In this document: positions 1 to 64,000 of the stretch, piece by piece
How positions within the stretch are numbered: position 1 is the first letter of the stretch
Layout of the letters: the number at the start of each line of letters is the position of its first letter
Virus record (IMG/VR): IMGVR_UViG_3300034073_004654
Coordinates: 12,893 to 76,892 of that record
Length of the DNA: 64,000 bases
Source of the DNA: a virus
Strand: one strand, 5' to 3'
Notes under the pieces: model-generated
The model's database searches: none
Seen by the model: only the letters and a program-made list of their open reading frames with translations
What the model was told of the DNA's origin: nothing
Translations under genes and position numbers: made by a program

Positions 1-549
1 AAATTTTAATAGGAATCGAGATAGATTCATTATTGGAACGATAATGTTGCATTAAAACATAAACCTTCATAATAATATGATGTTTTATGCAATTGCTAAG
101 AAGGAGAGATATGAGCAAGCAATCTTTTGAAGATAATGCAATTAGTTTTCCAATTTGCGATGGGGTAGAACTATCTGTTTCTGCATCGGATGATAGCAGG
201 AAAGTAAATATTCATGTTGGAAATCAAGATGTTGGAATTTATTTAGAGCCGAATAAGAAGCAATTGCAGCGATTGATTCGAAATTTGAAGCAAATTGAAA
301 GCGGGCTAAAGGGTTAAAAATGTCTTATATTCAAAAAGGTGATAAAATTTTGGTTTATGGAAAGCCTGCTATTGCCACTTCTAACGAATACACCAAGTTA
401 GTTTATGATTCTTATGATTATGATTTAGAATCTTGGGGTTACGAAGGAGGAACCGCAACGGGCTACATTAATGTAGAATACGAAAACGGGGTTGTAGCAT
501 CGGTTCCAACGCGAATTTGCAGCAAGGCATAACAAATTGATTTAACGGC

Positions 550-577
550 TTGACAAGAAAAGATCCTGCATTATGTT
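550..577 (+). promoter_or_regulatory. sigma70-like promoter
   Basis: TTGACA-16-TATGTT; 20 bp identical to the promoter at 828. Confidence 0.7.
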
Positions 578-600
578 ACAGGGTGAGGCTAGGGGCAATT

Positions 601-816
601 ATGAAAGAAAAGGCTAATTCTGACATGATTCAAGAAGATATTTTTCATCAATTGAAGGTTACGATTCAAGAAGCAATTGTAGCGGAGTGCGGAAAATCTG
701 AATCTGTGGTTAAATTGGATGATTGGGAGGATCTATTTTGGGCAAGTAGGGCTTTGGGTCGATATTTGACCGATCAAGAATGGAATGCAATTGGCAAGTC
801 TGCCGGATATTTTTGA
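601..816 (+). CDS. hypothetical protein
   Basis: ATG at 601 downstream of the promoter; the ORF-track start (550) lies in the -35 box. Confidence 0.65.
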   Translation: MKEKANSDMIQEDIFHQLKVTIQEAIVAECGKSESVVKLDDWEDLFWASRALGRYLTDQEWNAIGKSAGYF

Positions 817-827
817 TGTAGATGGTC

Positions 828-855
828 TTGACAAGAAAAGATCCTGAGTTATACT
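828..855 (+). promoter_or_regulatory. sigma70-like promoter
   Basis: TTGACA-16-TATACT. Confidence 0.75.
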
Positions 856-875
856 GATTGGAGATGGAGGCAGCT

Positions 876-1406
876 ATGAGTTTTTTTAATGATCTTTCGG
901 TTATTCGTCCTGATTCTACCTTTTTGACTCTGAAAGGTTATCGTTCGCAGTTTGACGAGGTGGCAGATTATAACATTGTATTTCATGTTAGTTATGAAAA
1001 TGCTTTGAAGAAGTCGGTTGCTATTCTCGAGAATTATGTTCCCGGTGATCTTTTGGAAGAAAAGGCTAAGAACGAGCTAATTGCAGGTTACAAGGCTTCT
1101 TTGTATAAGATTGCCAATGATTCCGAGAGTGAATCGGAGCATTATGCAAAGGTTTTGGATGAGGCTGGCAAGGCAATTAAGGGAGTAAAGGTTCACCGAG
1201 AGACGGGTATTGCTTATATTTTCGGTTTGCTTCATCGAAAGCATGTGATTAAGGCTGGAGAGTATAAGAACAGCAATAAGCAGGCTTTTACTTTGGTTAA
1301 GGATAGTCTGAGGAAGCTAACTCCTGTCAATAAGTGGCGACAATTTATTGTTAAGCCTGGGCAGGTTGAGGCGATTAAGGTTGAGAATTTGACTTTGCTT
1401 CCTTGA
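876..1406 (+). CDS. hypothetical phage protein
   Basis: GGAGG RBS before ATG 876; no ATA/AGA/TTA codons. Confidence 0.8.
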   Translation: MSFFNDLSVIRPDSTFLTLKGYRSQFDEVADYNIVFHVSYENALKKSVAILENYVPGDLLEEKAKNELIAGYKASLYKIANDSESESEHYAKVLDEAGKAIKGVKVHRETGIAYIFGLLHRKHVIKAGEYKNSNKQAFTLVKDSLRKLTPVNKWRQFIVKPGQVEAIKVENLTLLP

Positions 1407-2087
1407 TTCAGGTTTCTGAGAGTTATTACTTTAGCTATAAGGGAATTGATAACATGAAGATCGGACAGCGAGTAATGATTAACAATGTTGATGGTCCCCA
1501 TACTTTTGGGGTATATGCTGGAACCGCTGTAATGCAGCGGTTTGAGAATTCCGATATGGAAACTATGGCAATTGTCCGATTGGATATGGGAGATTGTGGA
1601 TATATTTTGCCGGATGGTCGAGGAAAGAAGCCTGTAAATTTTGTGAGTTGTGTGGTTGTTCATCCTAGTAATTTGACGGTTGCTTGAGGGAGGTTATTAT
1701 GGGATATTATATGAGCCAGGTAGATGCGGATTTCTTTATTTCCAAAAAGAATTTCCCTGATGTAATTAGGGCAATTCACCAGATGGATTCTGATGGTTCT
1801 TGGGTTCGTTCTGATTTCCGAGAAACCAAGGATCTTGAGGAGATTTTTAATTGTTGGCGATGGGAAATCTTTTTCGACGAAGATGGGGATGTGACGGATA
1901 TTTCTTTCCGTGGTGAGAAGTTGGGGGATGATGAACTTTTGTTTAAGGCAATTGCGCCATATGTGAAGAAGGGTTCATTTATTCAGATGAATGGGGAGGG
2001 TACGGATCAATGGCGTTGGGTCTTTAATGGGGTTAGTTGTTACGAGCAACATCCTAGGGTAATTTGGGATTGAAAGGAAAAAAAACA

Positions 2088-2384
2088 ATGACAAAGATTA
2101 CTGTTGTAGTTAAAGAGCCTGGTAAGACTCCTGAAGTTAAAGAGATTGATGATACTTTGGAGTCTATGCAGGAAGTAGTTGGTGGATATATTGAACTGGT
2201 AGCTATGCCCAATAATCTTGATTTTTATGTTAATGAGGAGGGGTTAGCCGAGGGATTGCCGTTTAATACCCATATTCGAGGAGTTCCGGTAGTGGGTACG
2301 GTTTTTGCAGCTTCGAGGAATTCTAGTGGAGATACCATTGGATTGACTAAATCTCAGATTGACAAGGTAATGACCTTAATTTAA
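2088..2384 (+). CDS. DUF3846-like protein
   Basis: Motifs L..MQEVVGGYIE, VNEEG...LPFN, VGT. Confidence 0.7.
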   Translation: MTKITVVVKEPGKTPEVKEIDDTLESMQEVVGGYIELVAMPNNLDFYVNEEGLAEGLPFNTHIRGVPVVGTVFAASRNSSGDTIGLTKSQIDKVMTLI

Positions 2385-2395
2385 AATAAGACTTT

Positions 2396-2472
2396 CCGAC
2401 CTTAGCTCAATTGGTTAGAGCATCCGACTCATAATCGGCAGGTTTTCGGTTCAAGTCCGAAAGGTCGGACCA
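2396..2472 (+). tRNA. tRNA with CAU anticodon (Ile2 or elongator Met)
   Basis: Cloverleaf: CCGACCT/AGGTCGG acceptor, GCTC/GAGC D-stem, CTCATAA loop, TTCAAGT T-loop, encoded ACCA. Confidence 0.92.
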
Positions 2473-3148
2473 TTTACATATAACTATACGGAGTTTATTA
2501 TGAGCCAATTTTATATCCGAGCGGTTAATGAGTTCGATGACAATGGTGCGGCATTGTTTTGGAACAATGAATTTGGTTGGGTAAATCAATCCGAGGCGGA
2601 TATTTTTTCTTCCGAGGAAATGATTGAGTTTGATTTGCCGATGGGCGGAGTTTGGCAAAAGTTTTTTAATTGAGGGAGGTTAAATCATGAATATTATTAA
2701 TCACGAGAGTATTGTTGATGTTAAACCCATTCAGATTGTTTCGGGGTGTCGTCCTCACCGAAAGGTTTTGAGGCATATTCCTGAGAATAAGATCACTCCT
2801 TATGTGATTCATATTGAAAATCTCGAGGTTGAAGGAGATAATCTTGTTCATTTGGATTTTCATGCAGGTCATTACTTTAGGGATCTAGAGTCTGCCAAGC
2901 TAGCTTTTGGTAATTGAAATAATAAGGAAAATCCTCATGGAAGCTATTATTAAAGAAGCGGGCAACGGATTTCCTACAATTGGTGATGTTCTGGAGAATG
3001 ACGAAGGATGTTTTAAGGTAACATCTTATATTGGACCAATCCATACCAGCGGTTTTGGGAAGCCCAATTATATTTATGCGACTGTAGAGCCGACTCAAGA
3101 TTCTGATGATATTTTCCAGGCTCATTTAATTGTCCAGAATTAAAGTAG

Positions 3149-3177
3149 TTGACTTGGAAAAGAACTTGTGTTAGAAT
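3149..3177 (+). promoter_or_regulatory. sigma70-like promoter
   Basis: TTGACT-17-TAGAAT. Confidence 0.7.
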
Positions 3178-3453
3178 AGTTGTGCAGAGTGAGGGAGACT
3201 AAAATGAACAAATACGGTATGATTATTGAGGAAAAGCGGGTCCATTTCGTGATTGTGGAAGCCGAGGATGAAGATCGGGCAATTGAAATTGCAGCGGAAA
3301 TGGGCGTTGATGATTATGACCAAACGGATATTGGCGGAGATTGGGATGTGACTACTTGCCAAAAGTTTAAGATTAGTGAATCTGACAAGGTAATTGCTAA
3401 GAAGGTACTTGGCTGAGTTAAGTAGACTTGCTAAACAAAGATGTTTTGAGGTG

Positions 3454-3482
3454 TTGACGGGGTAAAGATCATGCGTTATGGT
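3454..3482 (+). promoter_or_regulatory. sigma70-like promoter upstream of tRNA-Leu
   Basis: TTGACG-17-TATGGT. Confidence 0.6.
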
Positions 3483-3540
3483 GTAGCTATGAGTGCAAGG
3501 GGACCGCCTAATCATTGATAGTTGTGGGATTGTGAGATAT

Positions 3541-3622
3541 GCCACGGTGGAGAAATCGGAAAACTCAGGAGACTCAAAATTTCCCGCTTAACAGCTTGTC
3601 GGTTCGATCCCGACCCGTGGTA
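3541..3622 (+). tRNA. tRNA-Leu(CAA)
   Basis: GCCACGG/CCGTGGT acceptor, CTCAAAA anticodon loop, long variable arm, GTCGG-TTCGATC-CCGAC T-arm, A73. Confidence 0.88.
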
Positions 3623-5463
3623 CAAAGATATTTTAATTAGTGAGGACAAAGCAAATGGCAAAAATTCAGTTCTGCGATGGTTGTCATAAGGAACGTAAGA
3701 ACGTAATTTCTTGTGGTCGCGATTCTAATGGCGATCCCGACGCTCCTGATTTGTGTTTTATTTGTCGCAAGGAAGCTGAGAAGTTTCGTTGTTGGTCGCA
3801 TAAGGCAGGAAAGTATATTCCTAACACTTGGGTCTATACTTTTAATGAAGTAACTGATTCGGTTGTTTACTGATTACCTGAGAGGATAGAAAATGGGCGC
3901 TGAACTTATTTCTGCGGTTCTTGAGATTGATCACAATGTCCAGCCTGATTGGGATAAGGCTGAGAATTTCATCCGTAATATGGATGATTTGACGATGGTT
4001 AATCTGTATTTCAAGATTATTGACCTAGGTAATGAATATATCCAGGAAGATTTGCCTGAAATTGTCAAGGATATTGAACATGCTCGTCAAGGATTTTTGG
4101 ATGCTTTGAATGATTGTTTGGCAGGTTGGCAAAACAGTCATAGGTTTATGAATAAGATTCGGCTTAAGAATAGCACGATTTTGCTGGCGGCTGGTGAAAC
4201 TTGGGGAGATAGTGTTCATCAATGCGACAGTATTATGTTGTTTGATGGTTGCGGGGCAGCAAAAGAAGCCGGATTTTACTGAAACAAGATTTTAGGAGCA
4301 ATATGAGCAAAGTTCTTTTATCTACCAGCGGTTATGGCGGCTATTATGCCAGTCTTTTAAGTGATGAAGAAGCTCCAGGTTATGAAAATGATGGTTGCTG
4401 CGTGGTAGAAATTCCTGAATCTAAAGCCGCCGAATGGAAAGAGCTTTGTTACAAAATGGATGAATTTCAAAGGCTTTGGAAAAAGCTTAGTAATGAATGG
4501 TATGATGAGTTTGGGTTTGATCCTAAGAAGGGTTAAATAAGTCTAATGCAGCTTTATTGTATAGGATATACAGAAGATGATTCTCCTACGGGCAAAGTTC
4601 TTTCTTGGAAAAAGAAGGCTAACGGAGAAGATGATGTTTATGAAGATTATGGGTTAGCTTTAGAGGCTATTGAGAATGATGGTTGGTGGGGTTATGTTTT
4701 AGAATATCCTCAAGGAATCCATCCTGGGTGGAAAGATAAGATTAAAGGTTAATTATGGAATTTCAAACTCGTTCTGAAGTCAACGGCATGGGGTATTACG
4801 ATTCTTTGGGTGCGGCTATGAAAGCTGCTGCAAAGGATTCGACTATCTGGAAGATTTCCTTTACGGTTGGAAAGGAAAGCGTTAGATTGGTTAAGCGAGA
4901 TGGTCAATGGATTTACGAGCCATTGTTTCCGATGGATCGAGTTAATTTGGAATTCATGGATTGAGGGGTAAATATGGAATTTTCTCAAGAAGATTTGGTT
5001 ATTATTCGCAAAGCTCTTTGTGCATATCAGGAGCATTTGACACCATCTGCATCGTATGTTAAAGAAATTGCAGATTGGTCTGGTAAGGTTGCCAATGTTC
5101 AGCACAAGCTAAACAAGATTTTGCTCAACAGCGAAAGTTTGATTAATCGAGATAGTCGTTAAATTAGGAAAAACGATTATGGAAAAATACATTGACAGGG
5201 TTGATATCCAAGATATTGCCGAGGAGCATCATCTTGGAAATGTTTATTTCGAGTGGCGAACGGCGGTCAATACAGGAAAGCAATTTGAGGCTGGATATGT
5301 AATGCGAGACAATAGGAAAGTCTTGTTTTGCAAGAGTAGTATTTTTGCTCCAAAGGGTCATTTCTATCTTTGCAATGAGTTTCGGGAAATCAACGGAACT
5401 GACTAGAATTTCTGTCTAGTGAAAAAATCTGTTTATTTACAAATAATTTTAAATTTTCAAATT

Positions 5464-5495
5464 AAAAAACCAGGAATTATTTTCCTGGTTTTTTT
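5464..5495. terminator. bidirectional intrinsic terminator
   Basis: AAAAAACCAGGAA-ttatt-TTCCTGGTTTTTTT between convergent genes. Confidence 0.8.
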
Positions 5496-5498
5496 ATT

Positions 5499-6164
5499 TC
5501 ATAAATATGTTAGATTTACTAAGCCCGAAAGCTCTTTAAATTGCTTCAAGTCATATTCATCTTCTATATCAGATAGCTTTTGAATAATATTTTCAATTGC
5601 CTGGTTTCTTTCTTGCCATTTTTCAGGGAATTTTGGTAGTTTTTTCTTTAAGAGAATATTATATAATTTTTTTAATTCCTTTTCTGCTTCAAATAAACGC
5701 TCATCTTTGGAGCCTTTTTTTAACAATCCTGTTATTGCTTCATATAAAGACTGTATGCGATTTCTAATTATGCTTTCTTGGGGGTGTAATTTCGGGCTCG
5801 AGCTTTCAAATTTTATATGATTATATAATGTTGTAAATTTTGGAGATTTTAAATATGATTCTCTTATTTTTATAAGCCTTTGAAAAGCATTTTCAATTTT
5901 TTCAGAGTTGCGTGGATCTGTTTGTAAATCGTACACTATTTCTTCTAGTTCTTTTTTTGCTAAGGCTAATTGTTGCTGTTCGGCAGCAGAATATTTAACA
6001 GCTTCGGTAGGACTTAATGCTTGTTTTAATCCGCCGTATAAACTTCTCATGCCTTTCATAATGGATAAATTATCAGGTTTTTGAATATTATTTTGAGACA
6101 ATTTATCAAAACCATATTTAATATTATAATAATTTGCTACTTTGATAATTGAATTTAATGACAT
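5499..6164 (-). CDS. leader-family putative virion protein
   Basis: N-terminus MSLNSIIKVANYYNIKY resembles 20929 and 22126; AATA-N6-TATT at 6192-6205. Confidence 0.75.
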   Translation of the reverse strand: MSLNSIIKVANYYNIKYGFDKLSQNNIQKPDNLSIMKGMRSLYGGLKQALSPTEAVKYSAAEQQQLALAKKELEEIVYDLQTDPRNSEKIENAFQRLIKIRESYLKSPKFTTLYNHIKFESSSPKLHPQESIIRNRIQSLYEAITGLLKKGSKDERLFEAEKELKKLYNILLKKKLPKFPEKWQERNQAIENIIQKLSDIEDEYDLKQFKELSGLVNLTYL

Positions 6165-6328
6165 GTCGATTACCCTTTAAACTCTTACATTAATATTTAA
6201 TTATTAGTAAAAAGTTAGCAGAAGCTTTAGAAGATCAACGAAACTAAATGGTTTTCCAGTCATCCAAAAAAGCCGACCCAGCTATTCCGAAAATTTGCCA
6301 CCCTAATAAACTATCTGCAATTAAAGCG

Positions 6329-6357
6329 TTGACTTGGAAAACATCCCGACTTATACT
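6329..6357 (+). promoter_or_regulatory. sigma70-like promoter
   Basis: TTGACT-17-TATACT. Confidence 0.75.
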
Positions 6358-6805
6358 GTAGATCGAGAGGTAGTACCATGCCGAAAATTGATCCTATTTC
6401 TGGTTGTTCTGTTATGACTATGACTGAGTTTTGGGCTGCTGAAGCTCAAAAGGAAGGAAAAGATGTAGCAGAAGTTATGGAAGATTTCCATAATGATATT
6501 GCTGCCGATGAGGAAAAGACTCGACAAGGAATGTTGAAAGATTTTTCGGGAGCTTTGGAGAAGCTTAAGGAATATTATGATCCTGAATATGATGATTCAG
6601 GATTGGTTCCGGTAGAAGTTCTGGAAATTACCGACGCTGATTGTTCTTATGGTTATAGCAAATCAAAGAGCAGCTTTGTCGCAAAGGTTCGATTTGAAGA
6701 TCAAGTGCGAAATGTTCAGTATTCCGAGGTTTCGCACAATGGCAGCTTTTACGAGCCGCCCGATTTTGAGGCTAATTGCGTAATTCTTTGAGAGGAGAAA
6801 ATATT

Positions 6806-7087
6806 ATGAATAAAACAATTCTTTTGGTTACGATCTTTTGTAGCGGTTGTGCAAAGGAAACAGTTGTCCAATCGCCAGATAAAGTAGTTGTTATTCAAGC
6901 TCCGTGCGGGTCAAATCCTGATAATTTTGATCAAGCGGGAAATATTCTTGTCAATGGGGCTCGTTGGACATATAATCAAGCAAAGAATACTTACGAATGG
7001 GTGTTTTCTGAGGAAAATCAGAAAAAAGCTATGGATTTGCTAACTGACGCTAAGAAGAAGGCTGAAAATTTCGTTCAATCGGAATAA
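6806..7087 (+). CDS. putative lipoprotein
   Basis: MNKTILLVTIFCSG-C signal peptide/lipobox; GAGGAG RBS. Confidence 0.55.
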   Translation: MNKTILLVTIFCSGCAKETVVQSPDKVVVIQAPCGSNPDNFDQAGNILVNGARWTYNQAKNTYEWVFSEENQKKAMDLLTDAKKKAENFVQSE

Positions 7088-8037
7088 AGGAGAAATATCA
7101 TGAGCGCAGATAATGCCATTGTTATTGGTAAGTTCCTAGTTAATGGAAAGGTAGCATTTTCCGTAGTAGAAACAAGTGCCATCGACAATGTTGATTATTA
7201 TCGAAATCGAGGCAATTCTCGAGAATTGCAAGAGTACGTTCATGATATTTGGAAGCGTGGAAAATTTTTCCTTGATGAAAAGGAAGCTTTGACTTATGCT
7301 CATACCACAAATAATGAGTGTGGAACCGAATACGGAGTAATCAGCATTGATTTCTCCGATATTTCTCCTATGCCAAGCTTGGTGAGTTTCGTGGATGCTG
7401 CAAAGTTTGCCGAAAACTATGAGTCAAAAGATATGAGAAAGACTCAGCCGGAAATCAAACTGGATAAAGAGTGGGTGGCTGAAACTCTAGGCATTTTCAA
7501 AGGTTTACTAGCAGCATGTCCAATGACCGAATCAAAAGAATTTGAGCTTTGGATGATGCACCAAATTCACAAAATGTGGCAAGACAAAAAAATTTCAGGA
7601 AATCAAGTAGCTTTGCTGTTGGATGAAGTTTGCTGTTACTGAGGTAATATGGAAAATCTAACTGTAGCAGAATTGTTGGCAAAGCGAGCTAAAGAAAAAG
7701 AACAAGGTGATTGGTATCCTGCTAGTGGAGGAACAGAAACTCCATTTCTTACTAGATCGAGACGCCGATTGCTGTATGTTTGGCAACCGTCTACTGGTAA
7801 ACATGCTTATTTGGACTGCGACACTGATCTAATTCTTTCAGATGAAGAAGCTGAAATAGCCTTGTCCATGTATTAAAAAAATCTTATTATGTGGTCTTGA
7901 CAAGATATTATCCGTGTTTATGTTAGCGGGAAGGGCAACACAGACCAAGAAAGAAATAATTATGTTGAGTTTAATTGAATTCCTGGTTGTTTCCAGTCTT
8001 TTGTCGGTTTCCTTTTTCTTTCAAGGATCGAATTAAA

Positions 8038-8292
8038 ATGGCTAAGAAGTGCAATTGTCATAAGAATCGAGAAGCTGCCGTTGCTAAAGGCATGGATTGG
8101 CACGAGGCTCATCGCAAATATTCTAAGTCTGGATATCATGAGCATCGTTGCGAGTGCAATTGTGGTTGTAAAAACGATACTCTTGGTTATAAGCATTGCG
8201 TAAGCTGTAGCTTTGACAAAAACTGTTGTAAACTCCGAGATCAAATTGGCATGAATATTCTTGGCTTGCCAGTTTTTGCCAGCGACAATTGA
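8038..8292 (+). CDS. Cys/His-rich small metal-binding protein
   Basis: 10 Cys in 84 aa (CNC, CECNCGC, CVSC, CC). Confidence 0.55.
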   Translation: MAKKCNCHKNREAAVAKGMDWHEAHRKYSKSGYHEHRCECNCGCKNDTLGYKHCVSCSFDKNCCKLRDQIGMNILGLPVFASDN

Positions 8293-8304
8293 TTTAGAGG
8301 GAAT

Positions 8305-8616
8305 ATGTTTGAAGTAGTTTACAATGATTGTTATGGCGGGTTTAGCCTAAGCAATAAAGCTCTGAATTGGCTTAAGGAAAATGGGATGGATTTGGGAGAT
8401 AATTGTTATCCTCTTGATAGCGAACTGCCCCGCCATCATCCTCTTTTGGTGAAATGTGTAAAAGAGCTTGGTCAGGAAGCTGGAAATCAATATTCTAATC
8501 TTGTTATTGCTGAAGTTTCCAGCAAATCTGGAAAATATTTGATTCGAGAATATGATGGATTGGAGTGGGTGGAAACTCCAGATTCTATTAATTGGGTAGA
8601 TGCAGCTGTTCTTTGA
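8305..8616 (+). CDS. conserved hypothetical phage protein
   Basis: VVYN.CYGGF.LS...RH.P.LV..V.ELG...EYDGLE.V pattern familiar from myophages. Confidence 0.7.
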   Translation: MFEVVYNDCYGGFSLSNKALNWLKENGMDLGDNCYPLDSELPRHHPLLVKCVKELGQEAGNQYSNLVIAEVSSKSGKYLIREYDGLEWVETPDSINWVDAAVL

Positions 8617-9703
8617 AAGGAAATATTATGTTTAATCTTGATACTTGTAAGAATCTTGGGAATCAATTTCAAGCGGAAGTTACTCCTTGCTACCAAGAAG
8701 ATAAGGTAAAAGGAGTTCATCTAAAACTTCGTAATTCTTGGACAGTTTCAATTCAGTGGGGATATGGAACTTATACTAACAATCGAAATTCTATGGAACA
8801 TGATTCTTGCGAAGATGCGGAAATTGCCGCTTGGGATCATAATGATGAATGGTATGATTTTGGTTATGACCAAGTAAAGGGCGGCTGTAATTTTGAGACA
8901 GTCAAAAACTTTATTAAGGAAATTGCCAGCAAACCAAGTCATCTAAACTAAGAAATATTGTTCCAATGCATTCTTTTACGATCTACTGGAGTTATAATTT
9001 TCCTTTTTGCCACGCTATTCCGCAAATTGGAACTACTATTGTCCGAGCAGAATCCAAAGAGAAGGCATTGGAACAATTCAAAGATATTGGTTATCCCACT
9101 ATTAGCCTTAATGGTAAAGGCTATTATAGAGTAGAGAAAATTGAATCAGGCAGTTTGATTAATTACAAGATATGATTTATTTTGTAATCTTGACTTTGAT
9201 TTTTTGTTTAATTTTTTCCATTGCATTAAGTTAATAATTTAACTTAATTAAGAGAGGTTAACGTGAAAATTAAACGTAGAAAAAAGAAAGAGCCAAGAAA
9301 CATTGTTGTAATGGATATGATTCTTAATCCAAAGGATTGCAAAATTACAAATCGAAATTCCAAAAGATTAAACAATCCAAGAAAAAAATTTTGGGATTTT
9401 GAAGATTGATAAGATCTTTTTTTGTGCCTTGACAAGAAATAAATCGTGATTAACTTGCTTGTAGTGGATGGCTTTCCACTATATACAAGGACATTATGAA
9501 TAAAATAATTGTTAATTTCGACAATGTTCGTCCTGGCGATGTTTTTGAAATTTGCGAAGATGGTAACTGGACGGCAATTAGTACGATTAAAAAGTCTGAC
9601 CCTGATAGTTTTGCAGAACTTTTAACAGCCTTGCAAAAGGGATTTGTTGATTTTGGAAGAATGGTTCCTTGTCGAGCTGTCCGATTTCTTAATTGATTAA
9701 ATT

Positions 9704-10150
9704 ATGCTCACTATTCAAGAGAAAAAGCAAGCCGTTCAATTAAAAAAGATTGCCCTGGATAAGCTTTCTTCTCATGGAATTCAAGACAAGTTTACTGTTA
9801 AAATTAAACCTGTTCAAAAGAACTGGGTAGCTCAATATCGGGGCAAGAGTCAGTTTTCTTCTGGCGGATCAATTTTTTGGCTTTCTTCTGAGTTGCTAAA
9901 TAATCCAGATGAGTTTGTCATTTCTGTTTTACATGAGTATGGTCATGTCATTGCAGAATTTGCTTGGATGCAAAGCCCTGATTTAAGTCAACTTATCCAA
10001 GATAATTGGAAAGGTGAATTTCATGGTCGTCCTTGGAACGAAGAAAATTTTGCAGAAGAGTTCGCTCAATATTTGGCAGGTAGATTCTGTTCTTCCAAAG
10101 AAATTCTGAATCAAGTAATTGTTCAATTTATTAAGGATGCATTAACGTGA
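9704..10150 (+). CDS. zincin-like metallopeptidase domain protein
   Basis: VLHEYGH plus downstream EENFAEEF. Confidence 0.65.
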   Translation: MLTIQEKKQAVQLKKIALDKLSSHGIQDKFTVKIKPVQKNWVAQYRGKSQFSSGGSIFWLSSELLNNPDEFVISVLHEYGHVIAEFAWMQSPDLSQLIQDNWKGEFHGRPWNEENFAEEFAQYLAGRFCSSKEILNQVIVQFIKDALT

Positions 10151-10527
10151 AAAATATTTTAATCAATGTTTCTGTAGCAGCAGTTACAGTTTTTCCATTT
10201 GTTTTTGGAATTGCTATGATTATTTTTTAGGAGGTTATTATGTTTTTGGCAAAGCTATATGACAAGGGAAGTGGAACTCCAATTTGTTTGGATTTTGAAA
10301 ACAAACCGCATTCTCATATTTTTCTAAATGGAAAACTTTATTCGCTGATTAATAATGAGCTTGTTTCTGAACATGGTTACAAACAAACTTATTATTATGG
10401 TCAATCGTATTTCGAGAGCGTTACTAGGTGATCTTGTTTACTTTCTTGCATTGCAGTGTTGACACTTAATTTTGAGTGGTTAAGTTCATTGTGTGGCTGA
10501 GAGTCACGCCTAACGGAGAGGTAATTT

Positions 10528-11250
10528 ATGAGCAAGAATAATTTTTCCGCCGCATACGTCAGCAATTCCAAGAACGTCAAGCTTTCCAAGACTGGAAAGG
10601 GTGTAGATGCTACTTATTCCAGCATTAAGGCTACCTGTCCTAAAGATTGTAAGCTTAAGAATGAGGGGTGCTATGCCCAAATCGGAAATACTTTCTTTAC
10701 CGTAAAGCGTTTGGATCAAAACGCTGGTAAGAAGTCTGGAATTGCGGTTGCCAATGAGGAAGCATTGGCAATTGATAATGCTTGGAAGGGCGGAAAGGTG
10801 CCTAATGGGCAGCTTTTGCGGCTTCATGTTTCGGGGGATTGCACTACGGATAATTCCGCAAAGATCGTTAGTAGTGCGGCAGAACGCTGGCTTAATCGTG
10901 GCGGAAAGAATGTTTGGTCTTATACCCATGCTTGGCGTAGGGTTAAGCGAAATTCTTGGGGTAAGGTCAATGTCCTGGCAAGTATGGAAAATCCCAAGGA
11001 CGGAAAGCTGGCAATTAAGCGCGGCTATGCACCGGCTTTGGTAGTGGGCTCTTTCAAGAACGATAAGGCATTTGTGAAGGAGGGAATTCGTTGGATTCCT
11101 TGTCCGGCGCAAACCAAGGAAAATGTAACTTGCGCTGATTGCAAGTTGTGTCATAATGTCGATAAGCTGGTAGAGCGTAATGCCGGAATTGCTTTTGAGA
11201 CTCACGGAGCCCAAAAGAATAAGGCAAAGCGTCATTTGACGGTTCTTTGA
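10528..11250 (+). CDS. Gp88-like Cys-cluster phage protein
   Basis: TCP..C.L...GCYA, LRLHVSGD, WSYTH, CPAQ....TC..CKLC. Confidence 0.65.
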   Translation: MSKNNFSAAYVSNSKNVKLSKTGKGVDATYSSIKATCPKDCKLKNEGCYAQIGNTFFTVKRLDQNAGKKSGIAVANEEALAIDNAWKGGKVPNGQLLRLHVSGDCTTDNSAKIVSSAAERWLNRGGKNVWSYTHAWRRVKRNSWGKVNVLASMENPKDGKLAIKRGYAPALVVGSFKNDKAFVKEGIRWIPCPAQTKENVTCADCKLCHNVDKLVERNAGIAFETHGAQKNKAKRHLTVL

Positions 11251-11959
11251 ATTGAAAAGGTAAGCTATTAATAGAATAGCGAGAATGGTTGCGAGGTTGG
11301 GGCAAACCATTCAAAGATTTAAGGAGGATAATTATGAGCTTTTCCTTTGTTTATAATGTGGAGCGATTGCGTCATATTGAAACGGGCAAATTGATCACTG
11401 AATCTCAATTTGAAAAAATGGCAGAGCTTCTTAATTTCGAAGTAGTAGCAATTGATGTATTAAATGCTCAATATGAGCTGGTAGACATATCCTTGGACGT
11501 AGAAGGAAGTGGATATTATTCTCCTGGTCGAATTCATGGCGATCCCTTGGATTGTTATCCTGAAGAATTCGAGTATGAACTTTGCTCTATTACCTATGAT
11601 GGTCAAGACTGGGAAAATTTGGTAACGGACAGTGAGCGAGAAGCTATTTTGGAAGAGCTTTCTGATAAAGTCTATCATGGAGAATAACCGTTAATGGTGG
11701 TTAAATTATGAATAATTATAAAATTCATTGGCGATTTTGTTTGTCTAATTGGCTGGCACATACTTTCCCCGATTCCGTTAAAACTGGAGTTGCAGAAGTT
11801 TCTGCTAAAAATACTTCCGAAGCAAAAATTAAATTTCGAGAAGCCGGATATTATGATGTAACCCAAGATAAGAATGGTTACTTTAGAATAGAAAATATTA
11901 TCCAATAACATCTGCACAATTACAAAAATTAAAATCTAGGATTAGAAAGAAATAATAAT

Positions 11960-12343
11960 ATGAAAATTTTAATCCTAGATGATATGAAACACAGACATGA
12001 TGCTTTTGATGAAAGATATTCTAGCGATCAAATTGATCATGCCTATACTTATTCTGATTTTTTAGATCTTCTTATAAATAAATCTCCCTATGATATCATC
12101 ATGCTAGATCATGATTTAGATGACTTGGTTAAAAATTATGATTATTATTATGATGGCTGGGGAAGAAAAAGACCCTATAACGGACAACACGCAGCTATAA
12201 AAGTTACAGAACTTCCCGAAGAATTGCTGCCTCAAAAAGTGATCATTCAATCCGTTAACAAACAAGGCGCTCAAGCCATATTTAATATCATTCAAAATCG
12301 TGGACTAGATGTGGTTTTGGAACCTTTTGATTCAAATCAATAA
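11960..12343 (+). CDS. divergent receiver-fold protein (cyclic-phosphate processing REC-like)
   Basis: KILILDD...R, IMLDHDL, NG, IQS.N..G motif set. Confidence 0.6.
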   Translation: MKILILDDMKHRHDAFDERYSSDQIDHAYTYSDFLDLLINKSPYDIIMLDHDLDDLVKNYDYYYDGWGRKRPYNGQHAAIKVTELPEELLPQKVIIQSVNKQGAQAIFNIIQNRGLDVVLEPFDSNQ

Positions 12344-12571
12344 TTATGATTTTTTCTGTTGATTATCTTAACGGTCTTTGGAAAATCAATATCAACAATT
12401 CTCTGGCAGAAAATGAGTTGTTTGATTCTTCTCTGAAAACATTAAATCAAAACTGCAAAATTAAATCAGTTTTTTTGAACAATACCGTTTGGGCTTTTGA
12501 GGATATTCGTATGTTTGCAGACGCATGTGTTAGCTTACGAGAACGTGGCTTTGTTCAAGATTAATTTAATT

Positions 12572-12605
12572 AAAAGCCCGTTGACATTATCGTCAACGGG
12601 CTTTT
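12572..12605 (+). terminator. intrinsic terminator
   Basis: AAAAGCCCGTTGAC-attatc-GTCAACGGGCTTTT. Confidence 0.8.
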
Positions 12606-13533
12606 CTTTATGATTGCAAGGAGATAAATATGGGATGGTTTGGTTACGGAATTTATGATGGAGATGAAACTCAAACTTGTCATTATGCTTATATCCGTTG
12701 GGCAAAGATAGAATCCAACAAAAAAAAGATCAATGACTGGCTAACTGTTTCTGGTACAGTCTTGCCAGAAGATAAACGTCAACTACTTGTTACAAATTCC
12801 AATCTAATTCTTAAAAAACTAAAGAAGCCTAAGTTCTGGGACGAAGAATCGGCTATTGAATGGCAAATGCTTTTAGCTTTGTTCGTCGATAATAATTTAG
12901 CGACTCCAGAACTAATTCATAATACTGGAGTTGAAGCTACTGAATTTCTAATGGGTCAACATGCCGAAGAATTCGACTCCCCCAGGAAACGAAAATATCG
13001 GTTGCGAAAGTTTTTGAACAAAGCAAAAGAATTGAGAAACTCATGATTTATCGAGTCTCTATCTTAACCGAACTTCTTGTCGAAGCCGATAACGAAACCG
13101 AAGCCCGCAAAATTGGCTTTAGGAATGTTGTTGAAGAAATCAAAAATGGAACAGCAAAGTTATATCGTATGGAGCTTTTAGAATCTCAAGAAGATTTAAA
13201 AGGAGATGAACGAGGCTCTTTACCTTGGCGTTCTTCCGATAGAAAAACTCTACCAGAGTTAAGGGTGGAAGAAATTTTACCATCAGGTTTGGACTTGTAA
13301 TCATGAATGATTTTAATATCTTCGGATTTCATTTCCACAAAACCAACCCCGGAGAAATCAGCCACCAAGCAACTTGGGTTTGTTTCTACGGGGATTGCTA
13401 TTTTCAAACCAATGACTCTTTAATTAAATTAATTTTAGAAATCATCAAAGAATATAAACAAGATAAGCATTTAACAGGATGATTATTCCTCATATTCATT
13501 CTCATCCTCATCATCTTAGTCTTCGTCTTCATC

Positions 13534-14655
13534 TTAGTCTTCGTCTTCATCCTCATCCTCATCCTTAATATATGAAAGGAATTTACCTAAATCATTATTA
13601 ACTAATTCTTCTTCCCACCCATGTTCAAAATAGTTTAATAATTCCTTCATTTTTGATAAACATCCAATCATCCAGCTTCTTAAAGCTGAGGAATCTGTCT
13701 GCTCTATGATAGATGATTCTGTAATTTTTTTATTATATTCATCAAAAATATTTTGTAATTTAAAAGCGTTCCATGCATTTGAAGATGTGAAACCTTCTAA
13801 TGGCTTTAAAGCAAAAGCTATAAAATTGTCCACATTGGACAGCATTTGATGTTTTAATTTTGACAATATACCATCTACCAATTGTTTTACTTTTGGCGGC
13901 ACTTCTTTGGATTTAGAAATATAACTTTCTGATAAATTTGGTTTGATTTTATCAAATTTATTTCTAAGCTCTGCTTTGGCAATATGAAATATTTCTTCAA
14001 TGGTTTGAATTATTTCTCTTTTAGAGTGCCCTTTAAAATTCTTTATGAATAAAAATCTTATATACCCAGCTAGTCCTTGAGAGGTTTCATTTATAGGCTG
14101 AAATCCGCTTAAAGATGAAGCTAAATCTTCATTTAACTGATCCATCAATGTAATAACTTCCTTATTATCTTTGTCTTTTTGAGTTGTTAATTGATTAACA
14201 AAGTCATGTTCTATTACTTGGTGAATTAAATCATGAATTAATATAAAAATAGGACTTTCAACATTTTCGCTTTTGGAATCTAGAACACCTTGATTTTCTA
14301 AATGATTTAAAATATCATAAGCGTTAATTTTTGGAAATTTCTGATTATAAGAATCGCAAATAAATTTAATTAATTCTTTGGTTTTATCGTGAGATAAATA
14401 AAATGACTTTATGTCCTTATCTGAAGAACTACCTATGATTCCATAATTAATTTCTAAATTCTTAATAGCATTTTTGATTTTATTATCGAAAATAGCAAAA
14501 TTATTTATATCGTTATTAATTTTTGCCATTCTATTGCCAAACCAAAGACCTGAATGTAATTTTTTACCGAGCGGCTCTCTTAACTGAAATAACTCAGGAG
14601 AAGCAGCCAGTTTGGCAAATAAATTAACAGCTCTATTTAACAGCTTAATATCCAT
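13534..14655 (-). CDS. leader-family putative virion protein with acidic tail
   Basis: Likely start MDIKLLNRAVNLFAKLA at 14655; AATA-N6-TATT at 14661-14674; HDLIH zincin-like motif; C-terminal DEDEDEDED. Confidence 0.75.
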   Translation of the reverse strand: MDIKLLNRAVNLFAKLAASPELFQLREPLGKKLHSGLWFGNRMAKINNDINNFAIFDNKIKNAIKNLEINYGIIGSSSDKDIKSFYLSHDKTKELIKFICDSYNQKFPKINAYDILNHLENQGVLDSKSENVESPIFILIHDLIHQVIEHDFVNQLTTQKDKDNKEVITLMDQLNEDLASSLSGFQPINETSQGLAGYIRFLFIKNFKGHSKREIIQTIEEIFHIAKAELRNKFDKIKPNLSESYISKSKEVPPKVKQLVDGILSKLKHQMLSNVDNFIAFALKPLEGFTSSNAWNAFKLQNIFDEYNKKITESSIIEQTDSSALRSWMIGCLSKMKELLNYFEHGWEEELVNNDLGKFLSYIKDEDEDEDED

Positions 14656-14700
14656 GAAATAATATCTTGATATTAACATATTAAACTTACAAAGGGCATT

Positions 14701-14976
14701 ATGAGCGGCGGACATTTTAATTACAGCGGCTATATCTATTTCCAAGTAGAAGAATTTGCCGATCAATTAGAAAAAGATATTGCCAATAACAATACCCCAG
14801 ATGAATATGGTTATTCCCCAGGCTATAATGATGAAGTCATAGCTTATCTGAAATCCCAAGTTTCTAAGATTAGACAAATGGCGGAAACTATGCGAGCTAT
14901 TGATTACCTGTATTCAGGAGATCATGGCGAAGATTCTTTCATGGAAATTGTTAAGAAAATTGAGAAGTCTAAGTGA
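14701..14976 (+). CDS. conserved hypothetical phage protein
   Basis: MSGG.FNY...DYLYSGD.GEDSF pattern. Confidence 0.7.
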   Translation: MSGGHFNYSGYIYFQVEEFADQLEKDIANNNTPDEYGYSPGYNDEVIAYLKSQVSKIRQMAETMRAIDYLYSGDHGEDSFMEIVKKIEKSK

Positions 14977-15063
14977 TATTGTTAATCGAATAATGTCATA
15001 GCTTTTTGTCATAGCTTGTCATAGCTTAAACTTACTATTAAGTGAATATTTTCATATTCAAAT

Positions 15064-15732
15064 ATGAAAATATCAAGTTTAATTAATACCATTAATAAAT
15101 TTGCAACATTAGTTAAATTAGCATCCAATTCTCTTGAAAAAGAAACCATGGGTATAATACATATTCCCTTTGGGCGAGAGTTTATGCTCAAGGAAACCAT
15201 AAGAATTCCCAGTTCCAAAGAAGGTCAATTTTATTATTTGAACCCAGGAACGGCTCTTAAGATAGTCGATTATACTTCAGATGGGACTCCTAAATGGAGC
15301 GTCTCTGGATGGTATTCAGAAAGAATTTTTAATTTATCAGAAGAAGATAAATTAAAACTTTTAGATTTAAGAAGCTTTTTTTCAGAGGCAGCTAGCCTTT
15401 TAAAAGGTGGTAAATTTTTTCCACCAGAATCAAATAATATTAAAGTTTTTAAAATTATTAATGACGAAAATTTAGAAATCTTTATTAGTTTTGATCCGGA
15501 ACTTAACATTGAAACTTATGGTCTTGAAGAAGATCAATATCTTAGCCCCTCCCAAACTTATAAAGAAGAGCAATCCAAAAACGATCCAAATAAAAAATTT
15601 AAATCTTTAAGAAAAGAAGCCATAAGAGCTTTTTCTTCACCCCTTGCATTTCTTCGATTCTGTGGAGTTCCTATCAAATTAGATGTGTTAGGCGATGACC
15701 CATCTATCTTAGAAGAAGAACAAGAAGATTGA
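15064..15732 (+). CDS. leader-family putative virion protein
   Basis: MKISSLINTINKFATLVKLA; AATA-N6-TATT at 15045-15058. Confidence 0.75.
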   Translation: MKISSLINTINKFATLVKLASNSLEKETMGIIHIPFGREFMLKETIRIPSSKEGQFYYLNPGTALKIVDYTSDGTPKWSVSGWYSERIFNLSEEDKLKLLDLRSFFSEAASLLKGGKFFPPESNNIKVFKIINDENLEIFISFDPELNIETYGLEEDQYLSPSQTYKEEQSKNDPNKKFKSLRKEAIRAFSSPLAFLRFCGVPIKLDVLGDDPSILEEEQED

Positions 15733-15940
15733 TTCGCCCAAGGAATTATGAGCAGTAAAACTTCTTCAGTCTTTTCTGGCTTCCTCGTTGTCATCGAAGG
15801 TAAATCCGAAAAACTATTCTCGGATTCTAAAGATGCCATTAACTTCGTGATTAAAGAAAAATCCAAACCAGTTACCCTCTACCATCCAGAAGGATATGTC
15901 ATTCTTAGCAAAAACCAAGAAGCCGCTAAGAAAAATTAAT

Positions 15941-16852
15941 TTATATTTTTACGTTCCTCAAATATCTTAAATAATGTTCTACTGGAGTTTCTTTATTTTC
16001 TTGTCGAGAGGTTTTTCCGGCTGGCTTTGGAAGTCGATTCTCTGCCGGTAAAATTTCTTCAATCCCTGCACGATCTAACATATCACTGTGAGTTGTTTTA
16101 ATTTTTCCAGCATTGTCCTCCACAAATGATATGAAAACCCTTCCAGGCATTTTATTGTTATTCATAAATGATCCAATCTCACCAGCCAATGAATTAATCG
16201 CCGCTTCATAAGCCTCTTTATCAAATGGAATGATTTCCTTCTTACCCAATGGAGTTTTTGGATAATCTTTTGTCTCTAATCCACCAGCTCTCATTACCGG
16301 ATCTTTAAATAATCCAGGATTATCATATTGAGGAAAATCATCCCAGAAATCTTGAGGCACTACCCCTAAAGGTTCGCTAATCGTCACAAAATAAATTTCT
16401 CCATTGATCGGCAATTCCCCAGACTTTGCCATCTCTAAAATTCGATGATAAGCATTGTATAAATCAGATTTTTTAGGTCTGGTTAATCCCCAAGGCTTTG
16501 TCTTTGCACAAGGTACTAAAATAATTACCTTGTAACGCTTAGGGATTTTAAACCCCCTCATCTTATCCATCCATCCTTTAATTTTAGGATGATTCAATAA
16601 TTTAACAGTTTCTCCAGGAGTATAAGCCGTCAGTTCCGAATCCAATTTCGGATTAGATCTCTTGCTTCGATTTAATAAATACTCTCTAAAAGGTTCCCAT
16701 TTCTCACGACCTACATATGGAAAGTTTGAACCAGAACGAGATTGCCCTAATTGCCCCCTCTCAATATCAGATAAATCTATAGATGCTCTTTCATTCTCAG
16801 ATGCTAATCTGTAAAAGGCGTCTACTGCTTGAGCTAATTTCCAAATTTTCAT
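15941..16852 (-). CDS. leader-family protein with DUF5591/archaeosine synthase (ArcS)-like domain
   Basis: Leader MKIWKLAQAVDAFYRLA; ILVPCAKTKPW and TISEPLGVVP...P.YD motifs. Confidence 0.6.
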   Translation of the reverse strand: MKIWKLAQAVDAFYRLASENERASIDLSDIERGQLGQSRSGSNFPYVGREKWEPFREYLLNRSKRSNPKLDSELTAYTPGETVKLLNHPKIKGWMDKMRGFKIPKRYKVIILVPCAKTKPWGLTRPKKSDLYNAYHRILEMAKSGELPINGEIYFVTISEPLGVVPQDFWDDFPQYDNPGLFKDPVMRAGGLETKDYPKTPLGKKEIIPFDKEAYEAAINSLAGEIGSFMNNNKMPGRVFISFVEDNAGKIKTTHSDMLDRAGIEEILPAENRLPKPAGKTSRQENKETPVEHYLRYLRNVKI

Positions 16853-16910
16853 ATAGTTATGTTTGCTAAATGATATGCCGCTGACCAAATATTATTCAAC
16901 TTTGTCGAGC

Positions 16911-16939
16911 TTGACAGCGTAAAGTAAGAGTGTTATAGT
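16911..16939 (+). promoter_or_regulatory. sigma70-like promoter (extended -10)
   Basis: TTGACA-17-TATAGT with TGn; preceded by TGTCGAGC. Confidence 0.8.
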
Positions 16940-17130
16940 ATGAGCATGAACGAGGTCGAGACAAACCAAAATCAACTAAGCCTACTCTTTGAATCTATCA
17001 GAGATTCCTTGGATAGACTCCAAAAAGTTGAGCCAAAAACCGCTTCCAGATGGATGGATAAAATTCAATGGCTGAAAGAAGATTTGGAAAAAGATGCCAG
17101 ACAGGCGGAAAAATGGAGCGAAATGAAGGC

Positions 17131-17158
17131 TTGACAGGAAAAAAGGAAGGGTTATAGT
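17131..17158 (+). promoter_or_regulatory. sigma70-like promoter for the tRNA-Arg/tRNA-Asn region
   Basis: TTGACA-16-TATAGT. Confidence 0.75.
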
Positions 17159-17204
17159 AAGGGTGTCGAGAGTGTGAGAGAGAGTAAGTAGTTAAGATAT
17201 ATAT

Positions 17205-17274
17205 GCCTTGCGGGACGGATTCCCAGTGAAAACTTCTAATTTTTACGTTCTATGTTCGACTCATAGGCAAGGCG
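17205..17274 (+). tRNA. tRNA-Arg(UCU), non-canonical short D-arm
   Basis: GCCTTGC/GCAAGGC acceptor, GGGA-CGGAT-TCCC D-arm, GTGAAAA-CTTCTAA-TTTTTAC anticodon arm, CTATG-TTCGACT-CATAG T-arm. Confidence 0.7.
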
Positions 17275-17407
17275 CTAACCTTAAAGGTTCGAATCTTAAA
17301 TTAAAAAATAAAAGCATAGGTAAAATAAAAAAAATGATGTAAGTAAAAAAATCTTGATATAGAATAAGAAGCTAAAAACAAAACAAGCAAAGACACTGAA
17401 CATATAT

Positions 17408-17687
17408 TCTGGAGTAGCACAATAGGTGGTGCAATCGGCTGTTTATAAATGGCAGCTTTCTATAGTAATGTAGATTGAAAAAGACTCTAAATTCAGGGAA
17501 CCCTTCATCGAAAGATATGGCAATCCTGAGCCAAACCGGGAAACCGGGAGGTGCAGAGACTATAATGGGTCCATCCTTTAAAGAGGATGATGGGATAGTC
17601 CAGACTACAAACAATAGAAATATTGGTAATGAAAATTATAGTAGCAAAGTAACCGATTGGTTATTGGTTCGACCCCAATCTCCAGAG
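17408..17687 (+). tRNA. tRNA-Asn(GUU) interrupted by a group I intron (exons 17408-17442 and 17650-17687)
   Basis: Spliced product gives TCTGGAG/CTCCAGA acceptor, ATCGG-CTGTTAA-CCGAT anticodon arm, ATTGG-TTCGACC-CCAAT T-arm, G73. Confidence 0.88.
17443..17649 (+). ncRNA. group I self-splicing intron (IC3-like), 207 nt
   Basis: P1 GCTGT/GCAGC with U-G; core elements AAATTCAGGGAA, AATCCTGAGC, GCAGAGACTA, GATAGTCC; terminal G. Confidence 0.88.
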
Positions 17688-17691
17688 CAAA

Positions 17692-17728
17692 TAAAACGAG
17701 GCTAGTTAATTCTAGTCTCGTTTTTTTT
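17692..17728 (+). terminator. intrinsic terminator after tRNA-Asn
   Basis: AAAACGAGGCTAG...CTAGTCTCGTTTTTTTT. Confidence 0.7.
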
Positions 17729-17770
17729 ATTTCTAGTCGAGAGGCTATAATAATTACACATCATAGCCTT

Positions 17771-18340
17771 ATGAGTAATCGTTCGGAACATGTAAAAAAA
17801 TGGAGAAAAAATTCTAAACAAAGGATCATTGCTGCTATGGGCGGATCTTGTTGTATCTGCGGATATAACAAATGCGACTCTTCTTTGGCAATGCATCATT
17901 TGGATCCGTCTAAAAAAGATTTTACTTTTGGCTCAGTAAGAGCCAGTCCAGTAAATTGGCAGACCGTTGTTGAAGAATTAAGAAAGTGTATTTTGGTTTG
18001 TCACAACTGCCATTCTGAAATACACGCAGGCATTACACCTGTTCCAGAAAATCATCCAAAATTCGACGAGTCTTATGCCGATTATAAGATGGATAGAAAA
18101 TATAGATCTTATACTCCATGTTTGTTTTGCAATAAATTAAAGGGTAAAAGTTTTAAATATTGTTCTCCAGAGTGCGCTTCCAAATCATCTCGTAAAGTGG
18201 ATTGGGATCTTATAGATTTAGAAGAAGAATTAAAAACAAAATCAGTTTTAAAGCTATCAAAAGAATTAGGCTGTTCCGATGTTGCCATTCATAAAAGATT
18301 AAAAAGAATGGGGTTAAAAAATAAATCCCCCTCCCCTTAA
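17771..18340 (+). CDS. HNH (homing-type) endonuclease
   Basis: GGSCCICGY..C...L.MHH.DP..K, KCILVCHNCH.EIH; second zinc finger and C-terminal HTH. Confidence 0.8.
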   Translation: MSNRSEHVKKWRKNSKQRIIAAMGGSCCICGYNKCDSSLAMHHLDPSKKDFTFGSVRASPVNWQTVVEELRKCILVCHNCHSEIHAGITPVPENHPKFDESYADYKMDRKYRSYTPCLFCNKLKGKSFKYCSPECASKSSRKVDWDLIDLEEELKTKSVLKLSKELGCSDVAIHKRLKRMGLKNKSPSP

Positions 18341-18474
18341 TCAACTTTCCTTTACCAGTCCTCCTTCTTAGTAAAGGATCATTTACTAGTAACTTTGGAT
18401 AATAAAGGATCGTTTACTAGCTAGCGACCTTTGATTAATTCGGTATAATGACATTGGAACATTAAGGATAGCTC

Positions 18475-19497
18475 ATGTCAAAAATCTCAAAAATCCTAGA
18501 AGCCTGCGATATTTTCTCTCGTCTTGTAAAAAAAGCTGATTATTCAGCTGACATTACAGATGGCAAGAAAGCTTTAAATAATTTGAAATCCGTCATTGAG
18601 GGATTGGATATTGAATCTTTTAGAAGGATTTTAGAAGAGGAAAATGACGAATATCGTTATTTACCTGGAAGATTAATGGGGGATAAATATAAAGATTGCA
18701 GGGTTCAATTTCAATATAAGGATGAACCGCAAAAAGAAGATAAGTTTATTAATTTTGAAATAGTTAACAGGGATGATTACGAGGATTATGAAGCTTATGA
18801 GGATGATAAGCCAATATCCACTCCAATTGGACCTGCCATTTTACAAGACGGCTATGATTTAGAATTAATATTAGATATTGATAGTTTTTCAAGTCATCGA
18901 AATTATTTATTTAGTGAAGGTCGAACTCGTCCCAGTGAATTTTTTGAATTTAAAATAGAAGAAGGAGCTGAAGAAGATGAATACATTAATGACTTAGATG
19001 AGGCTTATTTAATTGGATTAAAGAAAGCAATTATTAAGGCTTGTTCAAAGGAGCAGCCTGCATTTTATCATGAGGTGGCTCATTTAAGAAGAATGAGAAA
19101 GCAAAACCCTATAGAATTTATTAAGCAATGGAACCCATCAAAATCGCCCAATGTACCATTAAATTTGATGAAAGCTAATTTTAAAACTGATACTGAGTTA
19201 TATCCACAGGAGTTGGAGCGATTTTCTAATGAACTTCGCAAATTAATTAATGAATTTAATTTAAGAAAAAGCAAAAGAGATCCTTCTTGGGAGGAGCTAA
19301 GTTTCTTGGATTTCTTGGATCAAATTTATGATATGCGGTCCAAACATAATTTTATTACATCTATGAAGGGAAGAATGGATATCGGTCTTGGTTTCTATGA
19401 TGAATATGATGATTATTCAAAATCCGCGATAAAAAGAATTTCCAAGTTTTACGATGACATGGTAGCTGGGAAATTTAAAGATACGCTTGGCATTTAA
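18475..19497 (+). CDS. leader-family protein with zincin motif
   Basis: MSKISKILEACDIFSRLVKKA leader; FYHEVAH. Confidence 0.7.
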   Translation: MSKISKILEACDIFSRLVKKADYSADITDGKKALNNLKSVIEGLDIESFRRILEEENDEYRYLPGRLMGDKYKDCRVQFQYKDEPQKEDKFINFEIVNRDDYEDYEAYEDDKPISTPIGPAILQDGYDLELILDIDSFSSHRNYLFSEGRTRPSEFFEFKIEEGAEEDEYINDLDEAYLIGLKKAIIKACSKEQPAFYHEVAHLRRMRKQNPIEFIKQWNPSKSPNVPLNLMKANFKTDTELYPQELERFSNELRKLINEFNLRKSKRDPSWEELSFLDFLDQIYDMRSKHNFITSMKGRMDIGLGFYDEYDDYSKSAIKRISKFYDDMVAGKFKDTLGI

Positions 19498-19514
19498 TAA
19501 TTGAACATAAAGTT

Positions 19515-20363
19515 ATGTCAAAGATTGTGAAACTTTTAAAAGCCTGCGAGATATTTTCTCAATTGGTTAAGAGTGCTCAAGAGCAATTAGAATTACCTTT
19601 TGGTGAAGATTTGAAATATGGCGATCCTGGATATTGGGAATATGCCAACGATGAATCAATTAATTATGATTTTGATGAATGGGTTAATGGATACATCACC
19701 ATAACGTATACTGATTTATTTAAGTTTTTTGACAGGTTAGAAATAAAATATAAAGCTTGTGGAAAAACTTTGCAACCAGCATGGGGATTGGTTTTTAATC
19801 ATGATGATGAAAAATACGTTTTAACTTTTGAAGGAAAAGTTAGTAACATTGAGGAGTTAAGACGATCTGAGAATGAATGTGATTCTCCTACTGAAGCTAA
19901 GAGTTTTGTTGTTGGGGCTGATGAAGATGATTTAGATAGATATGTAGGAGAATCTACGATAAGCGAAGATTTTTGGGAGTCTCCATCGGTCTTATATCAT
20001 GCTACAAGTTTTGATAATAAAGAAGACATTTTAGAGGATGGATTAATTGCAAAAAATGATGCTAGGGCGATTATAAATAAATCTGTTGGTTCGGCAGTTT
20101 TTACAAGCACCAATCCTGATGCAATTGATGCTTATGGTGGATTAATCTTTGAAATTGACACTCAAGCAATGAAAGCAAATGGTTACACTCCAGAGATCGG
20201 AATAGAGCCAGACATCATTGAAGGCGAAAGAAAGCAATCATTGGCTCATATGGTTGGATTAGAAGATTATAATTATGATTATACCGACATTGGGGTGGAC
20301 CCTGATACCATCATTGTTTTTGGCGATATACCTAGTGAATATTTAAAGGTTTACCAAGAATAA
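19515..20363 (+). CDS. leader-family protein with C-terminal ADP-ribosyltransferase-like (Tpt1/PARP-type) domain
   Basis: Leader ...LVKSA; LYHAT....IL..GL, AVFTS, YG..IFEID, IIV.GDIP.EYL. Confidence 0.6.
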   Translation: MSKIVKLLKACEIFSQLVKSAQEQLELPFGEDLKYGDPGYWEYANDESINYDFDEWVNGYITITYTDLFKFFDRLEIKYKACGKTLQPAWGLVFNHDDEKYVLTFEGKVSNIEELRRSENECDSPTEAKSFVVGADEDDLDRYVGESTISEDFWESPSVLYHATSFDNKEDILEDGLIAKNDARAIINKSVGSAVFTSTNPDAIDAYGGLIFEIDTQAMKANGYTPEIGIEPDIIEGERKQSLAHMVGLEDYNYDYTDIGVDPDTIIVFGDIPSEYLKVYQE

Positions 20364-20495
20364 TCAATTTCGTTTGACACAATAGTTGTCGAGAGTTATA
20401 TCATCCCCACCGCATCTAAACCTTAGATGCAAAATAAACCTACAAATCTAATCGTTTACTGATTAGTTTATTAATTATTTAAAAAGGAAAGCAAT

Positions 20496-20858
20496 ATGAG
20501 TATTTTAGATCAAATTAATGCATGGGCAAATGAGCGAGGGCTACTTAACATTGAATGGGATAAAACAGCTCATGCTTCATTTATTGCGGAGGAGTTAAGC
20601 GAGTTTCTTCGGGCTAAGAATGGCAATGAAGAAATGGATGCTTTATGTGACATTATTGTTTTTGCGGCAAATGCCATGAGGATTCGGGGATATGATCCTA
20701 ATGTAGCGATGGAAGAAACGTTGAAAGAGATTAATAGTCGAACGGGGGCATTTAATCCTGCTACGGGCAAATGGGAGAAGTTCAAGACTCCTGAAGCCAT
20801 GGCATTGTGGTATGCGGCAGATTATGATAAGGCTAAGTTAGATTCATCGAAAAGTTGA
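20496..20858 (+). CDS. MazG-like / all-alpha NTP pyrophosphohydrolase
   Basis: W...RGL, EELSEF, DALCDIIV. Confidence 0.7.
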   Translation: MSILDQINAWANERGLLNIEWDKTAHASFIAEELSEFLRAKNGNEEMDALCDIIVFAANAMRIRGYDPNVAMEETLKEINSRTGAFNPATGKWEKFKTPEAMALWYAADYDKAKLDSSKS

Positions 20859-20928
20859 TTAGAGTGGTTTGTTAAATCTTTTAATTCAGACAATAATTAA
20901 ATATAAGTCTATAGTTATAGGAGATGAA

Positions 20929-21732
20929 ATGTCATTAAAAGATTTAATTAAAGTAGCGAATTATTATAATGTTAAATATAGTCTTGAAGCCGAAGAATCT
21001 TTAATAAAGGAAGCGGCTGGCAAATATGATCATATTGATTTTAGACCACCTGAATCTGTGGCAAAAGCAGCGGCGAGGGGATTGGAGCTGCGTAAGAAGA
21101 ATAAAGGCAAAGGCGGATTATCTGTGCAGCAGGCACATAAGCAAGGAATAGGATCTGGGGTAGCTAGGGCTGCGTCTTTAAAAAATCGAAAAACTTTAAG
21201 TCCAGCTACTGTGCGTAGGATGAAGGCATTTTTTGATCGTCATGAAAAGAACAAGGGCGCTAGCGGTGGAAAACCTTTAGCACAAGATAAAGGGCATATT
21301 TCTTGGTTGCTTTGGGGTGGCGATCCTGGTCGAAGCTGGGCGAATAAAATAGTAAATCAAATGAATGCAGCAGATAAAAAAACAGTTAGAGCGGCTATTG
21401 AATATTTATTACGCAAGAATGGCAGTGCTTCTATTTACCCTCATCCAAGCTCCGAGGAAAGGTTATTTAATCCTGACATGGTGGGGCAAGTCATTCAAGA
21501 AATTGGTGGTCGGGAAAATTTCGATTCTCTTTTGCCGAGAGAAAACCAAATAGCTGATTTTATATCTGCTAAGGAAATTCTATTAGAGAAAGTAAAGAAC
21601 GCTTATGAAGAATATAAGGCTTTAAATCCATATAGCTTTGATGATGATGATGAGAAAGCTCAAGCATATCAATTGGTAATTCAATATATTGAGAATTCTA
21701 TTGATGATGCGAAAAATTTGTACAGGAACTGA
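20929..21732 (+). CDS. leader-family basic putative head protein
   Basis: MSLKDLIKVANYYNVKY; PP..VA.AA.RGL...RM..FF.RH...WLLWGG..G..WA domain seen in phage head-associated proteins. Confidence 0.65.
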   Translation: MSLKDLIKVANYYNVKYSLEAEESLIKEAAGKYDHIDFRPPESVAKAAARGLELRKKNKGKGGLSVQQAHKQGIGSGVARAASLKNRKTLSPATVRRMKAFFDRHEKNKGASGGKPLAQDKGHISWLLWGGDPGRSWANKIVNQMNAADKKTVRAAIEYLLRKNGSASIYPHPSSEERLFNPDMVGQVIQEIGGRENFDSLLPRENQIADFISAKEILLEKVKNAYEEYKALNPYSFDDDDEKAQAYQLVIQYIENSIDDAKNLYRN

Positions 21733-21734
21733 GT

Positions 21735-22100
21735 ATGTCAAAGGCTATTAAAATTCTACAAACCTGTGAGGCGTTTTCTTCCTTGGTAAGGAAAGCGGAT
21801 TATCTAACGGACCCAATAGATGATAGGAAGGAGTATTCTATTTATTCGGAAGATGAGGTTAGTCTATTGGACTTAGAATTTAGCAACCTAATTAGAAAAT
21901 TTTATATAGAGAAGAATTTACAAAATCCTGGATTTACTTTTCCTGATTATTTACTTGAAAAGTACAAGATATCTACTAAAGAAGAATTTATTAAATACAT
22001 AACTGAAAAATTAAATGTAAATGAATATGACGAGATTGACAAGATGGGTAAATTTTACGATCGAATGACCAGGGGAGATTTTGATCAATTGATTCAATAA
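21735..22100 (+). CDS. leader-family protein, short paralogue of 18475
   Basis: Shares ...LV.KADY..D..D N-terminus and KFYD.M..G.F C-terminus with 18475. Confidence 0.7.
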   Translation: MSKAIKILQTCEAFSSLVRKADYLTDPIDDRKEYSIYSEDEVSLLDLEFSNLIRKFYIEKNLQNPGFTFPDYLLEKYKISTKEEFIKYITEKLNVNEYDEIDKMGKFYDRMTRGDFDQLIQ

Positions 22101-22125
22101 TCGGGCATCAAATTAAAGGAAATAA

Positions 22126-22491
22126 ATGTCGATAGCAAATCTTGTTAAATTAGCCAATTATTATGAAGTTAAATATAAATTCGCATCTGGATATGATTTA
22201 AGAGAGCGTTCCGTCGATTTTTGGAATGAAGTAGAGTCTGAATCAAAACAATTGGTTACAAATTTTATGGCAGTAAATGCCGAAGGTGATCTTGGGGGAG
22301 AAGAAGCGGCTAAGTTAGCCTTCAATATGCAAAGTGAAATTGATAATTTGGTTGAAAATTTTTCATTAAAATTTAATGAAAAATTTTCGAAAAATCTTGA
22401 CAAAATAAAATTAAAAGAATACATTGAGCTAACCATACAAGAAGAATTAGAATCAATTTCTGAAACATTAAACATTGAATTGCCTAATTAA
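22126..22491 (+). CDS. leader-family protein
   Basis: MSIANLVKLANYYEVKYKFA; AATA-N6-CAT at 22096-22108. Confidence 0.7.
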   Translation: MSIANLVKLANYYEVKYKFASGYDLRERSVDFWNEVESESKQLVTNFMAVNAEGDLGGEEAAKLAFNMQSEIDNLVENFSLKFNEKFSKNLDKIKLKEYIELTIQEELESISETLNIELPN

Positions 22492-22543
22492 GAAAAATCA
22501 TATGATGATGAAGAATTTCACAAATAATTATTCATTAAAAAAT

Positions 22544-23251
22544 ATGAAAAAAATAATTTTATCTTTTTTATTTTTAGTTTCTTGTGCTAGGGGCAATCAC
22601 GAAACTTTTGAAGATGATGGAGCTGGGGCTGATTCTAGCTATATCGCAAACGGATCTGGCGCTGCTACTTCTGTAGCATCATCTAATTCAAGCACTTCTA
22701 ACTCTGTAACTTCGACCACAGGCTCTAGTAATTCAGTAACAATTGCCAGTAGCAGTTCTGGAGAAATGGTTTGTGTTCCTGGAACGACTCAATTATGCAA
22801 CGGTCCTGGGGCATGTTTTGGGGCACAGTCTTGCAATTCGGATGGAATGAGTTATGGTGACTGCATATGTTCTAGTTCTTCTAGCGATGTGACTAGTGCA
22901 GGAATAACTAGCGCCGGAGTAACTACTGGGGGTCAAAATTTCACATGTGATCCTTTAAACCCTGCAATTGCTTGCGGTTCTGGAAAGCAATGTTTACCTC
23001 AAACGAATGGTGAACCTATTTGCGCTCCCGCTGGCAATGGAAACTTTTTCGATTTATGTGTAGATTTTTCTCAATGTTTACCTGGACTAGACTGTGTTAA
23101 TGAAGGTGTTAATTCTTGTTGCATGGCATGGTGCAGATTGGGATATAATGATTGTCCCAATGGATTTAGTTGTGTAGAGGTTTTAGGAAATCCCTCTATT
23201 GATGGGGTGATATATGGAATATGCTGGGATGGTTTGCCCTGCATTCTTTGA
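22544..23251 (+). CDS. Cys-rich lipoprotein, myxobacterial style
   Basis: MKKIILSFLFLVS-C lipobox, Ser/Thr linkers, C.PG.TQ.C.GPG.C.G.Q.C module and further Cys repeats. Confidence 0.7.
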   Translation: MKKIILSFLFLVSCARGNHETFEDDGAGADSSYIANGSGAATSVASSNSSTSNSVTSTTGSSNSVTIASSSSGEMVCVPGTTQLCNGPGACFGAQSCNSDGMSYGDCICSSSSSDVTSAGITSAGVTTGGQNFTCDPLNPAIACGSGKQCLPQTNGEPICAPAGNGNFFDLCVDFSQCLPGLDCVNEGVNSCCMAWCRLGYNDCPNGFSCVEVLGNPSIDGVIYGICWDGLPCIL

Positions 23252-23554
23252 GGATTATGACAGAAAATACAATTTTAGTTAGAAAATTAGCTTATATTTA
23301 TAAATTTAAGACTGAGCCCGAATCATTGAAAGAGATGTTTTATTCTTTATTTTACCCCGTGGTAAAAGATGGGATTGAATATTATATGGTAGGTAGAAAC
23401 AATACTCAGCAATTTTATTTGGGAATAGATAATTTTGATCAGATTTGGAAATTATCTGAAACCAATGATTTTGATGAAGAATCAGAAGTAATGAATTTTC
23501 ATTTAGAATCAGAGAAGGTATATTCTGATTTGGGATACATAGGTCATTGTTAAT

Positions 23555-23983
23555 ATGTCAAATGATCGAGCAATTGTTTCTAAATCTTCCACTTATCCTT
23601 TGAGCAGGTTGAGTGCAGGTTTTGAGCCTGTTAATCAATTGCAAACTTTGCAAGAAGCAGAGAAGATGTTGGGAGTTGTGGCTCATGGCAAGTTACAAGT
23701 AATTGCCGAGCAGATTCGTTATTTGCAAGAACAAGCTAAGAAAATTATTATAGAAGCGGAGATTAATATGGAATTGCATCAAGCTAGTTGTGCTTTTGAA
23801 AAACGAGTAGGTCATATTTATCATTTATATAAGAGAGAATCTGGAGAAACATATTTTTCCATGTTGTCTGTAGAAGATTGGAATGGAAATCCTCCTCATG
23901 AATTTTTGGGTTCATATAAACTAGAGCCTGATATGTCATGGGTTAAGGCGGATTCTACTGATATTGTAGATTCTGAGCCTTGA
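23555..23983 (+). CDS. DUF2452-like protein
   Basis: KL.VI.EQI..LQ.QA, A.C.F...VG.IYHLY.R, S.LS..DW, G.Y.L..D.SW. Confidence 0.7.
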   Translation: MSNDRAIVSKSSTYPLSRLSAGFEPVNQLQTLQEAEKMLGVVAHGKLQVIAEQIRYLQEQAKKIIIEAEINMELHQASCAFEKRVGHIYHLYKRESGETYFSMLSVEDWNGNPPHEFLGSYKLEPDMSWVKADSTDIVDSEP

Positions 23984-24198
23984 AAATGAGACATTACATT
24001 ATTTCCGAAGAAGAATTAAATAAGCTTCGTTCAGCAGCTAGAAGTTTGTTTAATTCTAATATTCCAATGTTTACTGGTCAGCCTGAAACCACCAGGGATC
24101 TTTCTTTTAAAATCAAAGAAGTTATCGAAGCTGTAAGAGAATTGAATTTAGAATCTGTCAAGGATTGAGTTGGTTTGAAACTTTCTAGCGTTAGAGCG

Positions 24199-24227
24199 TT
24201 GACAGGTTAACTTTCCGGCATTATGTT
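24199..24227 (+). promoter_or_regulatory. sigma70-like promoter
   Basis: TTGACA-17-TATGTT. Confidence 0.7.
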
Positions 24228-24708
24228 GAAGGGGAGTGAGGAGATTCATTTATGAAGTTCAAGGTTTGGATTGAAATTGAGGCAATTGACGAAGAAAATG
24301 ATGTTTATGAGACGGCATCTCCATTCCCTGTATGTTTAGGAGAGTTTGATTCCCTGGAAGATGCGGACAAGGCTATTGTTGATTTGACTGGGCAGACTAC
24401 TTTGAAGTGACTTTAAAAAAAGGAAAACATTATGAGTTTCAATATGTCTACTTTGGCTGAGATTGATGTTAGTTCTTTGGTGGATGAGCACGGCGAGGAT
24501 TCTGATTTTTATCGTTGGCTGAATGATAATGCAACTTTTGAGCATGTAGATTCTTTTGAGTTTATTCATCATTTGTTTCCCGAGGAAACTGAGGAGTTCT
24601 TTGTGAAAGAGGAGCTTTATCCTGGAATTCCCGATACTCTGAGGGCTGATATTCTGGAAGCTCGTCGAAAGGGCGCTGTTAGGGTTTGTTTTTATTGCTG
24701 AGGTAATT

Positions 24709-25203
24709 ATGGTTTGGGTTCGTCAACATAAAGATTATAACGATAATAAGGTTCGAATTTCGGTTTTTGATACTGAAATTGCGGCAGCGAAACATGCTTG
24801 CGCTGAAATTTTAGCTTTGCTTTCTAGCTTTGTTTTAACAGAGCAGCATCTTTTGCAAGAAGCTAGAGAGATTAATGATTTAATTGCTAAGGGTACAGTC
24901 CCAGATTATCTTTCTGCTATTAAGAAGTGGAATAATGGACAGATTAATGATAGCGAATACCCTGAGTTTTGGAAGGTATATGAGCGTCAAATCAAAGATG
25001 AATCTCAAGCTGATAAGATTACTTTGCTGCCAGATGAATTTTTTGGAGAAACAGAAGAAGAAACTGTTATAGAAAATCATGTTGTTGCCTCTGGCGCAAC
25101 GTGCAGAAAATGCAACAATCATAATGAATATGCTACCGCTGATAATGTAGATGGTACTTATCTTTGTCGAACTTGCAATATGTTTTTTAAAGTTTTCAGT
25201 TGA
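24709..25203 (+). CDS. hypothetical protein with C-terminal zinc ribbon
   Basis: C..C....YA.A....G..LC..C, shared with 48032. Confidence 0.7.
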   Translation: MVWVRQHKDYNDNKVRISVFDTEIAAAKHACAEILALLSSFVLTEQHLLQEAREINDLIAKGTVPDYLSAIKKWNNGQINDSEYPEFWKVYERQIKDESQADKITLLPDEFFGETEEETVIENHVVASGATCRKCNNHNEYATADNVDGTYLCRTCNMFFKVFS

Positions 25204-25417
25204 GGTAAATATGATTCTTCCTAAGAACAAAATTCTTTCTTTTATGCGATCTCATTTGGGTGATGTTCGAGATAATCGAACAGGCGAGATTAATCATACT
25301 TTGCTGGCAGAGATGGCAGCAAATGAACTTAATTTGTATCTAAATGATAACTATGATATTCCCGAAGAAGTTTTTGAACTAGCAACCAAATTTAACTAAT
25401 AAAACGCAATATTAATT

Positions 25418-25834
25418 ATGAAAGCCTGGCTGTTAATAGTTACAATTGTATTATTCGGCGTCTCGGCTTTCTTTAGGAAACTGGCGGTTGATAAAATTAG
25501 CCCTTATCAATTGCAATTATTTTCCAGTTTGATTTACACGGCATTAATTCCATTTTGGGCATACTTAATTAAGTATGATGGAATACAAATAAGCTATGAC
25601 ACATCGGCGATAATATTTGGCATTGCCTGCGTATTAACAAATGTTGCTGGAGCAATTTTCTTTGGTAGATTATTACAATCTTCTAATAGTATTGGGAGTT
25701 TAACTGTTTTAATTGCTATTAATCCTATTGTAACATTTTTGTTGTCGATGATATTTTTGGGAGAAACTTTGACGATAAAAAAAGTTATTGCATGTGGATT
25801 GGCGGTAATTAGTTTAATTGTATTTCACATTTAG
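25418..25834 (+). CDS. EamA/DMT family membrane protein
   Basis: 5 hydrophobic helices; P..T.LL...FLGE.LT..K..A motif. Confidence 0.8.
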   Translation: MKAWLLIVTIVLFGVSAFFRKLAVDKISPYQLQLFSSLIYTALIPFWAYLIKYDGIQISYDTSAIIFGIACVLTNVAGAIFFGRLLQSSNSIGSLTVLIAINPIVTFLLSMIFLGETLTIKKVIACGLAVISLIVFHI

Positions 25835-26137
25835 AAAGAATTATGGAAGTCACAAATTCAAAAGATGCAATGACAATGTTGTTGGTAGCCATGCGCCGTG
25901 AAACTGTTTTGGCTTATCAAGACATGGATGAATTTACTTATGATGATGCTAATTATTATTTAGCTACTTATGTTGAACATGTTAGGAAGGCTAGGAGTTA
26001 TGGTATCAAGCTCAAAGATGTTAAGAACATGTATAATTATATTGATACCATGATGAAATCACGGACGGTGATGGCTGGAGATGATGCTTTGAAATTTTAC
26101 TTTGCTAATAAGCAGTCAACTTCTCAAATGAATTAAA

Positions 26138-26614
26138 ATGCGATATCCTGTAATTAAGTGTGTTGGATGTGAGGGTTCTGGGTTAGCATATTTTCGTCAA
26201 AATTTTGATGGAGATATTGTGGATGAAGAATATTGTTTAGAATGTTTGGGTACTGGTGAAATTGATTTAGAAGAAGATTTCATTAAAGATATTGAGCCTC
26301 TTGCATTAAAGCTGGCATTAATTGAATTAAGAGATTTAGAAAAAGAAATTAATTGTTTTCAACTAGATCGGTCTCAGGCTGATTTAGTTTTTTCTCATTA
26401 TAAAGAAATGTTTCATGTTAGAAAACAAGAAATTATTAATGAGATTTCTCAGCTAAGAGAAAGCCAAGAAGGCTGGGATAAAATTGATTTATTGCTTCAT
26501 TGGAACGAGCAAGTTTATCTGGAGGATAGATTTGCTCCAATTTCCAATTCTGTTATAATTCCTGCGGAGATGCAGGTTTATGACGATTGGATTTTTGACG
26601 AAATTCCATTTTAA
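26138..26614 (+). CDS. DnaJ-type zinc-finger protein
   Basis: CVGCEGSG and CLECLGTG. Confidence 0.55.
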   Translation: MRYPVIKCVGCEGSGLAYFRQNFDGDIVDEEYCLECLGTGEIDLEEDFIKDIEPLALKLALIELRDLEKEINCFQLDRSQADLVFSHYKEMFHVRKQEIINEISQLRESQEGWDKIDLLLHWNEQVYLEDRFAPISNSVIIPAEMQVYDDWIFDEIPF

Positions 26615-26725
26615 TTAAAATATTCATATCTTAATGTCAATGACCACCAGCACAAGGCTATCCTTGCCAAGAAGATCATGAAAAAATGATTAATGTTGTC
26701 ATTCAATAATTCCTTATCTTAATAT

Positions 26726-28021
26726 ATGTTTAGAAATAAATTTGATAAGATAGCTTTTTGCATAGATGAATTTGAAAAGATGGTGCGCCTTAATAAAGTC
26801 GCAGATTGGGCAGGCTTTGCGCCGACAGCCACAATTACTTCAATTTTAGCGGCTCCGGCAATGGCTCCAGCGGGACTTGCATTGGATTTGGTAGGGAAAG
26901 CCATGAAAAAAAATAAAACCCAAGCACCACCTACAATAAACGCTCCAGCATCACAACCATCGGAGATGGTCGAAGAACCTGGAGATGCCATTCCAGTTCC
27001 TTCTGCCTCAAAGGCAGAGCCTAAGAAAAAAGAGACTTCCGCAGAAAATAAAACAAAGACTCCTCCTAAAGATGAAGAAGAAGAAGAAGAATATGATGCT
27101 GATCTTAATACCGAAAGCGATGATGAAATTCTAGCTGATAATGAAAACGAAACACCTGTTTCCAAACCAAGTGTAAGGGGCGGTGGAGGTTCTAAAAAAA
27201 TCGATTCTAAATATCAAAAAATAATTAATTTTTATTTAGAAAAATGGCAACAAGACAAAATTGAAGAAGATGGTTTATGGGGACCAAAAACTCAAAAAGC
27301 CCTTGATTTTATCAGCTCTTTATACGAAAATAAATATAAATTCAAGTCATCTAGCGACTTGGGCAATTTAGAACAATTATACAATAATTTAGTAGAAAGC
27401 CTAGAGTCTGAAAAAACATCGCCTGCAAAGCCATCACCTGAAAAAACATCACCTCAAATGGGATTAATTGCATCTCATAAGACAATGCAAATAAAAACCG
27501 CATCAGATCCAGGTCAAAAATTTTCTGCACAACTTATTAATATTCAAAAAGGACTTGGATTTTTAAAAGATCTCTTTGGCGAAGATGATAGCATTGGAGA
27601 CTTGAAAAATGAAATTATTGGCTTATGGCAAGATGCCCAACTTTCTTCTATACTTAAGAATTTAAGCAACAGATATGTTCCCATAAGAGAAAATCTTATT
27701 AAGCATATTAATGGAAATTTATATTACTCAGAATTTGCTAACAATCCTAAGAATCCAATGGCTGCTGAAAACTATAAAACATATGTAAATGAAGTTTCTA
27801 ATTTTATTAATTCTTTAGATAGAAACTTTGGAATTGCCTCATCTCAACAAATTATGGGACAAGTTGAACAAAGAGAATCTAGCCCGCAGCCAGCCTCTCA
27901 ACCAACTTCACTTGATTCGCCAACAGTTCCAAAAGTCCAATCACCAAAAGTTTCACCATTTGTAAATAAAGACTCATTAATTTCAGCAGTAACTACTAAA
28001 TACAATCCCGAAACCATTTAA
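26726..28021 (+). CDS. leader-family protein with peptidoglycan-binding motif
   Basis: Leader ...FEKMVRLNKVA; DGLWGPKT.KAL; internal IKTA. Confidence 0.65.
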   Translation: MFRNKFDKIAFCIDEFEKMVRLNKVADWAGFAPTATITSILAAPAMAPAGLALDLVGKAMKKNKTQAPPTINAPASQPSEMVEEPGDAIPVPSASKAEPKKKETSAENKTKTPPKDEEEEEEYDADLNTESDDEILADNENETPVSKPSVRGGGGSKKIDSKYQKIINFYLEKWQQDKIEEDGLWGPKTQKALDFISSLYENKYKFKSSSDLGNLEQLYNNLVESLESEKTSPAKPSPEKTSPQMGLIASHKTMQIKTASDPGQKFSAQLINIQKGLGFLKDLFGEDDSIGDLKNEIIGLWQDAQLSSILKNLSNRYVPIRENLIKHINGNLYYSEFANNPKNPMAAENYKTYVNEVSNFINSLDRNFGIASSQQIMGQVEQRESSPQPASQPTSLDSPTVPKVQSPKVSPFVNKDSLISAVTTKYNPETI

Positions 28022-28088
28022 TCAAGCTGCTTAAATTATTTTTTTAATTATTTTAGATATCTTATTAACTATAAGATTATTTTTTAAT

Positions 28089-28451
28089 TCAGCCTTTGCC
28101 AGGCTTCTTGGCAGCTTTAGAAACTTCAATTCCTGGATAATGTTTCTTGACAGCTTTGGCAACTGCATTAACTAATGATTCAAGGGAGCCATTATACCAT
28201 TCAGGAGCTTTGGAATATTGGTTAGCACGAGCTAAAGCATTTTGAGCTTGAGCTTTGTTGGTAATTGGAAAATGATCTTTGTCATCCTTGACTTTAGGAT
28301 GCTCAGCAGGAAATACACATTTGCCCCGGCTTCTGACAGCGGCTTTTGGATCGTGTTTTTTCTCTTTCTTTTTGGCGGTTTTAATGTTTTCATAGACGAC
28401 CGTCTCAAAAGCCTCTACTTCTAACAATAATTGATCGACTGAATTTTCCAT
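28089..28451 (-). CDS. leader-family basic protein
   Basis: ...VEAFETVVYENIKTA; HFPI....QA.NALAR domain. Confidence 0.7.
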   Translation of the reverse strand: MENSVDQLLLEVEAFETVVYENIKTAKKKEKKHDPKAAVRSRGKCVFPAEHPKVKDDKDHFPITNKAQAQNALARANQYSKAPEWYNGSLESLVNAVAKAVKKHYPGIEVSKAAKKPGKG

Positions 28452-28484
28452 ATTACCTCTTAATTAATAGGAGAATATTAATAT

Positions 28485-28733
28485 ATGTCAAAGATAGCTT
28501 TTTGGAATTATAGAGTTATTAAAAGCATAGATGATTTTGGAGAATCAACTTTTGCTATTCATGAAGTTTACTATGAAGAGAATAATCAACCTATAGCTTG
28601 TTCTGAAAATCCTATAGGTATAATTTCAGAAACATTAGACGGATTAACAAAACAATTTGACCTTTTTAAATTGGCTTTAGATAAACCAATTTTAGAAATG
28701 AATTATTTTGAAAACTTAGAAAAAAAACCATGA
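28485..28733 (+). CDS. conserved hypothetical protein
   Basis: WNYRV...IHEVYY...AL.KP.L pattern. Confidence 0.65.
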   Translation: MSKIAFWNYRVIKSIDDFGESTFAIHEVYYEENNQPIACSENPIGIISETLDGLTKQFDLFKLALDKPILEMNYFENLEKKP

Positions 28734-29218
28734 CAAAAATCATTATCTCTAATGAGCAGCATAATCATCTTATCTCTCAAGGAATTAAAGATCTATTAAA
28801 GGAGTTAACTGTTGAGGGTTTAAGCGATGAAGAAAGAAAACAGATTCTTAAAAAATATGAATGGATCAACAAATTGTTTGGTCATAGTTAATTTAAATGG
28901 CTGCCTAATTGGCAGCTTTTTTCTTTAAATCATTGTTTTTTTAGATATACAGTTATGTCTGATGCAAATGATAATTTCGAAAATAGTTCGGAAGATATTG
29001 TTCTTGAACCCAAAGAACATGATTGGTATGATCCTGAGATTGTTTGGACTTCTACTTATAGTCCTGATTCCATTCGCATTTCAAATTATGCTTTAAGATT
29101 TGTTTGCAAAAATTGTTTAATAGAAGTTATCGGAGTAACTGGAAGCTCTGAATTAATTGAAAAATTAAACAAAAAATCTTGTATATAACCGGGCTATATA
29201 TTGGTATAATTATCAACC

Positions 29219-29623
29219 ATGGAAAATAATTTTTTAAAAAACCTGTATGCCGCCATTGATGTTTATTATGGATATATTAAGATTGCCCAAGAAACGGGTG
29301 AAAAAATAGTTCCATTCGATCATTTAATGCAAATCGGTGAGCGTCTTGCAGGGATAAGGTCTTATCCTTATTTAAATTTAATTACAAGAATGGATAAAGA
29401 ATATAATTATATTAATCAATATAATCGCTTAAAAGAAAAATACAAAGATTTAGACGATAAAAATATAATTAATGTTGCATTTAAACTTTGGGTAGAATAT
29501 TGTTTTGAAAATAACATAATATCCCAAGTAGAACAAGATGATCTTTTGAAATTGCTTGAGGATTTGAAAAAGCCAATTAGCGAATCTGAAGTTAAGGAAT
29601 TATTTAGTAATGAGTTGACCTGA
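29219..29623 (+). CDS. leader-family protein
   Basis: ...LYAAIDVYYGYIKIAQ. Confidence 0.65.
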   Translation: MENNFLKNLYAAIDVYYGYIKIAQETGEKIVPFDHLMQIGERLAGIRSYPYLNLITRMDKEYNYINQYNRLKEKYKDLDDKNIINVAFKLWVEYCFENNIISQVEQDDLLKLLEDLKKPISESEVKELFSNELT

Positions 29624-29643
29624 TTCTTTCTGTCGAGCCAGTG

Positions 29644-29672
29644 TTGACACCTCAAAGTGCCCGCCTTATAGT
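29644..29672 (+). promoter_or_regulatory. sigma70-like promoter
   Basis: TTGACA-17-TATAGT preceded by TGTCGAGCCA. Confidence 0.8.
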
Positions 29673-29721
29673 GTAGAGCGTAGGGGAACGGACCCCCTGT
29701 TTAGAGAGGATATTTTTTAAA

Positions 29722-30738
29722 ATGGCACATCAGCTTGTTGATTCGGTTAAGGTTCCTGGCAAGGTTCTCATGCTTTATCGGTCGTTTGAGGGTAATTCCC
29801 TTCCTTGGCATCGTCTTGGAAAGGGTGCCGAAAAGTGGACCACCGATGAAGTCAAGGATTTCCTTGAGGTGGAAACCGAGGTTAATGTCAAGGATCTTTA
29901 TGCCGAGGATTTCCGAGTCCCCGACCGTCGTGCGGTTTTTTGGGGCGAGCGTTATCTTGGCACCATTGGTCCCGATACCGTGATTCTCCAGAACAACGAC
30001 TTCTTTGAGAATCTTCGTGGTTGGGAAACGAACGGTTACGAGATCGAAACTGCCGGTTATCTTCGCGCCGGTAGTCGTGCTTGGTTTCAAGTTAACATCC
30101 CTCACGATAAGGATGAGTTTACTGTTCGTGATGGTGATCGTATTGCGCCTTATTTCTTTATGGCGCATAGTCACGATGGCTCTTTGAGCCTAGCAAGCGG
30201 CATGGTGCAAACCCGAATCGTTTGCAACAACACTCTTTCGGTGAGTCTTAAGGAGGAAGGTGTTAGCAAGCGTAAGCATACCGGAAATGTTATCATGAAG
30301 GCAAGCGAGATTAATCACGCTGCTCGTAAGGTTCTGGATGCTGCAAAGAAGCATGTTCAGCAATATCGTTATCTGGACAGTGTTGAAGTTCCTGATAAGG
30401 AGCAGGATGTTCTTCGTTTTGCCGAGGCTTTTGCCAAGGATATGAAGGGCAAGGATCTGGAGGTTATTGTTAAGTCCAAGGTTTTGGAGCCTGGTCGTGT
30501 TCACGAGGATATCGTGGCTCGCTTTATGGGCGGGATTGGTTCTGAGGCTAAGACTTGTTGGGATTTGTTCAACGCTGTAACTGAGCGTAATTCCCATTCT
30601 CTTGGGAATGCGATGGCAGATGAATCGGACGGAGATCGCATTGCTCGCCGGTTCGATAACTCGATGTTTGGTGGACAGCGAGATATTGCTAAGGCTTTGC
30701 GAGTGGCTACAGATATGGCAAAGCTCTGGGCTGCGTGA
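29722..30738 (+). CDS. DUF932/DUF945 family phage/plasmid protein
   Basis: PWH.LG, LQN, ETAG.L..G, SHDGS, RIVC.NTL, KHT, T.W..FNAVTE. Confidence 0.8.
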   Translation: MAHQLVDSVKVPGKVLMLYRSFEGNSLPWHRLGKGAEKWTTDEVKDFLEVETEVNVKDLYAEDFRVPDRRAVFWGERYLGTIGPDTVILQNNDFFENLRGWETNGYEIETAGYLRAGSRAWFQVNIPHDKDEFTVRDGDRIAPYFFMAHSHDGSLSLASGMVQTRIVCNNTLSVSLKEEGVSKRKHTGNVIMKASEINHAARKVLDAAKKHVQQYRYLDSVEVPDKEQDVLRFAEAFAKDMKGKDLEVIVKSKVLEPGRVHEDIVARFMGGIGSEAKTCWDLFNAVTERNSHSLGNAMADESDGDRIARRFDNSMFGGQRDIAKALRVATDMAKLWAA

Positions 30739-31109
30739 AAAAGAAAAATAATGGTTGCCTGATTCAATTATGGATCGGGCAACCATTATTTAACCTCCAT
30801 CTAAAACAGGTAAACTATGATTTTGTATTTGGTGGCGCAAGGCGAGAATCCTGATGGTACGGAAATTCCGTCTAATAATGGTGGAGTATCTGTTTATGGC
30901 TGGGTTCGTAATCCTGAGGTAATCAAAAAGATTTATGAGGTACTGCGTCAATCTGCGATGGAGGACGGTATTGGGGAAGTAAAGTCTGTGCCATTTACTG
31001 AAAGTGATTTGGCATTCATGACTGAGAAGAAGGCAAAGATTAGAGCGCAATCAGAAAAGGAATCTGATAAAACGCTAGACTCTTTGTTTGACAAGATTTC
31101 GATGTGAAG

Positions 31110-31145
31110 AAAAAGCCCGCAGGAAACTGCGGGCTTTTTCTTTTG
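31110..31145 (+). terminator. intrinsic terminator
   Basis: AAAAGCCCGCAG-gaaa-CTGCGGGCTTTTT. Confidence 0.85.
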
Positions 31146-31405
31146 GTAAGCTACATCTTCTGCATTATTAATAACAGGAGATGTTATGGAAATTTTCGAA
31201 GAAGATACTGACAAAGATATTATTGAAGATAATATCATTCATGCTTTGCATTTAATTTTAAAAACAAAATGCAAATTCGAAGATCATGAAATTATTTCGG
31301 AGGAATTGGAGAAAGCGGAATTGGCTCTGGAAAATTTCTTGATTAAATTCTAATTTTAGAAAAACTAGGCTGGCTACTTTGGAAGATTCACTAATTGTGA
31401 GAAAT

Positions 31406-32773
31406 TTAAAATTCTCTGATTCGAGCTGGTGGCTTAACCGCAAGGGCTCTTGATGCTGCTTCTTCGAGATACTTTTTTAAATCTGGTTCAATATTTTTAA
31501 AAGAATTACCTTGTATTGCTCTGCTCATTTGATTTAAAAATGTAACTCCAAATAAATCGGATCCAGCCAGTTCAATCATTTGATTGATGCTCATTTGTTC
31601 ATTTGATTCAATATTTTTCTGCTCTATTTCCCTAGCCAAATTAATTATTGAAGATCCCAGCTTATTCATTTTAATGATCTCTGCGTAAATTTGGGAAATT
31701 TCTGATCTGGTTTTATTTTCCTTTATGATTTTCTCTTTAATGTTTTCTATTGAGTTTACTATTGATGATGAATGGCTCTTCATTTCTTGATATATTGTAT
31801 CTTTAGGTCTATTTAACCCAGGAGCACCAGCTTCTCCTTTTACTAAATATTTTTGCATTAAGTCATTAATTACTCTGCTATTATCTCTGCGTTCGGTGGC
31901 GGCTGCGGGAGTGGAAGAATTAGAGGGTGCGGTGCTTTGAGCGGGTTTTGCCCCTCTATAATATTCTAAATATTGTTGTCTCCATTCTTTGGAACCAAAG
32001 TCAGCCTTGCTTAATCTGGCTATTTTAGCTAAATTATTATAAATAGTAGTCCCTACAGAAGAAAGTTGTTTGTTTGTAGTTTCTAAAAACGCTTTATAAA
32101 ATGATGGTTTATCAGTTGGTGGGTTTGCAGAGCGATCATAAATTGATTTTAATAGCCTTGCTGCCATAAAGGCTGATTGCATATTATTAAATATTTGAGG
32201 GTTTATTTCTTTAAGATTTGAATTTCCATAGTTTGCCCACCAATTTTTTAATTGGACATAAACTTGCTTCCCATTTTCAGACCATGTTGGGTCAATTTTT
32301 CCTTTTGTAAAACTCAGCCCCGTAGTGGCTACATATTTAGCAGGCTCTAATAAAGAAGCTGCAATCTTGACTGCTGCCATTTTTGCTTTTTTAACATCCC
32401 CTGATTCTAATGCTTGTATTTGAGTTTCATTTTTTGGTGAAACTTTATTAGATGAAACTTTATTAGATGAAATTTCTTTAAATAGGTTAGGAAGATCTTT
32501 ATCAGAATAAAACTTTCCATTTGTAGGAATTGATTTAAAAGCATTGCTTTTTGTATCTCCTTTTACATACCAATATCCAGGATCTCCTAAAACCCAAAAA
32601 TAATAGATCTTATCTTTTATTAAGACCAAAGCCCCTCTGGTATTTCTTCCCGAAAATTCAAATCCAAAATCAGCCGCATATTGCCCAAGTAAAGACAAAT
32701 TAACATCTTTTAGTGGTGTATCTGCTTGTTGAGCCCATTTTAATAATTTTTTCATTCTTAATGAATAAGCCAT
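31406..32773 (-). CDS. leader-family-like large protein
   Basis: MAYSLRMKKLLKWAQ; AATA-N6-TATA at 32803-32816; internal KIA/SKA sites. Confidence 0.7.
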   Translation of the reverse strand: MAYSLRMKKLLKWAQQADTPLKDVNLSLLGQYAADFGFEFSGRNTRGALVLIKDKIYYFWVLGDPGYWYVKGDTKSNAFKSIPTNGKFYSDKDLPNLFKEISSNKVSSNKVSPKNETQIQALESGDVKKAKMAAVKIAASLLEPAKYVATTGLSFTKGKIDPTWSENGKQVYVQLKNWWANYGNSNLKEINPQIFNNMQSAFMAARLLKSIYDRSANPPTDKPSFYKAFLETTNKQLSSVGTTIYNNLAKIARLSKADFGSKEWRQQYLEYYRGAKPAQSTAPSNSSTPAAATERRDNSRVINDLMQKYLVKGEAGAPGLNRPKDTIYQEMKSHSSSIVNSIENIKEKIIKENKTRSEISQIYAEIIKMNKLGSSIINLAREIEQKNIESNEQMSINQMIELAGSDLFGVTFLNQMSRAIQGNSFKNIEPDLKKYLEEAASRALAVKPPARIREF

Positions 32774-32861
32774 GTATATTCCTCAAAGGTGTTATTATTC
32801 AATATATCTTAATATTGCAGCAATATATATTAATATTGCAACAACTTTGTTCAATTAGCTC

Positions 32862-32889
32862 TTGACACTTAATTATACCGCGCTATAGT
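32862..32889 (+). promoter_or_regulatory. sigma70-like promoter
   Basis: TTGACA-16-TATAGT. Confidence 0.7.
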
Positions 32890-33004
32890 ATATCTGCCTA
32901 GCGTAAGAATCTTTACGCTCAAGTAAAATCGTTGAACCAATTACAAATTCGTGTAAGTCAATTCAACATTATCAACAATATATAACAAATATTAAAGAGG
33001 TCAT

Positions 33005-33361
33005 ATGACAACATCAACTCGTTCACGTTCAACTCGCTCGACAGATTCATCAGAATCAACAACATCACGTTCAACTCGAACAGAACCTGCTTCACGCTCA
33101 ACTGCTCGTAAAACCGCTGCTAAAAAAACCACAAAACCTAAACCACCCAAAGATACCAAAAAACCCGTCAAACGTGCTTCTGGCACAGCCTCATCAGTGA
33201 CGAAACGAGCTACTAAAAAAGTAGCTTCAAAGTCAGCTCCTAAAGTAGCTCGTAAGACCGCTTCAAAAAGCCAAGACAAGGGCAAAGATGGCAAAAAGGG
33301 CGGCAAGGGAACCAAGAGCAAAGGTAAGCGAACAGAAACAGTTACTTCAACTGTAAGCTGA
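33005..33361 (+). CDS. histone H1-like / highly basic low-complexity protein
   Basis: Sequence dominated by K/T/S/R/A with TAAKK, KKVASK, ARKTA repeats; GAGG RBS. Confidence 0.7.
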   Translation: MTTSTRSRSTRSTDSSESTTSRSTRTEPASRSTARKTAAKKTTKPKPPKDTKKPVKRASGTASSVTKRATKKVASKSAPKVARKTASKSQDKGKDGKKGGKGTKSKGKRTETVTSTVS

Positions 33362-33696
33362 CTTTTTCCCTAATAATCATGCAGAGGAGAATAATTAAAC
33401 TCGTTCATTTGAAAAATAACTGGTGAAAATCCAGTCGCATGATATTTTTATGAAAATTAAACTATTAAATCCAATTCTTTATCTGATGGGCGACTATGAC
33501 GGCAAAACTGTTTATTTCGAATGCACCATGAAAGATCTTAGAGCCCCAGATAAAGAAGTTCAAATTTCTTGGATTGTTAACAGTGGAGAAGTTAAAGTAG
33601 ATTACATTCCCATTGGTTTAATTCAAAATATTCGGGAAGAAAAATTAAAGTAAATTTCATAATTTAAAATTATGATTTATATAGCATAATCATGCT

Positions 33697-34305
33697 ATGA
33701 TTTTAAAATCACGTCCTGGAAAATTAAATTTACCCTTAGTTTCTGCTCCTGCTCCAAGCTATTCTACTCCTGATACAAATTCAGAAAATTATAATAAAAA
33801 TAAATTACCCTCCGGATTAGAATCAGTTAAAATTTCTACTCCATCAGGATATACGGTTCCTTCTAGAATTCCTCCGGAAATTTTAGCCAAAGCTCAGTCT
33901 TTACTCAAAGCGAGAGCTTCAAAAAATTTACCATTTAATTATTCCGAAACTTTCTTCTTTGAAGAAGACGGAAAAATTAATGAATATCTTGCTTTGATTA
34001 CTTTGCATTTTGATAATCATCCCAAAAGATTTTTAGAATCTCTAGATGGAGAAAAAGAACCGCACCCGCCTTTTTGGCACCCTGGAGTTTCTATATTTAA
34101 AAAAATAAACGCTTCATCTTTAGAAGATAGAAAAAGAAAGAAAAAAATTAGAAAAGAAAAATCAAACAACTCCCTTCTGGAGGATGATTTAACAAAAAAT
34201 TTAGAACAATTTCTTGAAGAGAATTCTTCTTCAAATTTCAACGTTGAAAAACTTTCTTTCTTAGTTGAAGAGTTTAACAATTTAATTATTAAATTTTCAA
34301 AATAA
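33697..34305 (+). CDS. hypothetical protein with leader-like C-terminal helix
   Basis: Ends VEKLSFLVEEFNNLIIKFSK. Confidence 0.65.
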   Translation: MILKSRPGKLNLPLVSAPAPSYSTPDTNSENYNKNKLPSGLESVKISTPSGYTVPSRIPPEILAKAQSLLKARASKNLPFNYSETFFFEEDGKINEYLALITLHFDNHPKRFLESLDGEKEPHPPFWHPGVSIFKKINASSLEDRKRKKKIRKEKSNNSLLEDDLTKNLEQFLEENSSSNFNVEKLSFLVEEFNNLIIKFSK

Positions 34306-34307
34306 TT

Positions 34308-34673
34308 ATGACTGAATGGCAAGATAATCTTAAAAAGAAATATCCTTTAACCTTATCTCATCTAGGATATTTTGAATGTGATGAAGGTTGGTCATCTATT
34401 TTAGACGATCTTTGTTCAGTTATAGAAAACCATCTCAAGCATCAAAAGATTGAAGAGCACTATGCCGTTCAAGTAAAAGAAAAATTTGGCGGACTTAGAT
34501 TCTATATGAGTTCATATGATGAATTTATTGAAGGTGCTATTACTTTAGCTGAAAAACAATCCGTTCATATTTGTGAAGTTTGCGGTAATTCTGGTAAAAC
34601 AGAAAATCTAAAAGGCTGGTCTAAAACTCTTTGTTTAGAGCATTTAAACCAATTAAAAAAAGATGATCGATAA
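34308..34673 (+). CDS. conserved hypothetical phage protein
   Basis: C..GW...QVKEKFGGLRFY...CE.CG. Confidence 0.75.
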   Translation: MTEWQDNLKKKYPLTLSHLGYFECDEGWSSILDDLCSVIENHLKHQKIEEHYAVQVKEKFGGLRFYMSSYDEFIEGAITLAEKQSVHICEVCGNSGKTENLKGWSKTLCLEHLNQLKKDDR

Positions 34674-35367
34674 TTTTGAAACCAACATCAAAAGCATTAA
34701 GAAATTAATCTCTGTTATCTCTGGCAGAGATTCCGATGTAACCATTACTTATAAAGGCAATAGTTATGGAATTACTAAATGCTGGAACATTAAATGCGAT
34801 AATCGAGAATTAAATCACGAAAATTATCAATTGGGCGCAGAAGAATTAGTTGCAACTCTTAAAAAGGAATTGCAAGACAAAATTAATTCTGCCGAGCAGC
34901 AAGCCGCTAATTACCGTCAACTTCTTGGTGAACTAAGCAATTAATTTCAATGATGGCGATAATTTTGCATATTATTGATGTGGTGGGCATGGTTCCTCCT
35001 TCTAATAATATCATTTCTACCTTTGTTGTTAGATTGGCGGAATAGCTTATTAATATTATTATTCGTTCCTTTAATTATAGAATTTTATCTTTGCTATTGT
35101 AAAAAATAATTTCCATTGAGTTAATTAAAAGATATTATGATTTGATATATATTTTGAGGTAAATTATGATTGGATATGTACGACAATTAGATCTAGATGG
35201 AACTTTAAGAATTAGAGAATCGGATTATTCTTATTCTCCAACATTATTTGAAGGTAAATTTGATAGCAGCAATGTAGAAATTTTAACAGAAGCTTTTAAA
35301 AAAAGTTTGCCAGTAGAATTTGATGTTAAAGATGGCTGTTTAGTTTCGGCTAAAATCTTTAAACATC

Positions 35368-35769
35368 CTAAGATTTACTGATTCTTTTATCTAGTCTTTT
35401 TTCTTTAGCAATTTTCCAAATTTCTTCAAAGGTTTTTTCTTTTTTAAGAATTTGGCTAATATATTCGTCTATATTTACAGAATATTTGGTAAACGATCCG
35501 CCATGACCTATTCTTAGGTGGCACTCTTGAGTGCTCATACATAACGTAATTAAATTTTTAGGGTCTAATTCTAATTCTGGATAATCATCAAATGGCAACT
35601 TGTGATGCACTTGCAATCTTATTTTAGATCCGCAAGCGGCACAATGATTATTCTTTAGAAGAAATTCTTCTCTAACTTTCCTCCAATGTGGCGAACGTTT
35701 TTTTGTACTATGTAAATCTCTGGTGGCGTTTTTTAATAAGCTCCACCCATATTTAATAGTTTTAATCAT
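35368..35769 (-). CDS. HNH endonuclease
   Basis: W...R...C..CG....LQVHH..P...P.L..D..NLITLC...CH. Confidence 0.8.
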   Translation of the reverse strand: MIKTIKYGWSLLKNATRDLHSTKKRSPHWRKVREEFLLKNNHCAACGSKIRLQVHHKLPFDDYPELELDPKNLITLCMSTQECHLRIGHGGSFTKYSVNIDEYISQILKKEKTFEEIWKIAKEKRLDKRISKS

Positions 35770-35777
35770 TTGTTAGT

Positions 35778-36389
35778 TCAATAATATTTATTTTTTGATC
35801 TAACTTTCGCTGCTTCTGTATTGGGGACTATTGGTTTTTTGCTTCTTTTTTTCTTTTGGTCGGTAGCTTTTCTTTGTTTTGGAGTTAAGCTACGCCATTT
35901 CTTCTCTGGAAGATATCTGCCTTTGGCATCATTGGAATCTAACAAAATATCATTTGCTTTATTTTTATCTTTTTTCTTAGATTTTTTCTTGTAATCAGAA
36001 AGATACATCCATTTTTGCTTGGTCCACTTTTTCATTTTATTAGTTCTGGCGGTGGGTTTTTTACCACGATAACCGCCTCCACGTTGTTTATAAAGTTTAG
36101 TGGCAAGCTGCATTGCTCTGGCAGAATGTTTTCCGCCCATTCTAGATTTGGCTTCGCTTTTACACTTTGCCCATAAAGAAGGATTGGTTTTTGTGGCAAT
36201 TCCAGATTTTTTCTTTTGCTTCTTTTTAGCAGATTTAAAAATCTCTTCTTTTTTCATTTGGGCTTCGATTTGTTTTAAATCATCTAACAAATCTGAATAA
36301 GCCATTTCTTCTTGATATTTGTCTTTATAAATATCTGCCACTTCTTTAACGCTAAGGTCTCTAGATTGAGTGAATTGCTTAAAAGACAT
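35778..36389 (-). CDS. DUF5872-like basic protein
   Basis: P.LW.....G.HSAR..QLA...YK..GGGY.G, KW..QKW, RYLP...W..LT. Confidence 0.6.
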   Translation of the reverse strand: MSFKQFTQSRDLSVKEVADIYKDKYQEEMAYSDLLDDLKQIEAQMKKEEIFKSAKKKQKKKSGIATKTNPSLWAKCKSEAKSRMGGKHSARAMQLATKLYKQRGGGYRGKKPTARTNKMKKWTKQKWMYLSDYKKKSKKKDKNKANDILLDSNDAKGRYLPEKKWRSLTPKQRKATDQKKKRSKKPIVPNTEAAKVRSKNKYY

Positions 36390-36401
36390 TTTGTTCCGTT
36401 A

Positions 36402-36893
36402 TTAAAATCTTTTTCTTTGTTTTAGATATTCTTCCCGCAATTCTTTAGAAGAAAAATCTGTTTTATAATATTTTGAAGCTCTTATAATTTTCTCTGATGC
36501 TTTCAATGACGAATCTTTAATTGCGTTAGAGAGTTCTTCCCAATAACCCTGCCAAGACTCGGGCGATCCTTCATGCCAAGGAGTGCTTTGAAACAATTCA
36601 AATGCTTCTTTAGCTTTATTCATTTCTTCAAAAGCTTGATTTAAAAGCTTAGCTACTTCAGATCCAGCAGCAGATAACTTTGAATAAGATGTTAATTTCC
36701 ATTCTTTTAAAGAACGATAAATAAATTTTCCACTTTTACTCCACTCTGTAAAGTTCCACTCTTCCCCCATAGTATCGGGTGGAAGATTTTTCATGTTATT
36801 AATGACTTTAATATGAGGCATCAATGAATTAATAATTTTCATTGTTTGACTTGGTATATTTTCTAACATTGCTAATTTAATATTTTTATTCAT
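36402..36893 (-). CDS. leader-family-like protein
   Basis: MNKNIKLA; AATA-N6-TATT at 36914-36927. Confidence 0.6.
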   Translation of the reverse strand: MNKNIKLAMLENIPSQTMKIINSLMPHIKVINNMKNLPPDTMGEEWNFTEWSKSGKFIYRSLKEWKLTSYSKLSAAGSEVAKLLNQAFEEMNKAKEAFELFQSTPWHEGSPESWQGYWEELSNAIKDSSLKASEKIIRASKYYKTDFSSKELREEYLKQRKRF

Positions 36894-37012
36894 ATCTGTT
36901 CTCACTATATCATAATATGATAATATTGAGCGAAACTATCTTCTTAATGTGCTTGACATTAAATTGTTGCGCCTTATCTTGTTGTGTGTAAGTTGGTTTG
37001 CCAAGGAAAATT

Positions 37013-37600
37013 ATGAATACTCTAGAAAGAATTAAGAATGCATGTGATTGGGTCAATGCCAAGGGCAAGGGATCTAAGGATACTACTAAAGTAACTACTC
37101 AAGTAAAGTGGGCAGATTGGGAGCGTAAGTGGTTTTCGCCTGCGATGGCAGTTCTTTGGTATTCGGAAGTTCATCAGTCTGGCGAAAATGCTTACGATAC
37201 TTTTTGGATTCCAAATAATGCCACTTGGATTAGCAAGGTAGCTTCTTATCTTGAAGTTACTGAAGAATGGGTAGAGACATTTGTTAATCAATGTTATGGC
37301 AAGTGTCCTTCTGAGCAATATACATTTAGCATTACTTTTGATGGATTGGGACCAGATCCTTCCGGCTCATACAATAATGTTAGCTTGAAGAATCCTAAGT
37401 TTGAATTTCAAAAGGTAAATACTAATGTAGAAATGCTTGAAGAAGTCAGGTATTGTCTTGAGAATTACGGAGATATTTCATCGGGGGTTTCGGTTCCTTA
37501 TTGGACCAAGAACCCCCCAATTGAAGTATATAAGGGCAAGCTAATGAAGGCTGCTTATGAATTATTTGCGGCTATGGAAGCTTGCAATCATAATGATTAA
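37013..37600 (+). CDS. hypothetical early protein
   Basis: Promoter TTGACA-16-TATCTT at 36953-36980; AAGGA RBS. Confidence 0.7.
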   Translation: MNTLERIKNACDWVNAKGKGSKDTTKVTTQVKWADWERKWFSPAMAVLWYSEVHQSGENAYDTFWIPNNATWISKVASYLEVTEEWVETFVNQCYGKCPSEQYTFSITFDGLGPDPSGSYNNVSLKNPKFEFQKVNTNVEMLEEVRYCLENYGDISSGVSVPYWTKNPPIEVYKGKLMKAAYELFAAMEACNHND

Positions 37601-37605
37601 TTAAA

Positions 37606-38142
37606 TCAATCTTCTTCGTCATCTTCCTCGTCATCTTCTTCAATTTCTTTAAAGAAAACGGCGATGCCTCCTTCATATGCTGAATTTACTATATTGTAAT
37701 CAATATTATCAAGTGGGACATATTCTACATACATATCTTGATCGCTATATGTAGTATATTTTTTTAATAAACTTAAAGCATATGCCTTTTGCTCTTCAAT
37801 GCTTTTATATGGTTGTTCCGTAAACATGCCAAATCTAAAAACAAATGTCGGTTTTTTGCTGAAATAATTAGCGTCTGGTATTGCCATTGTAGATTCAATG
37901 ATGCATACTGGTGCGTCTGATCTGGGTGGCTTACCTTTTTGAGGTTTAAATACAGACTGCCTAGGAAATACAGTTTTAATTATATTTTTAGTAGATGGGT
38001 CTAAAAGTCCCACCCAAGAATCAAATATAGCTTTTTGCTGACCTTCGTCTTTGACCTTTGGAAGCTTTGCTATTTTTGTTAAGTATTCACTTGTTCTTCT
38101 TAATAAAAGATCGGAAGCTTTATTTAAAAAATCATATTTCAT
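37606..38142 (-). CDS. leader-family protein with acidic tail
   Basis: ...LLLRRTSEYLTKIA; AATA-N6-TATA at 38176-38189. Confidence 0.7.
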   Translation of the reverse strand: MKYDFLNKASDLLLRRTSEYLTKIAKLPKVKDEGQQKAIFDSWVGLLDPSTKNIIKTVFPRQSVFKPQKGKPPRSDAPVCIIESTMAIPDANYFSKKPTFVFRFGMFTEQPYKSIEEQKAYALSLLKKYTTYSDQDMYVEYVPLDNIDYNIVNSAYEGGIAVFFKEIEEDDEEDDEED

Positions 38143-38963
38143 ATTTAATTTCCTCTAGGCAATTATAACCGCTAATATATTTAATTATTATTATGTGCGA
38201 TAATATCCTATAATTATATAGGATATTTGTGAAGCTTCCATATGAATATGTTTCAAAACATGTAGAACTCTTATATCAAAAACAATTTAAATCTCATCAG
38301 ATTAGTGAAATTAATCAATGGTGTGATTTTATAATTGGATATATTGAGCTATGTGGCTGGACTACGGAAGAATATATAATTGCTATGTTTGAAGAATTAA
38401 GGAAAAAGCAAAAACCTCCTTAATATGAACCCTTGACAAGATAAAGAAGATGATTAAGCTAGGGTGGTCAAGGGCAACGGCTCATCAAATATGGAGTAAT
38501 TATGGATCTTAAAAGTTTAATCAATAAAAGCATTGAAACAAACAAGCCTGTAAAACTTTCGCCAAAGTTAACCTTGGCGGCGCAACAAAAAAACAATCAA
38601 GTTCTCGTAAAGTTAAGTATGCGTGGAAATTTAATTTGGACAGACTCTAATACACTGGATAAGATTACAGAAGATTTAGCAATTGAAATTGATAATTACG
38701 AGTGAATTTAATTATGAGTAAGCGTCGAAATTCTAATATGGACAATTTTAATGATGACTTTCAAAATCTTGATTTCAAAGATGATTTCTTTGAAGATCGA
38801 GAAGAAAACTTTGGGCGCAAGTTTCGAGAGAAAAATCTAAGAGACTTTAAGAAAGAGCGTCGTCGTCAAAAAGAATCATGGTAACAGTTGATGTGAAACT
38901 AACTACAATTTGACTCTTGACGCTATTAAGTTGATGGTTATCTTGTAATCAGAGGCAAGAGCT

Positions 38964-39302
38964 ATGCGTATTTGTATTGAGTGTGAAATTGAATTTGATG
39001 AGCGTTCTCCTGAAAAGCGCAGGGTTGGTGGATTGATTTCTTGTTGCCCAGATTGTAGCAAGGAAACTACTATTAAATATGCTGGTGTGCAAGCCGCTGA
39101 TGGCAAGCAGGCTCAAGCTACTATTTTGAAATTTAAGTCTGAGCAAGATAAGAAACAATATATTAATTTCTGGCAAAATAACAGTGGTTTCCATAAAGGA
39201 AAAAGTTGCCAGTTAGGAGCGCATCTTTCCACTACTCCTAACATAAGTTTTCAAACTATTACAGCCTTTAATCCTACTAATCATAAAGGCAAAGCTCTGT
39301 AA
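38964..39302 (+). CDS. zinc-ribbon protein
   Basis: CIEC...CPDC; promoter at 38917-38944. Confidence 0.65.
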   Translation: MRICIECEIEFDERSPEKRRVGGLISCCPDCSKETTIKYAGVQAADGKQAQATILKFKSEQDKKQYINFWQNNSGFHKGKSCQLGAHLSTTPNISFQTITAFNPTNHKGKAL

Positions 39303-39314
39303 CTAAAAATAATT

Positions 39315-39350
39315 AAAATCCCCAGGAAAAATCCTGGGGATTTTTTTATT
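39315..39350 (+). terminator. intrinsic terminator
   Basis: AAAATCCCCAGGA-aaaa-TCCTGGGGATTTTTTT. Confidence 0.85.
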
Positions 39351-39393
39351 TCCAGTTTAATAATATTAAGATATATTTGCATCGGAATAAAAT

Positions 39394-40329
39394 ATGAATA
39401 AATACGAAAAAATACTTTTATCATGTGCTGCCTTTGATGAAATGATAAAACGAGCCGTCAGACGGACTTTATCTACACCCGTTTCTCCTAGACCTTCATT
39501 TAGGGCTCCAAGGTCCAGCCCTCCAAGCATTCCGGTATTAGATCCTCCAACAATTAGAACGCCATCAAGTCGAGCACCTACAACCACTTTAGATGGAGGT
39601 CCTCCAACAGTTGTGGATAGTCGCCCACCTATGTCCTCTCCTGTTTCATCTCAATCAGCCGCAACAGTTGTGGATAGTCGTCCCCCTATTTCATCTTCTA
39701 TGTCATCTCCTTCTCTTGTTCCGCCTGCTAGTAAAGTTCCACCAGCGGCAGCCACTGCTTTGAAAACTAGATTGAGAAGTCTTTTAACTAGCGGCTTAAC
39801 TGGTGGCAAAGACTTATTCTCAAAGAATCCCAAAAAAGCCGCAGCAGCAGTTTTATTAGGTGGCGTTGCACTTATTTATTATGCTTTAAAAGGAAAATCT
39901 CCCTCAACTGACAATGAAGAAATGAAAGAAGTTATTGATATTGCGATAAAAAACAATCTATCAGAACTTCCAAAGCCTGCCGAATTATTTAACAAATTAA
40001 ATGATATTAATTCTTTTTTCCAAGAAAAAGCTGCTAAAAATACAAAAATTGCAGAGAAGTTTGGGGTATACATAGAGAAGACAAGTGATATAATTAATGA
40101 TTTAAATTCATTATCTAATATTCAATTAGATGTTAATAATACGCAATCTGTTGTTAATTTCATTAAAGAATCTAAAAGAATGGAACCTAAGTTGGGTGAA
40201 TATCTTGCCATTTCAAAATTAACTCAAGATAAGATTGTAATGCCAGAGTTAAACCAAGAAATTGGTGAAGTTAATTCCATGTTAGAACAATATCAAGTTC
40301 TTTTTAGCCAAGTCAAAAATATAAGTTAA
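39394..40329 (+). CDS. leader-family protein with Pro/Ser region and TM helix
   Basis: ...AAFDEMIKRA; AAAAVLLGGVALIYYAL; AATA-N6-TATA at 39362-39375. Confidence 0.75.
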   Translation: MNKYEKILLSCAAFDEMIKRAVRRTLSTPVSPRPSFRAPRSSPPSIPVLDPPTIRTPSSRAPTTTLDGGPPTVVDSRPPMSSPVSSQSAATVVDSRPPISSSMSSPSLVPPASKVPPAAATALKTRLRSLLTSGLTGGKDLFSKNPKKAAAAVLLGGVALIYYALKGKSPSTDNEEMKEVIDIAIKNNLSELPKPAELFNKLNDINSFFQEKAAKNTKIAEKFGVYIEKTSDIINDLNSLSNIQLDVNNTQSVVNFIKESKRMEPKLGEYLAISKLTQDKIVMPELNQEIGEVNSMLEQYQVLFSQVKNIS

Positions 40330-40335
40330 GAAGTT

Positions 40336-41481
40336 ATGAAAAAAATAAAAAACATATTAGATCAGTCGATTGAATTTGAATCTATAGTTAAAAAAGCTTT
40401 TTGGAAGTCATTTAAAAGTCTTGTGACTGGGACTCGACCTATGAGAGTTCCCCCTGGAGGAACTAGACCAATACCTAGAAGGGTTCCACAAGGCTTTAAT
40501 GTTATGGAAGCAACGCCTACCGGACCAGTGTTAAAAAGAGGAATAAAAGAAATCAGTCCAGGAGTTTATGAATTAGAACCGGGATTTAAAATAAATCAAA
40601 CTGCTGGAACAATAGAACCAATTAAGCCAAGTTTGCCACCTGGATATTCTCCTGAATCTGGAGGAATGTTAGCTAAATTGACTGATGCTGAATTATTAAG
40701 TTTATATGATACAGACTTAAAGCAACTACAATTTAAAATTTCAGATTTAGACAAATTGCCCGATGCCTGGAAAAAGCCCGATGGTAGTGATATAAATCTA
40801 ACCCCGGAACAAATCGCAACAGTGCAATCAGAAGTTCGAATTCAAAATCAAAAAATCAGAGATAAAATAAAAGAATTAAAAAAAATAGATCGCAGCACGG
40901 TTCGAGGTGAAGCTTGGTCTGAATTAAAAGGTTCTAAGGGATTTAAATTTACCGCTGGTACGAGTGCTTTAATTGGTCTTGTTACAATTTATAAATTATT
41001 TTCCAATGACGATCCAAAAACGGATAGCGATGAAAAGAAAAACGTCATCAATAAAAGTCCTTTATCAAGTTATTTGGCAGGAGCACCAAACTCATTAGAA
41101 GTGATTAAGAATTTAAATTCGCTATTAGCAATTTTAAATTCTGTCATGAATCAATCAGGTGAGCTTCGCTCACAAGATCTTGCTACGCTAAATAATTTTA
41201 TTAGAGAAACTAGAACGGCTAAAAGATCCATGGAAAATTTTGCTAAATTAAAATTAGATTTAGATGATATGAATTCAGTTCAGCAATATATAATAAATTT
41301 AAATTCTTTAGAAGAAGCATTAATGAAATTTAATGTTACATTGATGGATATATCTGATATTGCTGCCAAATCAAGAAATATGAAACTATTAAGCATTGTC
41401 AACCAATTAGATGAAGCTTTTTCTGAATATTCCAATATAATCACAAAGGCAAAAAGCTTATCAGCTTCTGACAATATTTAA
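40336..41481 (+). CDS. leader-family protein with TM-like helix, paralogue of 39394
   Basis: ...IEFESIVKKA; AGTSALIGLVTIYKLF; LDLDDMNSVQQYI vs LDVNNTQSVVNFI. Confidence 0.75.
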   Translation: MKKIKNILDQSIEFESIVKKAFWKSFKSLVTGTRPMRVPPGGTRPIPRRVPQGFNVMEATPTGPVLKRGIKEISPGVYELEPGFKINQTAGTIEPIKPSLPPGYSPESGGMLAKLTDAELLSLYDTDLKQLQFKISDLDKLPDAWKKPDGSDINLTPEQIATVQSEVRIQNQKIRDKIKELKKIDRSTVRGEAWSELKGSKGFKFTAGTSALIGLVTIYKLFSNDDPKTDSDEKKNVINKSPLSSYLAGAPNSLEVIKNLNSLLAILNSVMNQSGELRSQDLATLNNFIRETRTAKRSMENFAKLKLDLDDMNSVQQYIINLNSLEEALMKFNVTLMDISDIAAKSRNMKLLSIVNQLDEAFSEYSNIITKAKSLSASDNI

Positions 41482-41493
41482 TAAGAAAAAATT

Positions 41494-42267
41494 ATGAACA
41501 ATAAAATTTTAAACTTAGTCGGTTCTATTGATAAATTTCAAACCTTAATTAGAAAAAATGCCGTTGCTCCTGCCGCTGCTGGTGCCGCCGCGAGCACCAC
41601 TCAAATAGCAATATTAATAGCTCTAATTCCAATTGTTAGTCGCGGGATAGACAAATTTTTTAACACTACTAAACTCCCAGATGATGCTAAAAGAATTCAA
41701 GAAAATTTATTAGATTATAAAGAAGATTATCAAGATGAAGATTGGTTTAAGCCATTTGCTAATGAATATAATAGTTTTTTAGATAAATTAAATATTTTAA
41801 TTAAAGGAAATGAAGAAATAATTAACTTATTAGCCCTTCCTAAGGGCGAAGAAACTAACGAAAAAATTGCTATAGAAATACAAAAATTTCTAACTGCCCT
41901 GGGAGAAGCTGAAAGATTAGCCCCTGGAGTAAATGCATTTCTGGAAGAAAACAAAAATTCTGCCACCAAAGCCCTTGATTTTGTCGGAGAAACCTTTGGC
42001 GCTCTTGGAATAAAAACAGATTCCATGGCTGCACAAGCTGGAATAATGTCATTTTATCAACATTCTCAATACGAGAGACTCAAGTTAGAACAAATATTAA
42101 TTGACGCTACTAAAGAAAAAAAATCTACTCCTTCACAGGGCAGAAAATTCGATCTCAATCAGCCATTAATTGAAGAAGAAAAACAGAAGGGATCGGAAAG
42201 AAATCCTCCAGCTCAAATTTCTTCCGTTGAAGATTTTGCAAACATATTTAATGTTGAAGCCGAATGA
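41494..42267 (+). CDS. leader-family protein with hydrophobic helix
   Basis: ...IDKFQTLIRKNA; IAILIALIPIV. Confidence 0.75.
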   Translation: MNNKILNLVGSIDKFQTLIRKNAVAPAAAGAAASTTQIAILIALIPIVSRGIDKFFNTTKLPDDAKRIQENLLDYKEDYQDEDWFKPFANEYNSFLDKLNILIKGNEEIINLLALPKGEETNEKIAIEIQKFLTALGEAERLAPGVNAFLEENKNSATKALDFVGETFGALGIKTDSMAAQAGIMSFYQHSQYERLKLEQILIDATKEKKSTPSQGRKFDLNQPLIEEEKQKGSERNPPAQISSVEDFANIFNVEAE

Positions 42268-42296
42268 ATAAGACCACTTTACATCTTGGAATATAA

Positions 42297-43784
42297 ATGA
42301 GAAACTATTCAAAAATTCTTAAACAAGCAAAAAATTTTGAAAAAAAAGTACATGAAGTCAATCCTTCAGTTGTCGTAACAGAACATGAAGGCGTAGACCC
42401 TGTTTCTTATATGGCTTTTAATAATTTAAAAACCGTTATCAATGATGCCACCGAATTATTATCTATTTTAAATAATGAAGATGATCTTCCTCAATGGGTA
42501 GATGAAATGTTAGCTATGTCTAAAGGCAATGTGTCTAAAGCTTTAGATTATGTCCGATCTGAAAAAACTGAAACAGAATCTTTGCTAGAAGATGAAGACC
42601 ATGATCATGAATTAATAGCAGAGGGTCAATATCGAGGCTTCTTATCTTCTGTTAAAGACGTTTTTAATAGACCTAAAACAGATCTCGAAATTAAATTGGT
42701 ACAAATTGACGAAGAACTTAGAGATGCTTTCTTATCTTATGGTCCATCAGAATTATCATTGACTAAAAATTTAAATTTGGCTCAAAAATCAATTAATGAA
42801 AATAACTTCTTAAAAGCAAGAAAGCATTTAACGGATTTTAATAATGCCTTGCAATTCATGTCAAATAGAGCAACTGATTTTATTAATTATTCTAAGCTCC
42901 CAGGTAAACAAGCTGGGTTTTTCGATTTTTTTAAAAGTAAAAAAGAACAACCTGTTCGCACAGAGATTTCTCAATTATTGTTTGAACAATTTAATAAATT
43001 AATTCTTGCTGGGGAAAGTACCTTAATAGCGGTTAAATCTATTTTTGAAATGCTGGATAAATATCGTTCAGATAAAAATATTAATGCTTATATAAGCATG
43101 TTAGAATCATTGAAAAATGAACAAAGAATTTTTAGTGAAAAATTCGACACTCTTAAAAAAGAATATTTTATGTATTTAGGCGAAACTGGCAGTGAAATGA
43201 TTGGTAGTACTTTAAAAGAAATGAAAAAAGACCTGTATCAGCCTAAAGAAGATAAATATGTTGGAGTTGGCGGATTGGAAACATCTCAAGCTCCAATTAA
43301 AGCATTAAAATTTGAAGTTCCGCCACCAGAAGCTAAAAAAGATCAATTTACAGGATATGATGTTTCCGCTCCAGAATCTGAGTTATCTCCTTGGGCAAAA
43401 CAAATGTTGCCAGTTTCTCCCAAATTTGATCGTGTAGATGAAACGGGAGAATGCCCATGCGGTAGTAGATTGCCATGGCTTGCATGTCATGGATTTGACG
43501 AGAATAAATTTGAAAAAATGAGGGATGAAATAACGGACAAAATGGCAAAAGACATAATGATTAAAAAGAATATTTCTTACAAAGAAGCAAAAGAAGAAGT
43601 AAAAGAAGAAGCAGAAAGACAAGCAGAAATTAGATATTATAACTGGGTTAATCTTTATCTTGCTCGTAAAGCCAGGATAGAAGCAGAAAAAGAAGCTAAA
43701 AAAGAAGAGAATCGTCAAAAGAGAATTAAAGATTATTTAAAATTTGAATCTAATGTTGAACATATATTTCCACAAAGAGCATAA
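42297..43784 (+). CDS. leader-family-like protein with SEC-C motif
   Basis: MRNYSKILKQAKNFEKKV; CPCGS......CHG. Confidence 0.7.
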   Translation: MRNYSKILKQAKNFEKKVHEVNPSVVVTEHEGVDPVSYMAFNNLKTVINDATELLSILNNEDDLPQWVDEMLAMSKGNVSKALDYVRSEKTETESLLEDEDHDHELIAEGQYRGFLSSVKDVFNRPKTDLEIKLVQIDEELRDAFLSYGPSELSLTKNLNLAQKSINENNFLKARKHLTDFNNALQFMSNRATDFINYSKLPGKQAGFFDFFKSKKEQPVRTEISQLLFEQFNKLILAGESTLIAVKSIFEMLDKYRSDKNINAYISMLESLKNEQRIFSEKFDTLKKEYFMYLGETGSEMIGSTLKEMKKDLYQPKEDKYVGVGGLETSQAPIKALKFEVPPPEAKKDQFTGYDVSAPESELSPWAKQMLPVSPKFDRVDETGECPCGSRLPWLACHGFDENKFEKMRDEITDKMAKDIMIKKNISYKEAKEEVKEEAERQAEIRYYNWVNLYLARKARIEAEKEAKKEENRQKRIKDYLKFESNVEHIFPQRA

Positions 43785-43845
43785 TCCACTGGTTATTTAA
43801 TCCAGCCTATTCTACAAAAATTTCTATAAGCTAAAAACAATTGAC

Positions 43846-43874
43846 TTGACTCGGACCTTGGTTGGTGCTACACT
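43846..43874 (+). promoter_or_regulatory. sigma70-like promoter of tilS
   Basis: TTGACT-17-TACACT with TGn. Confidence 0.7.
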
Positions 43875-43895
43875 CTTCATATTGAGGAGTGTAAC

Positions 43896-44495
43896 ATGAT
43901 TCGTTTTCTTGATAAGCTTCCCCGAGAATGTGTTGTTGCTTGTTCTGGTGGTGCTGATTCTATGGCAGCATTGTCTTTTCTTACCAATCATACTAAACGC
44001 AATGTTACCGTTGCTTATTTTGATCATGGTACAGAATTTGGCACTCAAGCTAAAACCTTCGTTCAAGATTTTTGCTCGTTCAATGGTTTGTCATTAACCA
44101 TTGGCTCTATTAATTCCGAAAAGCCTAAGGATGAATCTTGGGAAGAATATTGGCGGAATCAACGCTATCGCTTCCTGCATAGCTTTGACTTGCCTGTTAT
44201 TACCGCCCATAACCTTAATGACCAAATGGAAACCTGGCTGTTCACAGGCTTTCATGGAAATTCTCGACTAATCCCATATCAAAACAAGAACGTTATTCGA
44301 CCATTCATGTTGACTCTTAAGTCTGAATTGATCGAGTGGTGCAAATTCAAAAATGTTCCCTGGCTGGAAGATCCGTCAAATCAGAACACCAACTTCATGC
44401 GAAATAAAATTCGACATGATATTTTGCCGGAAGTTCTAAAAGTTAATCCGGGATTCGATAAAGTCATTCTTAAGAAAGTTATGGAATTGATTTAA
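43896..44495 (+). CDS. tilS: tRNA(Ile2) lysidine synthetase, catalytic domain only
   Basis: SGGADS PP-loop, DHG, R..RY.F, TAH.L.DQ.ET, IRP, EDPSN....RN.IR. Confidence 0.88.
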   Translation: MIRFLDKLPRECVVACSGGADSMAALSFLTNHTKRNVTVAYFDHGTEFGTQAKTFVQDFCSFNGLSLTIGSINSEKPKDESWEEYWRNQRYRFLHSFDLPVITAHNLNDQMETWLFTGFHGNSRLIPYQNKNVIRPFMLTLKSELIEWCKFKNVPWLEDPSNQNTNFMRNKIRHDILPEVLKVNPGFDKVILKKVMELI

Positions 44496-45499
44496 TGCCA
44501 AATTTTTTAACTATATTAGGTTTTGCAGCCACTTCTTTTATTTCTATTTGGGCATTCCTTAAATATCTTGTTCTTGGTCAATATCGCCTAGACAATGATA
44601 CTAGTAAGCGCTTGATTTCTACCATTATTAAATCAAACGCTAAACAGTGGATCTTAAATAAAGATCTTGTTATTCCTCCCAAATTTCCAGAGCAATACGA
44701 AGCTTTTGTTATCTTAAATGGTTTGTATTTTTTCTTTTCCAAAACAGAGAGATTAATGACCGCAGGATGGCAATCTAAAGAAAATATTTCTTTTATTTCT
44801 TTTCCTAGATGGCAAAGAACAAGAATCGATGCCCTTTTAAGAGGCGAGGGTTTTAGCGATAACACAATTCCAGTTATGGCATTATTGCCTTCATCTACGG
44901 ATCGTTTAGGAGAATTAGTTTGCGATCCTAATCCACCTTTATATTTAGATCCTTCCTTATATCAAGACATTGAAGATGATGTAATTCAGGTTTTAGGAGG
45001 CAAGAAGAATAAAACGGGCTGTTTGTTATATGGTCCTCCTGGTAATGGCAAAACTCAATTTGCTAAATATCTTGCCAGGAAATATCAGCTACCAATCTAT
45101 GCTATCTATTTAAATCCCGAATATAACAATTTGGATTTAGCAATGATGTTTGCTTCTATCCCTCAAAGATGCATTATTTTGATGGAAGACTTTGATAATT
45201 ATTTTAACAAAAGAAATTGCATTATCAAAAATGAAAATGTCAGATTTACTTTTGATGCCATCATTAATGCTTTAGATGGAATTCATAATGATTACAAACA
45301 AGTTGTTTTCATTATGACTGCGAATAATATTTCGCATATTGATTCGGCAATTAAAGATAGAAGGTCTAGATTTCAATTCGTTAAAAGATTTGGACCACCA
45401 TCTGATAAGATTAGGTTAAAGATTCTTGGAGACCCAAGTTTGGTTAAAGAAACCAAGGGATTATCCTTAGATCAAGTTTTTGCTAGGAAAACCAAGTAA
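44495..45499 (+). CDS. membrane-anchored BCS1-like AAA+ ATPase
   Basis: N-terminal TM; LLYGPPGNGKT, ILMED, NALDG, IMTAN. Confidence 0.75.
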   Translation: MPNFLTILGFAATSFISIWAFLKYLVLGQYRLDNDTSKRLISTIIKSNAKQWILNKDLVIPPKFPEQYEAFVILNGLYFFFSKTERLMTAGWQSKENISFISFPRWQRTRIDALLRGEGFSDNTIPVMALLPSSTDRLGELVCDPNPPLYLDPSLYQDIEDDVIQVLGGKKNKTGCLLYGPPGNGKTQFAKYLARKYQLPIYAIYLNPEYNNLDLAMMFASIPQRCIILMEDFDNYFNKRNCIIKNENVRFTFDAIINALDGIHNDYKQVVFIMTANNISHIDSAIKDRRSRFQFVKRFGPPSDKIRLKILGDPSLVKETKGLSLDQVFARKTK

Positions 45500-45873
45500 A
45501 TCAATGTAATAAGCGGGCATATAATTCGTTAGAACTTGTTTTAACGCACAACGGAGATTTAATGAATTATATTGAACATGAGAGCGGCTATCGTTTAGCG
45601 ATGGCAATGATGCGTAAGAAGGTAGATTATTATCTTGATAATTTAGAAAATTCTGGAATGTCGGAGCAATCTAAAAAAGAAATGCGAAAAATCCTTCAAG
45701 ATATTTTTGAAACTACGGAATTTGATTATGAAGAGGCGGTAGCCGATGATTGAACAAAAGCCCTCGAGAAATAGAGGGCTTTTTAATTTGAACTATTAAG
45801 TAATTCTTACAAGTTGATTGCCTTGACATTATGATTTCCTTGTCGAGCCAAGATTCCTTCAAGAAATAGAGGC

Positions 45874-45901
45874 TTGACAGCGAAACAAAGTGAGTTATAG
45901 T
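45874..45901 (+). promoter_or_regulatory. sigma70-like promoter of tRNA-CAU
   Basis: TTGACA-16-TATAGT. Confidence 0.75.
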
Positions 45902-45944
45902 ATGAAGGTGAGACGAACAAGACTGTAAAATAGTGAATAATTTC

Positions 45945-46021
45945 CCGACCTTAGCTCAATATTTGGTTAGAGCAGTGCGCTCATAACGCAACGGTTCACG
46001 GTTCAAGTCCGTGAGGTCGGA
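45945..46021 (+). tRNA. second tRNA with CAU anticodon (Ile2 or Met)
   Basis: CCGACCT/AGGTCGG acceptor, TGCG-CTCATAA-CGCA, CACGG-TTCAAGT-CCGTG; no encoded CCA; followed by a terminator hairpin. Confidence 0.9.
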
Positions 46022-46509
46022 CAAATCGCCCGCTTAATAGCAATGTTAAGCGGGATTCCTTTTTAAGGAGAAAAAAATGAACATCTATCAAATTCCAACC
46101 CACAGAGATTTAATTTATTTTTGGCTGGAAACTCATTTTCCAGATGCACCTGCTGCTGTCTTTTTTGATCCATTAGGAAATGGCAATAGAATTGATGATA
46201 TTGCTGAATTTGTAGACTTGAATTCTAAAGAAATCGGAAAGCTTATCACTGCTGACATTTTAATTCTTCCTATGGATTTGGAAAAACTAACCAATTTTGT
46301 TAATAACCTTGATGAAGATGTTTACGGTTACGTCGAGGCTTGGGACGGCAAAGCTATCATCACCACCAACTCCTAACCATTAATATTATCGCATTTAATT
46401 GACTTGACACAATGTAGCACATTGCGTTATAGTTACCTACATCAAGTAAACTCGGAGCGTTCGCTCTTTAACCAAGCTTTGTAACCGAAGCTTATAGGAT
46501 ACTTTTTTT

Positions 46510-47067
46510 ATGGAAACACTATCAACATGGATTTTTGCTGTTCTTGTTACTCTTTCTAATCCTGAAAGAGCAGCTAAATATTCAAAAGAATCAGTAGAAG
46601 AAATGAAGACCCGCTATCAATCTATCGCAAATGATATGGCAGAAGTTATTACTACTTCAGATCCATTATTTGAATCCTCAGATAATCTGTATCGTACTGC
46701 TGCCGTGCTATCTTCATTGGCTTTATATGAAAGCAGCTTTCATAAATCCGTAGATGAAGGACATTCTCGTGGAGATAACGGACGCTCTTGGTGTCTTATG
46801 CAAATCAATCTAGGTAAATCCAATGTTAAAATTGGCTCTGAAGAAATGAAAGCTTGGAAAGGCAAAGATCTAGTAGAAGATCGCAAAAAATGCTTTAAAG
46901 TTGGTTTGGAAATGGTTCGAAAATCAATCAATGCCTGCAATTCTAATAATGACGTATTAAGTGTGTATACCAGTGGTAAATGTTTGAAGAATGAGCCCAA
47001 AGCTAAGCAACGCTGGGGAACGGCTATGAAAATTCTTAAACGCCACCCAAGAGAAGAAAAACCCTGA
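46510..47067 (+). CDS. lysozyme-like / lytic transglycosylase-like protein
   Basis: N-terminal hydrophobic segment; ES.F...GD.GRSWCLMQI; Y.SG. Confidence 0.55.
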   Translation: METLSTWIFAVLVTLSNPERAAKYSKESVEEMKTRYQSIANDMAEVITTSDPLFESSDNLYRTAAVLSSLALYESSFHKSVDEGHSRGDNGRSWCLMQINLGKSNVKIGSEEMKAWKGKDLVEDRKKCFKVGLEMVRKSINACNSNNDVLSVYTSGKCLKNEPKAKQRWGTAMKILKRHPREEKP

Positions 47068-48031
47068 TACTTGAGGTTGGGATTTTAGAATATCTACCAA
47101 TTAATAATCATATTTTAAGTTAAAATGATTTATTTGTTTTGGTTAGCAGTGATATTAATTCCTTCTCTAATGGTTTTTTCTTTAGTTAAAAGGTAATTAT
47201 GATAAAAGAGCAATATAATCAGCTATTATTTTTAAAAGTTTCTGGGCTAGCTAATCAATTAAATCAGCTAGTTGAAGAGTTTAAAGTTGAACCAACAGCA
47301 GAAAACTTTGATTCTTTTCAGAAATGGCAAAAATTAAATAGCTTGCATATTGCTCTTTTAGATTTGCAATTAGAAGTTGGAAGAGATTTTCACAATCAAT
47401 CTAAACCAACGAGCCCAGAATCCAATTCAAGCAAATCATTTTTCTCAACAATGAGTTATCAAGATTATGAAAAACTTACCAGAAAAAAGAAATAGAATTT
47501 TAAAACTTGCCAAGGTTTTAAAATTAACTCCAACTGGAAAAACCAGATTGGAAAAAGATCTTGCCAGTCAGATTTGGTGGATTTTAGGTTGTGTTGAAGG
47601 GGAACAGCCTTTGCCTGGAACCCGAGGATGCGCTACTATGATGGAAGCCTTAGAAAACGTCGAGGGCTGGTTAGCCCCCGAATTTACCGCCATGGATAAA
47701 TCATGAGTCAATATTTATTATTAGCTTTATATTGGGGCTTGGTGCAACAGGGCTCTAAAAAATAACTCTATTAATGTTATTAGGTTTAGATTAATAATGA
47801 TAAACAAAACTAGAGTCATTCAGATATTATCCGATGCTATTGTTGCTACCTTTGAACAAGGACTGGATGATGGAGAGCATTTTAGAACTTCTTTAGCAAA
47901 TTCTTGCACTTCTGAACAACTCTCTGAGATTACTCAAGATGATATTAAAGCTGCTCTTTTAGAGTCTAAGGCAGATCTATTAAATTTAACCTTTGTAATG
48001 ATTGACGAATTAATTAACAAAAAATAAAATT

Positions 48032-48523
48032 ATGTCAGTAACATTTAAAGATTTAGCCACAGGCTATACAGTAGAAGTTAAAATTGAAAATCAAAGTAAT
48101 GGAAAAATTGCTTTATTCGATCATATTCCTTATAATGTAAATTTAGAAAAATTACCAACATTACCATTTAAAATTATCGGGTTAAATTCTACTTATTTAA
48201 GTGACGGTAACGATGTTTGTGTTATGATTCAGATTCCGGACGATTATCCAAATTTAGGCTGGAGCTTCATTGATCAAGATGAAATTGATGAGTGGAAAAG
48301 CTTGGGGTGGAAGCTAATTGATAATATTGATAAATCTATCACTGTATATCTAATTAATATTCAAACAGTAGATTCTATTAAGTCTAAAGGCGTTTCTTTA
48401 AAAAGCTATGGTCATAGCTGCGTTGAATGCAAAGATTATTTCCCGTATGCCGAAGCTAATATGTCAGATGGGCGTCTGCTATGTTATTCTTGCCGATCGA
48501 CTTGCGGCTGGAAATATCGATGA
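48032..48523 (+). CDS. hypothetical protein with C-terminal zinc ribbon
   Basis: CVEC....YAEAN..DG.LLCYSC. Confidence 0.7.
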   Translation: MSVTFKDLATGYTVEVKIENQSNGKIALFDHIPYNVNLEKLPTLPFKIIGLNSTYLSDGNDVCVMIQIPDDYPNLGWSFIDQDEIDEWKSLGWKLIDNIDKSITVYLINIQTVDSIKSKGVSLKSYGHSCVECKDYFPYAEANMSDGRLLCYSCRSTCGWKYR

Positions 48524-48586
48524 TTTAGTTGTCGAGCCTATTAATTATCCTACATATCTTATGTTAACTTACATGGAGGTAGGATA

Positions 48587-49231
48587 ATGTGGCATAGAAT
48601 GATAATATATTTTATAGTTTTTTCAGTGTGTTTATATCCAATACATGTATCAAAATCTTCCGAGCTATCCAATTCTATAATAAAAGAACAAGTGATAGTA
48701 TCATTGCCCATGGAAGAAAAGATAGAACTTCCGATTCAAAGCGTTGAAAATAATCTTGTCAAGAAAGAAACTGATTCTAAAAAACTTAGAGTAAAAAAAA
48801 TTCTCACGGAGATTTCGGAAACAGACTTAAAAGAACTTCTAGCCAAAACTCATTTAGAAGTTTTTAATAAACCAGCCTCAGATAAAAGAATACATATGGC
48901 TTGGGCGCAAATTGCTTTTGAAAACGGCAGAGGCAAAAAGGTATATAATTATAATTTAGGTAATATTGGAGGTCATCCTACAACTCCGGTGTTACCATAT
49001 TATCGAGTGGCGGGTTCTAGATTCAGAAGTTTTGAATCCTTTGAAGAAGGAGCCAAATTTTACTGGCAACATTTAAAAGAGCGATGTTCAGGAGCTTTAC
49101 CTTATTTTGATTTGGGAGATCCTTATACTGCCAGCATTGCTCTTGGAAAATGCGGATACTATCGCTCAGATGTAGAACATTATTTAAAAAATTTATCTTC
49201 TTTGTATTTCGAGTCTTATAAAAAACTTTAA
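48587..49231 (+). CDS. glucosaminidase/FlgJ-like muramidase
   Basis: N-terminal TM; AQ...E.G, YN.GNI, FR.F.SF.EG, GYY. Confidence 0.6.
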   Translation: MWHRMIIYFIVFSVCLYPIHVSKSSELSNSIIKEQVIVSLPMEEKIELPIQSVENNLVKKETDSKKLRVKKILTEISETDLKELLAKTHLEVFNKPASDKRIHMAWAQIAFENGRGKKVYNYNLGNIGGHPTTPVLPYYRVAGSRFRSFESFEEGAKFYWQHLKERCSGALPYFDLGDPYTASIALGKCGYYRSDVEHYLKNLSSLYFESYKKL

Positions 49232-49540
49232 ATGTCAACGATAACAATTGACAATTTTAATTATCTAAAAAAGATAATTTCCTCCATCGAAAATAAACGT
49301 CGCAGGAGGAAATTATCTTTTATTTTTTATCGTCCTGCTTGCGTGTGCTGCAAAGAAAAAGCTTATGCTGTTTCTTTTGAAAATGATATGATTCGGTTCT
49401 TAACCAAAGATTCTTTTTTGACTTTAGATCATATCATTCCAGTTTCTTTGAAAGGAAAAAAAGAAGCCATTGGCAATTGGCAAGTCATGTGCTTGAAATG
49501 CAATCAGCGTAAAGGTAATAGAATTAATTTTTCAGCTTGA
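49232..49540 (+). CDS. HNH endonuclease
   Basis: CVCC, LTLDHIIP.S.KG....NWQ.MC..CN..KG. Confidence 0.8.
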   Translation: MSTITIDNFNYLKKIISSIENKRRRRKLSFIFYRPACVCCKEKAYAVSFENDMIRFLTKDSFLTLDHIIPVSLKGKKEAIGNWQVMCLKCNQRKGNRINFSA

Positions 49541-50413
49541 CGATTTATCGAGACGTAGTATCATTGTTGTGCCATCAGCAAGATGGTCTTTTAATAAAGA
49601 AAGGAAAAGCATTATGAATTTTCGAGTGGACCCTCTTACCGTTGTTACAACGCTTCATTCAATGATTGAACAAAATAACGGTCGAATGACCGTTATCAAA
49701 GCAGTTCACCGGCTTGCAGCTAAAGGACTTGCTTTGCCTGGAAAAACAGACAAAGAACAGGCTCAAGTGCTTAATTCTCTTATTTCATTGTGTAGCCCTG
49801 GTATTTTTGATATTCGACCAGGGAAGAACGGCGGGATCGGTCTGCCTTCTATGCACTCTCTTGCTTCTAGGGGCTCTCTGGCAGGGCTAGTGTCACAAGC
49901 CGCCAGCGACGCAGAAGGGCAGGAGGAGCTTTCAGAATTTAAAACCGGCACTTGAAAGATCTTATGGATTTAGCAATCCAAATTTGGAACGATACATTAA
50001 GGGGATTTAAAAATAACCCCAATACAATCACTGTTTACGCTTCAATTTCAGATACTTGGAATAATAAAATTACACCTGCCATAATCAAAGATATAAAAAA
50101 ATATGCAAAATCATTAGGTTATAAGGCAGAAGTTGAGTTGAGCAAGTTCAATTGGCTAATTCTTAGAAAGTGAGCAAGGAGATTTTATGGCTTTATATTT
50201 AGAAAATACAGGAAAAGTTTTTTTTCGAAATGGTTTGCCCAGTTCTATTTTTTGGAAACCAGAAGTTTTAGACAAGGGTCTCACTGTTGACGCTTTACAA
50301 AATCAAGCAGATGAAGAACTTAGAGTTTGTGGATTTCGAGTTAAAGTAGGTCAAGTAAAATTTGAAGAAGAAAATCACGTTTTGTTTGCCAGGGTTTGGT
50401 GGCAGTAAATCAT

Positions 50414-50866
50414 ATGACTCATAATCATTTGCCTGCAAGATTATATCATCTTGCTTCGAGTGATCATGGGTCTTTTATCAATTGGCATCCTAGAAGCTTT
50501 GGAATCAATCGACCATCTTTTGAGCCCCAAACTTCTAGGATTTGTTTTTCTTTATCTGTTTCTGGTTGTTTGCTATCTTTGGGTTACATCGCCACTCAAT
50601 ATAAAGAATGGCATCTTTATTCAACTATGAGCTCATATTACCAACCAAAAACAACTGACGTTGTAGATTCTAGTGTCACTGAAGAAGTTTGGAGGCTATC
50701 AGAAACCGCAATGAATAAAATTCATATCTTTTCTTCTCAGGAAAAATCAGAGCTAGAAAAACATTTGTATTTTACTTCTGGTAATCCATCTGCTATTAAA
50801 TATCAATTACAGTCTAAGATTAAAATAGAAAAAGTTTTAAGGAAATTTATTGATGCCAAAACATAA
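50414..50866 (+). CDS. ART-fold-like hypothetical protein (paralogue 1)
   Basis: LYH, EP.T.RICFS.....C, DV.D...TEEVW.L. Confidence 0.55.
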   Translation: MTHNHLPARLYHLASSDHGSFINWHPRSFGINRPSFEPQTSRICFSLSVSGCLLSLGYIATQYKEWHLYSTMSSYYQPKTTDVVDSSVTEEVWRLSETAMNKIHIFSSQEKSELEKHLYFTSGNPSAIKYQLQSKIKIEKVLRKFIDAKT

Positions 50867-51335
50867 TTCAAAAACCCCCGAATATTTATATCATATTACT
50901 CAAGAAGATGTTTCAGACCAGCCTTTTACTTGGGTGCCTAAAAAAGTTGGCTCACATAGATGTTACCTAGAGCCTAAAACTCCAAGAATTTGTTTCTCAA
51001 AAAATATTTCAGGTTGCTTTATTACCCTTGGAGAGTGCTTGAAATCCAATAAAGATATTTCAATATTAAAAACAATCAAACCGGTGCATTATTATACTCC
51101 AACCTCCAAAGAAGTGCTGGATGTCGATGTAACAGAAGAAGTTTGGAGACTTTCTCCTGTTAAATTACAAAAAGTAGCCATCTTAAAAGCAGAGAATCTA
51201 CATAGTAATGACATTAATATTTTTGACTATTTGAATTATAACGCTGGTGAAAAAGCCAATCTCAATTGGCAAAAAACAGCTAAAAACATAGTCAAGAATT
51301 TTATTTCGCCTTTTAACCTTCAAGAGCAGCTTTAA
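50853..51335 (+). CDS. ART-fold-like hypothetical protein (paralogue 2)
   Basis: LYH, EPKTPRICFS....GC, EV.D...TEEVW.L. Confidence 0.55.
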   Translation: MPKHNSKTPEYLYHITQEDVSDQPFTWVPKKVGSHRCYLEPKTPRICFSKNISGCFITLGECLKSNKDISILKTIKPVHYYTPTSKEVLDVDVTEEVWRLSPVKLQKVAILKAENLHSNDINIFDYLNYNAGEKANLNWQKTAKNIVKNFISPFNLQEQL

Positions 51336-52191
51336 AAATCATATGCCTAAAATTAAAAAATCAGAATTAAAATCCCAAATAGAAAAACTGCAAAATCAAT
51401 TACAAACTCTTACAGAGAAAATTTCAATTTTAGAAACTAAAACAACAAATATCGTAAATCCATTACAGCTTCCTCTTTTTAAAGAAGCTGCTTCTCATTG
51501 CCCCCAATGCAACAATGATCTTTCAAAATCTTCTGTTTGCATGAGCGTTAATTGTCCTTATACCTACAAGGTAACTTGCAATGCCTGAACAAACTAGATA
51601 TTGCGAAGCTCATGAAGTTCATTGGATTGCCTGGGAAGGAATGCCTTTAACTCAGATTTGCCCTTGGTGCCAGCGAGATAAACTGTTCGATGAGCTTTCT
51701 TTAATTAAAGAAACTTTTGAAGCAGCAGTTCGTTCTAAAGAAGATAAGGGAGGTCAGCATGTTCCTTATCATGGTGACTTTGCTAGTGTAGCACCTTCTA
51801 CCTTGAGAGAAATGAAATGGTGGATAAGTCGATGGCAAGCCATATTACCAAAGGAGTATGAGCCATGACTGCTGCTGAATTAAATTTATTTTTCCAAAAA
51901 ATCAATTACGTTTTGTTTACCGAGGACTGTCAATCAATTAAAATTAATCCCAGAGATTATACTGAAGTTTTAACCAAACTAACTTTCTCTAGGTATGAGC
52001 CAGAAACAAAAATACCTATGTTAAAGCTAGGAGTAGTAGGATATCTTCACGGTCCCAATGGAGAGCCACCCAAACAAATTTCAGTAGATAAAGCGGTTGA
52101 GTTAGGATCGATTCACGGAACAAGAATTTATTAAATAGCTAGCCAATTTCTGGTATAGTTTATAGAAACCTTTTTCAAAGGCATTAAAATT

Positions 52192-53382
52192 ATGAGTGTG
52201 TTTCGAGAACATAAAACAACTGCGGATCGTTCTGCCTCTGATCGTCGAAGGCATAAGAAGCGCATCGAAGACGCCCTTAAGCAAGGAATTCACGGAATTG
52301 TTGCCGATGAATCCATCATGGGTCAGAACGGCAATAAAAAATTCAAAATTCCTGTTCGAGGCATTAAAGAATATCGTTTTATCTATGGAGATAATTCCGG
52401 TAAACAAGTAGGCTCTGCTCCTGGCAAAGATATTAAACGTGGTCAGAAAATTGGTGATGCCAGCGATGACCAAGCTCAAGGTCCGGGCAGAAAAGGTAGC
52501 GATGAAAAAGGCGAAGAGTTCTATGATGTAGAAATTACTCTAGATGAACTCGCTCAATATCTTTTTGACGATTTAGAGCTTCCAGACTTAGAGCGCCGCC
52601 AACTTGCCAATATTAATAATGAAAAATTAAAACGCAACGGATATCGATCCGATGGTATTATGCCTCGATTGGATCGTAAAAAATCTGCCATTGCTCGAAT
52701 TAAGCGCATGAAAGCAGCGGGCTTCGATCCTGATAAAGCTGAAGAAGGTGAGACATTTCCATTCCACGAAGATGATCTCAAGTATAGGCACTATAAGAAA
52801 AAAGAAGAACCTTGCACCAATGCAGTTATCTTTTTTATCATGGACGTTTCGGGCTCCATGTCACAAGATAAAAAATTCTTAGCAAGAAGCTTCTGCTTTT
52901 TAATGTATCAGTTTCTTCGTTCTAAATACGAACAAATTGAATTGGTTTTCATTACCCACGATATGGAAGCTAGAGAAGTTGATGAGGAAGCTTTCTTTAC
53001 TCAATATACTAGCGGTGGCACTATTGTTTCCACAGCCATAGAATTAACCCGTGAAATCATTGATAAGCGGTATCATCCATCTTCTTGGAATATTTATACT
53101 TTCCAATGCAGCGATGGCGATAACTTTGCTACGGACAATGTAAAATACCTAGAAGAAGTCGTAGCATTAAAATCAATCTGTCAATTATTTGGTTATTGCG
53201 AAATCGATCCAGATAAGAACAATATGGCATATTCTTATGAAAGCGGCTCTTATCAAACCATATATGATTTATTGCAGCCTTTAAAAGGTCGCAATCTTCA
53301 AACCGCTTATATCATTAAAAAAGAAGATGTTTGGAAAGCTTTTAAGACTATTCTAGGCGGCGCAGAAAAGGATGGTGGCTGA
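52192..53382 (+). CDS. yeaH: YeaH/YhbH (DUF444) vWA-domain protein
   Basis: D..RH, KIPVRGIKEYRF.YG, DDL.Y, AVIF.IMDVSGSM, SGGT..S, WNIY.FQ.SDGDN. Confidence 0.9.
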   Translation: MSVFREHKTTADRSASDRRRHKKRIEDALKQGIHGIVADESIMGQNGNKKFKIPVRGIKEYRFIYGDNSGKQVGSAPGKDIKRGQKIGDASDDQAQGPGRKGSDEKGEEFYDVEITLDELAQYLFDDLELPDLERRQLANINNEKLKRNGYRSDGIMPRLDRKKSAIARIKRMKAAGFDPDKAEEGETFPFHEDDLKYRHYKKKEEPCTNAVIFFIMDVSGSMSQDKKFLARSFCFLMYQFLRSKYEQIELVFITHDMEAREVDEEAFFTQYTSGGTIVSTAIELTREIIDKRYHPSSWNIYTFQCSDGDNFATDNVKYLEEVVALKSICQLFGYCEIDPDKNNMAYSYESGSYQTIYDLLQPLKGRNLQTAYIIKKEDVWKAFKTILGGAEKDGG

Positions 53383-54710
53383 TGGATTATTCTCTTGATG
53401 ACTTAATGCAGTGGGACGAAAAAATTTGGGATATTGCCGTCAATAAGTATAAGTTAGATCCCTACGAAATTGAATATGAAACCATAGATTATTATGAAAT
53501 GATTGGAGCCATGGCACATCATGGTATGCCTAGCATGTATAATCATTGGTCTTTTGGAAAAGCCTTTGAACGTACTCATGCTATGTATAATCTTGGAATG
53601 GAAGGTCTTCCTTATGAATTGATTATTAATTCCAATCCAAGCATTGCTTATTTGATGAGGGAAAATCCTTTGCCTTTGCAGATTTTAATTATGGCGCATT
53701 GTGCGGGTCATTCCGATTTCTTTAAAAACAATCGAATGTTTAAAAATACCCGACCCGAAAATGTTGTTCAAAGAATGCGAGCAGCTAAAAAACGCATTCA
53801 GTCTTACGTAGAAGATCCTACCATTGGCATTGATGAAGTTGAAAAAGTAATTGATGCTTGTCATGCCATTCAATTTCAAACTACTAAGCATGGATTGCGC
53901 CGCAGAAGCCAAGACGAAATCAGAGATGAATTAATTGAAGAGCTAAAAAAAGCCAAAGAAGAAAATGACAGGTCTAAACAGACAAAATTAGAATTACGAT
54001 TAGATACTATACCTTTAGAGCCTGATTATGACATTTTAGGTTTTATTTCTGAAAATGCTAAATTGCCCAATTGGAAAAAAGATATTATTGAAACTCTAAG
54101 AGATGAAGGTCAGTATTTCTGGGCGCAAATTCAAACTAAGGTAGCTAATGAAGGATTTTCATGTGCAGTTCATTATAAAATCTGCCATGATCTTGAATTG
54201 CCTTCCGAATTACATCTTCCAATTATCAAATCTCATAACCAGGTTGTACGTCCTCATATCGGCGGAATTAATCCATATCATTTAGGCTTTCACATCTTTG
54301 CTCACATCGAAAAGAAATTCGGATGGGAAGAATGTTTAATTGCTCGTGAAGCCTGTCATGATGGATCTTTTATTCGTCAATATCTTGATGAAGAGCTTTG
54401 TTCTGAATTAAACCTCTTCTCTTATTCTAAGAGACGCAATAAATCTATAGTTATAGATGATGTTGCAGATGAAGAAGGTTGGAAAAACATTCGAGATGAA
54501 TTAGCTACTTCTGTAGGTGGCGGTTCAATTCCAGTTATTCTCGTCGAGGAAGTAAGAAGGAATGGAGAACTAATACTTCGCCATGAACATGATGGGCGAG
54601 ATTTAGACGCCGACCATGCCCGCAAAGTTGTAGATCATGTAAAAAGTTTATGGGGAGATCGAGTCAGACTCCTAGCAAGAATTAACGACACACTCACCTC
54701 AATTGACTAG
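53382..54710 (+). CDS. spoVR: SpoVR/YcgB family protein
   Basis: GMP..Y.HWSFGK, YEL.INS.P.IAYL, AH..GH.DFFKNN, PQ-like QI.TK..NEG, NPY.LGF. Confidence 0.9.
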   Translation: MDYSLDDLMQWDEKIWDIAVNKYKLDPYEIEYETIDYYEMIGAMAHHGMPSMYNHWSFGKAFERTHAMYNLGMEGLPYELIINSNPSIAYLMRENPLPLQILIMAHCAGHSDFFKNNRMFKNTRPENVVQRMRAAKKRIQSYVEDPTIGIDEVEKVIDACHAIQFQTTKHGLRRRSQDEIRDELIEELKKAKEENDRSKQTKLELRLDTIPLEPDYDILGFISENAKLPNWKKDIIETLRDEGQYFWAQIQTKVANEGFSCAVHYKICHDLELPSELHLPIIKSHNQVVRPHIGGINPYHLGFHIFAHIEKKFGWEECLIAREACHDGSFIRQYLDEELCSELNLFSYSKRRNKSIVIDDVADEEGWKNIRDELATSVGGGSIPVILVEEVRRNGELILRHEHDGRDLDADHARKVVDHVKSLWGDRVRLLARINDTLTSID

Positions 54711-54729
54711 CCTAAGGAAATTTAAAGAT

Positions 54730-56664
54730 ATGAGTACCAAAGAAGAACTATTAAAACAAATTCAAGCCGCTCGTGAAGCATCATCGCAAAAGAAAAAGTT
54801 TTCAGGAACTTTAATGGATTACATTGAGATGGTAGAAAAAGATCCATCCATTGTTAAAAGTTCCCATAAAAGACTTTATGAAGCCTTGGCAGAACATGGA
54901 TCCTATCCAATGCCAGATTCAGATAGCCGCAAATACAAAATCTTTGACGGCGAATCATTAAAGATTTACAAATACTTCGAAAATGAATTTTTCGGAATGG
55001 AAAATGTTATCAGCCAACTCATGTCATTCTTATCCTCTGCCGCTCAAAGAGGCGAAGAATCTCGCCAAGTTCTTTTGCTTATGGGTCCAGTCGGTGCCGG
55101 TAAATCCGCCCTAACAGAACACATCAAAAAAGCTCTCGATGGCAAACCTTATTTCCATCTTAAAGGCGACCCCCACCGTGGCGAACCTTTACAACTTATT
55201 CCTCGTTCTCTAAGAGATTCATTTGAAAAAACTCTTGGAGTTAAAATCGAAGGCGATATTTCTCCAGTAGCTCGTCATAAACTTATGACTGAACTTGATG
55301 GCAAATACGAAAACTTTGAAGTAGAAGAAACGACCTTCTCTCAACGTGCTCGCCGTGGTGTTGCTGCTGTTCCTCCAATGGATGCCAATAGCCAAGACGT
55401 ATCTGTATTAGTTGGATCAGTTGATATTTCTAAACTTGATAAATACTCCGAAGATGATCCAAGAGCATTATCTCTAACAGGCGCATTTAACGTAGGTAAT
55501 CGTGGTATCGTAGAATTGGTTGAAGTATTTAAGAATGAAATTGAATTCTTACATACTATCATTACTGCTACCCAAGAAAAACGAGTTCCTTCTCCTGGTA
55601 AGAGCGACATGTTGCACTTCGACGGTGTAATCCTCGCTCACTGTAACGAAGCAGAATGGAATCGTTTCCAGTCAGAACACACCAATGAAGCTATCATGGA
55701 TCGTATCGTTAAGATTACTGTTCCATATTGCCTTGAGCTTAATCAAGAAATTAAAATCTACGAAAAGATGTTGGGCAAATCAGACTTCAAAGCTCACATT
55801 GCACCTCACACATTAAAGATTGCTTCTATGTTTTCAGTAATGTCACGTCTTAAGACTTCCAGCAAATGTGACATTCTCACCAAGATGAAAATTTATAATG
55901 GTGAAGATATTATTGAAAAAGGCAGAGTCAAGAAAGTTGATATCAGAGATCTTCGTGAAGAAGCTAAACATGAAGGCTTAGATGGTATTTCAACTCGTTT
56001 CATTACAAAAGCTCTCGATCATGCCTTGACAAATTCTGAAAAAGGAATGATTACACCCGTATCTGTAATGGAAAGCTTGCAGAAAATGGTTAAAGAGCAA
56101 ATTGTTGACGAACAATTTAAAGCATATTGCTTGGAGCTTTTGCAGAAGGTAATTCGAGAAGAATACTTAAAGATTCTTGAAACTGAAATTGCCAAGGCAT
56201 TTATCTCAGCTTACGAAGAACAAGCTCAGGCACTATTCTCTAACTACTTAGATCATGCAGAAGCTTATACAACTCGTACCAAGCTCAAAGATCGAGTAAC
56301 CAAAGAAGAACGTCAACCCGATGAAAACTTCATGAAATCAATTGAAGAACAAATTGGAATTACAGGTTCTTCAAAAGACGGTTTCAGAAGCGATGTCACA
56401 GCATATATGTTCTCTCGTATGCGACGTGGTGACAAGATTGATTACACAGCTTATGAGCCTCTCAAAGAAGCAATTGAATCATTCTTAATTGGTTCGGTCA
56501 AGAGCGTTGCTCGTATCGTTACAAAGTCTAAGACTCGTGATGATGAGCAACAGGAGAAGTACCATGAAATGATAGAGACAATGGTTAAGGATTATGGATA
56601 TACTCCTGAATCTGCTGAACAAATCCTCGCATTTGCCGCGAATAATTTGTGGAGAGATAGCTGA
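54730..56664 (+). CDS. prkA: PrkA/YeaG family AAA+ serine kinase
   Basis: FFG, LLLMGPVGAGKS, L.GSVDI.KL, NRG..E.VEVFK, LAH.NE.EW, DRI...VPY.L, EG..GIS.RF. Confidence 0.9.
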   Translation: MSTKEELLKQIQAAREASSQKKKFSGTLMDYIEMVEKDPSIVKSSHKRLYEALAEHGSYPMPDSDSRKYKIFDGESLKIYKYFENEFFGMENVISQLMSFLSSAAQRGEESRQVLLLMGPVGAGKSALTEHIKKALDGKPYFHLKGDPHRGEPLQLIPRSLRDSFEKTLGVKIEGDISPVARHKLMTELDGKYENFEVEETTFSQRARRGVAAVPPMDANSQDVSVLVGSVDISKLDKYSEDDPRALSLTGAFNVGNRGIVELVEVFKNEIEFLHTIITATQEKRVPSPGKSDMLHFDGVILAHCNEAEWNRFQSEHTNEAIMDRIVKITVPYCLELNQEIKIYEKMLGKSDFKAHIAPHTLKIASMFSVMSRLKTSSKCDILTKMKIYNGEDIIEKGRVKKVDIRDLREEAKHEGLDGISTRFITKALDHALTNSEKGMITPVSVMESLQKMVKEQIVDEQFKAYCLELLQKVIREEYLKILETEIAKAFISAYEEQAQALFSNYLDHAEAYTTRTKLKDRVTKEERQPDENFMKSIEEQIGITGSSKDGFRSDVTAYMFSRMRRGDKIDYTAYEPLKEAIESFLIGSVKSVARIVTKSKTRDDEQQEKYHEMIETMVKDYGYTPESAEQILAFAANNLWRDS

Positions 56665-56689
56665 CGCACTGCGTTATTAAATAATATGA

Positions 56690-56725
56690 ATTAAGGAGGG
56701 GCGCAAGTTCCTCCTTATTTTTTTC
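56690..56725 (+). terminator. intrinsic terminator
   Basis: TAAGGAGGGG...TTCCTCCTTA-TTTTTTT. Confidence 0.7.
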
Positions 56726-56754
56726 TTGACAGAGAATTCTTGCTGCGTTATATT
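56726..56754 (+). promoter_or_regulatory. sigma70-like promoter
   Basis: TTGACA-17-TATATT. Confidence 0.7.
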
Positions 56755-56770
56755 GCAGCCAGGAGTTCTC

Positions 56771-59700
56771 ATGAGCGATAAGAAAGATATTTTTAAGCCA
56801 TTTCAAATTGTTTCCAGTGATGAATTGACAGACCTTGGATTAATTGATTCGACAAATGTAACTGATCTTGCTGGCGATTACAAATATTGTAATTTTCTAG
56901 TTGAAGTTTTTCGTGATGGCAGGATAGCCAGGATTATTGAATCGGATGCTGGCGAGCCAGAAGATCAAACTTTTTCCAGGAATTTTCGTTGGATTCCTGA
57001 TTTGCTCAACGAAAAATATATTAGTTACGAAATTGAATTGGAAATGCTGCAAGAAGAGATTGAAAAATTAAAAGCTAAAGTTCAAGAGTTAGAAAATAAG
57101 TGAGCTATTAGGAATTATTGAACAATTGAACTATCCAATTTTCCCGGATAGTTGGAAAGATTATTATGGCGCGACCAAAAAAGAAATCATCAGAACCGAT
57201 TGAATCAAAAGAAATTAAATCCAAAACCGCCGATGGATCAACCATTATGGAAGATTTTGGATGGTACGAACAAAAAATTTCTTTGGCTCGGCTGCTGCAA
57301 ATGGCAGAGGGTAAGGACTTGATAAAAACTTACGTCGAGTTATCGTTTATGAGCGATCCTTACAACGAGAATCCGCATTTGTTATTGACCGGGGATGATT
57401 TCTGATTTAAAGGATAAAATCATGAAGAAGAACATTTTTAAAAATATTAAGCGTGGCGGAAAATATATTGTTTTTTGCACTCAAAAAGTTTCCCGATCTA
57501 AAGTTGGACTTGGAAGTGGTGGGTCGTTTTCCCGTGGTAGTTTCGTTACTTGTAAAGGCTCTCCTACAGCCGACCCCAATGATTCTAAGCGACCTGCCCA
57601 GGTTTATACTCGTGGAGCAGAGGATTTTCCTTTTGATTTTGAATTTGACCATGGCTCTATGACGGATTATTTTGCACCAGTTCCCGTCCAAGTTAAAATT
57701 GAAATCATCTAAGAGTAGTAAGTGAGGAATAATTATGTCATCTAAAAAACCTGTAAAGAAAACTGTTTTGAAAAAGCCTGTTGCTAAAGAAGAAGCAATG
57801 TTTGTTATTAAATTCCATTCTATGCTAACTGATCCAGGTTTTTCATATAATGGTCCGATGTTTTATAGTATTTCGGGTCAAGGGTGGGTAAATGATATTG
57901 GTAGCGCCACTCGGTTTCGCAAAAGTGCCGCAGACAAGGTTATGCTGGAGCTTTTGCAAAATGATAAGGTTGCATCCGAACTTGTGGATCTAAGTCAGGA
58001 GCCGGAAAATCTTTTCGCTCACAATACAGTTCTCCTTGGACCCAGTAACATTCCACATCTCATTACCAAAGTTCCACAATTTGTTGGAGACAGTTACACT
58101 CTGACTTATCATAAGCTTAATTCCGGTTTTAACGATGAAGATTGGAGCGAGGAAGATCTTTTGGATATGCTGCGAGAGGATAAGTTTACTGCACTATGGG
58201 ATTCTAATATCGGAATTATTCCAGAAAATAATATGGAATTTACTTCTGCTCTAGGTTATGAGTTGAGGTGAATATGAAAAAGCCAACATTTCCTGTTGTT
58301 CCAAAGGAGTTCACCGATCAATTAGTCAAAGATGGTTGGCATGTTATGCAAGAAACTCCATCAATCCCCTTAACTGAGGGAGAAAAACGAAGACTCTTTT
58401 CTCCAACTAAAGATGAGATCATTCTTGATTTGATTGAGCATTTAATTGAACAAGGAATAGACGAAGACGCCCATTATCGATCTTGTAATTCTGATCAACT
58501 AGAAGCCTCTGATATTAGAGAGCTTCTTTCCGACATTGACAGGCTTGATTCTTTGATGCATAATCTAAGGGAAGTTGTCATTGAAAAACTAAAACAAGTA
58601 GCGAGTTGTTATGAGCGAAACAAAAAATAACACATTAGAAATTAAGAAGCGAAAAGGCTGGTGGAAGCATTCAAAGCCTAGTGCGCCGAGCAAGCCAACA
58701 GCGCCACCTAAAACTATTACTGAGCAAGTTAGCCATAAATATCTTGGTAACAAACTTTTATATGATTATACTAAATTCAAGCTAAGCGATCTTCTTAAAG
58801 AAGATGTTCCACTTGATAGTATTTATCTAGAATTCAAGAAAGCAGATGACTATGATGACGAACCTTCTCTTGAAATATATTCAATAGTTGAACAAGAAAA
58901 AGAAAATCCAAATTACAATAAACAAATTAAAGCTTACGAAAAAGCTCTTGCTAAATATCAAGAAGATTATAAGGCTTACAAACAAGAAGTAAAAGAATGG
59001 AAGCTTTGGGTTAAGCAAGAAGAAGTCAAGGAATTTCAAATTCGCCTAGAAGAAGCGAAAAAATTTGTTCAAATGCATGAGGCAAAAAAATGAAAAGCAA
59101 ATCTAAACTTCCAAAAGATATCAGAAAATCTCTAGCTAAGCAAATGAAAATTCTATTTACTGGAAAAATAGAATCAGTTAAAATCAACTTGAATCTTAAT
59201 CTCCCAATTAAAGTTGGTTATGGTTGGGGCGAAGATGCCAGCGCACAATATAATGTGCAACCCGGTGATAATCATATTGTTAATTTTAATGTTCTTCTTC
59301 AAAAGAAAATTGAAGAGACCATGCAGCCAAAAATTAATAAAGTTAATAATAAGATTGTAAAATTCTATAATCGCCTAGACAAGGTTTGTAAAAAATATAA
59401 TTCTATTTCAGACGAAGAATTTTACATCATATATGACGAGTTCAAATTGAACAATTGCTGCGATAATTGGAAGTGATTTCATGTCATCTAAAGATAGTTC
59501 TAAAATATTTCAAGCAGTTTACATGTCGGATCTTTCCGATGATGAAGTTTACAAGGTAGCGGGCGAACTCATGAAAGAAAAAACAATTCATAATTATCCG
59601 ACGCCAGAACAAATTGAAGCCGCTAGAAAATCTATTTGCGAAGCAGAAGATGAGCATATTCTATCTTTGATGACAGAATCAAATACAGAAACGCTTAATC

Positions 59701-61640
59701 TTTCTTTGGAAAAAGAGCATATGACCAAGCTAATTGCTTCTGGATTAAATGTTGAAAAGGAACTTCAAAAACATCAAGGTCAATTACTAGCAGATCAAAT
59801 GCACGAAGTTGATTCTGAAGTTTTACAAAAAATTCAACAAGTAAAAGAAACTGTAGCTAAGATTTGTAAAGAACCACTTTCCGAACATCAATGCCAAGGA
59901 GTAGTTCCTGGAACATTCATTATTTGCGGAGAAGATGATTATCAATATTGCTCTCAGGCTTGTTTAACCATTGCCAAGCAAGCCAAAACCATTCAATTAG
60001 CTTATAAGGAACGAGATGCAGTTCAAGCCGAATTGGATTTCATCCATCAAGAATATGCGAAGGTTGAAGATTCGGAATTAACAAGAGATGCTTTGATGTT
60101 AAAAATCGCAGCCCTATCTCAAGAAATTAAAACCTTGAAAGCTAAAATTCAAGAACTGGAGCAAAAATGAAATTAGAAGATTGTTTCTGCATTAACTCTG
60201 AGCTAAATCTAACCGAATTGAAAGAACTCTTAGCTAAAGAGTTTGATCATTATCAATTTGATTTTAAATCCCCTTATGGGTGGTGGGAATCAATTCCAAA
60301 TCCAGAATATAATCCAGATAGCATCCCGCCCGATGATGAATATTCTCTTGAACATAGAGAAGCTGTTTGCGGTTTTGACATGCAGCTAAAGAAAGCTCAT
60401 CATGCAAATTTCAATGTAAAATGCTTTTCTTACCAAGGTAATATTTACATTCATCCTTGCGCTTACTATTATGCAAAATTTAATGCAGATAATTTAAAAG
60501 CATTGCTTGAAACTCTAAGCTTGCCTGATACTTTTACTCTCGGAGACAAGATCGCATATAGCAAACAAAGCTACAAACAATGGGTAGATGCTCATCCAGA
60601 TCAAAAATGGGCACAGCACAATTACAAATGCGACAAGCCAGATCTAGTTAAAATTGGAATTGAAGTTTAATATGGCACAAAAGATAATTCATGGAACAGT
60701 TTTAGATTATTTACTAGCTCTTAGAAATAAAACAGCTAAGTTTGGTAAAGATGTTTTAGCGCCTTATGATGCCACTAAAATGCTATGTTTTGGCTTTCAA
60801 TGTCCCGATGGGATACATTTAATTGGTGTAAATACAATTAGATATTATTATAATATTAGCCACGTATTGCCTGATATTCCAGGCGTAATTTGTATGAAAA
60901 ATAATTCTTCAAATAGGAACGAAAATGGGGTAGATTCCTTTATTAAAAGCTGTAAAGAAGCTATTGACAATGGTTTGTCAGATAGAATTCAATTATTGAA
61001 TGAGCTACATTGAAGTTTAAATTAAAAGGAAAAAAATATGAAAGAATATCTTTTTGTTCTCGTTCCAAGCGAGAGTGGCGGTCATTTTGAAGCTATTTTT
61101 GAATCTGAAAAAAGCGTAGAAGCTTTTGATTATTTTCGCGATCAAAAAGATAAAAAGAGATATCCAAGATTATATTTAGGATCTTGGTCAGGGGGAATGT
61201 TGCCATTAGCTTCTTCTCTTAAATTAATCGAATCTTGAGGAGCAATAATTAAAACCATGGAAACATTTCAAGCTACTTGGAATCAAAATTATGCCATTGA
61301 TCGATTTGATCTTGAGGATAATTGCTACCGCTTAATTGGTTGGATTACCCGAAATAGAATCGATAACAATCCAGAACCAAGCCAAGTTTACATCATGCGA
61401 AACGAATTTGGCTATGTTACTCATTACCGCAACGATGGTCATCCAGAAGCTAAATATATTTGGAGAGTTTGGTGGGCTGAGAGAGATGAAAAAGGATATT
61501 ACAAAGGCGAAAGCTCTTCCGATGAAATTCAATATCTAACCATGGAAGAAGCTAAACAAGCCTTGGAAAAAAGATTTCTCCCTCCAGAAGCTAAAGTTAA
61601 AACAGTTTCAGATCCAAGAAACTTTACCAATTACTCTTGA
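56771..61640 (+). other. Run of ~12 tandem hypothetical phage genes
   Basis: Abutting or overlapping + strand ORFs between the promoter at 56726 and the terminator at 61644. Confidence 0.75.
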
Positions 61641-61643
61641 AAT

Positions 61644-61678
61644 AAAACCGGCAACCTAAATTGCCGGTTTTCGTTTTA
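61644..61678. terminator. bidirectional intrinsic terminator
   Basis: AAAACCGGCAA-cctaaa-TTGCCGGTTTT. Confidence 0.8.
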
Positions 61679-61693
61679 ACATTTAGCTCTCTC

Positions 61694-63091
61694 TCATCCA
61701 GGACTTAATTGAATGGAATATGTTACCGTCACAATTCCATTCTCAGGCTGAGGGAATGATAACCCCCTAAATGCCCCCACAATACAATTAACAACTCCAG
61801 CATCAGGCAAATCCGAACCGCCATTTCCTGATTGTGCTACTGAGCCATCTCTACCAATTACAAATCGAACAGCTACTCTGCCAGCTAAGCTTGGATTAGT
61901 TCTTAGTCCAGCCTCATAACATGCGCGATATCGTCCGAAATTTTGTCTAATAGTGCGCCTGATTATTTCCGGGGGAATTCTTCCAGATGCCACCGTCTCT
62001 CCTTGCCTCATCACGATTGACTTAGGTACATGCTTTCCAGGCAAAGGTCTGCTACTACTAAAACCCTGAAACATATTGTTACCTAGTCCGCCAATATTAT
62101 TTCCTACTCCAATTCCTTCCCCTGGTCCTCCGCTACCTTCTCCAATTCCAGACAGCCCTAAACCATTACTTCCGAACCCTTCTCCAATTTCGGGAGCCCA
62201 CATATTGCCATTGGCACTGGACAAATCATTTCCTAAAGAATCATCCCGTCCCCAAGGTGCCGTTGGAGAATTAGGATCTCCGCCCGCACCAGAACTAATT
62301 AATCCTATCATCCCGAATTCCATGGCATCTCTTAAAGCATTTTGTCTAGCTATATGAGGATCGAGATTATTTTGCGGACCTGCAACTCCATATCTTTTAT
62401 TTGCAGTTGAGGAGTAATTACCCATTGTTCCTTCGCTACCTTTGGATTTAGCTCCTTGTTCTCCTCCAGAAATGGTTGGACTATTTTCCGTTAAAGTGTT
62501 TTCTTCTTGTTTGGTTTCTTTTTCTGCTGCGGCAGCTAAGTATTGTCGCAATAAAAATCTTTGCTCCATTGACATTTCCCCATCTTCAGAAGCACTTAAA
62601 GCGGGCATATAAAAGAAAAATGCTGCTAAAAAAAACAAGTGCATCATTAAAGATAATCCAAAAAAGCCAACAGATTCTTTATTGAGTTTTAATTTGCTTC
62701 CGATAACTTTGCCTGAATTTTGTACGAAAACCACAAAAGAAAATTCTAAAATTTTAATTTCGGTCGATTCGCCCAAAGATAGTTGAACAGGCTCTTGACT
62801 TGGTGGTTGGACGGTGATATGTTGTGAGCTTGGAGAAACTAGCTCTAGCTGCTCCAACCCTAACTGACTGGTTGGAAAATAATAATCACAGCCAAGATTT
62901 TCTCCTATAGTAAAAGATTTGTTAGAATTGATTTGAGCTAGATGAATTAAATTTTTACCCCAAAAGATCTTAACTTGGTAGGATGTGGAGTTAAGATTAT
63001 CCGTTTCTTCTGGGGGAATGTCAGGAATAGCCTGAACAAAGCTGTAGTTAAATTCATCATTCTTAGAAACCGAAACATTATTTTGATTCAT
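61694..63091 (-). CDS. AgmX/PglI C-terminal (TonB-C-like) domain membrane protein, GltG-like
   Basis: TM helix with S...H (SLMMHL), Gly-rich linker, I.R.IR......RACYE.GL..NP.L.G.V.V.F.I..DG.V...CI......FP.P..G.V.V.Y. Confidence 0.8.
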   Translation of the reverse strand: MNQNNVSVSKNDEFNYSFVQAIPDIPPEETDNLNSTSYQVKIFWGKNLIHLAQINSNKSFTIGENLGCDYYFPTSQLGLEQLELVSPSSQHITVQPPSQEPVQLSLGESTEIKILEFSFVVFVQNSGKVIGSKLKLNKESVGFFGLSLMMHLFFLAAFFFYMPALSASEDGEMSMEQRFLLRQYLAAAAEKETKQEENTLTENSPTISGGEQGAKSKGSEGTMGNYSSTANKRYGVAGPQNNLDPHIARQNALRDAMEFGMIGLISSGAGGDPNSPTAPWGRDDSLGNDLSSANGNMWAPEIGEGFGSNGLGLSGIGEGSGGPGEGIGVGNNIGGLGNNMFQGFSSSRPLPGKHVPKSIVMRQGETVASGRIPPEIIRRTIRQNFGRYRACYEAGLRTNPSLAGRVAVRFVIGRDGSVAQSGNGGSDLPDAGVVNCIVGAFRGLSFPQPENGIVTVTYSIQLSPG

Positions 63092-63176
63092 TATTTATCT
63101 CCTAAGGGTTAAGGGATAAATGGATAGAAACCCGCCGTTTCAAATAGTTCCAAAAAAAATAATATTTTTTTGAGGC

Positions 63177-63205
63177 TTGACGGGAACGGTGGGGTGAGCT
63201 ATGTT
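63177..63205 (+). promoter_or_regulatory. sigma70-like promoter
   Basis: TTGACG-17-TATGTT. Confidence 0.65.
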
Positions 63206-63222
63206 AGGAGGGCGAGGATATT

Positions 63223-63471
63223 ATGGAAACGAAGCATCAATATCAAGTTGGAATGATTATTCGACCGGCTGACGGTAGCAATTATCGAGGGGAGATTGTT
63301 TATGTTTCCAAGGATGAGGATGTAATTCGTCATCGTTGCTTGAAGACTGGAAAAATTTACGAGAAAAGTTATTTTGGATTTTTCTGTCGATATTGCACTC
63401 TGGAAGAATATGATGAGGCTGAAAAGCGAATCAAAGAAGAGAATGACGGCTATGACTCTCTATCAGGATAA
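63223..63471 (+). CDS. hypothetical protein
   Basis: GAGGA RBS, downstream of promoter. Confidence 0.65.
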   Translation: METKHQYQVGMIIRPADGSNYRGEIVYVSKDEDVIRHRCLKTGKIYEKSYFGFFCRYCTLEEYDEAEKRIKEENDGYDSLSG

Positions 63472-64000
63472 GCAACAAATGGAAACTTGGACTGATTTAG
63501 ATGATCAGCCTCTTCCAATTAACAAATTAGTAACTCCATTTCTTTCAGAGGAAATTCAGGAAAAATATCCTTATCCCTGGAAGAATGGAGAGCCCGTTCT
63601 TTATTTGGGAGAAGTTGTTGGCATGAAAGGTCATGGAATTTTTGTTGGCAATGATGGATTAGTTCGATTCGGATATCATTTAGATTCTTTTAAAATCATT
63701 CCAGAAGAAGAGCTATGAGTCTAGAAATAAAAGATAAGTTTTTTGATTATCTTACTAAAGATGGTTTCTTTGAAGAAGGAAATATTAAAGATTTTATTTT
63801 CTTTGCTTACGAAGATACCATTGGTATATTATACAGCAATCCAGCTTTAAGTTCAGCCCATAATTGCAACCAATGTCAAGATGAAATTTTGGCATTTGCT
63901 CTAAGGGGTCCGTCCAAAGATATTCCTCGTTATTTCTCTGTGGGAGTCGAGGCATCAATCTTTGCTAAGATTAAGTCTGGATGGCGAGACTCTAAAGGAT

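Follow-up and report, generated by a model that had tools for sequence, protein, structure and literature searches.

Promoters and early-type genes

The window, that is, the whole stretch of DNA analysed, is 64,000 nucleotides long and is part of a 76.9-kb contig from an uncultured AT-rich phage. Genes were called using a custom ORF caller. Sigma70-like promoters are here defined as TTGACA-N16/17-TATnnT, with position-weight-matrix (PWM) scores of 14-36, and all 28 such sites are found on the + strand. The promoters of the window and its main early-type genes are as follows:

828..866, + strand: sigma70-like promoter, PWM score 34.5, preceding early-type gene 876-1406
550, 3149, 3454, 6329, 7897, 9429, 16911, 17131, 24199, 29644, 32862, 36953, 38433, 38917, 43846, 45874, 46404, 49537, 56726, 57319, 62795, 63177, + strand: further sigma70-like promoters
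111..11687, + strand: 32 small genes forming a block of sigma70-driven units, with Shine-Dalgarno sites that are strong, and containing 876-1406 and 10528-11250
29722..30738, + strand: early-type gene, DUF932 (Pfam), promoter at 29644

Within the block of small genes, ATA represents 5/187, AGA 11/106, TTA 19/209, and AAA 91/244 of the corresponding codons. Three early-type genes had been described in a first-pass annotation as free of ATA, AGA, and TTA, and a recount returned zero for every codon in each, i.e., 0/11, 0/6, and 0/18, respectively, in 876-1406, 0/9, 0/11, and 0/15 in 10528-11250 (DUF7227, Pfam), and 0/13, 0/24, and 0/24 in 29722-30738, the last of which lacks AAA as well (0/23). 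The chance of 0/61 in that gene, given a genome mean of 0.30, is 3.6e-10.

Codon use and promoter class

The association with promoter class holds contig-wide. In the first genes behind the 28 promoters, ATA, AGA, and TTA together supply 37/592 (6.2%) of Ile, Arg, and Leu codons, versus 1281/3820 (33.5%) in all other contig genes (Fisher 1e-51; at the level of genes, Mann-Whitney 4e-8). Avoidance of these codons by promoter-first genes thus is confirmed as real and far beyond chance. There are, that is, at least two codon regimes on this contig, tied to promoter class rather than to GC. Sigma70-driven genes nevertheless are not uniformly free of AGA and TTA, which are present in the genes at 46077, 46510, and 16946.

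The avoided set extends to AAA and in part to GAA and CAA, which with ATA, AGA, and TTA make up the NNA codons of split boxes, whose tRNAs carry wobble modifications. AAA is nearly as strongly avoided, at 21/134 in the strictest early-type genes, despite there being no tRNA-Lys on this possibly incomplete contig. Divergent relatives (L010, L007, L013) retain ATA/TTA-poor genes beside rich ones, with depletion seen also in their orthologue of 48% identity.

GC content is not the explanation, as indicated by three tests. First, the choice between C and T at two-fold sites is unchanged, with C-ending shares of 0.22 in promoter-first versus 0.19 in other genes. Second, depletion is frame specific, being 10x for ATA, 6x for TTA, and 5.5x for AGA in frame, with out-of-frame counts equal. 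Third, early-type genes fall far below what four-fold sites predict (ATA 5 versus 49 expected, TTA 22 versus 68). In a model including GC3, the promoter-class term is still negative, at -0.99 (bootstrap CI -1.48 to -0.59), and GC as full cause of the avoidance thus can be set aside. What does differ is the G-ending share of Lys, Glu, and Gln codons, which is 0.49 in promoter-first genes versus 0.25.

These same data bear on a mosaic origin, i.e., with the low-use genes having arrived recently from a genome of higher GC, and with composition instead of selection accounting for the pattern. No genes of the contig are richer in GC than the three recounted above (0.40-0.49), DUF932 and DUF7227 occur widely as families of mobile elements, and low-use genes of the Pseudomonas jumbo phage PA5oct do show a C-ending shift. 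Here, however, C-ending two-fold codons number just 7/40 in 876-1406 and 12/55 in 10528-11250, depletion is confined to the reading frame, it is common to approximately 50 small genes spread over many distinct promoter units, some genes with a GC3 of only 0.26-0.32, and it has been kept in the relatives' orthologue. Mosaic origin consequently is largely refuted, and we view it as very improbable. Lacking a C-ending shift, the contig also gives no support to the high-GC host that had been proposed from early-gene codon use: The C-ending share is 0.23 versus 0.18 on this contig but 0.59 versus 0.25 in PA5oct, the latter as expected given a 66% GC host.

The tRNAs and a one-domain TilS

The contig's tRNAs cover all three avoided codons. 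Those of the window, along with a short TilS, are the following:

2396..2472, + strand: tRNA-CAU copy 1, Ile2-like (ARAGORN; Rfam 67.5 bits), CCA encoded, weak sigma70-like promoter upstream at 2359
3541..3623, + strand: tRNA-Leu(CAA) (ARAGORN; Rfam 45.7 bits in a search of this tRNA by itself), with the strongest of the sigma70-like promoters upstream (3454)
17205..17275, + strand: candidate tRNA-Arg(UCU) (ARAGORN only), atypical reduced D-arm, promoter at 17131
17408..17687, + strand: tRNA-Asn(GUU), anticodon loop split by a group I intron of ~207 nt
43896..44495, + strand: mini-TilS of 199 aa, consisting of just the catalytic PP-loop N-domain, promoter at 43846
45945..46021, + strand: tRNA-CAU copy 2 (Rfam 57.4 bits), CCA not encoded, strong promoter at 45874

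The placement of tilS, the second tRNA-CAU, and the Arg(UCU) candidate behind sigma70-like promoters thus agrees with what had been noted previously. The two copies are paralogues that share their acceptor and D arms but differ in the anticodon stem. Copy 1 has its entire 13-nt anticodon arm, CGACTCATAATCG, in common with E. coli CAU tRNAs that carry a tRNA-Ile annotation, and the best matches of both copies are E. coli CAU tRNAs so typed. Judged from these matches, both appear to be tRNA-Ile2 of the lysidine type and not tRNA-Met.

The other tRNAs are less straightforward. For tRNA-Arg(UCU), the ARAGORN call and the promoter stand, but the D-arm is reduced and no Rfam tRNA match was obtained even at E<=10. 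This candidate begins a unit consisting of the promoter at 17131, the candidate itself, tRNA-Asn(GUU), and a terminator at 17694, with the tRNA-Asn intron matching Rfam RF00028 at 62 bits (gathering score 50). The tRNA-Leu(UAA) that was to be sought elsewhere in the genome does exist, just outside of the window on its upstream side, but is split by a TnpB element; supply for TTA consequently would be missing here unless that insertion is recent.

Mini-TilS matches TIGR02432 at 126 bits (cut-off 93.6) as well as PF01171, and is 56% identical to the TilS of PA5oct, which is 203 aa long. It was compared with the type II TilS of Aquifex aeolicus (PDB 1WY5/2E21/2E89) and with type I enzymes from E. 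coli (1NI5) and Geobacillus (3A2K). As in bacterial TilS, there is a PP-loop ATP-pyrophosphatase N-domain possessing SGGxDS, HxLNDxxET, EDxSN, and RNxIR motifs, and this domain is intact by both the TIGR02432 match and the PDB alignment. Unlike the studied enzymes, the protein stops at the end of the catalytic domain, without C-terminal tRNA-binding/discriminating domains. By these criteria, mini-TilS is a genuine homologue of the TilS catalytic domain, and one which presumably would form lysidine.

The tilS gene itself, as recounted in agreement with the first-pass annotation, uses ATA at 0/11, AGA and AGG at 0/10, and TTA at 1/19, while PA5oct tilS keeps some ATA (2/15). Among 37 independent mini-TilS phage lineages, ATA use by tilS is 10% versus 30% in flanking genes, is below that of flanks in 36/37 (Wilcoxon 5e-10), and is absent in 15/37 versus 1.0 expected. 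AGA and TTA display no tilS-versus-flank difference in those 37 lineages. This ATA-specific depletion is new. A CAU tRNA, furthermore, is found within 10 kb at 53/70 mini-TilS loci.

Loss rather than scarcity of host tRNAs might instead underlie the avoidance. That is, a host anticodon nuclease or decay could remove A/U-rich, wobble-modified tRNAs (Lys-UUU, Arg-UCU, Leu-UAA, Ile2), with early genes avoiding their codons and the phage supplying resistant replacements. Known anticodon nucleases, however, are active following the onset of phage gene expression, thereby striking late rather than early translation. In addition, tRNA-Lys, tRNA-Glu, and tRNA-Gln are all missing from the contig, and the ATA-specific avoidance in tilS is left unexplained. 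We consequently hold tRNA loss to be quite improbable, even given that the avoided codons are those of wobble-modified split-box NNA tRNAs, that arms of the phage tRNAs are unusual, and that a study of Sf14 makes the case for phage tRNAs as substitutes for host tRNAs lost to degradation (PMC12482277).

Late-type genes and a middle tier

Genes of other codon use within the window include these:

5499..6164, - strand: late-type island within the early block, N-terminal leader MSLNSIIKVANYY, AATA-N5-ATAT motif upstream
39394..43784, + strand: late-type cluster of four leader-bearing proteins, without Shine-Dalgarno site
44495..45499, + strand: AAA+ ATPase, intermediate tier, start overlapping the tilS stop
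52192..56664, + strand: DUF444/SpoVR/PrkA operon (Pfam), intermediate tier

Upstream of the late-type cluster are both a terminator (39315) and an AATA-N5-ATAT motif (39362), and its four proteins have no match in Pfam and PHROG searches. ATA use is 38/100, AGA 32/55, and TTA 82/140, with first occurrences at codons 2-57, consistent with the earlier description of leader-family genes as using these codons early. The island is similar (8/19, 4/8, and 19/29), as are the nine genes preceded by the AATA-N5-ATAT motif (65/179, 47/80, and 131/216). Between these and the early-type genes is a middle tier with ATA at 15/268, AGA at 51/147, and TTA at 119/285, the codons compared between tiers being also those by which the tiers were defined. 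Genes that use AGA and TTA differ among themselves in their ATA use (p = 2e-7). The AAA+ ATPase has ATA at 1/31, AGA at 11/18, and TTA at 20/36, and the DUF444/SpoVR/PrkA operon 8/114, 19/86, and 39/114.

Late-type use matches the neutral expectation as judged from four-fold sites, with ATA at 0.33 versus 0.38 expected and TTA/TTR at 0.77 versus 0.79; AGA/AGR is 0.79. Nor is there 5' enrichment in the first 30 codons versus the rest (ATA 0.24 versus 0.27, AGA 0.53 versus 0.55, TTA 0.57 versus 0.53). This fits with selection being relaxed after the phage's tRNAs and TilS have built up, with no designed gate needed.

An active codon gate or timer would be a different thing, i.e., late mRNAs that are untranslatable until phage tRNAs and TilS reach some threshold, with ATA, AGA, and TTA forming a checkpoint above transcription, thereby resembling Streptomyces bldA/TTA or the stop-codon recoding of crAss-like phages. 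Promoter-proximal early genes do exclude the three codons near-absolutely, the kit is early-driven and itself without these codons (other than the one TTA in tilS), tilS avoids ATA in other phage lineages too, and the AGA/TTA-rich gene directly behind tilS in its operon is nearly without ATA. Against such gating are the neutrality of late-type use, the unenriched first 30 codons, and the disrupted Leu(UAA) gene; as late-type genes have their own upstream motif, a transcriptional switch suffices. The translational switch originally envisaged, in the form of such gating, strikes us as unlikely.

Proposed time-ordered codon adaptation

The explanation that we consider probable is one of time-ordered codon adaptation, as enabled by a phage-supplied decoding kit. 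It builds on what the sequences show, namely codon classes that follow promoter class, genes for tRNAs and for TilS, and an ATA-specific avoidance by tilS that recurs across phage lineages, to which would be added an early/late timing suggested by promoter motifs and a scarcity of host tRNAs as read from the phage side. At infection onset only host tRNAs would be available, with decoders of ATA (lysidine-modified tRNA-Ile2), AGA, and TTA limiting, and those of AAA and other A-ending split-box codons limiting to a smaller extent. Selection then may have purged these codons from genes with sigma70 promoters and strong Shine-Dalgarno sites, as transcribed by host RNA polymerase. The same early promoters would also drive the two Ile2-type CAU tRNAs, Leu(CAA), the Arg(UCU)-like tRNA, Asn(GUU), and the one-domain TilS, which would convert C34 of phage CAU tRNA to lysidine. 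As this kit accumulates, the remaining genes, i.e., those preceded by the other motif, sharing an N-terminal leader, and having a Shine-Dalgarno site that is weak or missing, could become translatable although at AT-rich mutational equilibrium; late translation presumably thus would depend on the kit. The middle tier, we propose, avoids only ATA because decoding of ATA requires a protein step besides a tRNA.

Comparison with known systems

Phage T4, too, is AT-rich and carries tRNAs for AGA, TTA, and ATA, the last being a CAU tRNA with lysidine modification, but uses host TilS. Its later-expressed genes are richer in phage-decoded codons, with differences of degree. Temporal codon-usage classes in T4 were reportedly described by Cowe and Sharp in 1991 (J Mol Evol 33:13) and by Kunisawa in 1992. 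Like T4, this phage has tRNAs for ATA, AGA, and TTA along with codon use that differs by time, with timing here inferred rather than measured. Unlike T4, it has its own TilS, an ATA-only middle tier, and promoter-proximal genes which are almost codon-free (ATA 5/187). It is well supported, then, that the codon classes and matching kit are a sharp case of a strategy already known from T4. General surveys on the subject are available (PMC5683454, PMC12482277).

PA5oct and MIJ3 are Pseudomonas jumbo phages (Wroclawvirus) which, according to passages of the papers describing them (PMC7318152, PMC6892783), have 33% GC, host RNA polymerase, TTGAC/TATAAT promoters, and small early genes, as here. Their tRNA set includes CAU x3, Leu(UAA) x2, Arg(UCU), and Asn(GUU), resembling the contig's kit, while TilS is the only protein shared between contig and PA5oct by blastp. 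Within those passages TilS is annotated but not tested, and a codon split is not mentioned. By our counts, the three codons are at 28% in the PA5oct early region, as defined there by RNA-seq (PMC7318152), versus 53% elsewhere.

As with Streptomyces bldA/TTA (PMC2000904), a rare codon is kept from first-needed genes and a dedicated tRNA would serve a later programme. With bldA, however, the codon is found in few regulators and dependence has genetic proof, versus use here that is neutral over all late-type genes and a case that is sequence-based. As with recoding by crAss-like and other gut phages (PMC9523058, PMC10879173, PMC11210395), phage tRNAs would alter decoding while early genes stay host compatible. 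Those phages reassign TAG or TGA to an amino acid, whereas here codons keep their standard meaning, with capacity only being added.

Two codon classes and their promoters

The record is a single 76,892-bp virus sequence of 35.3% GC that occurs in subsurface metagenomes, i.e., as DNA; its bases 12893-76892 make up the window. No RNA run containing this sequence was found, with only promoter class serving as a proxy for timing. Across the whole contig, 160 genes were called using a self-trained ORF caller, and a PWM built from obvious TTGACA-N16/17-TATnnT sites located 28 sigma70-like promoters, on the + strand only. Promoter position was used as a classifier of genes that is independent of their codons. 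Genes poor in ATA, AGA and TTA are described here as low-use or ‘early-type’, and genes rich in these codons as rich-type or ‘late-type’.

The first-pass annotation had described certain sigma70-driven genes as lacking all three codons, and its codon counts were all correct upon recounting. The genes at 876-1406, 10528-11250 and 29722-30738 thus contain no ATA, AGA or TTA, with 0/61 for the last of these (chance 3.6e-10 at the genome mean). The tilS gene (43896-44495) has ATA at 0/11, AGA plus AGG at 0/10 and TTA at 1/19, and the genes at 39394-43784 have ATA at 38/100, AGA at 32/55 and TTA at 82/140. Upon classification by promoter position, the three codons make up 37/592 (6.2%) in first genes vs. 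1281/3820 (33.5%) in other genes (Fisher 1e-51; gene-level Mann-Whitney 4e-8), that is, codon use does split by promoter class.

That split has a spatial side as well. A + strand run of 50 genes (genome coordinates 2381-24579) uses ATA at 9/302, AGA at 21/183 and TTA at 36/363, and four islands inside this run, which possess their own upstream motif, use these codons at 30/85, 27/54 and 74/139, respectively. All 17 of the 17 minus-strand genes are rich-type. Several sigma70-driven genes nonetheless do use AGA and TTA. The strictest early genes also strongly avoid AAA (21/134), and the contig is without a tRNA-Lys.

Base composition

Depletion of AT-rich codons could simply reflect local GC content, but four controls argue against this explanation. 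Two-fold pyrimidine codons end in C at a share of 0.22 in promoter-first genes vs. 0.19 in others, and the shares of GAT, CAT, AAT and TAT are identical between the classes; choice between C and T being equal, the mutational background is shared. What differs is instead A vs. G in split boxes, with G-ending shares of 0.49 vs. 0.25. The depletion also is frame-specific, i.e., ATA, TTA and AGA are 10, 6 and 5.5 times rarer in frame, with out-of-frame counts equal. Relative to their own four-fold-site composition, genes of the promoter class have 5 ATA vs. 49 expected and 22 TTA vs. 68 expected. Lastly, a GC3-controlled comparison, as had been proposed with the original claim, leaves the promoter-class term negative (-0.99, bootstrap 95% CI -1.48 to -0.59) in a logistic model with GC3 and four-fold GC as covariates. 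Just as with systems of the T4 type, there exist within this one genome synonymous-codon classes which base composition does not explain.

A one-domain TilS and its avoidance of ATA

The decoding ‘kit’ of this phage consists of tRNAs along with a 199-aa TilS, here described as a mini-TilS. Sigma70-like promoters indeed are found, as had been noted, before tilS, the second CAU tRNA and the tRNA-Arg(UCU) candidate, and also before tRNA-Leu(CAA); the promoter upstream of the first CAU tRNA is weak.

The mini-TilS matches the catalytic PP-loop N-domain of TilS (TIGR02432 at 126 bits vs. an NCBIfam cut-off of 93.6; PF01171 at 114.6 bits), with SGGADS and other TilS motifs aligning to 1WY5. Its alignment, however, covers no more than residues 25-228 of the 317-residue A. 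aeolicus enzyme and 13-206 of the 433-residue E. coli one; it scores 56 vs. a cut-off of 606 with the full-length TilS model NF007942, and stops at the end of the catalytic domain, the C-terminal tRNA-binding/discrimination domain or domains being missing. With just the catalytic domain present, this is a one-domain relative of TilS rather than a canonical TilS; as judged by these alignments it is a true TilS catalytic-domain homologue. With the 203-aa TilS of the Pseudomonas jumbo phages PA5oct and MIJ3 it has 56% identity. One-domain TilS proteins are common, with at least 322 protein clusters and no fewer than 423 IMG/VR contigs, a good number of the latter being 100-500 kb in length.

Were ATA decoding a bottleneck up to the point at which TilS acts, tilS would be expected to avoid ATA and ATA alone. 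A comparison of tilS with its flanks, independent of the present genome, covered 70 loci falling into 37 clusters at 70% identity. ATA there supplies 10% of Ile codons in tilS vs. 30% in its own flanks, and is lower in tilS in 36/37 clusters (Wilcoxon 5e-10); tilS is ATA-free in 15 of the 37 clusters vs. 1.0 expected, and falls within the bottom quartile for ATA at its locus in 29/36. No such difference from the flanks is seen with AGA (33 vs. 34%) or TTA (22 vs. 22%). This lineage-wide, ATA-specific depletion is new evidence from this analysis, no mention of it having been found in a literature search, and its presence in 37 lineages suggests a rule for a widespread, unstudied family of one-domain TilS.

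A CAU tRNA is located within 10 kb of tilS at 53/70 loci. Together with ATA avoidance, that proximity lends indirect support to what would be lysidine formation at C34 of tRNA-Ile2 by the mini-TilS. These observations bear on the reasons that phages carry tRNA-modifying enzymes, and on how little of TilS suffices for recognising its tRNA.

Phage-encoded tRNAs

The two CAU tRNAs are paralogues, with acceptor and D arms that are identical and with anticodon and T stems that differ by compensatory changes. Both have the anticodon loop CUCAUAA, a paired C1-G72 and A73, and both are elongator-type, that is, with an anticodon stem without the run of three G-C pairs (no GGG/CCC). When searched against 5,426 E. 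coli genomes, both matched best to CAU tRNAs labelled tRNA-Ile in RefSeq (76-81% identity), to which copy 1 is identical over its whole 13-nt anticodon arm. As judged by annotation of those best matches, the CAU tRNAs would appear to be closer to tRNA-Ile2 than to tRNA-Met. Opposite the first CAU tRNA, at 2396-2470 on the - strand, there is a full-length match to the Rfam family Plastid-ycf2 5'UTR, at a sub-gathering 44.9 bits. Probably this is because that family overlaps plastid trnI-CAU and, if so, then the match is one more sign that copy 1 resembles tRNA-Ile2.

The tRNA-Leu(CAA), at 45.7 bits, is sound. A tRNA-Leu(UAA), which had been suggested as something to seek elsewhere in the genome, exists outside of the window, but here is interrupted: a 1,248-bp TnpB element (genome 11013-12260, i.e., 557-1888 bases before the window start) lies in its D-arm, and removal of that element in silico restores an 85-nt tRNA-Leu(UAA) with CCA. 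A search of IMG/VR for the uninterrupted junction sequence gave no exact match. The inserted element encodes, on the minus strand, a 382-aa OrfB_IS605 / Cas12f-like TNB protein; a second TnpB, of 405 aa, is found at genome 717-1934.

The tRNA-Asn(GUU) at 17408-17687 is split within the anticodon loop by a group I intron, about 207 nt long (RF00028, 62 bits vs. a gathering score of 50), around which the exons fold, as read by eye, into a tRNA-Asn(GUU) cloverleaf. Filters used by Rfam in large searches missed both this intron and tRNA-Leu(CAA), with small searches finding both. The weak point of the kit is the Arg(UCU) candidate, which is called by ARAGORN only, has a reduced D-arm and is without an Rfam tRNA match. 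It opens a unit running promoter - tRNA - tRNA - terminator, with tRNA-Asn(GUU) co-transcribed and the terminator at 17694. A 62-codon ORF (16946-17134) that has its own sigma70-like promoter uses AGA for every Arg (4/4), lacks ATA and TTA, and stops right at the Arg(UCU) candidate's promoter. It may be a leader ORF of the sensor type, or the arrangement may be a coincidence.

A middle tier, and what the codons may do

Genes that freely use AGA and TTA are heterogeneous in their use of ATA (chi-square p = 2e-7). A middle tier is made up of 13 genes, with ATA at 15/268, AGA at 51/147 and TTA at 119/285; among them are the AAA+ ATPase gene, whose start overlaps the tilS stop, genes following the second CAU tRNA, and those of the PrkA operon. 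Of the three codons, ATA alone requires a new protein as well as a tRNA for its decoding, and a longer lag for ATA is thus a natural reading of this tier. As the tiers are defined using the same codons, however, the three-tier pattern is a description rather than a test.

Codon avoidance in early genes is both confirmed and extended. The further proposal, that AT-rich codons serve as a lock upon the translation of late genes, gains no support here. Rich-type genes use ATA at 0.33 vs. a neutral 0.38 and TTA/TTR at 0.77 vs. 0.79, with further neutral matches for AGA/AGR (0.79) and for AAA/AAR (0.80 vs. 0.79 by four-fold-site prediction). Nor is there enrichment of the three codons, as a 5' ‘ramp’, within the first 30 codons of late genes. 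Neutral use lacking 5' enrichment is the signature of selection having been lifted rather than of codons having been placed as a lock.

What this phage displays, with timing as read from its promoters, probably is time-ordered codon adaptation that is enabled by the kit of phage tRNAs and mini-TilS. As a natural case of codon choice that follows the successive arrival of decoding machinery, it is unusually clean: one promoter class has been purged of three codons and also has the matching tRNA/enzyme kit under it, and the one codon requiring an enzyme step is still avoided in a middle tier. A stronger reading, and a rather improbable one, is that mini-TilS plus phage tRNA-Ile2 constitute a sense-codon checkpoint general to large phages. 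ATA then would be effectively unreadable in the uninfected host at the rate that the phage needs, for which reason the enzyme's gene would be kept ATA-free, with the bulk of the proteome becoming translatable only after TilS action. AGA and TTA would, in the present phage, be brought into the scheme too, resulting in a three-step translational cascade. The mini-TilS, lacking a domain, might furthermore be relaxed in its choice of tRNA and act on host CAU tRNAs as well.

Translation starts, an upstream motif and a leader

The two classes differ in translation start as well. A Shine-Dalgarno motif precedes 97% of low-use genes vs. 46% of high-use genes, with mean duplex energies of -7.5 vs. -3.6 kcal/mol (Mann-Whitney 1.5e-7), a contrast that is conservative since start-codon choice by the ORF caller favoured Shine-Dalgarno motifs. 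In addition, AATA-N5-ATAT is enriched (25 sites vs. 9.1 +/- 3.3 in shuffles) and sits 20-35 nt upstream of nine rich-type genes; it may mark a second class of promoters, one specific to the phage. Given the Shine-Dalgarno contrast along with this motif, the split by promoter class that the first-pass annotation had called for does exist. The motif at times is palindromic and between divergent genes.

AATA-N5-ATAT sites (window): 6193, 15045, 20892, 28466, 32804, 36914, 38177, 39362

Many otherwise unrelated rich-type proteins have in common an N-terminal helix, or ‘leader’ (MSLKSILKVANYY..., MSKI.K.L.AC.IF...), examples being:

5499-6164, - strand (window): leader protein
18475-20363 (window): leader protein(s)
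39394-43784 (window): leader proteins
152-565, - strand (genome): leader protein
5361-6635 (genome): leader protein
8725-9282 (genome): leader protein

The leader-bearing set takes in a CCA-adding / poly(A) polymerase-type enzyme. No family match was found for any of the leader-bearing proteins. An AlphaFold model of the 495-aa leader protein at 42297-43784 is all-helical and too poor for searching (pLDDT 62.6, pTM 0.34), and the ESM Atlas gave no usable match for 40336-41481. With that poor model and empty search, a role for leader proteins as virion parts (‘late/structural’) is unsupported.

Host, relatives and known systems

Early genes had been viewed as tuned to a high-GC host. Their C-ending share barely moves, however (0.23 vs. 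0.18), with early genes favouring T-ending and split-box G-ending codons instead (ATT, TTG, CTT, CGT, AAG). In PA5oct, low-use genes do shift to C-ending codons (0.59 vs. 0.25). Absent such a shift, a high-GC host for the present phage was rejected as unsupported. Bdellovibrionota also was considered as host, as the nearest PrkA to the phage's, at 81% identity, comes from a Bdellovibrionota MAG. The MAG locus uses ATA for 29% of Ile, which is unlike the early-gene pattern, and the PrkA match therefore was rejected as host evidence. In the same MAG, 84 tRNA matches occur, with runs of 10-14 within a few kb on contigs C35 and C72, which may be phage contigs that were binned with it. Phage codon use as seen here bears on host prediction.

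PA5oct and MIJ3 are 33% GC phages of a 66% GC host and, per PMC7318152, possess tRNAs for CAU (three), Leu(UAA) (two), Arg(UCU) and Asn(GUU). Their TilS is annotated but not studied in PMC6892783, and at blastp level they have no protein in common with the present phage besides TilS. In the PA5oct early region, as defined by RNA-seq in PMC7318152, the three codons stand at 28% vs. 53% elsewhere, with nine genes near zero. The tilS rule is directly testable in culture, i.e., using PA5oct or MIJ3 on P. aeruginosa. Closer relatives of the phage keep the codon split: a relative's DUF7227 orthologue (48% identity) has ATA at 0/12 and TTA at 0/13, with the adjoining gene at 29/58 and 40/67, and one relative has a block with ATA at 1/82.

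T4 has the same kind of system, that is, temporal codon classes that are linked to tRNAs, as known in general from PMC5683454 and PMC12482277; timing here, by contrast, is inferred from promoter class. Setting this phage apart are near-absolute early exclusion, a phage-borne one-domain TilS and an ATA-only middle tier. A bldA-like gate would have its codons concentrated, beyond neutral use, in specific targets or positions, whereas here use is neutral and lacks 5' enrichment.

Gene content

Few proteins of the whole contig match known families, these being:

TilS N-domain
AAA+ ATPase
DUF444/SpoVR/PrkA operon
DUF932
DUF7227
DUF2786/DUF7168
CCA-adding / poly(A) polymerase-type enzyme
TnpB (two genes)

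Neither terminase, portal nor capsid protein was recognised on the contig, which thus may be part of a larger genome. Megablast and tblastn against GenBank phages gave no match to the 39394-45499 region or protein, PHROGs gave none for the ten largest proteins, and IMG/VR holds no relative of the 495-aa protein.

The DUF444/SpoVR/PrkA operon (52192-56664) is phage-borne, with the same gene order as in the Bdellovibrionota MAG; in bacteria this trio is associated with stress and sporulation. At 33005-33361, with a sigma70-like promoter upstream, is a 118-aa protein consisting mostly of Ser/Thr/Arg repeats (MTTSTRSRSTRST...), with zero Ile or Leu. A 303-aa leader-type protein (15941-16852, - strand) has a weak, below-cut-off match to DUF5591 (24.7 bits), which we take to be a domain of relatives of archaeosine-type tRNA-guanine transglycosylase; this protein may be a candidate for another nucleic-acid-modifying enzyme.

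Follow-up and report, generated by a model that had tools for sequence, protein, structure and literature searches.

Otherwise unrelated genes in the 64,000-nt window (the whole stretch of DNA analyzed here, part of a 76.9-kb IMG/VR contig from a huge, uncultured phage, 21% complete according to CheckV) were found to begin with shared peptides, which are supported as portable N-terminal tags on a swappable set of proteins. About 20 otherwise unrelated genes of the contig carry such a common N-terminus, and these belong to two peptide classes, here called tag A and tag B, not to one. As for their role, the best reading appears to be that they are lineage-specific address tags for loading proteins into the phage head, with cleavage after a terminal K-x-A; from the sequences we put this forward tentatively, at nearly an even chance.

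All N-termini quoted in a first-pass annotation of this DNA, which had described a single family, were present at the given starts, and the shared N-terminus on otherwise unrelated ORFs was thereby confirmed, while the single family had to be replaced by two or three tag classes. Tag B (consensus MSLKxhhKVANYYxVKYGFxKxA) occurs in six genes on the contig. Three of them, named here as all genes by their starts, lie inside the window, namely 6164 on the minus strand (5499..6164, 221 aa, MSLNSIIKVANYYNIKYGFDKLS), which is cluster representative P0006 in the tag-B profile search, 20929 on the plus strand (20929..21732, 267 aa, MSLKDLIKVANYYNVKYSLEA), assigned by tag-B sequence and profile search, and 22126 on the plus strand (22126..22491, 121 aa, MSIANLVKLANYYEVKYKFAS), with an ortholog in the relative L007. 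The other three are situated upstream of the window, at contig positions 565 (minus), 5361 (plus) and 8725 (plus). What had earlier been singled out as an L/I.K.ANYY..KY subfamily is thus tag B, a distinct class.

Tag A (consensus MSKIxKhLxxCxxFxxLVKKA) was assigned to ten genes by an HMM scored against controls, and to four more by eye. The HMM was trained on six plus-strand genes, namely 15064 (15064..15732, 222 aa, MKISSLINTINKFATLVKLAS), 18475 (18475..19497, 340 aa, MSKISKILEACDIFSRLVKKA followed by DY), 19515 (19515..20363, 282 aa, immediately after 18475), 21735 (21735..22100, 121 aa), 39394 (39394..40329, 311 aa, with a Pro/Ser-rich body) and 40336 (40336..41481, 381 aa). This check of the N-termini, suggested in the first-pass annotation and run here on tag A, recruited four further members with scores above all internal-Met and reversed-sequence controls: 16852 on the minus strand (15941..16852, 303 aa, MKIWKLAQAVDAFYRLAS) and, on the plus strand, 26726 (26726..28021, 431 aa), 41494 (41494..42267, 257 aa) and 42297 (42297..43784, 495 aa, MRNYSKILKQAKNFEKKV). 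The last of these, previously listed as a weaker case, is thereby raised to a tag-A gene, though it lacks K-x-A. The basic protein of 28451 (28089..28451, minus strand, 120 aa) is borderline in the HMM. Alignments to tag A that are convincing by eye, with HMM scores inseparable from noise, were obtained for 14655 (13534..14655, minus strand, 373 aa, MDIKLLNRAVNLFAKLAAS), 29219 (29219..29623, plus strand, 134 aa, ..IDVYYGYIKIA) and 38142 (37606..38142, minus strand, 178 aa, ..SEYLTKIA). The paralogues 32773 (31406..32773, minus strand, 455 aa) and 36893 (36402..36893, minus strand, 163 aa), also once considered weaker cases, received no HMM support for a tag, though both have the upstream motif described below and are placed in the same regulon. 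BLASTP among the tagged bodies linked only 18475 with 21735 (whose body is related to the 18475 C-terminus), 39394 with 40336 (and 42297), and 32773 with 36893, so that the description of the bodies as unrelated holds for most of them.

A promoter-like motif and codon usage set the tagged genes apart as a class. The pattern AATAW-N5-TAT, derived after inspecting the tagged genes, is found 19-68 nt upstream of 12 out of 22 tagged genes, as compared to one out of 135 other ORFs. Its 13-mer AATAATTAAATAT occurs at 6193..6205 on the minus strand, 41 nt upstream of the 6164 start, at 20892..20904 on the plus strand, 37 nt upstream of 20929 (with near-identical upstream sequence in L007), and 47 nt upstream of 38142, while AATATTAAGATAT at 39362..39374 (plus strand) precedes the four-gene block 39394-43784. 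Other 13-mers are found at 15045, 26705 and 28479, ahead of 15064, 26726 and 28451, respectively, and in pairs 19 and 27 nt upstream of 14655 and 43 and 64 nt upstream of 32773. Third-position GC content (GC3) is 0.23 in the tagged genes and 0.31 in the others, and the codons ATA, AGA and TTA together make up 9.2% versus 4.6%.

By searching 1.84 billion proteins with a tag-B profile, we found 77 clusters, in 76 of which the match lies at residues 1-5. The bodies of these clusters and of the tagged proteins of the contig fall into 61 unrelated BLAST groups, 40 of them singletons. The tags are furthermore interchanged between orthologs: one PG_binding-like body has tag A on this contig and tag B in a relative, and in other huge phages the CCA-adding enzyme is headed by tag B (three orthologs), by a further tag R with the sequence RVAxRYL (in no fewer than 13) or by no tag, the tag in every case standing immediately ahead of the conserved core. 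Among relatives, differing bodies occupy the same syntenic slot. On this point the first proposal, of a transferable leader on an exchangeable group of proteins, is supported. Other searches added little. Degenerate DNA patterns for tag B gave no match or chance matches in IMG/VR, an alignment-guided scan for tag B in IMG/VR and GTDB genomes gave none, a word-indexed search of 5.8 billion proteins with residues 1-40 returned only the query itself, and the INPHARED phages included no close relative of the window or of P0080, nor one at the protein level. In profile-profile comparisons, tags A and B as well as R and B gave weak, short alignments (P 0.018, in the register anticipated from visual alignment) and tags A and R none; since the alignments are weak and short, a common origin of the tag classes is unsupported.

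Shared 5' ends could also be a nucleic-acid feature with a functionless peptide, i.e. an element of the mRNA or of translation initiation, or a trace left by cassettes recombining through homology close to the promoter. Upstream motif and tag do travel together, and the internal-protein loci of T-even phages are thought to shuffle via such homologies. However, 23 DNA copies of the tag use four Ala codons and three to four Val codons at invariant tag positions; as synonymous sites vary freely while the residues are fixed, selection acts on the tag peptide. With conservation at the protein level across 76 clusters, and orthologs carrying different tag peptides at the same position, an explanation by nucleic acid seems highly improbable.

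The ending K-x-A, claimed earlier as K/R-x-A, gains independent support from the tag-B proteins, a set that was assembled without reference to it. In 31 of 76 tag-B proteins K-x-A occupies a single fixed register (..KYGFxKxA), and in 40 of the 76 it is found within 12 residues, against a background of 0.6% per position; from the fixed register, K-x-A is taken to be part of both tags. It is missing from 42297 and from several tag-B genes. The amphipathic leader, on the other hand, stood for tag A, with a helical moment of 0.47 versus 0.30 for other N-termini (p 5e-6), and fell for tag B (0.23). An AF2 model of the 18475 protein predicts a tag helix at residues 3-20 and a hinge at 20-24, between KKA and DY, with pLDDT below 50, followed by a helix with pLDDT 94, while in the model of a tag-B CCA-adding enzyme no hinge appears at K-F-A. 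As read from the sequences, features of Sec, Tat or lipoprotein signals, namely an uncharged hydrophobic core of at least 10 residues behind a basic N-region, a twin-arginine motif or a lipobox, are absent, the tags being charged throughout and without a hydrophobic core.

Annotation of the bodies added a few functional hints. Pfam and PHROGs gave almost no matches for about 40 tagged proteins here and 67 cluster representatives, three bodies had no match among PDB sequences, and the ESM Atlas returned no usable match for 40336. The varied downstream domains named in the first-pass annotation could be upheld only in part. HExxH is invariant in the 18475 family, and because Foldseek found no match for the 18475 model the zincin label comes from that motif alone; hydrophobic segments are present in 26726 and 41494, after the tag in the latter. 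In 26726 the segment stands between the tag and a PG_binding-like motif (DGxWGxxTxxAL, residues 154-212) that has no Pfam match, and the ArcS C-terminal-like DUF5591 match of 16852 is weak and below the cut-off. Cytoplasmic enzymes are also found behind the tags, namely a CCA-adding enzyme, DnaJ and a methyltransferase.

Such bodies would suit docking or localization peptides for a phage-made structure or hub protein other than the capsid interior, e.g. a factory for replication or translation, a site on the membrane or an adaptor of tail or baseplate, much as the amphipathic encapsulation peptides of bacterial microcompartments work. Portability and the regulon fit this equally well, and so does the strongly amphipathic 18-residue helix of tag A with its hinge. 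Against it, amphipathicity is lacking in tag B, docking by itself leaves the fixed K-x-A end unaccounted for, no candidate for a receptor was identified and no microcompartment (BMC domain) or encapsulin shell gene noticed among the ORFs of this 21% fragment, and tagged genes are present in head modules of the two phages described next. Docking of this kind is judged rather unlikely.

Head genes were not found on this fragment, and the head context of tags comes from G001, a distant relative, and Bacillus phage G; the link to both consists of a single enzyme with 60% identity and of weak matches for three further genes. In G001, tag-R genes, one of them a topoisomerase IB, flank TerL and portal, and the head maturation protease is phrog_18299. 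The 'portal-adjacent' motif sits at an internal Met, and no obvious upstream promoter is shared by the tagged genes of G001. In capsid proteins of the G001 clade K-x-A occurs twice, shortly ahead of the N-arm; these motifs are not conserved in phage G, and the R-tag HMM did not recruit the capsid protein N-terminus. Phage G has an N-terminal tag of its own, MKRLIKK[SA], in 23 ORFs (0.3 expected), four of which lie in the head module. Phage G is cultured, and its particle proteome is published: the particles contain 104 proteins, many of them enzymes (PMC12484599).

The tag could alternatively be recognized by an enzyme acting on the protein, e.g. a modifier, a chaperone or an unfoldase/protease, in the last case as a degron timing its lifetime. 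The start MSKISKIL is reminiscent of the motifs by which ClpX recognizes N-termini, among them the one in lambda O. A conserved two-part tag of 20-24 residues nevertheless exceeds known degrons in length, no partner gene co-occurs with the tags in the loci of 13 relatives, and no radical-SAM gene (PF04055, E 0.1) was found on the contig, itself a fragment. In favor of such an enzyme, phage G encodes its own ClpX and ClpP, both of which were detected in its particles (PMC12484599). Recognition by an enzyme is judged distinctly unlikely.

Under head loading, the reading preferred here, a co-regulated class of phage proteins would be made with a 20-24-residue tag in which a short helix is followed by a conserved aromatic residue and a terminal h-x-K-x-A. 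The tag would dock them onto a common phage-encoded receptor, most plausibly the scaffold or core or the inner surface of the assembling procapsid, whereupon they would enter the head as cargo and be injected along with the DNA; removal of the tag after K-x-A may then be the work of the head maturation protease. Promoter and tag would constitute a cassette behind which recombination exchanges bodies, giving each relative a different cargo set. The TerL and portal context in G001, the tag in the head module of phage G and the hinge predicted by AF2 at KKA and DY count as hints in its favor. Several observations speak against it: about 19% of the genes are tagged, far above any known cargo system, there is no obvious reason for injecting CCA-adding enzyme or DnaJ bodies, some tagged genes lack K-x-A and the modeled tag-B enzyme a hinge, the capsid protein K-x-A is not conserved in phage G, and the portal-adjacent motif of G001 is internal. 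A wider and rather doubtful proposal is that phage-G-like and related huge phages draw on a family of lineage-specific tags (A, B, RVAxRYL and MKRLIKK[SA]) with an h-h-K-x-A-type end, by which dozens to perhaps about 100 unrelated effectors and enzymes of each genome would be loaded into the capsid, whereupon the head protease would trim them.

If this is true, nothing but sequence would be needed to tell which proteins uncultured huge phages inject, and the tag, once attached, would allow any protein to be packaged, a handle for foreign cargo in large capsids. Most huge-phage genes have no known function; the tag would sort about one fifth of the genes of this fragment into one class of proteins with a common destination, probably the virion, and would flag the earliest-acting infection proteins, e.g. 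in counter-defence, RNA repair and cell-wall entry.

Among known systems, the peptides that direct unrelated enzymes into the protein shells of bacterial microcompartments consist of a terminal amphipathic helix of about 18 aa and then a flexible linker, a form that tag A resembles (moment 0.47, helix 3-20, hinge), unlike tag B. Encapsulins, which are shells of the HK97 fold, use cargo-loading peptides that are usually C-terminal. Other N-terminal tags proposed for huge phages (MNWYKxAQ, MNRYDIALGKKPPP) differ from tags A and B in peptide sequence; the N-terminus of the CCA-adding enzyme ortholog L047, MNNWYHKFAQ, resembles the proposed MNWYK tag. In phiKZ and SPN3US, one protease processes many head and ejection proteins at A/S/G-x-E, with a proposed role for the propeptide in prohead targeting (PMC7411985). 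Processing at a three-residue motif in jumbo phages would be common to both, but their propeptides, which reach 111-130 aa in SPN3US, are long and have no sequence in common, as opposed to a conserved 20-24-aa tag with another motif. From the capsid targeting sequence of T4 (IPI, IPII, IPIII and Alt), the tags differ in having no similarity to MKTYQEFIAE, in ending in h-x-K-x-A instead of the gp21 motif L/I-x-E, in falling into two or three classes and in number, with about 20 tagged genes in 77 kb versus four in the whole of T4. Furthermore, a search for the T4-type prohead protease family PF03420 (Peptidase_S77) was negative in five related huge-phage genomes, as it was in the control genomes. 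The likeness to T4 lies in a short N-terminal peptide (about 10-20 aa in T4) with a small conserved end motif, and in its being, as in T4, where gp21 removes it, the sole feature common to diverse, effector-like bodies that differ between relatives (PMC3012670, PMC7411985).

Each of the N-termini quoted in the first-pass annotation was found at the start codon assigned to it, and the claim of shared N-termini was borne out, though not as one family: two classes exist, here called tag A and tag B. Tag B (consensus MSLKxhhKVANYYxVKY(G)F) begins the genes starting at 6164 (minus strand), 20929 (plus strand) and 22126 (plus strand) in the window, as well as three further genes that precede the window on the contig. 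For tag A (consensus MSKIxKhLxxCxxFxxLVKKA), an HMM of six clear members was scored against the contig's candidate N-termini, 35-residue internal-Met windows and reversed N-termini. Genes 41494, 42297, 26726 and 16852 (named by start position) scored above all controls and 28451 was borderline; 14655, 29219 and 38142 aligned well to tag A by eye and were statistically inseparable from the controls, and 32773 and 36893, also proposed as tag bearers, found no support in this test. The amphipathic character ascribed to the leader holds for tag A (moment 0.47 vs 0.30 in other N-termini, p 5e-6) and fails for tag B. The bodies are mostly unrelated, as had been suggested, except for three small paralogue groups detected by BLASTP.

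When 1.84 billion cluster representatives were searched exhaustively with HMMER for the tag-B profile (cut-off E < 0.001), 77 matches were obtained, 76 of which lie at residues 1-5, in proteins of 51-380 aa. Tag B is strictly N-terminal. The bodies of these matches and of the tagged proteins of this contig formed 61 BLAST components, 40 of them singletons, and almost no tagged bodies of the tag-B clusters were recognized by Pfam and PHROGs. With the tag-B alignment as seed, a scan of metagenomes added 13 short contigs, drawn from freshwater samples and a single GOS read set; each bears one to three tag-B genes, and they have many small genes in common with this contig in a shuffled gene order. 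Across these relatives the same syntenic slot holds different tagged bodies, e.g. beside a conserved 'MEKYIDRV' gene. The position of the matches, the number of body components and the exchange of bodies at one slot together uphold the original idea of a portable N-terminal tag on swappable bodies. The invariant Ala is written with all four synonymous codons, and the invariant Val with three to four, across 23 DNA copies of tag B; the tags are under selection at the peptide level. That the shared 5' ends are purely a feature of the nucleic acid is contradicted by this codon variation, and is considered very improbable.

Tags are also interchangeable between bodies and among orthologs. The PG_binding-like segment of the tag-A protein 26726 is common to P0029 and P0063, two representatives from the profile search that both carry tag B. 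In the CCA-adding enzyme encoded upstream of the window, the PolyA_pol head domain begins at residue 51, and its homologs, hundreds at 50-66% identity and many on contigs of 100-760 kb, all have a common core from ..AHGRSIALMKFLS onward. Tag B occurs in only the three closest of these and the majority are untagged; at least 13 carry, at the same position, a third tag, tag R (consensus about M..LARRVAxR[FY]LxA or M..LIxRVAxR[FY]LxA), and one ortholog begins MNNWYHKFAQ. In huge phages of higher GC content, tag R is found on many proteins, unrelated to one another and 100-2500 aa long (loci L019-L092, and L093-L114 in the genome G001). When profiles were compared, KVANYY of tag B aligned weakly to RVAxRF of tag R (P 0.018), and a common origin of the two is possible.

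A 13-mer, AATAW-N5-TAT, lies 19-68 nt upstream of 12 of the 22 tagged genes and of 1 of the 135 other ORFs (Fisher 2.6e-11, an optimistic value since the pattern was refined after inspecting the tagged genes). Three copies are identical (AATAATTAAATAT), and at the sole untagged ORF the motif lies in an intergenic region between divergent genes, as the palindromic partner. Tagged genes without a motif of their own are situated directly behind a tagged gene, in the blocks 18475-19515, 20929-21735-22126 and 39394-40336-41494-42297, and in the metagenomic relatives, too, the motif precedes tag-B genes. GC3 is 0.23 in tagged genes vs 0.31 in the others (p ~1e-6), and ATA, AGA and TTA make up 9.2% vs 4.6% of codons (p ~1e-6). 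By promoter-like motif and codon usage, the tagged genes are a separate class. We conclude that the N-terminal tag system is real and portable; it comprises at least two tag classes and has a promoter-like motif dedicated to it. To our knowledge, no publication describes these tags.

The window spans bases 12893-76892 of an IMG/VR virus contig of 76,892 bp. CheckV put the contig's completeness at 21%, from which a genome of about 350 kb, that of a huge phage, follows. Its GC content is ~35%, and no close relative was found in either INPHARED or IMG/VR. The phage bears tRNA-Met(CAT) (2396-2472), tRNA-Leu(CAA) (3541-3623) and tRNA-Arg(TCT) (17205-17275), and shortly before the window begins it also encodes the tagged CCA-adding enzyme. 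Three adjacent genes at 52192-56664 (396, 442 and 644 aa) look like a YeaH-SpoVR-PrkA trio; the 644-aa member, a PrkA/YeaG-like 'serine kinase', is ~34% identical to its counterparts in Thermus phages and in uncultured phages of 630-640 kb. Immediately after the last tagged gene, 43896-44495 encodes a protein of 199 aa that contains the PP-loop motif SGGxDS and has a TilS-like look, and the ORF at 22475-23251, following a tagged block, begins like a lipoprotein (..KKIILSFLFLVSC) and is kept beside tagged genes in the metagenomic relative L007. Two TnpB-like ORFs of ~400 aa each are found in the first part of the contig (L005, contig 1-12892) at about 718-1935 (+) and 11015-12187 (-), the former with a C-terminal part 50% identical to an ORF of Bacillus phage G (NC_023719).

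The tag ending K/R-x-A, a candidate cleavage site, cannot be tested on the tag-A set, because its members had been picked partly by that motif. Among the tag-B proteins, [KR]-x-A stands in a fixed register (..KYGFxKxA) in 31 of 76, and within 12 residues in 40 of 76, against a background rate of 0.6% per position, which confirms the motif as part of the tag. Given this register, both tags end in h-x-K-x-A, at residues 19-24. The protein of 18475 (18475-19497) and its orthologs P0080-P0085 have an invariant YHE[IVM]AHL (HExxH) and are otherwise an orphan family; P0081 is longer by 123 aa at the N-terminus, probably from a read-through upstream ORF. In an AlphaFold2 model of this protein, based on six tag-bearing orthologs, the tag forms a helix of its own (residues 3-20), followed by a hinge with pLDDT < 50 at 20-24, exactly KKA|DY, and then by the next helix, of pLDDT 94. 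A Foldseek search of the PDB with this model (pLDDT 71) gave no match, and the AlphaFold2 model of the tag-B CCA-adding enzyme has no hinge of this kind.

Since no head genes are present on this contig, distantly related huge phages were examined for head-gene context. Between G001 (363 kb, 53% GC) and the contig, the CCA enzymes are 60% identical, and only three other genes match, weakly. G001 has ~15 tag-R genes; among their products are a topoisomerase IB, encoded immediately behind TerL, a protein with a DnaJ domain and the CCA/HD enzyme. In its head module TerL is followed, in this order, by the portal, a 962-aa protein, a protease (phrog_18299) and a PF05065 capsid protein, and an R-like motif is found at an internal Met of the 962-aa protein. 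The G001 portal is related to that of phage G, where gp13, adjoining the portal gene, has a tag-R-like start (MKRLISKTAARYAAS). Phage G also has a tag of its own, MKRLIKK[SA] or MSRLKK.., the former similar to the RLVKKA end of tag A, on 23 ORFs vs 0.3 expected from the internal rate (loci L116-L140; NC_023719 starts 4745, 9952, 16055, 17765, 28218, 38447, 65251, 70920, 73330, 81739, 103923, 134402, 147651, 179204, 214437, 245985, 254652, 382868, 388147, 405524, 435497, 446697 and 482110). The head module, 25 kb long, holds four of the 23 (gp5, gp10, gp17 and gp20; p 0.03). In phage G particles, 104 of 668 phage proteins were detected, many of them enzymes (PMC12484599).

The capsid proteins of G001 and four other such genomes (G002-G005) have the N-terminus ..EYIKTAAGRxKLAASMxQPLR in common, with two K-x-A motifs just before an HK97-N-arm-like segment, and the tag-A-like 14655 ends in FAKLAAS, cf. 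KLAAS in these capsid proteins. In the capsid protein of phage G, the lysines of the two motifs are not conserved. At G003:37965-38180 (L145) and G005:472566-472739, additional ORFs of 169-210 aa repeat the N-terminal ~70 residues of the MCP at 46-48% identity, one of them behind a hydrophobic N-terminus. As regards capsid targeting, the capsid K-x-A motifs may be taken as a hint, not as a test. The best reading of the tags, held tentatively, is that they load proteins into the capsid and are trimmed at K-x-A; that they dock proteins onto another phage structure is distinctly less probable, and recognition by a modifying or degrading enzyme, for which no radical-SAM gene was found on the contig, is unlikely.

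In T4, gp21 removes the capsid targeting sequence, 'the only conserved' element among diverse internal proteins (PMC3012670, PMC7411985). By analogy, the tags described here may work alike, but they fall outside the T4 family by sequence, cleavage motif and protease type.

What the first reader, a model, noticed from the sequence alone, without database searches (positions are those of the whole stretch)
6192..39375. Candidate phage late promoter AATA-N6-YAT upstream of leader-family genes; palindromic copies sit between divergent genes
Seen within about 5-50 nt of the start codon: 6192-6205(-), 14661-14674, 15045-15058, 19496-19508, 20892-20904, 22096-22108, 22523-22535, 26705-26717, 28466-28479, 32803-32816(-), 36914-36927(-), 38176-38189(-), 39362-39374. 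I saw no TTGACA-type promoter in front of these genes. The AATA-N6-TATT form reads the same on both strands and lies exactly between the divergent pairs 14655-/14701+ and 28451-/28485+. Established: the jumbo phage AR9 non-virion RNA polymerase uses a short AACA-N6-TA late promoter with similar spacing. Inference: a phage-encoded RNAP or sigma factor recognises this motif. Caveat: AT-rich DNA gives chance matches, and 16852 and 18475 lack a perfect copy.
Basis: partly seen in the sequence, partly recalled or inferred. Interest (0 to 1): 0.72.

Follow-up and report, generated by a model that had tools for sequence, protein, structure and literature searches.

The report
Second promoter class of a megaphage
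A short DNA signal (AATAWT, four bases, then C/T-A-T) sits just upstream of the genes for leader-tagged and virion proteins of an uncultured giant phage. It is most likely the phage's own middle/late promoter, an ordinary kind of element with a new sequence.

Summary
All 13 listed sites are in the sequence.

**Enrichment.** AATA-N6-YAT is not enriched genome-wide, but it is 3-4 fold enriched in sense orientation within 60 nt upstream of start codons:
- 17 hits, against 5.0±2.2 in shuffles and 0-8 for other spacings.
- 12 of 20 leader-tagged genes carry it, against 5 of 138 others (p 2e-9).
- A blind motif search on the leader-gene upstream regions recovers it as yAATAWT-N3-a-YAT.

**Two gene classes.** The other class has near-consensus sigma-70 promoters (TTGACA-N17-TATAnT, almost all on the + strand) and different codon usage.

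**Replication outside the contig.** The motif recurs in mosaic relatives. It also recurs in a second phage contig that shares the leader. That contig is distantly phage-G-like, and there the motif precedes tail sheath, virion-protein and baseplate-operon genes.

**Best reading.** This is a −35-less middle/late promoter. AATAWT acts as a −10-like element and YA as −1/+1. It is probably read by host core polymerase with a phage sigma-like factor, not by an AR9-type polymerase.

**Limits.** No start-site data exist and no factor gene lies in this 21% fragment. About a third of the perfect matches may be chance.

The scan has noted late-promoter-plus-leader cassettes in other jumbo phages, with other motifs.

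The parts
6193..6205 (-). AATAATTAAATAT, 28 nt before leader-A gene 5499-6164(-). One of four exact copies of this 13-mer in the contig.
14661..14682 (.). Compact two-way region in the 45-nt gap between 13534-14655(-) and 14701-14976(+). It holds AATATCTTGATAT on + (14661-14673), its mirror AATATCAAGATAT on - (14662-14674), and a second - copy AATATGTTAATAT (14670-14682).
15045..15057 (+). AATATTTTCATAT, 6 nt before leader-B gene 15064-15732, with no ribosome-binding site between. A freshwater relative lacks this promoter-plus-gene block.
17749..17761 (+). AATAATTACACAT, 24 nt after a strong terminator (17693-17724) and 75 nt before 17837-18340.
18434..18446 (+). One-mismatch variant ATTAATTCGGTAT before leader-B gene 18475-19497. 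The relative L089 has ATTAATTCGACAT, a T-to-C change at the degenerate Y position.
19496..19508 (+). AATAATTGAACAT, 6 nt before leader-B gene 19515-20363. It overlaps the stop codon of the gene before it, so it may be an internal promoter or a chance match.
20892..20904 (+). AATAATTAAATAT, 24 nt before leader-A gene 20929-21732. The L087 orthologue has AATAATTAAACAT. A freshwater contig has AATAATTTCTTAT before the same gene in a different neighbourhood.
22096..22108 (+). AATAATCGGGCAT, 17 nt before leader-A gene 22126-22491. It overlaps the previous stop codon. The paralogue in L087 carries AATAATTTCATAT.
22523..22535 (+). AATAATTATTCAT, 8 nt before the likely true start (22544) of a lipoprotein-like gene.
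26705..26717 (+). AATAATTCCTTAT, 8 nt before leader-B gene 26726-28021.
28466..28479 (.). Palindromic copy in the 33-nt gap between 28089-28451(-) and 28485-28733(+). The - reading AATATTCTCCTAT lies 15 nt before 28451, upstream of that gene's ribosome site. The + reading holds the ribosome site (GGAG) of 28485 inside its N6, so it is doubtful as that gene's promoter.
29195..29207 (+). One-mismatch variant TATATATTGGTAT before leader-B gene 29219-29623.
32804..32837 (-). Two copies, AATATTAAGATAT (32804-32816) and AATATTAATATAT (32825-32837), 30 and 51 nt before leader-B gene 31406-32773(-). The + strand of the same gap holds a sigma-70 promoter (32862-32891) for 33005+.
36915..36927 (-). AATATTATCATAT, 21 nt before the first gene of the three-gene minus-strand unit 35368-36893. 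A sigma-70 promoter for the + neighbour lies at 36953-36980.
38177..38189 (-). AATAATTAAATAT, 34 nt before leader-B gene 37606-38142(-).
39362..39374 (+). AATATTAAGATAT, 17 nt after a strong two-way terminator (39315-39344) and 19 nt before 39394. It heads the leader-gene run 39394-43784.
41426..41438 (+). AATATTCCAATAT inside the 3' end of the preceding gene, 55 nt before leader-B gene 41494-42267. Possible internal promoter.
45508..45520 (+). AATAAGCGGGCAT, 41 nt before 45562-45753.
550..63205 (+). Contrast class: at least 27 sigma-70-type early promoters (c)TTGACAag-N17-(g)TTATAnT. All are on the + strand, for example at 550, 828, 6329, 7897, 16911, 24199, 29644, 32862, 36953 and 63177.

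Best explanation
yAATAWT-N3-a-YAT is the core of a second, -35-less promoter class of this phage. It drives the genes that do not have sigma-70 promoters: the leader-tagged 'cargo' genes here, and virion genes in a relative.

Proposed working: early genes are read by unmodified host sigma-70/sigma-A polymerase from TTGACA-N17-TATAnT promoters. Later, a phage-supplied sigma-like specificity factor, or a factor that re-targets the host holoenzyme, directs the host core enzyme to AATAWT. AATAWT acts as a -10-like element, with A and T at the two positions that sigma-family proteins flip out. Transcription starts 5-6 nt downstream at the A of YAT (Y = -1, A = +1).

Shown: the motif, its enrichment, its orientation and position, its link to one gene class, and its recurrence in relatives.

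For: (1) Enrichment in the right place and orientation.
- 17 vs 5.0±2.2.
- 12 of 20 leader genes vs 5 of 138 others, Fisher 1.8e-9. Composition-matched shuffles of the leader upstream regions give 1.65±1.18.

(2) Blind expectation-maximisation on the 20 leader upstream regions returns ttAATAaTtnnaTAT. Log-likelihood is 73.2 against 46.2±3.1 for shuffled input.

(3) Promoter logic.
- Six of the eight minus-strand units in the window must have their own promoter and carry the motif.
- In three divergent gaps the minus gene has the motif and the plus gene has a sigma-70 promoter.
- Two copies follow strong terminators.
- Wherever a ribosome-binding site exists, the motif lies upstream of it.

(4) An independent property splits the classes. 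ATA+AGA+TTA codons have a median of 0.5% in sigma-70-promoter genes and 9.35% in motif genes, p 3.6e-6.

(5) Replication.
- In L087, 3 of 3 leader-A genes have the motif, two of them with non-homologous flanks.
- A freshwater contig has AATAATTTCTTAT before gene 20929 in a different context.
- The second contig, G001, was found through the leader alone. It has the motif before 12 of 57 genes vs 3.5±1.7 in shuffles (0 of 2000). These include tail sheath, a virion protein, a 1763-aa gene and the head of a baseplate-J operon.

(6) No conserved -35 block in 32 aligned sites.

(7) Phage G is the cultured relative of G001 (major head protein 52% identical). It encodes sigma-70-like factors (PMC12484599). 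Its own sigma-A-type promoters have a strongly conserved T-A-T start region 5 nt after the -10 hexamer.
Against: - There are no transcription start data. No RNA run holds the sequence.
- The motif has low information: 76 matches in 77 kb, 44 of them inside coding sequence. About 5 of the 17 upstream matches are expected by chance.
- The motif was chosen after looking at these same genes, and the blind dyad scan alone is not significant after correction.
- A blind motif search on G001 did not return it.
- Phage G itself shows no enrichment of this motif.
- Eight of 20 leader genes lack a perfect copy. 16852 and 63091 have none at all.
- About a third of sites lie only 3-10 nt before the ATG, which would give very short messages without a ribosome-binding site.
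- G000 and G001 share only the leader and a transposase, so their kinship is not proven.
Confidence: 0.55

Rival explanations
1. The motif is the promoter of a phage-encoded RNA polymerase. This could be a split multisubunit enzyme of the AR9/phiKZ non-virion type, or a single-subunit enzyme. It would read A(-11)ATA(-8)-N6-Y(-1)A(+1) as one bipartite signal.
For: - The geometry is the same as the AR9 late consensus A(-11)ACA-N6-U-A/G(+1) (PMC7598289).
- Both blocks are about equally conserved and the spacer is not, which is unusual for sigma-type promoters.
- The genome is of jumbo size (CheckV 21% for 77 kb).
Against: - Early genes carry near-consensus sigma-70 promoters, so the phage depends on host polymerase, unlike AR9 and phiKZ.
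- AACA-N6-TW is not enriched.
- No Rpb1, Rpb2 or T7-type polymerase domain is in the fragment. This is inconclusive at 21% of the genome, and the T7 control did not ring.
- The phage-G paper (PMC12484599) lists sigma factors and, in the passages I read, no phage polymerase. I did not search phage G for polymerase domains.
Confidence: 0.15
2. These are weak -10-only promoters read by the unmodified host housekeeping holoenzyme. AATAAT would be a near-consensus TATAAT, giving low constitutive expression with no phage factor and no temporal switch.
For: - AATAWT matches TATAAT at 5 of 6 positions.
- Three imperfect sites have TATA instead of AATA.
- AT-rich upstream DNA could act as an UP element.
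Against: - A, not T, is preferred at the first position (17 vs 5 upstream hits). The phage's own sigma-70 promoters always have T there.
- No TGn extension: 1 upstream hit of TGnTATAAT.
- The sharp split in codon usage and strand between the classes suggests separate regulation.
- Virion genes in G001 carry the motif.
Confidence: 0.1
3. The motif is not a promoter. It would be an operator for a dimeric DNA-binding regulator (AATA-N6-TATT), or an RNA-level signal in the 5' leader such as a processing or translation element.
For: - Some copies are palindromic and sit between divergent genes.
- Many copies lie very close to the start codon (3-10 nt).
Against: - The 14th base, which palindromy would require to be T, is T in only 7 of 17-18 upstream sense sites.
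- Orientation is biased to sense.
- In the 45-nt and 33-nt divergent gaps there is no room for another promoter upstream of the motif.
- Distance to the start codon varies from 3 to 60 nt, which argues against a translation signal.
Confidence: 0.07
4. Chance matches in AT-rich DNA, plus copies inherited through duplication of leader genes together with their upstream regions.
For: - Low-information motif with no genome-wide excess.
- Leader-A genes are paralogues.
- Orthologous upstream regions in relatives are 87-95% identical throughout, so they say little.
Against: - Shuffles and spacing controls.
- Between paralogues the sequence and length between motif and ATG differ (16-34 nt) while the motif is kept.
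- Leader-B genes are too divergent for shared upstream ancestry.
- The pre-specified test on G001 is positive.
Confidence: 0.08

Closest known systems
AR9 non-virion RNA polymerase late promoter, A(-11)ACA-N6-U-A/G(+1) (PMC7598289; PMC5312081)
   Same: Short bipartite signal with a four-base block, a six-base unconserved spacer, then pyrimidine-purine at the presumed -1/+1. No -35 element. Found in a jumbo phage.
   Different: The third base is T, not C, and AACA-N6-TW is not enriched here. AR9 reads uracil on the template strand with its own split polymerase and does not use host polymerase. This phage has sigma-70 early promoters, and no polymerase gene was found.
T4-type late promoter TATAAATA read by gp55, and its ATAAATA relative in Rak2/CBB-like jumbo phages (PMC2988020; PMC5259590)
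   Same: A -35-less, -10-only late promoter in a phage that uses host sigma-70 promoters for early genes. Precedes virion genes.
   Different: The sequence differs: TATAAATA has 0 sense hits upstream of genes here. The T4 start region is not conserved, whereas here YAT is as conserved as the first block.
Phage-encoded sigma factor cascades of Bacillus phages (SPO1 gp28 and gp33/34; own knowledge) and the sigma-70-like factors of phage G (PMC12484599)
   Same: Host core polymerase is re-targeted by phage sigma factors to promoters unlike the host consensus. The cultured relative of the leader-sharing contig is phage G, which has such genes.
   Different: SPO1 promoters are bipartite -35/-10. 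No -35 block is seen here. No sigma gene is present in the fragment. Phage G's own promoters differ and its late promoters are not defined.
-35-less middle/late promoters of Thermus phage P23-45 (own knowledge, not checked here)
   Same: Early-to-late switch from -35/-10 promoters to promoters that need only a -10-type element.
   Different: Those carry a TGn extended -10. Here the base before the hexamer is T/C and there is no TG.
PeSL promoter-plus-stem-loop cassettes that shuffle small genes in T4-type phages
   Same: Promoter-headed small genes differ in presence and position between close relatives.
   Different: Here the shared module is this promoter plus an N-terminal leader. I did not map recombination junctions to the motif.

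Membership tests
AR9/phiKZ-type non-virion polymerase late promoter | Consensus AACA-N6-T-A/G (AR9) or TATG at the start (phiKZ) | tested here: not met
   AACA-N6-TW has 10 of 179 hits in the upstream sense space, which is the chance level. TATG has 39 sense vs 39 antisense. The motif here has T at the third position.
AR9/phiKZ-type non-virion polymerase late promoter | The phage encodes split beta/beta' polymerase subunits | tested here: inconclusive
   No Rpb2_6 or Rpb1_2 match in the 76.9-kb contig. The contig is about 21% of the genome.
AR9/phiKZ-type non-virion polymerase late promoter | Early transcription independent of host polymerase (AT-rich virion-polymerase promoters) | tested here: not met
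   At least 27 near-consensus TTGACA-N17-TATAnT promoters precede early-type genes.
T4-type late promoter (gp55) | TATAAATA (or ATAAATA) centred at -10 before late genes | tested here: not met
   TATAAATA has 0 sense hits and ATAAATA has 2 of 35 in the 60 nt upstream of genes.
Sigma-70-family -10 element | Hexamer with A at the second and T at the sixth position | tested here: met
   The second base is A in all 32 sites, but the search pattern fixes it. The sixth is T in 22 of 32 and the fifth is A or T in 32 of 32, and the pattern does not fix either.
Sigma-70-family -10 element | Start site 6-8 nt after the hexamer, purine preceded by pyrimidine | not testable with these tools
   YAT lies 4 nt after the hexamer, which puts its A at the sixth base after the hexamer. 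No RNA run holds the sequence.
Extended -10 (-35-less) promoters | TGn immediately upstream of the hexamer | tested here: not met
   The base before the hexamer is T or C in 28 of 32 sites, and the base two before is mixed. TGnTATAAT has 1 upstream hit.
Phage sigma-factor-dependent promoter | A sigma-factor gene in the phage | tested here: inconclusive
   No Sigma70_r2 match in G000 or G001, and no r4 match in G000. Both are fragments (21% and 15%). Phage G has Sigma70_r2 matches at 45763-45915 and 218550-218711.
Late (virion-gene) promoter | Precedes structural genes | tested here: met
   This holds in the leader-sharing contig G001 only: before tail sheath (phrog_2839), a virion protein (phrog_985) and the head of a Baseplate_J operon. 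No structural gene could be recognised in the window itself.

The most novel reading that the evidence does not exclude
The motif and the N-terminal leader together form a portable 'express late and load into the particle' cassette that megaphages of this lineage exchange. The motif is read by a sigma-like or polymerase factor of a new specificity (A instead of T at the first hexamer base, with a required Y-A-T start). For about a third of the genes it produces 5-12-nt messages without a ribosome-binding site, which would point to an unusual mode of translation initiation late in infection.
Probability: 0.2. Interest if true: 0.6.

Novelty: new member of a known kind. Interest (0 to 1): 0.45.

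Why it matters
Megaphages related to phage G are almost all uncultured and their gene timing is unknown. A validated late-promoter signal would:
- sort hundreds of unknown genes into early and late sets directly from sequence;
- mark the leader-tagged proteins as a co-regulated, probably virion-associated set;
- give a handle for finding the factor that switches the host polymerase.

The kind of element is textbook. Only the sequence, and its coupling to the leader cassettes, is new.

Tried and rejected
- **Close relatives for footprinting.**
  - blastn against cultured phages found nothing.
  - IMG/VR searches with the proteins at 42297 and 24709 found nothing.
  - The 455-aa protein at 31406-32773(-) has no homologue but itself among 5.8 billion proteins.
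  - The protein at 20929 pulled in 592 loci through a common domain, but those lack the leader.
  - A back-translated leader pattern gave two chance hits.
  - GTDB genomes gave nothing.
- **RNA evidence.** No RNA holder is listed for the stretch, so no start-site test was possible.
- **Reader genes.** Searches for Sigma70_r2/r4, Rpb2_6, Rpb1_2 and the T7-type polymerase domain found nothing in the fragment. The T7 family control rang nowhere, so that search says nothing.
- **Function of leader and early proteins.** Pfam and PHROG scans of about 60 proteins gave almost no functions.
- **Blind motif search on G001** returned G/C-containing noise, not the motif.
- **Phage G itself** does not use this motif. 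N6 is not enriched there. It has its own promoter family instead.
- **Rejected readings.** T4-type TATAAATA, the AR9 consensus and the Bacteroidota -7 motif. TATAAT-only promoters: several apparent copies are the reverse strand of sigma-70 promoter spacers. Palindromic operator.
- **Parts of the window without cover in runs X5-X8** are not used as evidence.

Full report
**Setting.** The window is bases 12893-76892 of a 76,892-bp IMG/VR viral contig that CheckV rates 21% complete, so the phage is probably around 360 kb. It comes from subsurface metagenomes, and partial look-alikes occur in freshwater runs. G+C is about 35%. Most proteins have no family match.

**The observation.** All 13 sites are present as described.
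- On the whole contig, AATA-N6-YAT occurs 76 times on both strands. That is no more than the same words at other spacings (44-99).
- 17 copies lie in sense orientation within 60 nt upstream of my 159 ORF calls. Dinucleotide-preserving shuffles of those same regions give 4.95±2.23 (0 of 1000 reach 17), and spacings N2-N11 give 0-8.
- Relaxing each fixed base in turn shows the stated base is the preferred one at every position.
- A blind scan of all 4-mer/gap/3-mer dyads ranks the sigma-70 promoter first, then the ribosome-binding site, then AATA-N6-TAT (13 vs 3.2). That nominal p of 2e-5 would not survive correction for the number of dyads.
- The sharper form AATAWT-N3-A-YAT has 17 copies, 11 of them in the roughly 6% of strand space just upstream of genes.
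- The exact 13-mer AATAATTAAATAT occurs four times.

**Two gene classes.**
- The contig is full of near-consensus sigma-70 promoters, (c)TTGACAag-N17-(g)TTATAnT, with at least 27 in the window. All of these lie on the + strand.
- In three divergent gaps (6165-6377, 32774-33004, 36894-37012) the plus gene has a sigma-70 promoter and the minus gene has the AATA motif.
- Six of the eight genuine minus-strand units in the window carry the motif upstream. Each of these needs its own promoter.
- Two copies (17749, 39362) follow strong terminators.
- The classes also differ in a property unrelated to the motif. ATA+AGA+TTA codons make up a median 0.5% of sigma-70-promoter genes and 9.35% of motif genes (p 3.6e-6).

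**Link to the leader genes.**
- Twenty genes begin with one of two N-terminal leader types, MSLKxxIKVANYYxVKY or MxKIxKxLxxxxxFxxLVK.
- Twelve of them have the motif within 60 nt, against 5 of 138 other genes (Fisher 1.8e-9). Shuffles of the leader upstream regions give 1.65±1.18.
- A blind expectation-maximisation search on those 20 regions returns ttAATAaTtnnaTAT with log-likelihood 73.2, against 46.2±3.1 for shuffled input. It also proposes one-mismatch copies (TATA- or ATTA-N6-YAT) for several genes that lack a perfect one.
- 16852 and 63091 have nothing convincing.

**Evidence from other DNA.**
- *Freshwater contigs.* Freshwater metagenome contigs at 85-97% identity show that leader genes come and go between relatives. 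One such contig places gene 20929 behind a different gene, with AATAATTTCTTAT 16 nt before its ATG. This rests on a single contig laid at 80% likeness.
- *L087.* This JGI contig has three leader-A genes. All carry the motif (AATAATTTCATAT, AATAATTAAACAT, AATATTGAAATAT), two of them in flanks that do not align to the window.
- *L089.* The site before 18475 changes T to C exactly at the degenerate Y.
- *G001.* A search with an alignment of nine leaders found a different 78,264-bp viral contig, G001, which CheckV rates 15% complete.
  - Its leader-A gene has AATAATTAAGCAT upstream.
  - In this hold-out contig, 12 of 57 genes have the pre-specified motif within 70 nt. Shuffles give 3.5±1.7, and 0 of 2000 reach 12.
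  - N6 gives 13 sense hits, against about 5 for other spacings once overlaps with TATAT are removed.
  - The genes behind it include tail sheath, a virion protein, a 1763-aa protein and the first gene of an operon with a Baseplate_J protein.
  - The G001 major head protein is 52% identical to that of Bacillus phage G.
  - G000 and G001 share only the leader and a TnpB, so their kinship rests on the leader.

**Anatomy and likely working.**
- Thirty-two aligned sites give yAATAWT-nnn-a-YAT, with no conserved block anywhere from -38 to -2.
- The first six bases match the sigma-70-family -10 hexamer at five positions, including the two bases that sigma proteins flip out. They have A, not T, at the first position. 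The phage's own sigma-70 promoters always have T there.
- YAT follows after four bases. That puts its A six bases after the hexamer, with a pyrimidine before it, which is a normal start configuration.
- Wherever a ribosome-binding site is present it lies 6-8 nt or more downstream of YAT, so a start at YA keeps it in the message.
- Phage G's abundant sigma-A-type promoters (GTTTACA-N17-TGATATAAT) also carry an almost invariant TATAA start block five bases after the hexamer. So a conserved start region is compatible with sigma-type promoters in this group.
- Phage G encodes sigma-70-like factors (PMC12484599).
- I therefore favour host core polymerase plus a phage sigma-like factor.
- The AR9 analogy is geometrically exact (PMC7598289). 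It fits poorly with host-dependent early transcription and with the lack of enrichment of the AR9 consensus itself.

**Weak points.**
- The motif is short, and roughly a third of the perfect upstream matches are expected by chance. The likeliest chance hits are:
  - 19496 and 22096, which overlap stop codons;
  - the plus reading of 28466, which contains its gene's own ribosome site;
  - the second overlapping copy at 20900.
- About a third of sites lie 3-10 nt from the ATG and would give very short messages without a ribosome-binding site.
- Palindromy is incidental.

**Tool limits.** No RNA run holds the stretch.

**Verdict.** This is a real, replicated upstream signal, best read as the phage's middle/late promoter. 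It is a new sequence of a well-known kind of element.

Noticed in passing
window 550-63205, + strand: Family of at least 27 near-identical sigma-70 early promoters, (c)TTGACAag-N17-(g)TTATAnT. They lie in front of short genes almost free of ATA/AGA/TTA codons.
   Followed up: partly
window 15033-15777 and 15941-16894; L087:199-744; L089:2281-3503: Leader genes behave as variable cassettes. Freshwater relatives lack 15064-15732 and 15941-16852(-). L087 has an extra leader-A gene with its own motif and an AT-rich hairpin after it. L089 has an extra leader-B gene inserted just upstream of the 16852 orthologue.
   Followed up: partly
window 52192-56664: The phage carries the DUF444 (YeaH/YhbH), SpoVR and PrkA trio (E 1e-108 to 1e-138). 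This is a host stress or sporulation-linked module.
   Followed up: partly
L090:717-1934 (+), 20 nt before a fourth exact AATAATTAAATAT at L090:1954-1966 (-): A TnpB (OrfB_IS605 + Cas12f1-like TNB) gene lies between that motif copy and leader-A gene L090:152-565(-). The element may have split the promoter from its gene, or the copy may lie inside the element's end.
   Followed up: no
phage G, NC_023719.1, mainly 355-476 kb (L116-L122): 69-80 copies of one long promoter, acaGTTTACAaa-N14-TrTGATATAAT-aaAta-TATAA, precede small genes. This is a very uniform sigma-A-type (probably early) class with a conserved start block. I saw no description of it in the phage G paper passages I read.
   Followed up: partly
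window 15064, 19515, 28485, 14655(-); G001 54003: The distance from YAT to ATG is exactly 6 nt in five cases, with no ribosome-binding site. If the start is at YA, the 5' leaders would be 8 nt long.
   Followed up: no
G001 70770-71783(-), 73124-75613(-), 75606-76661(-), 54368-55063(-): The major head protein and several neighbours in G001 begin with helices that resemble the leader-B type (for example MNKHRFYLLKKIA..., MSKKLFDKINLFFKLAS...).
   Followed up: no
window 22096, 45508; G001 about 55085: A recurrent GGGCAT ending (AATAATCGGGCAT, AATAAGCGGGCAT, TATATTGGGCAT) may be a sub-type of the motif.
   Followed up: no
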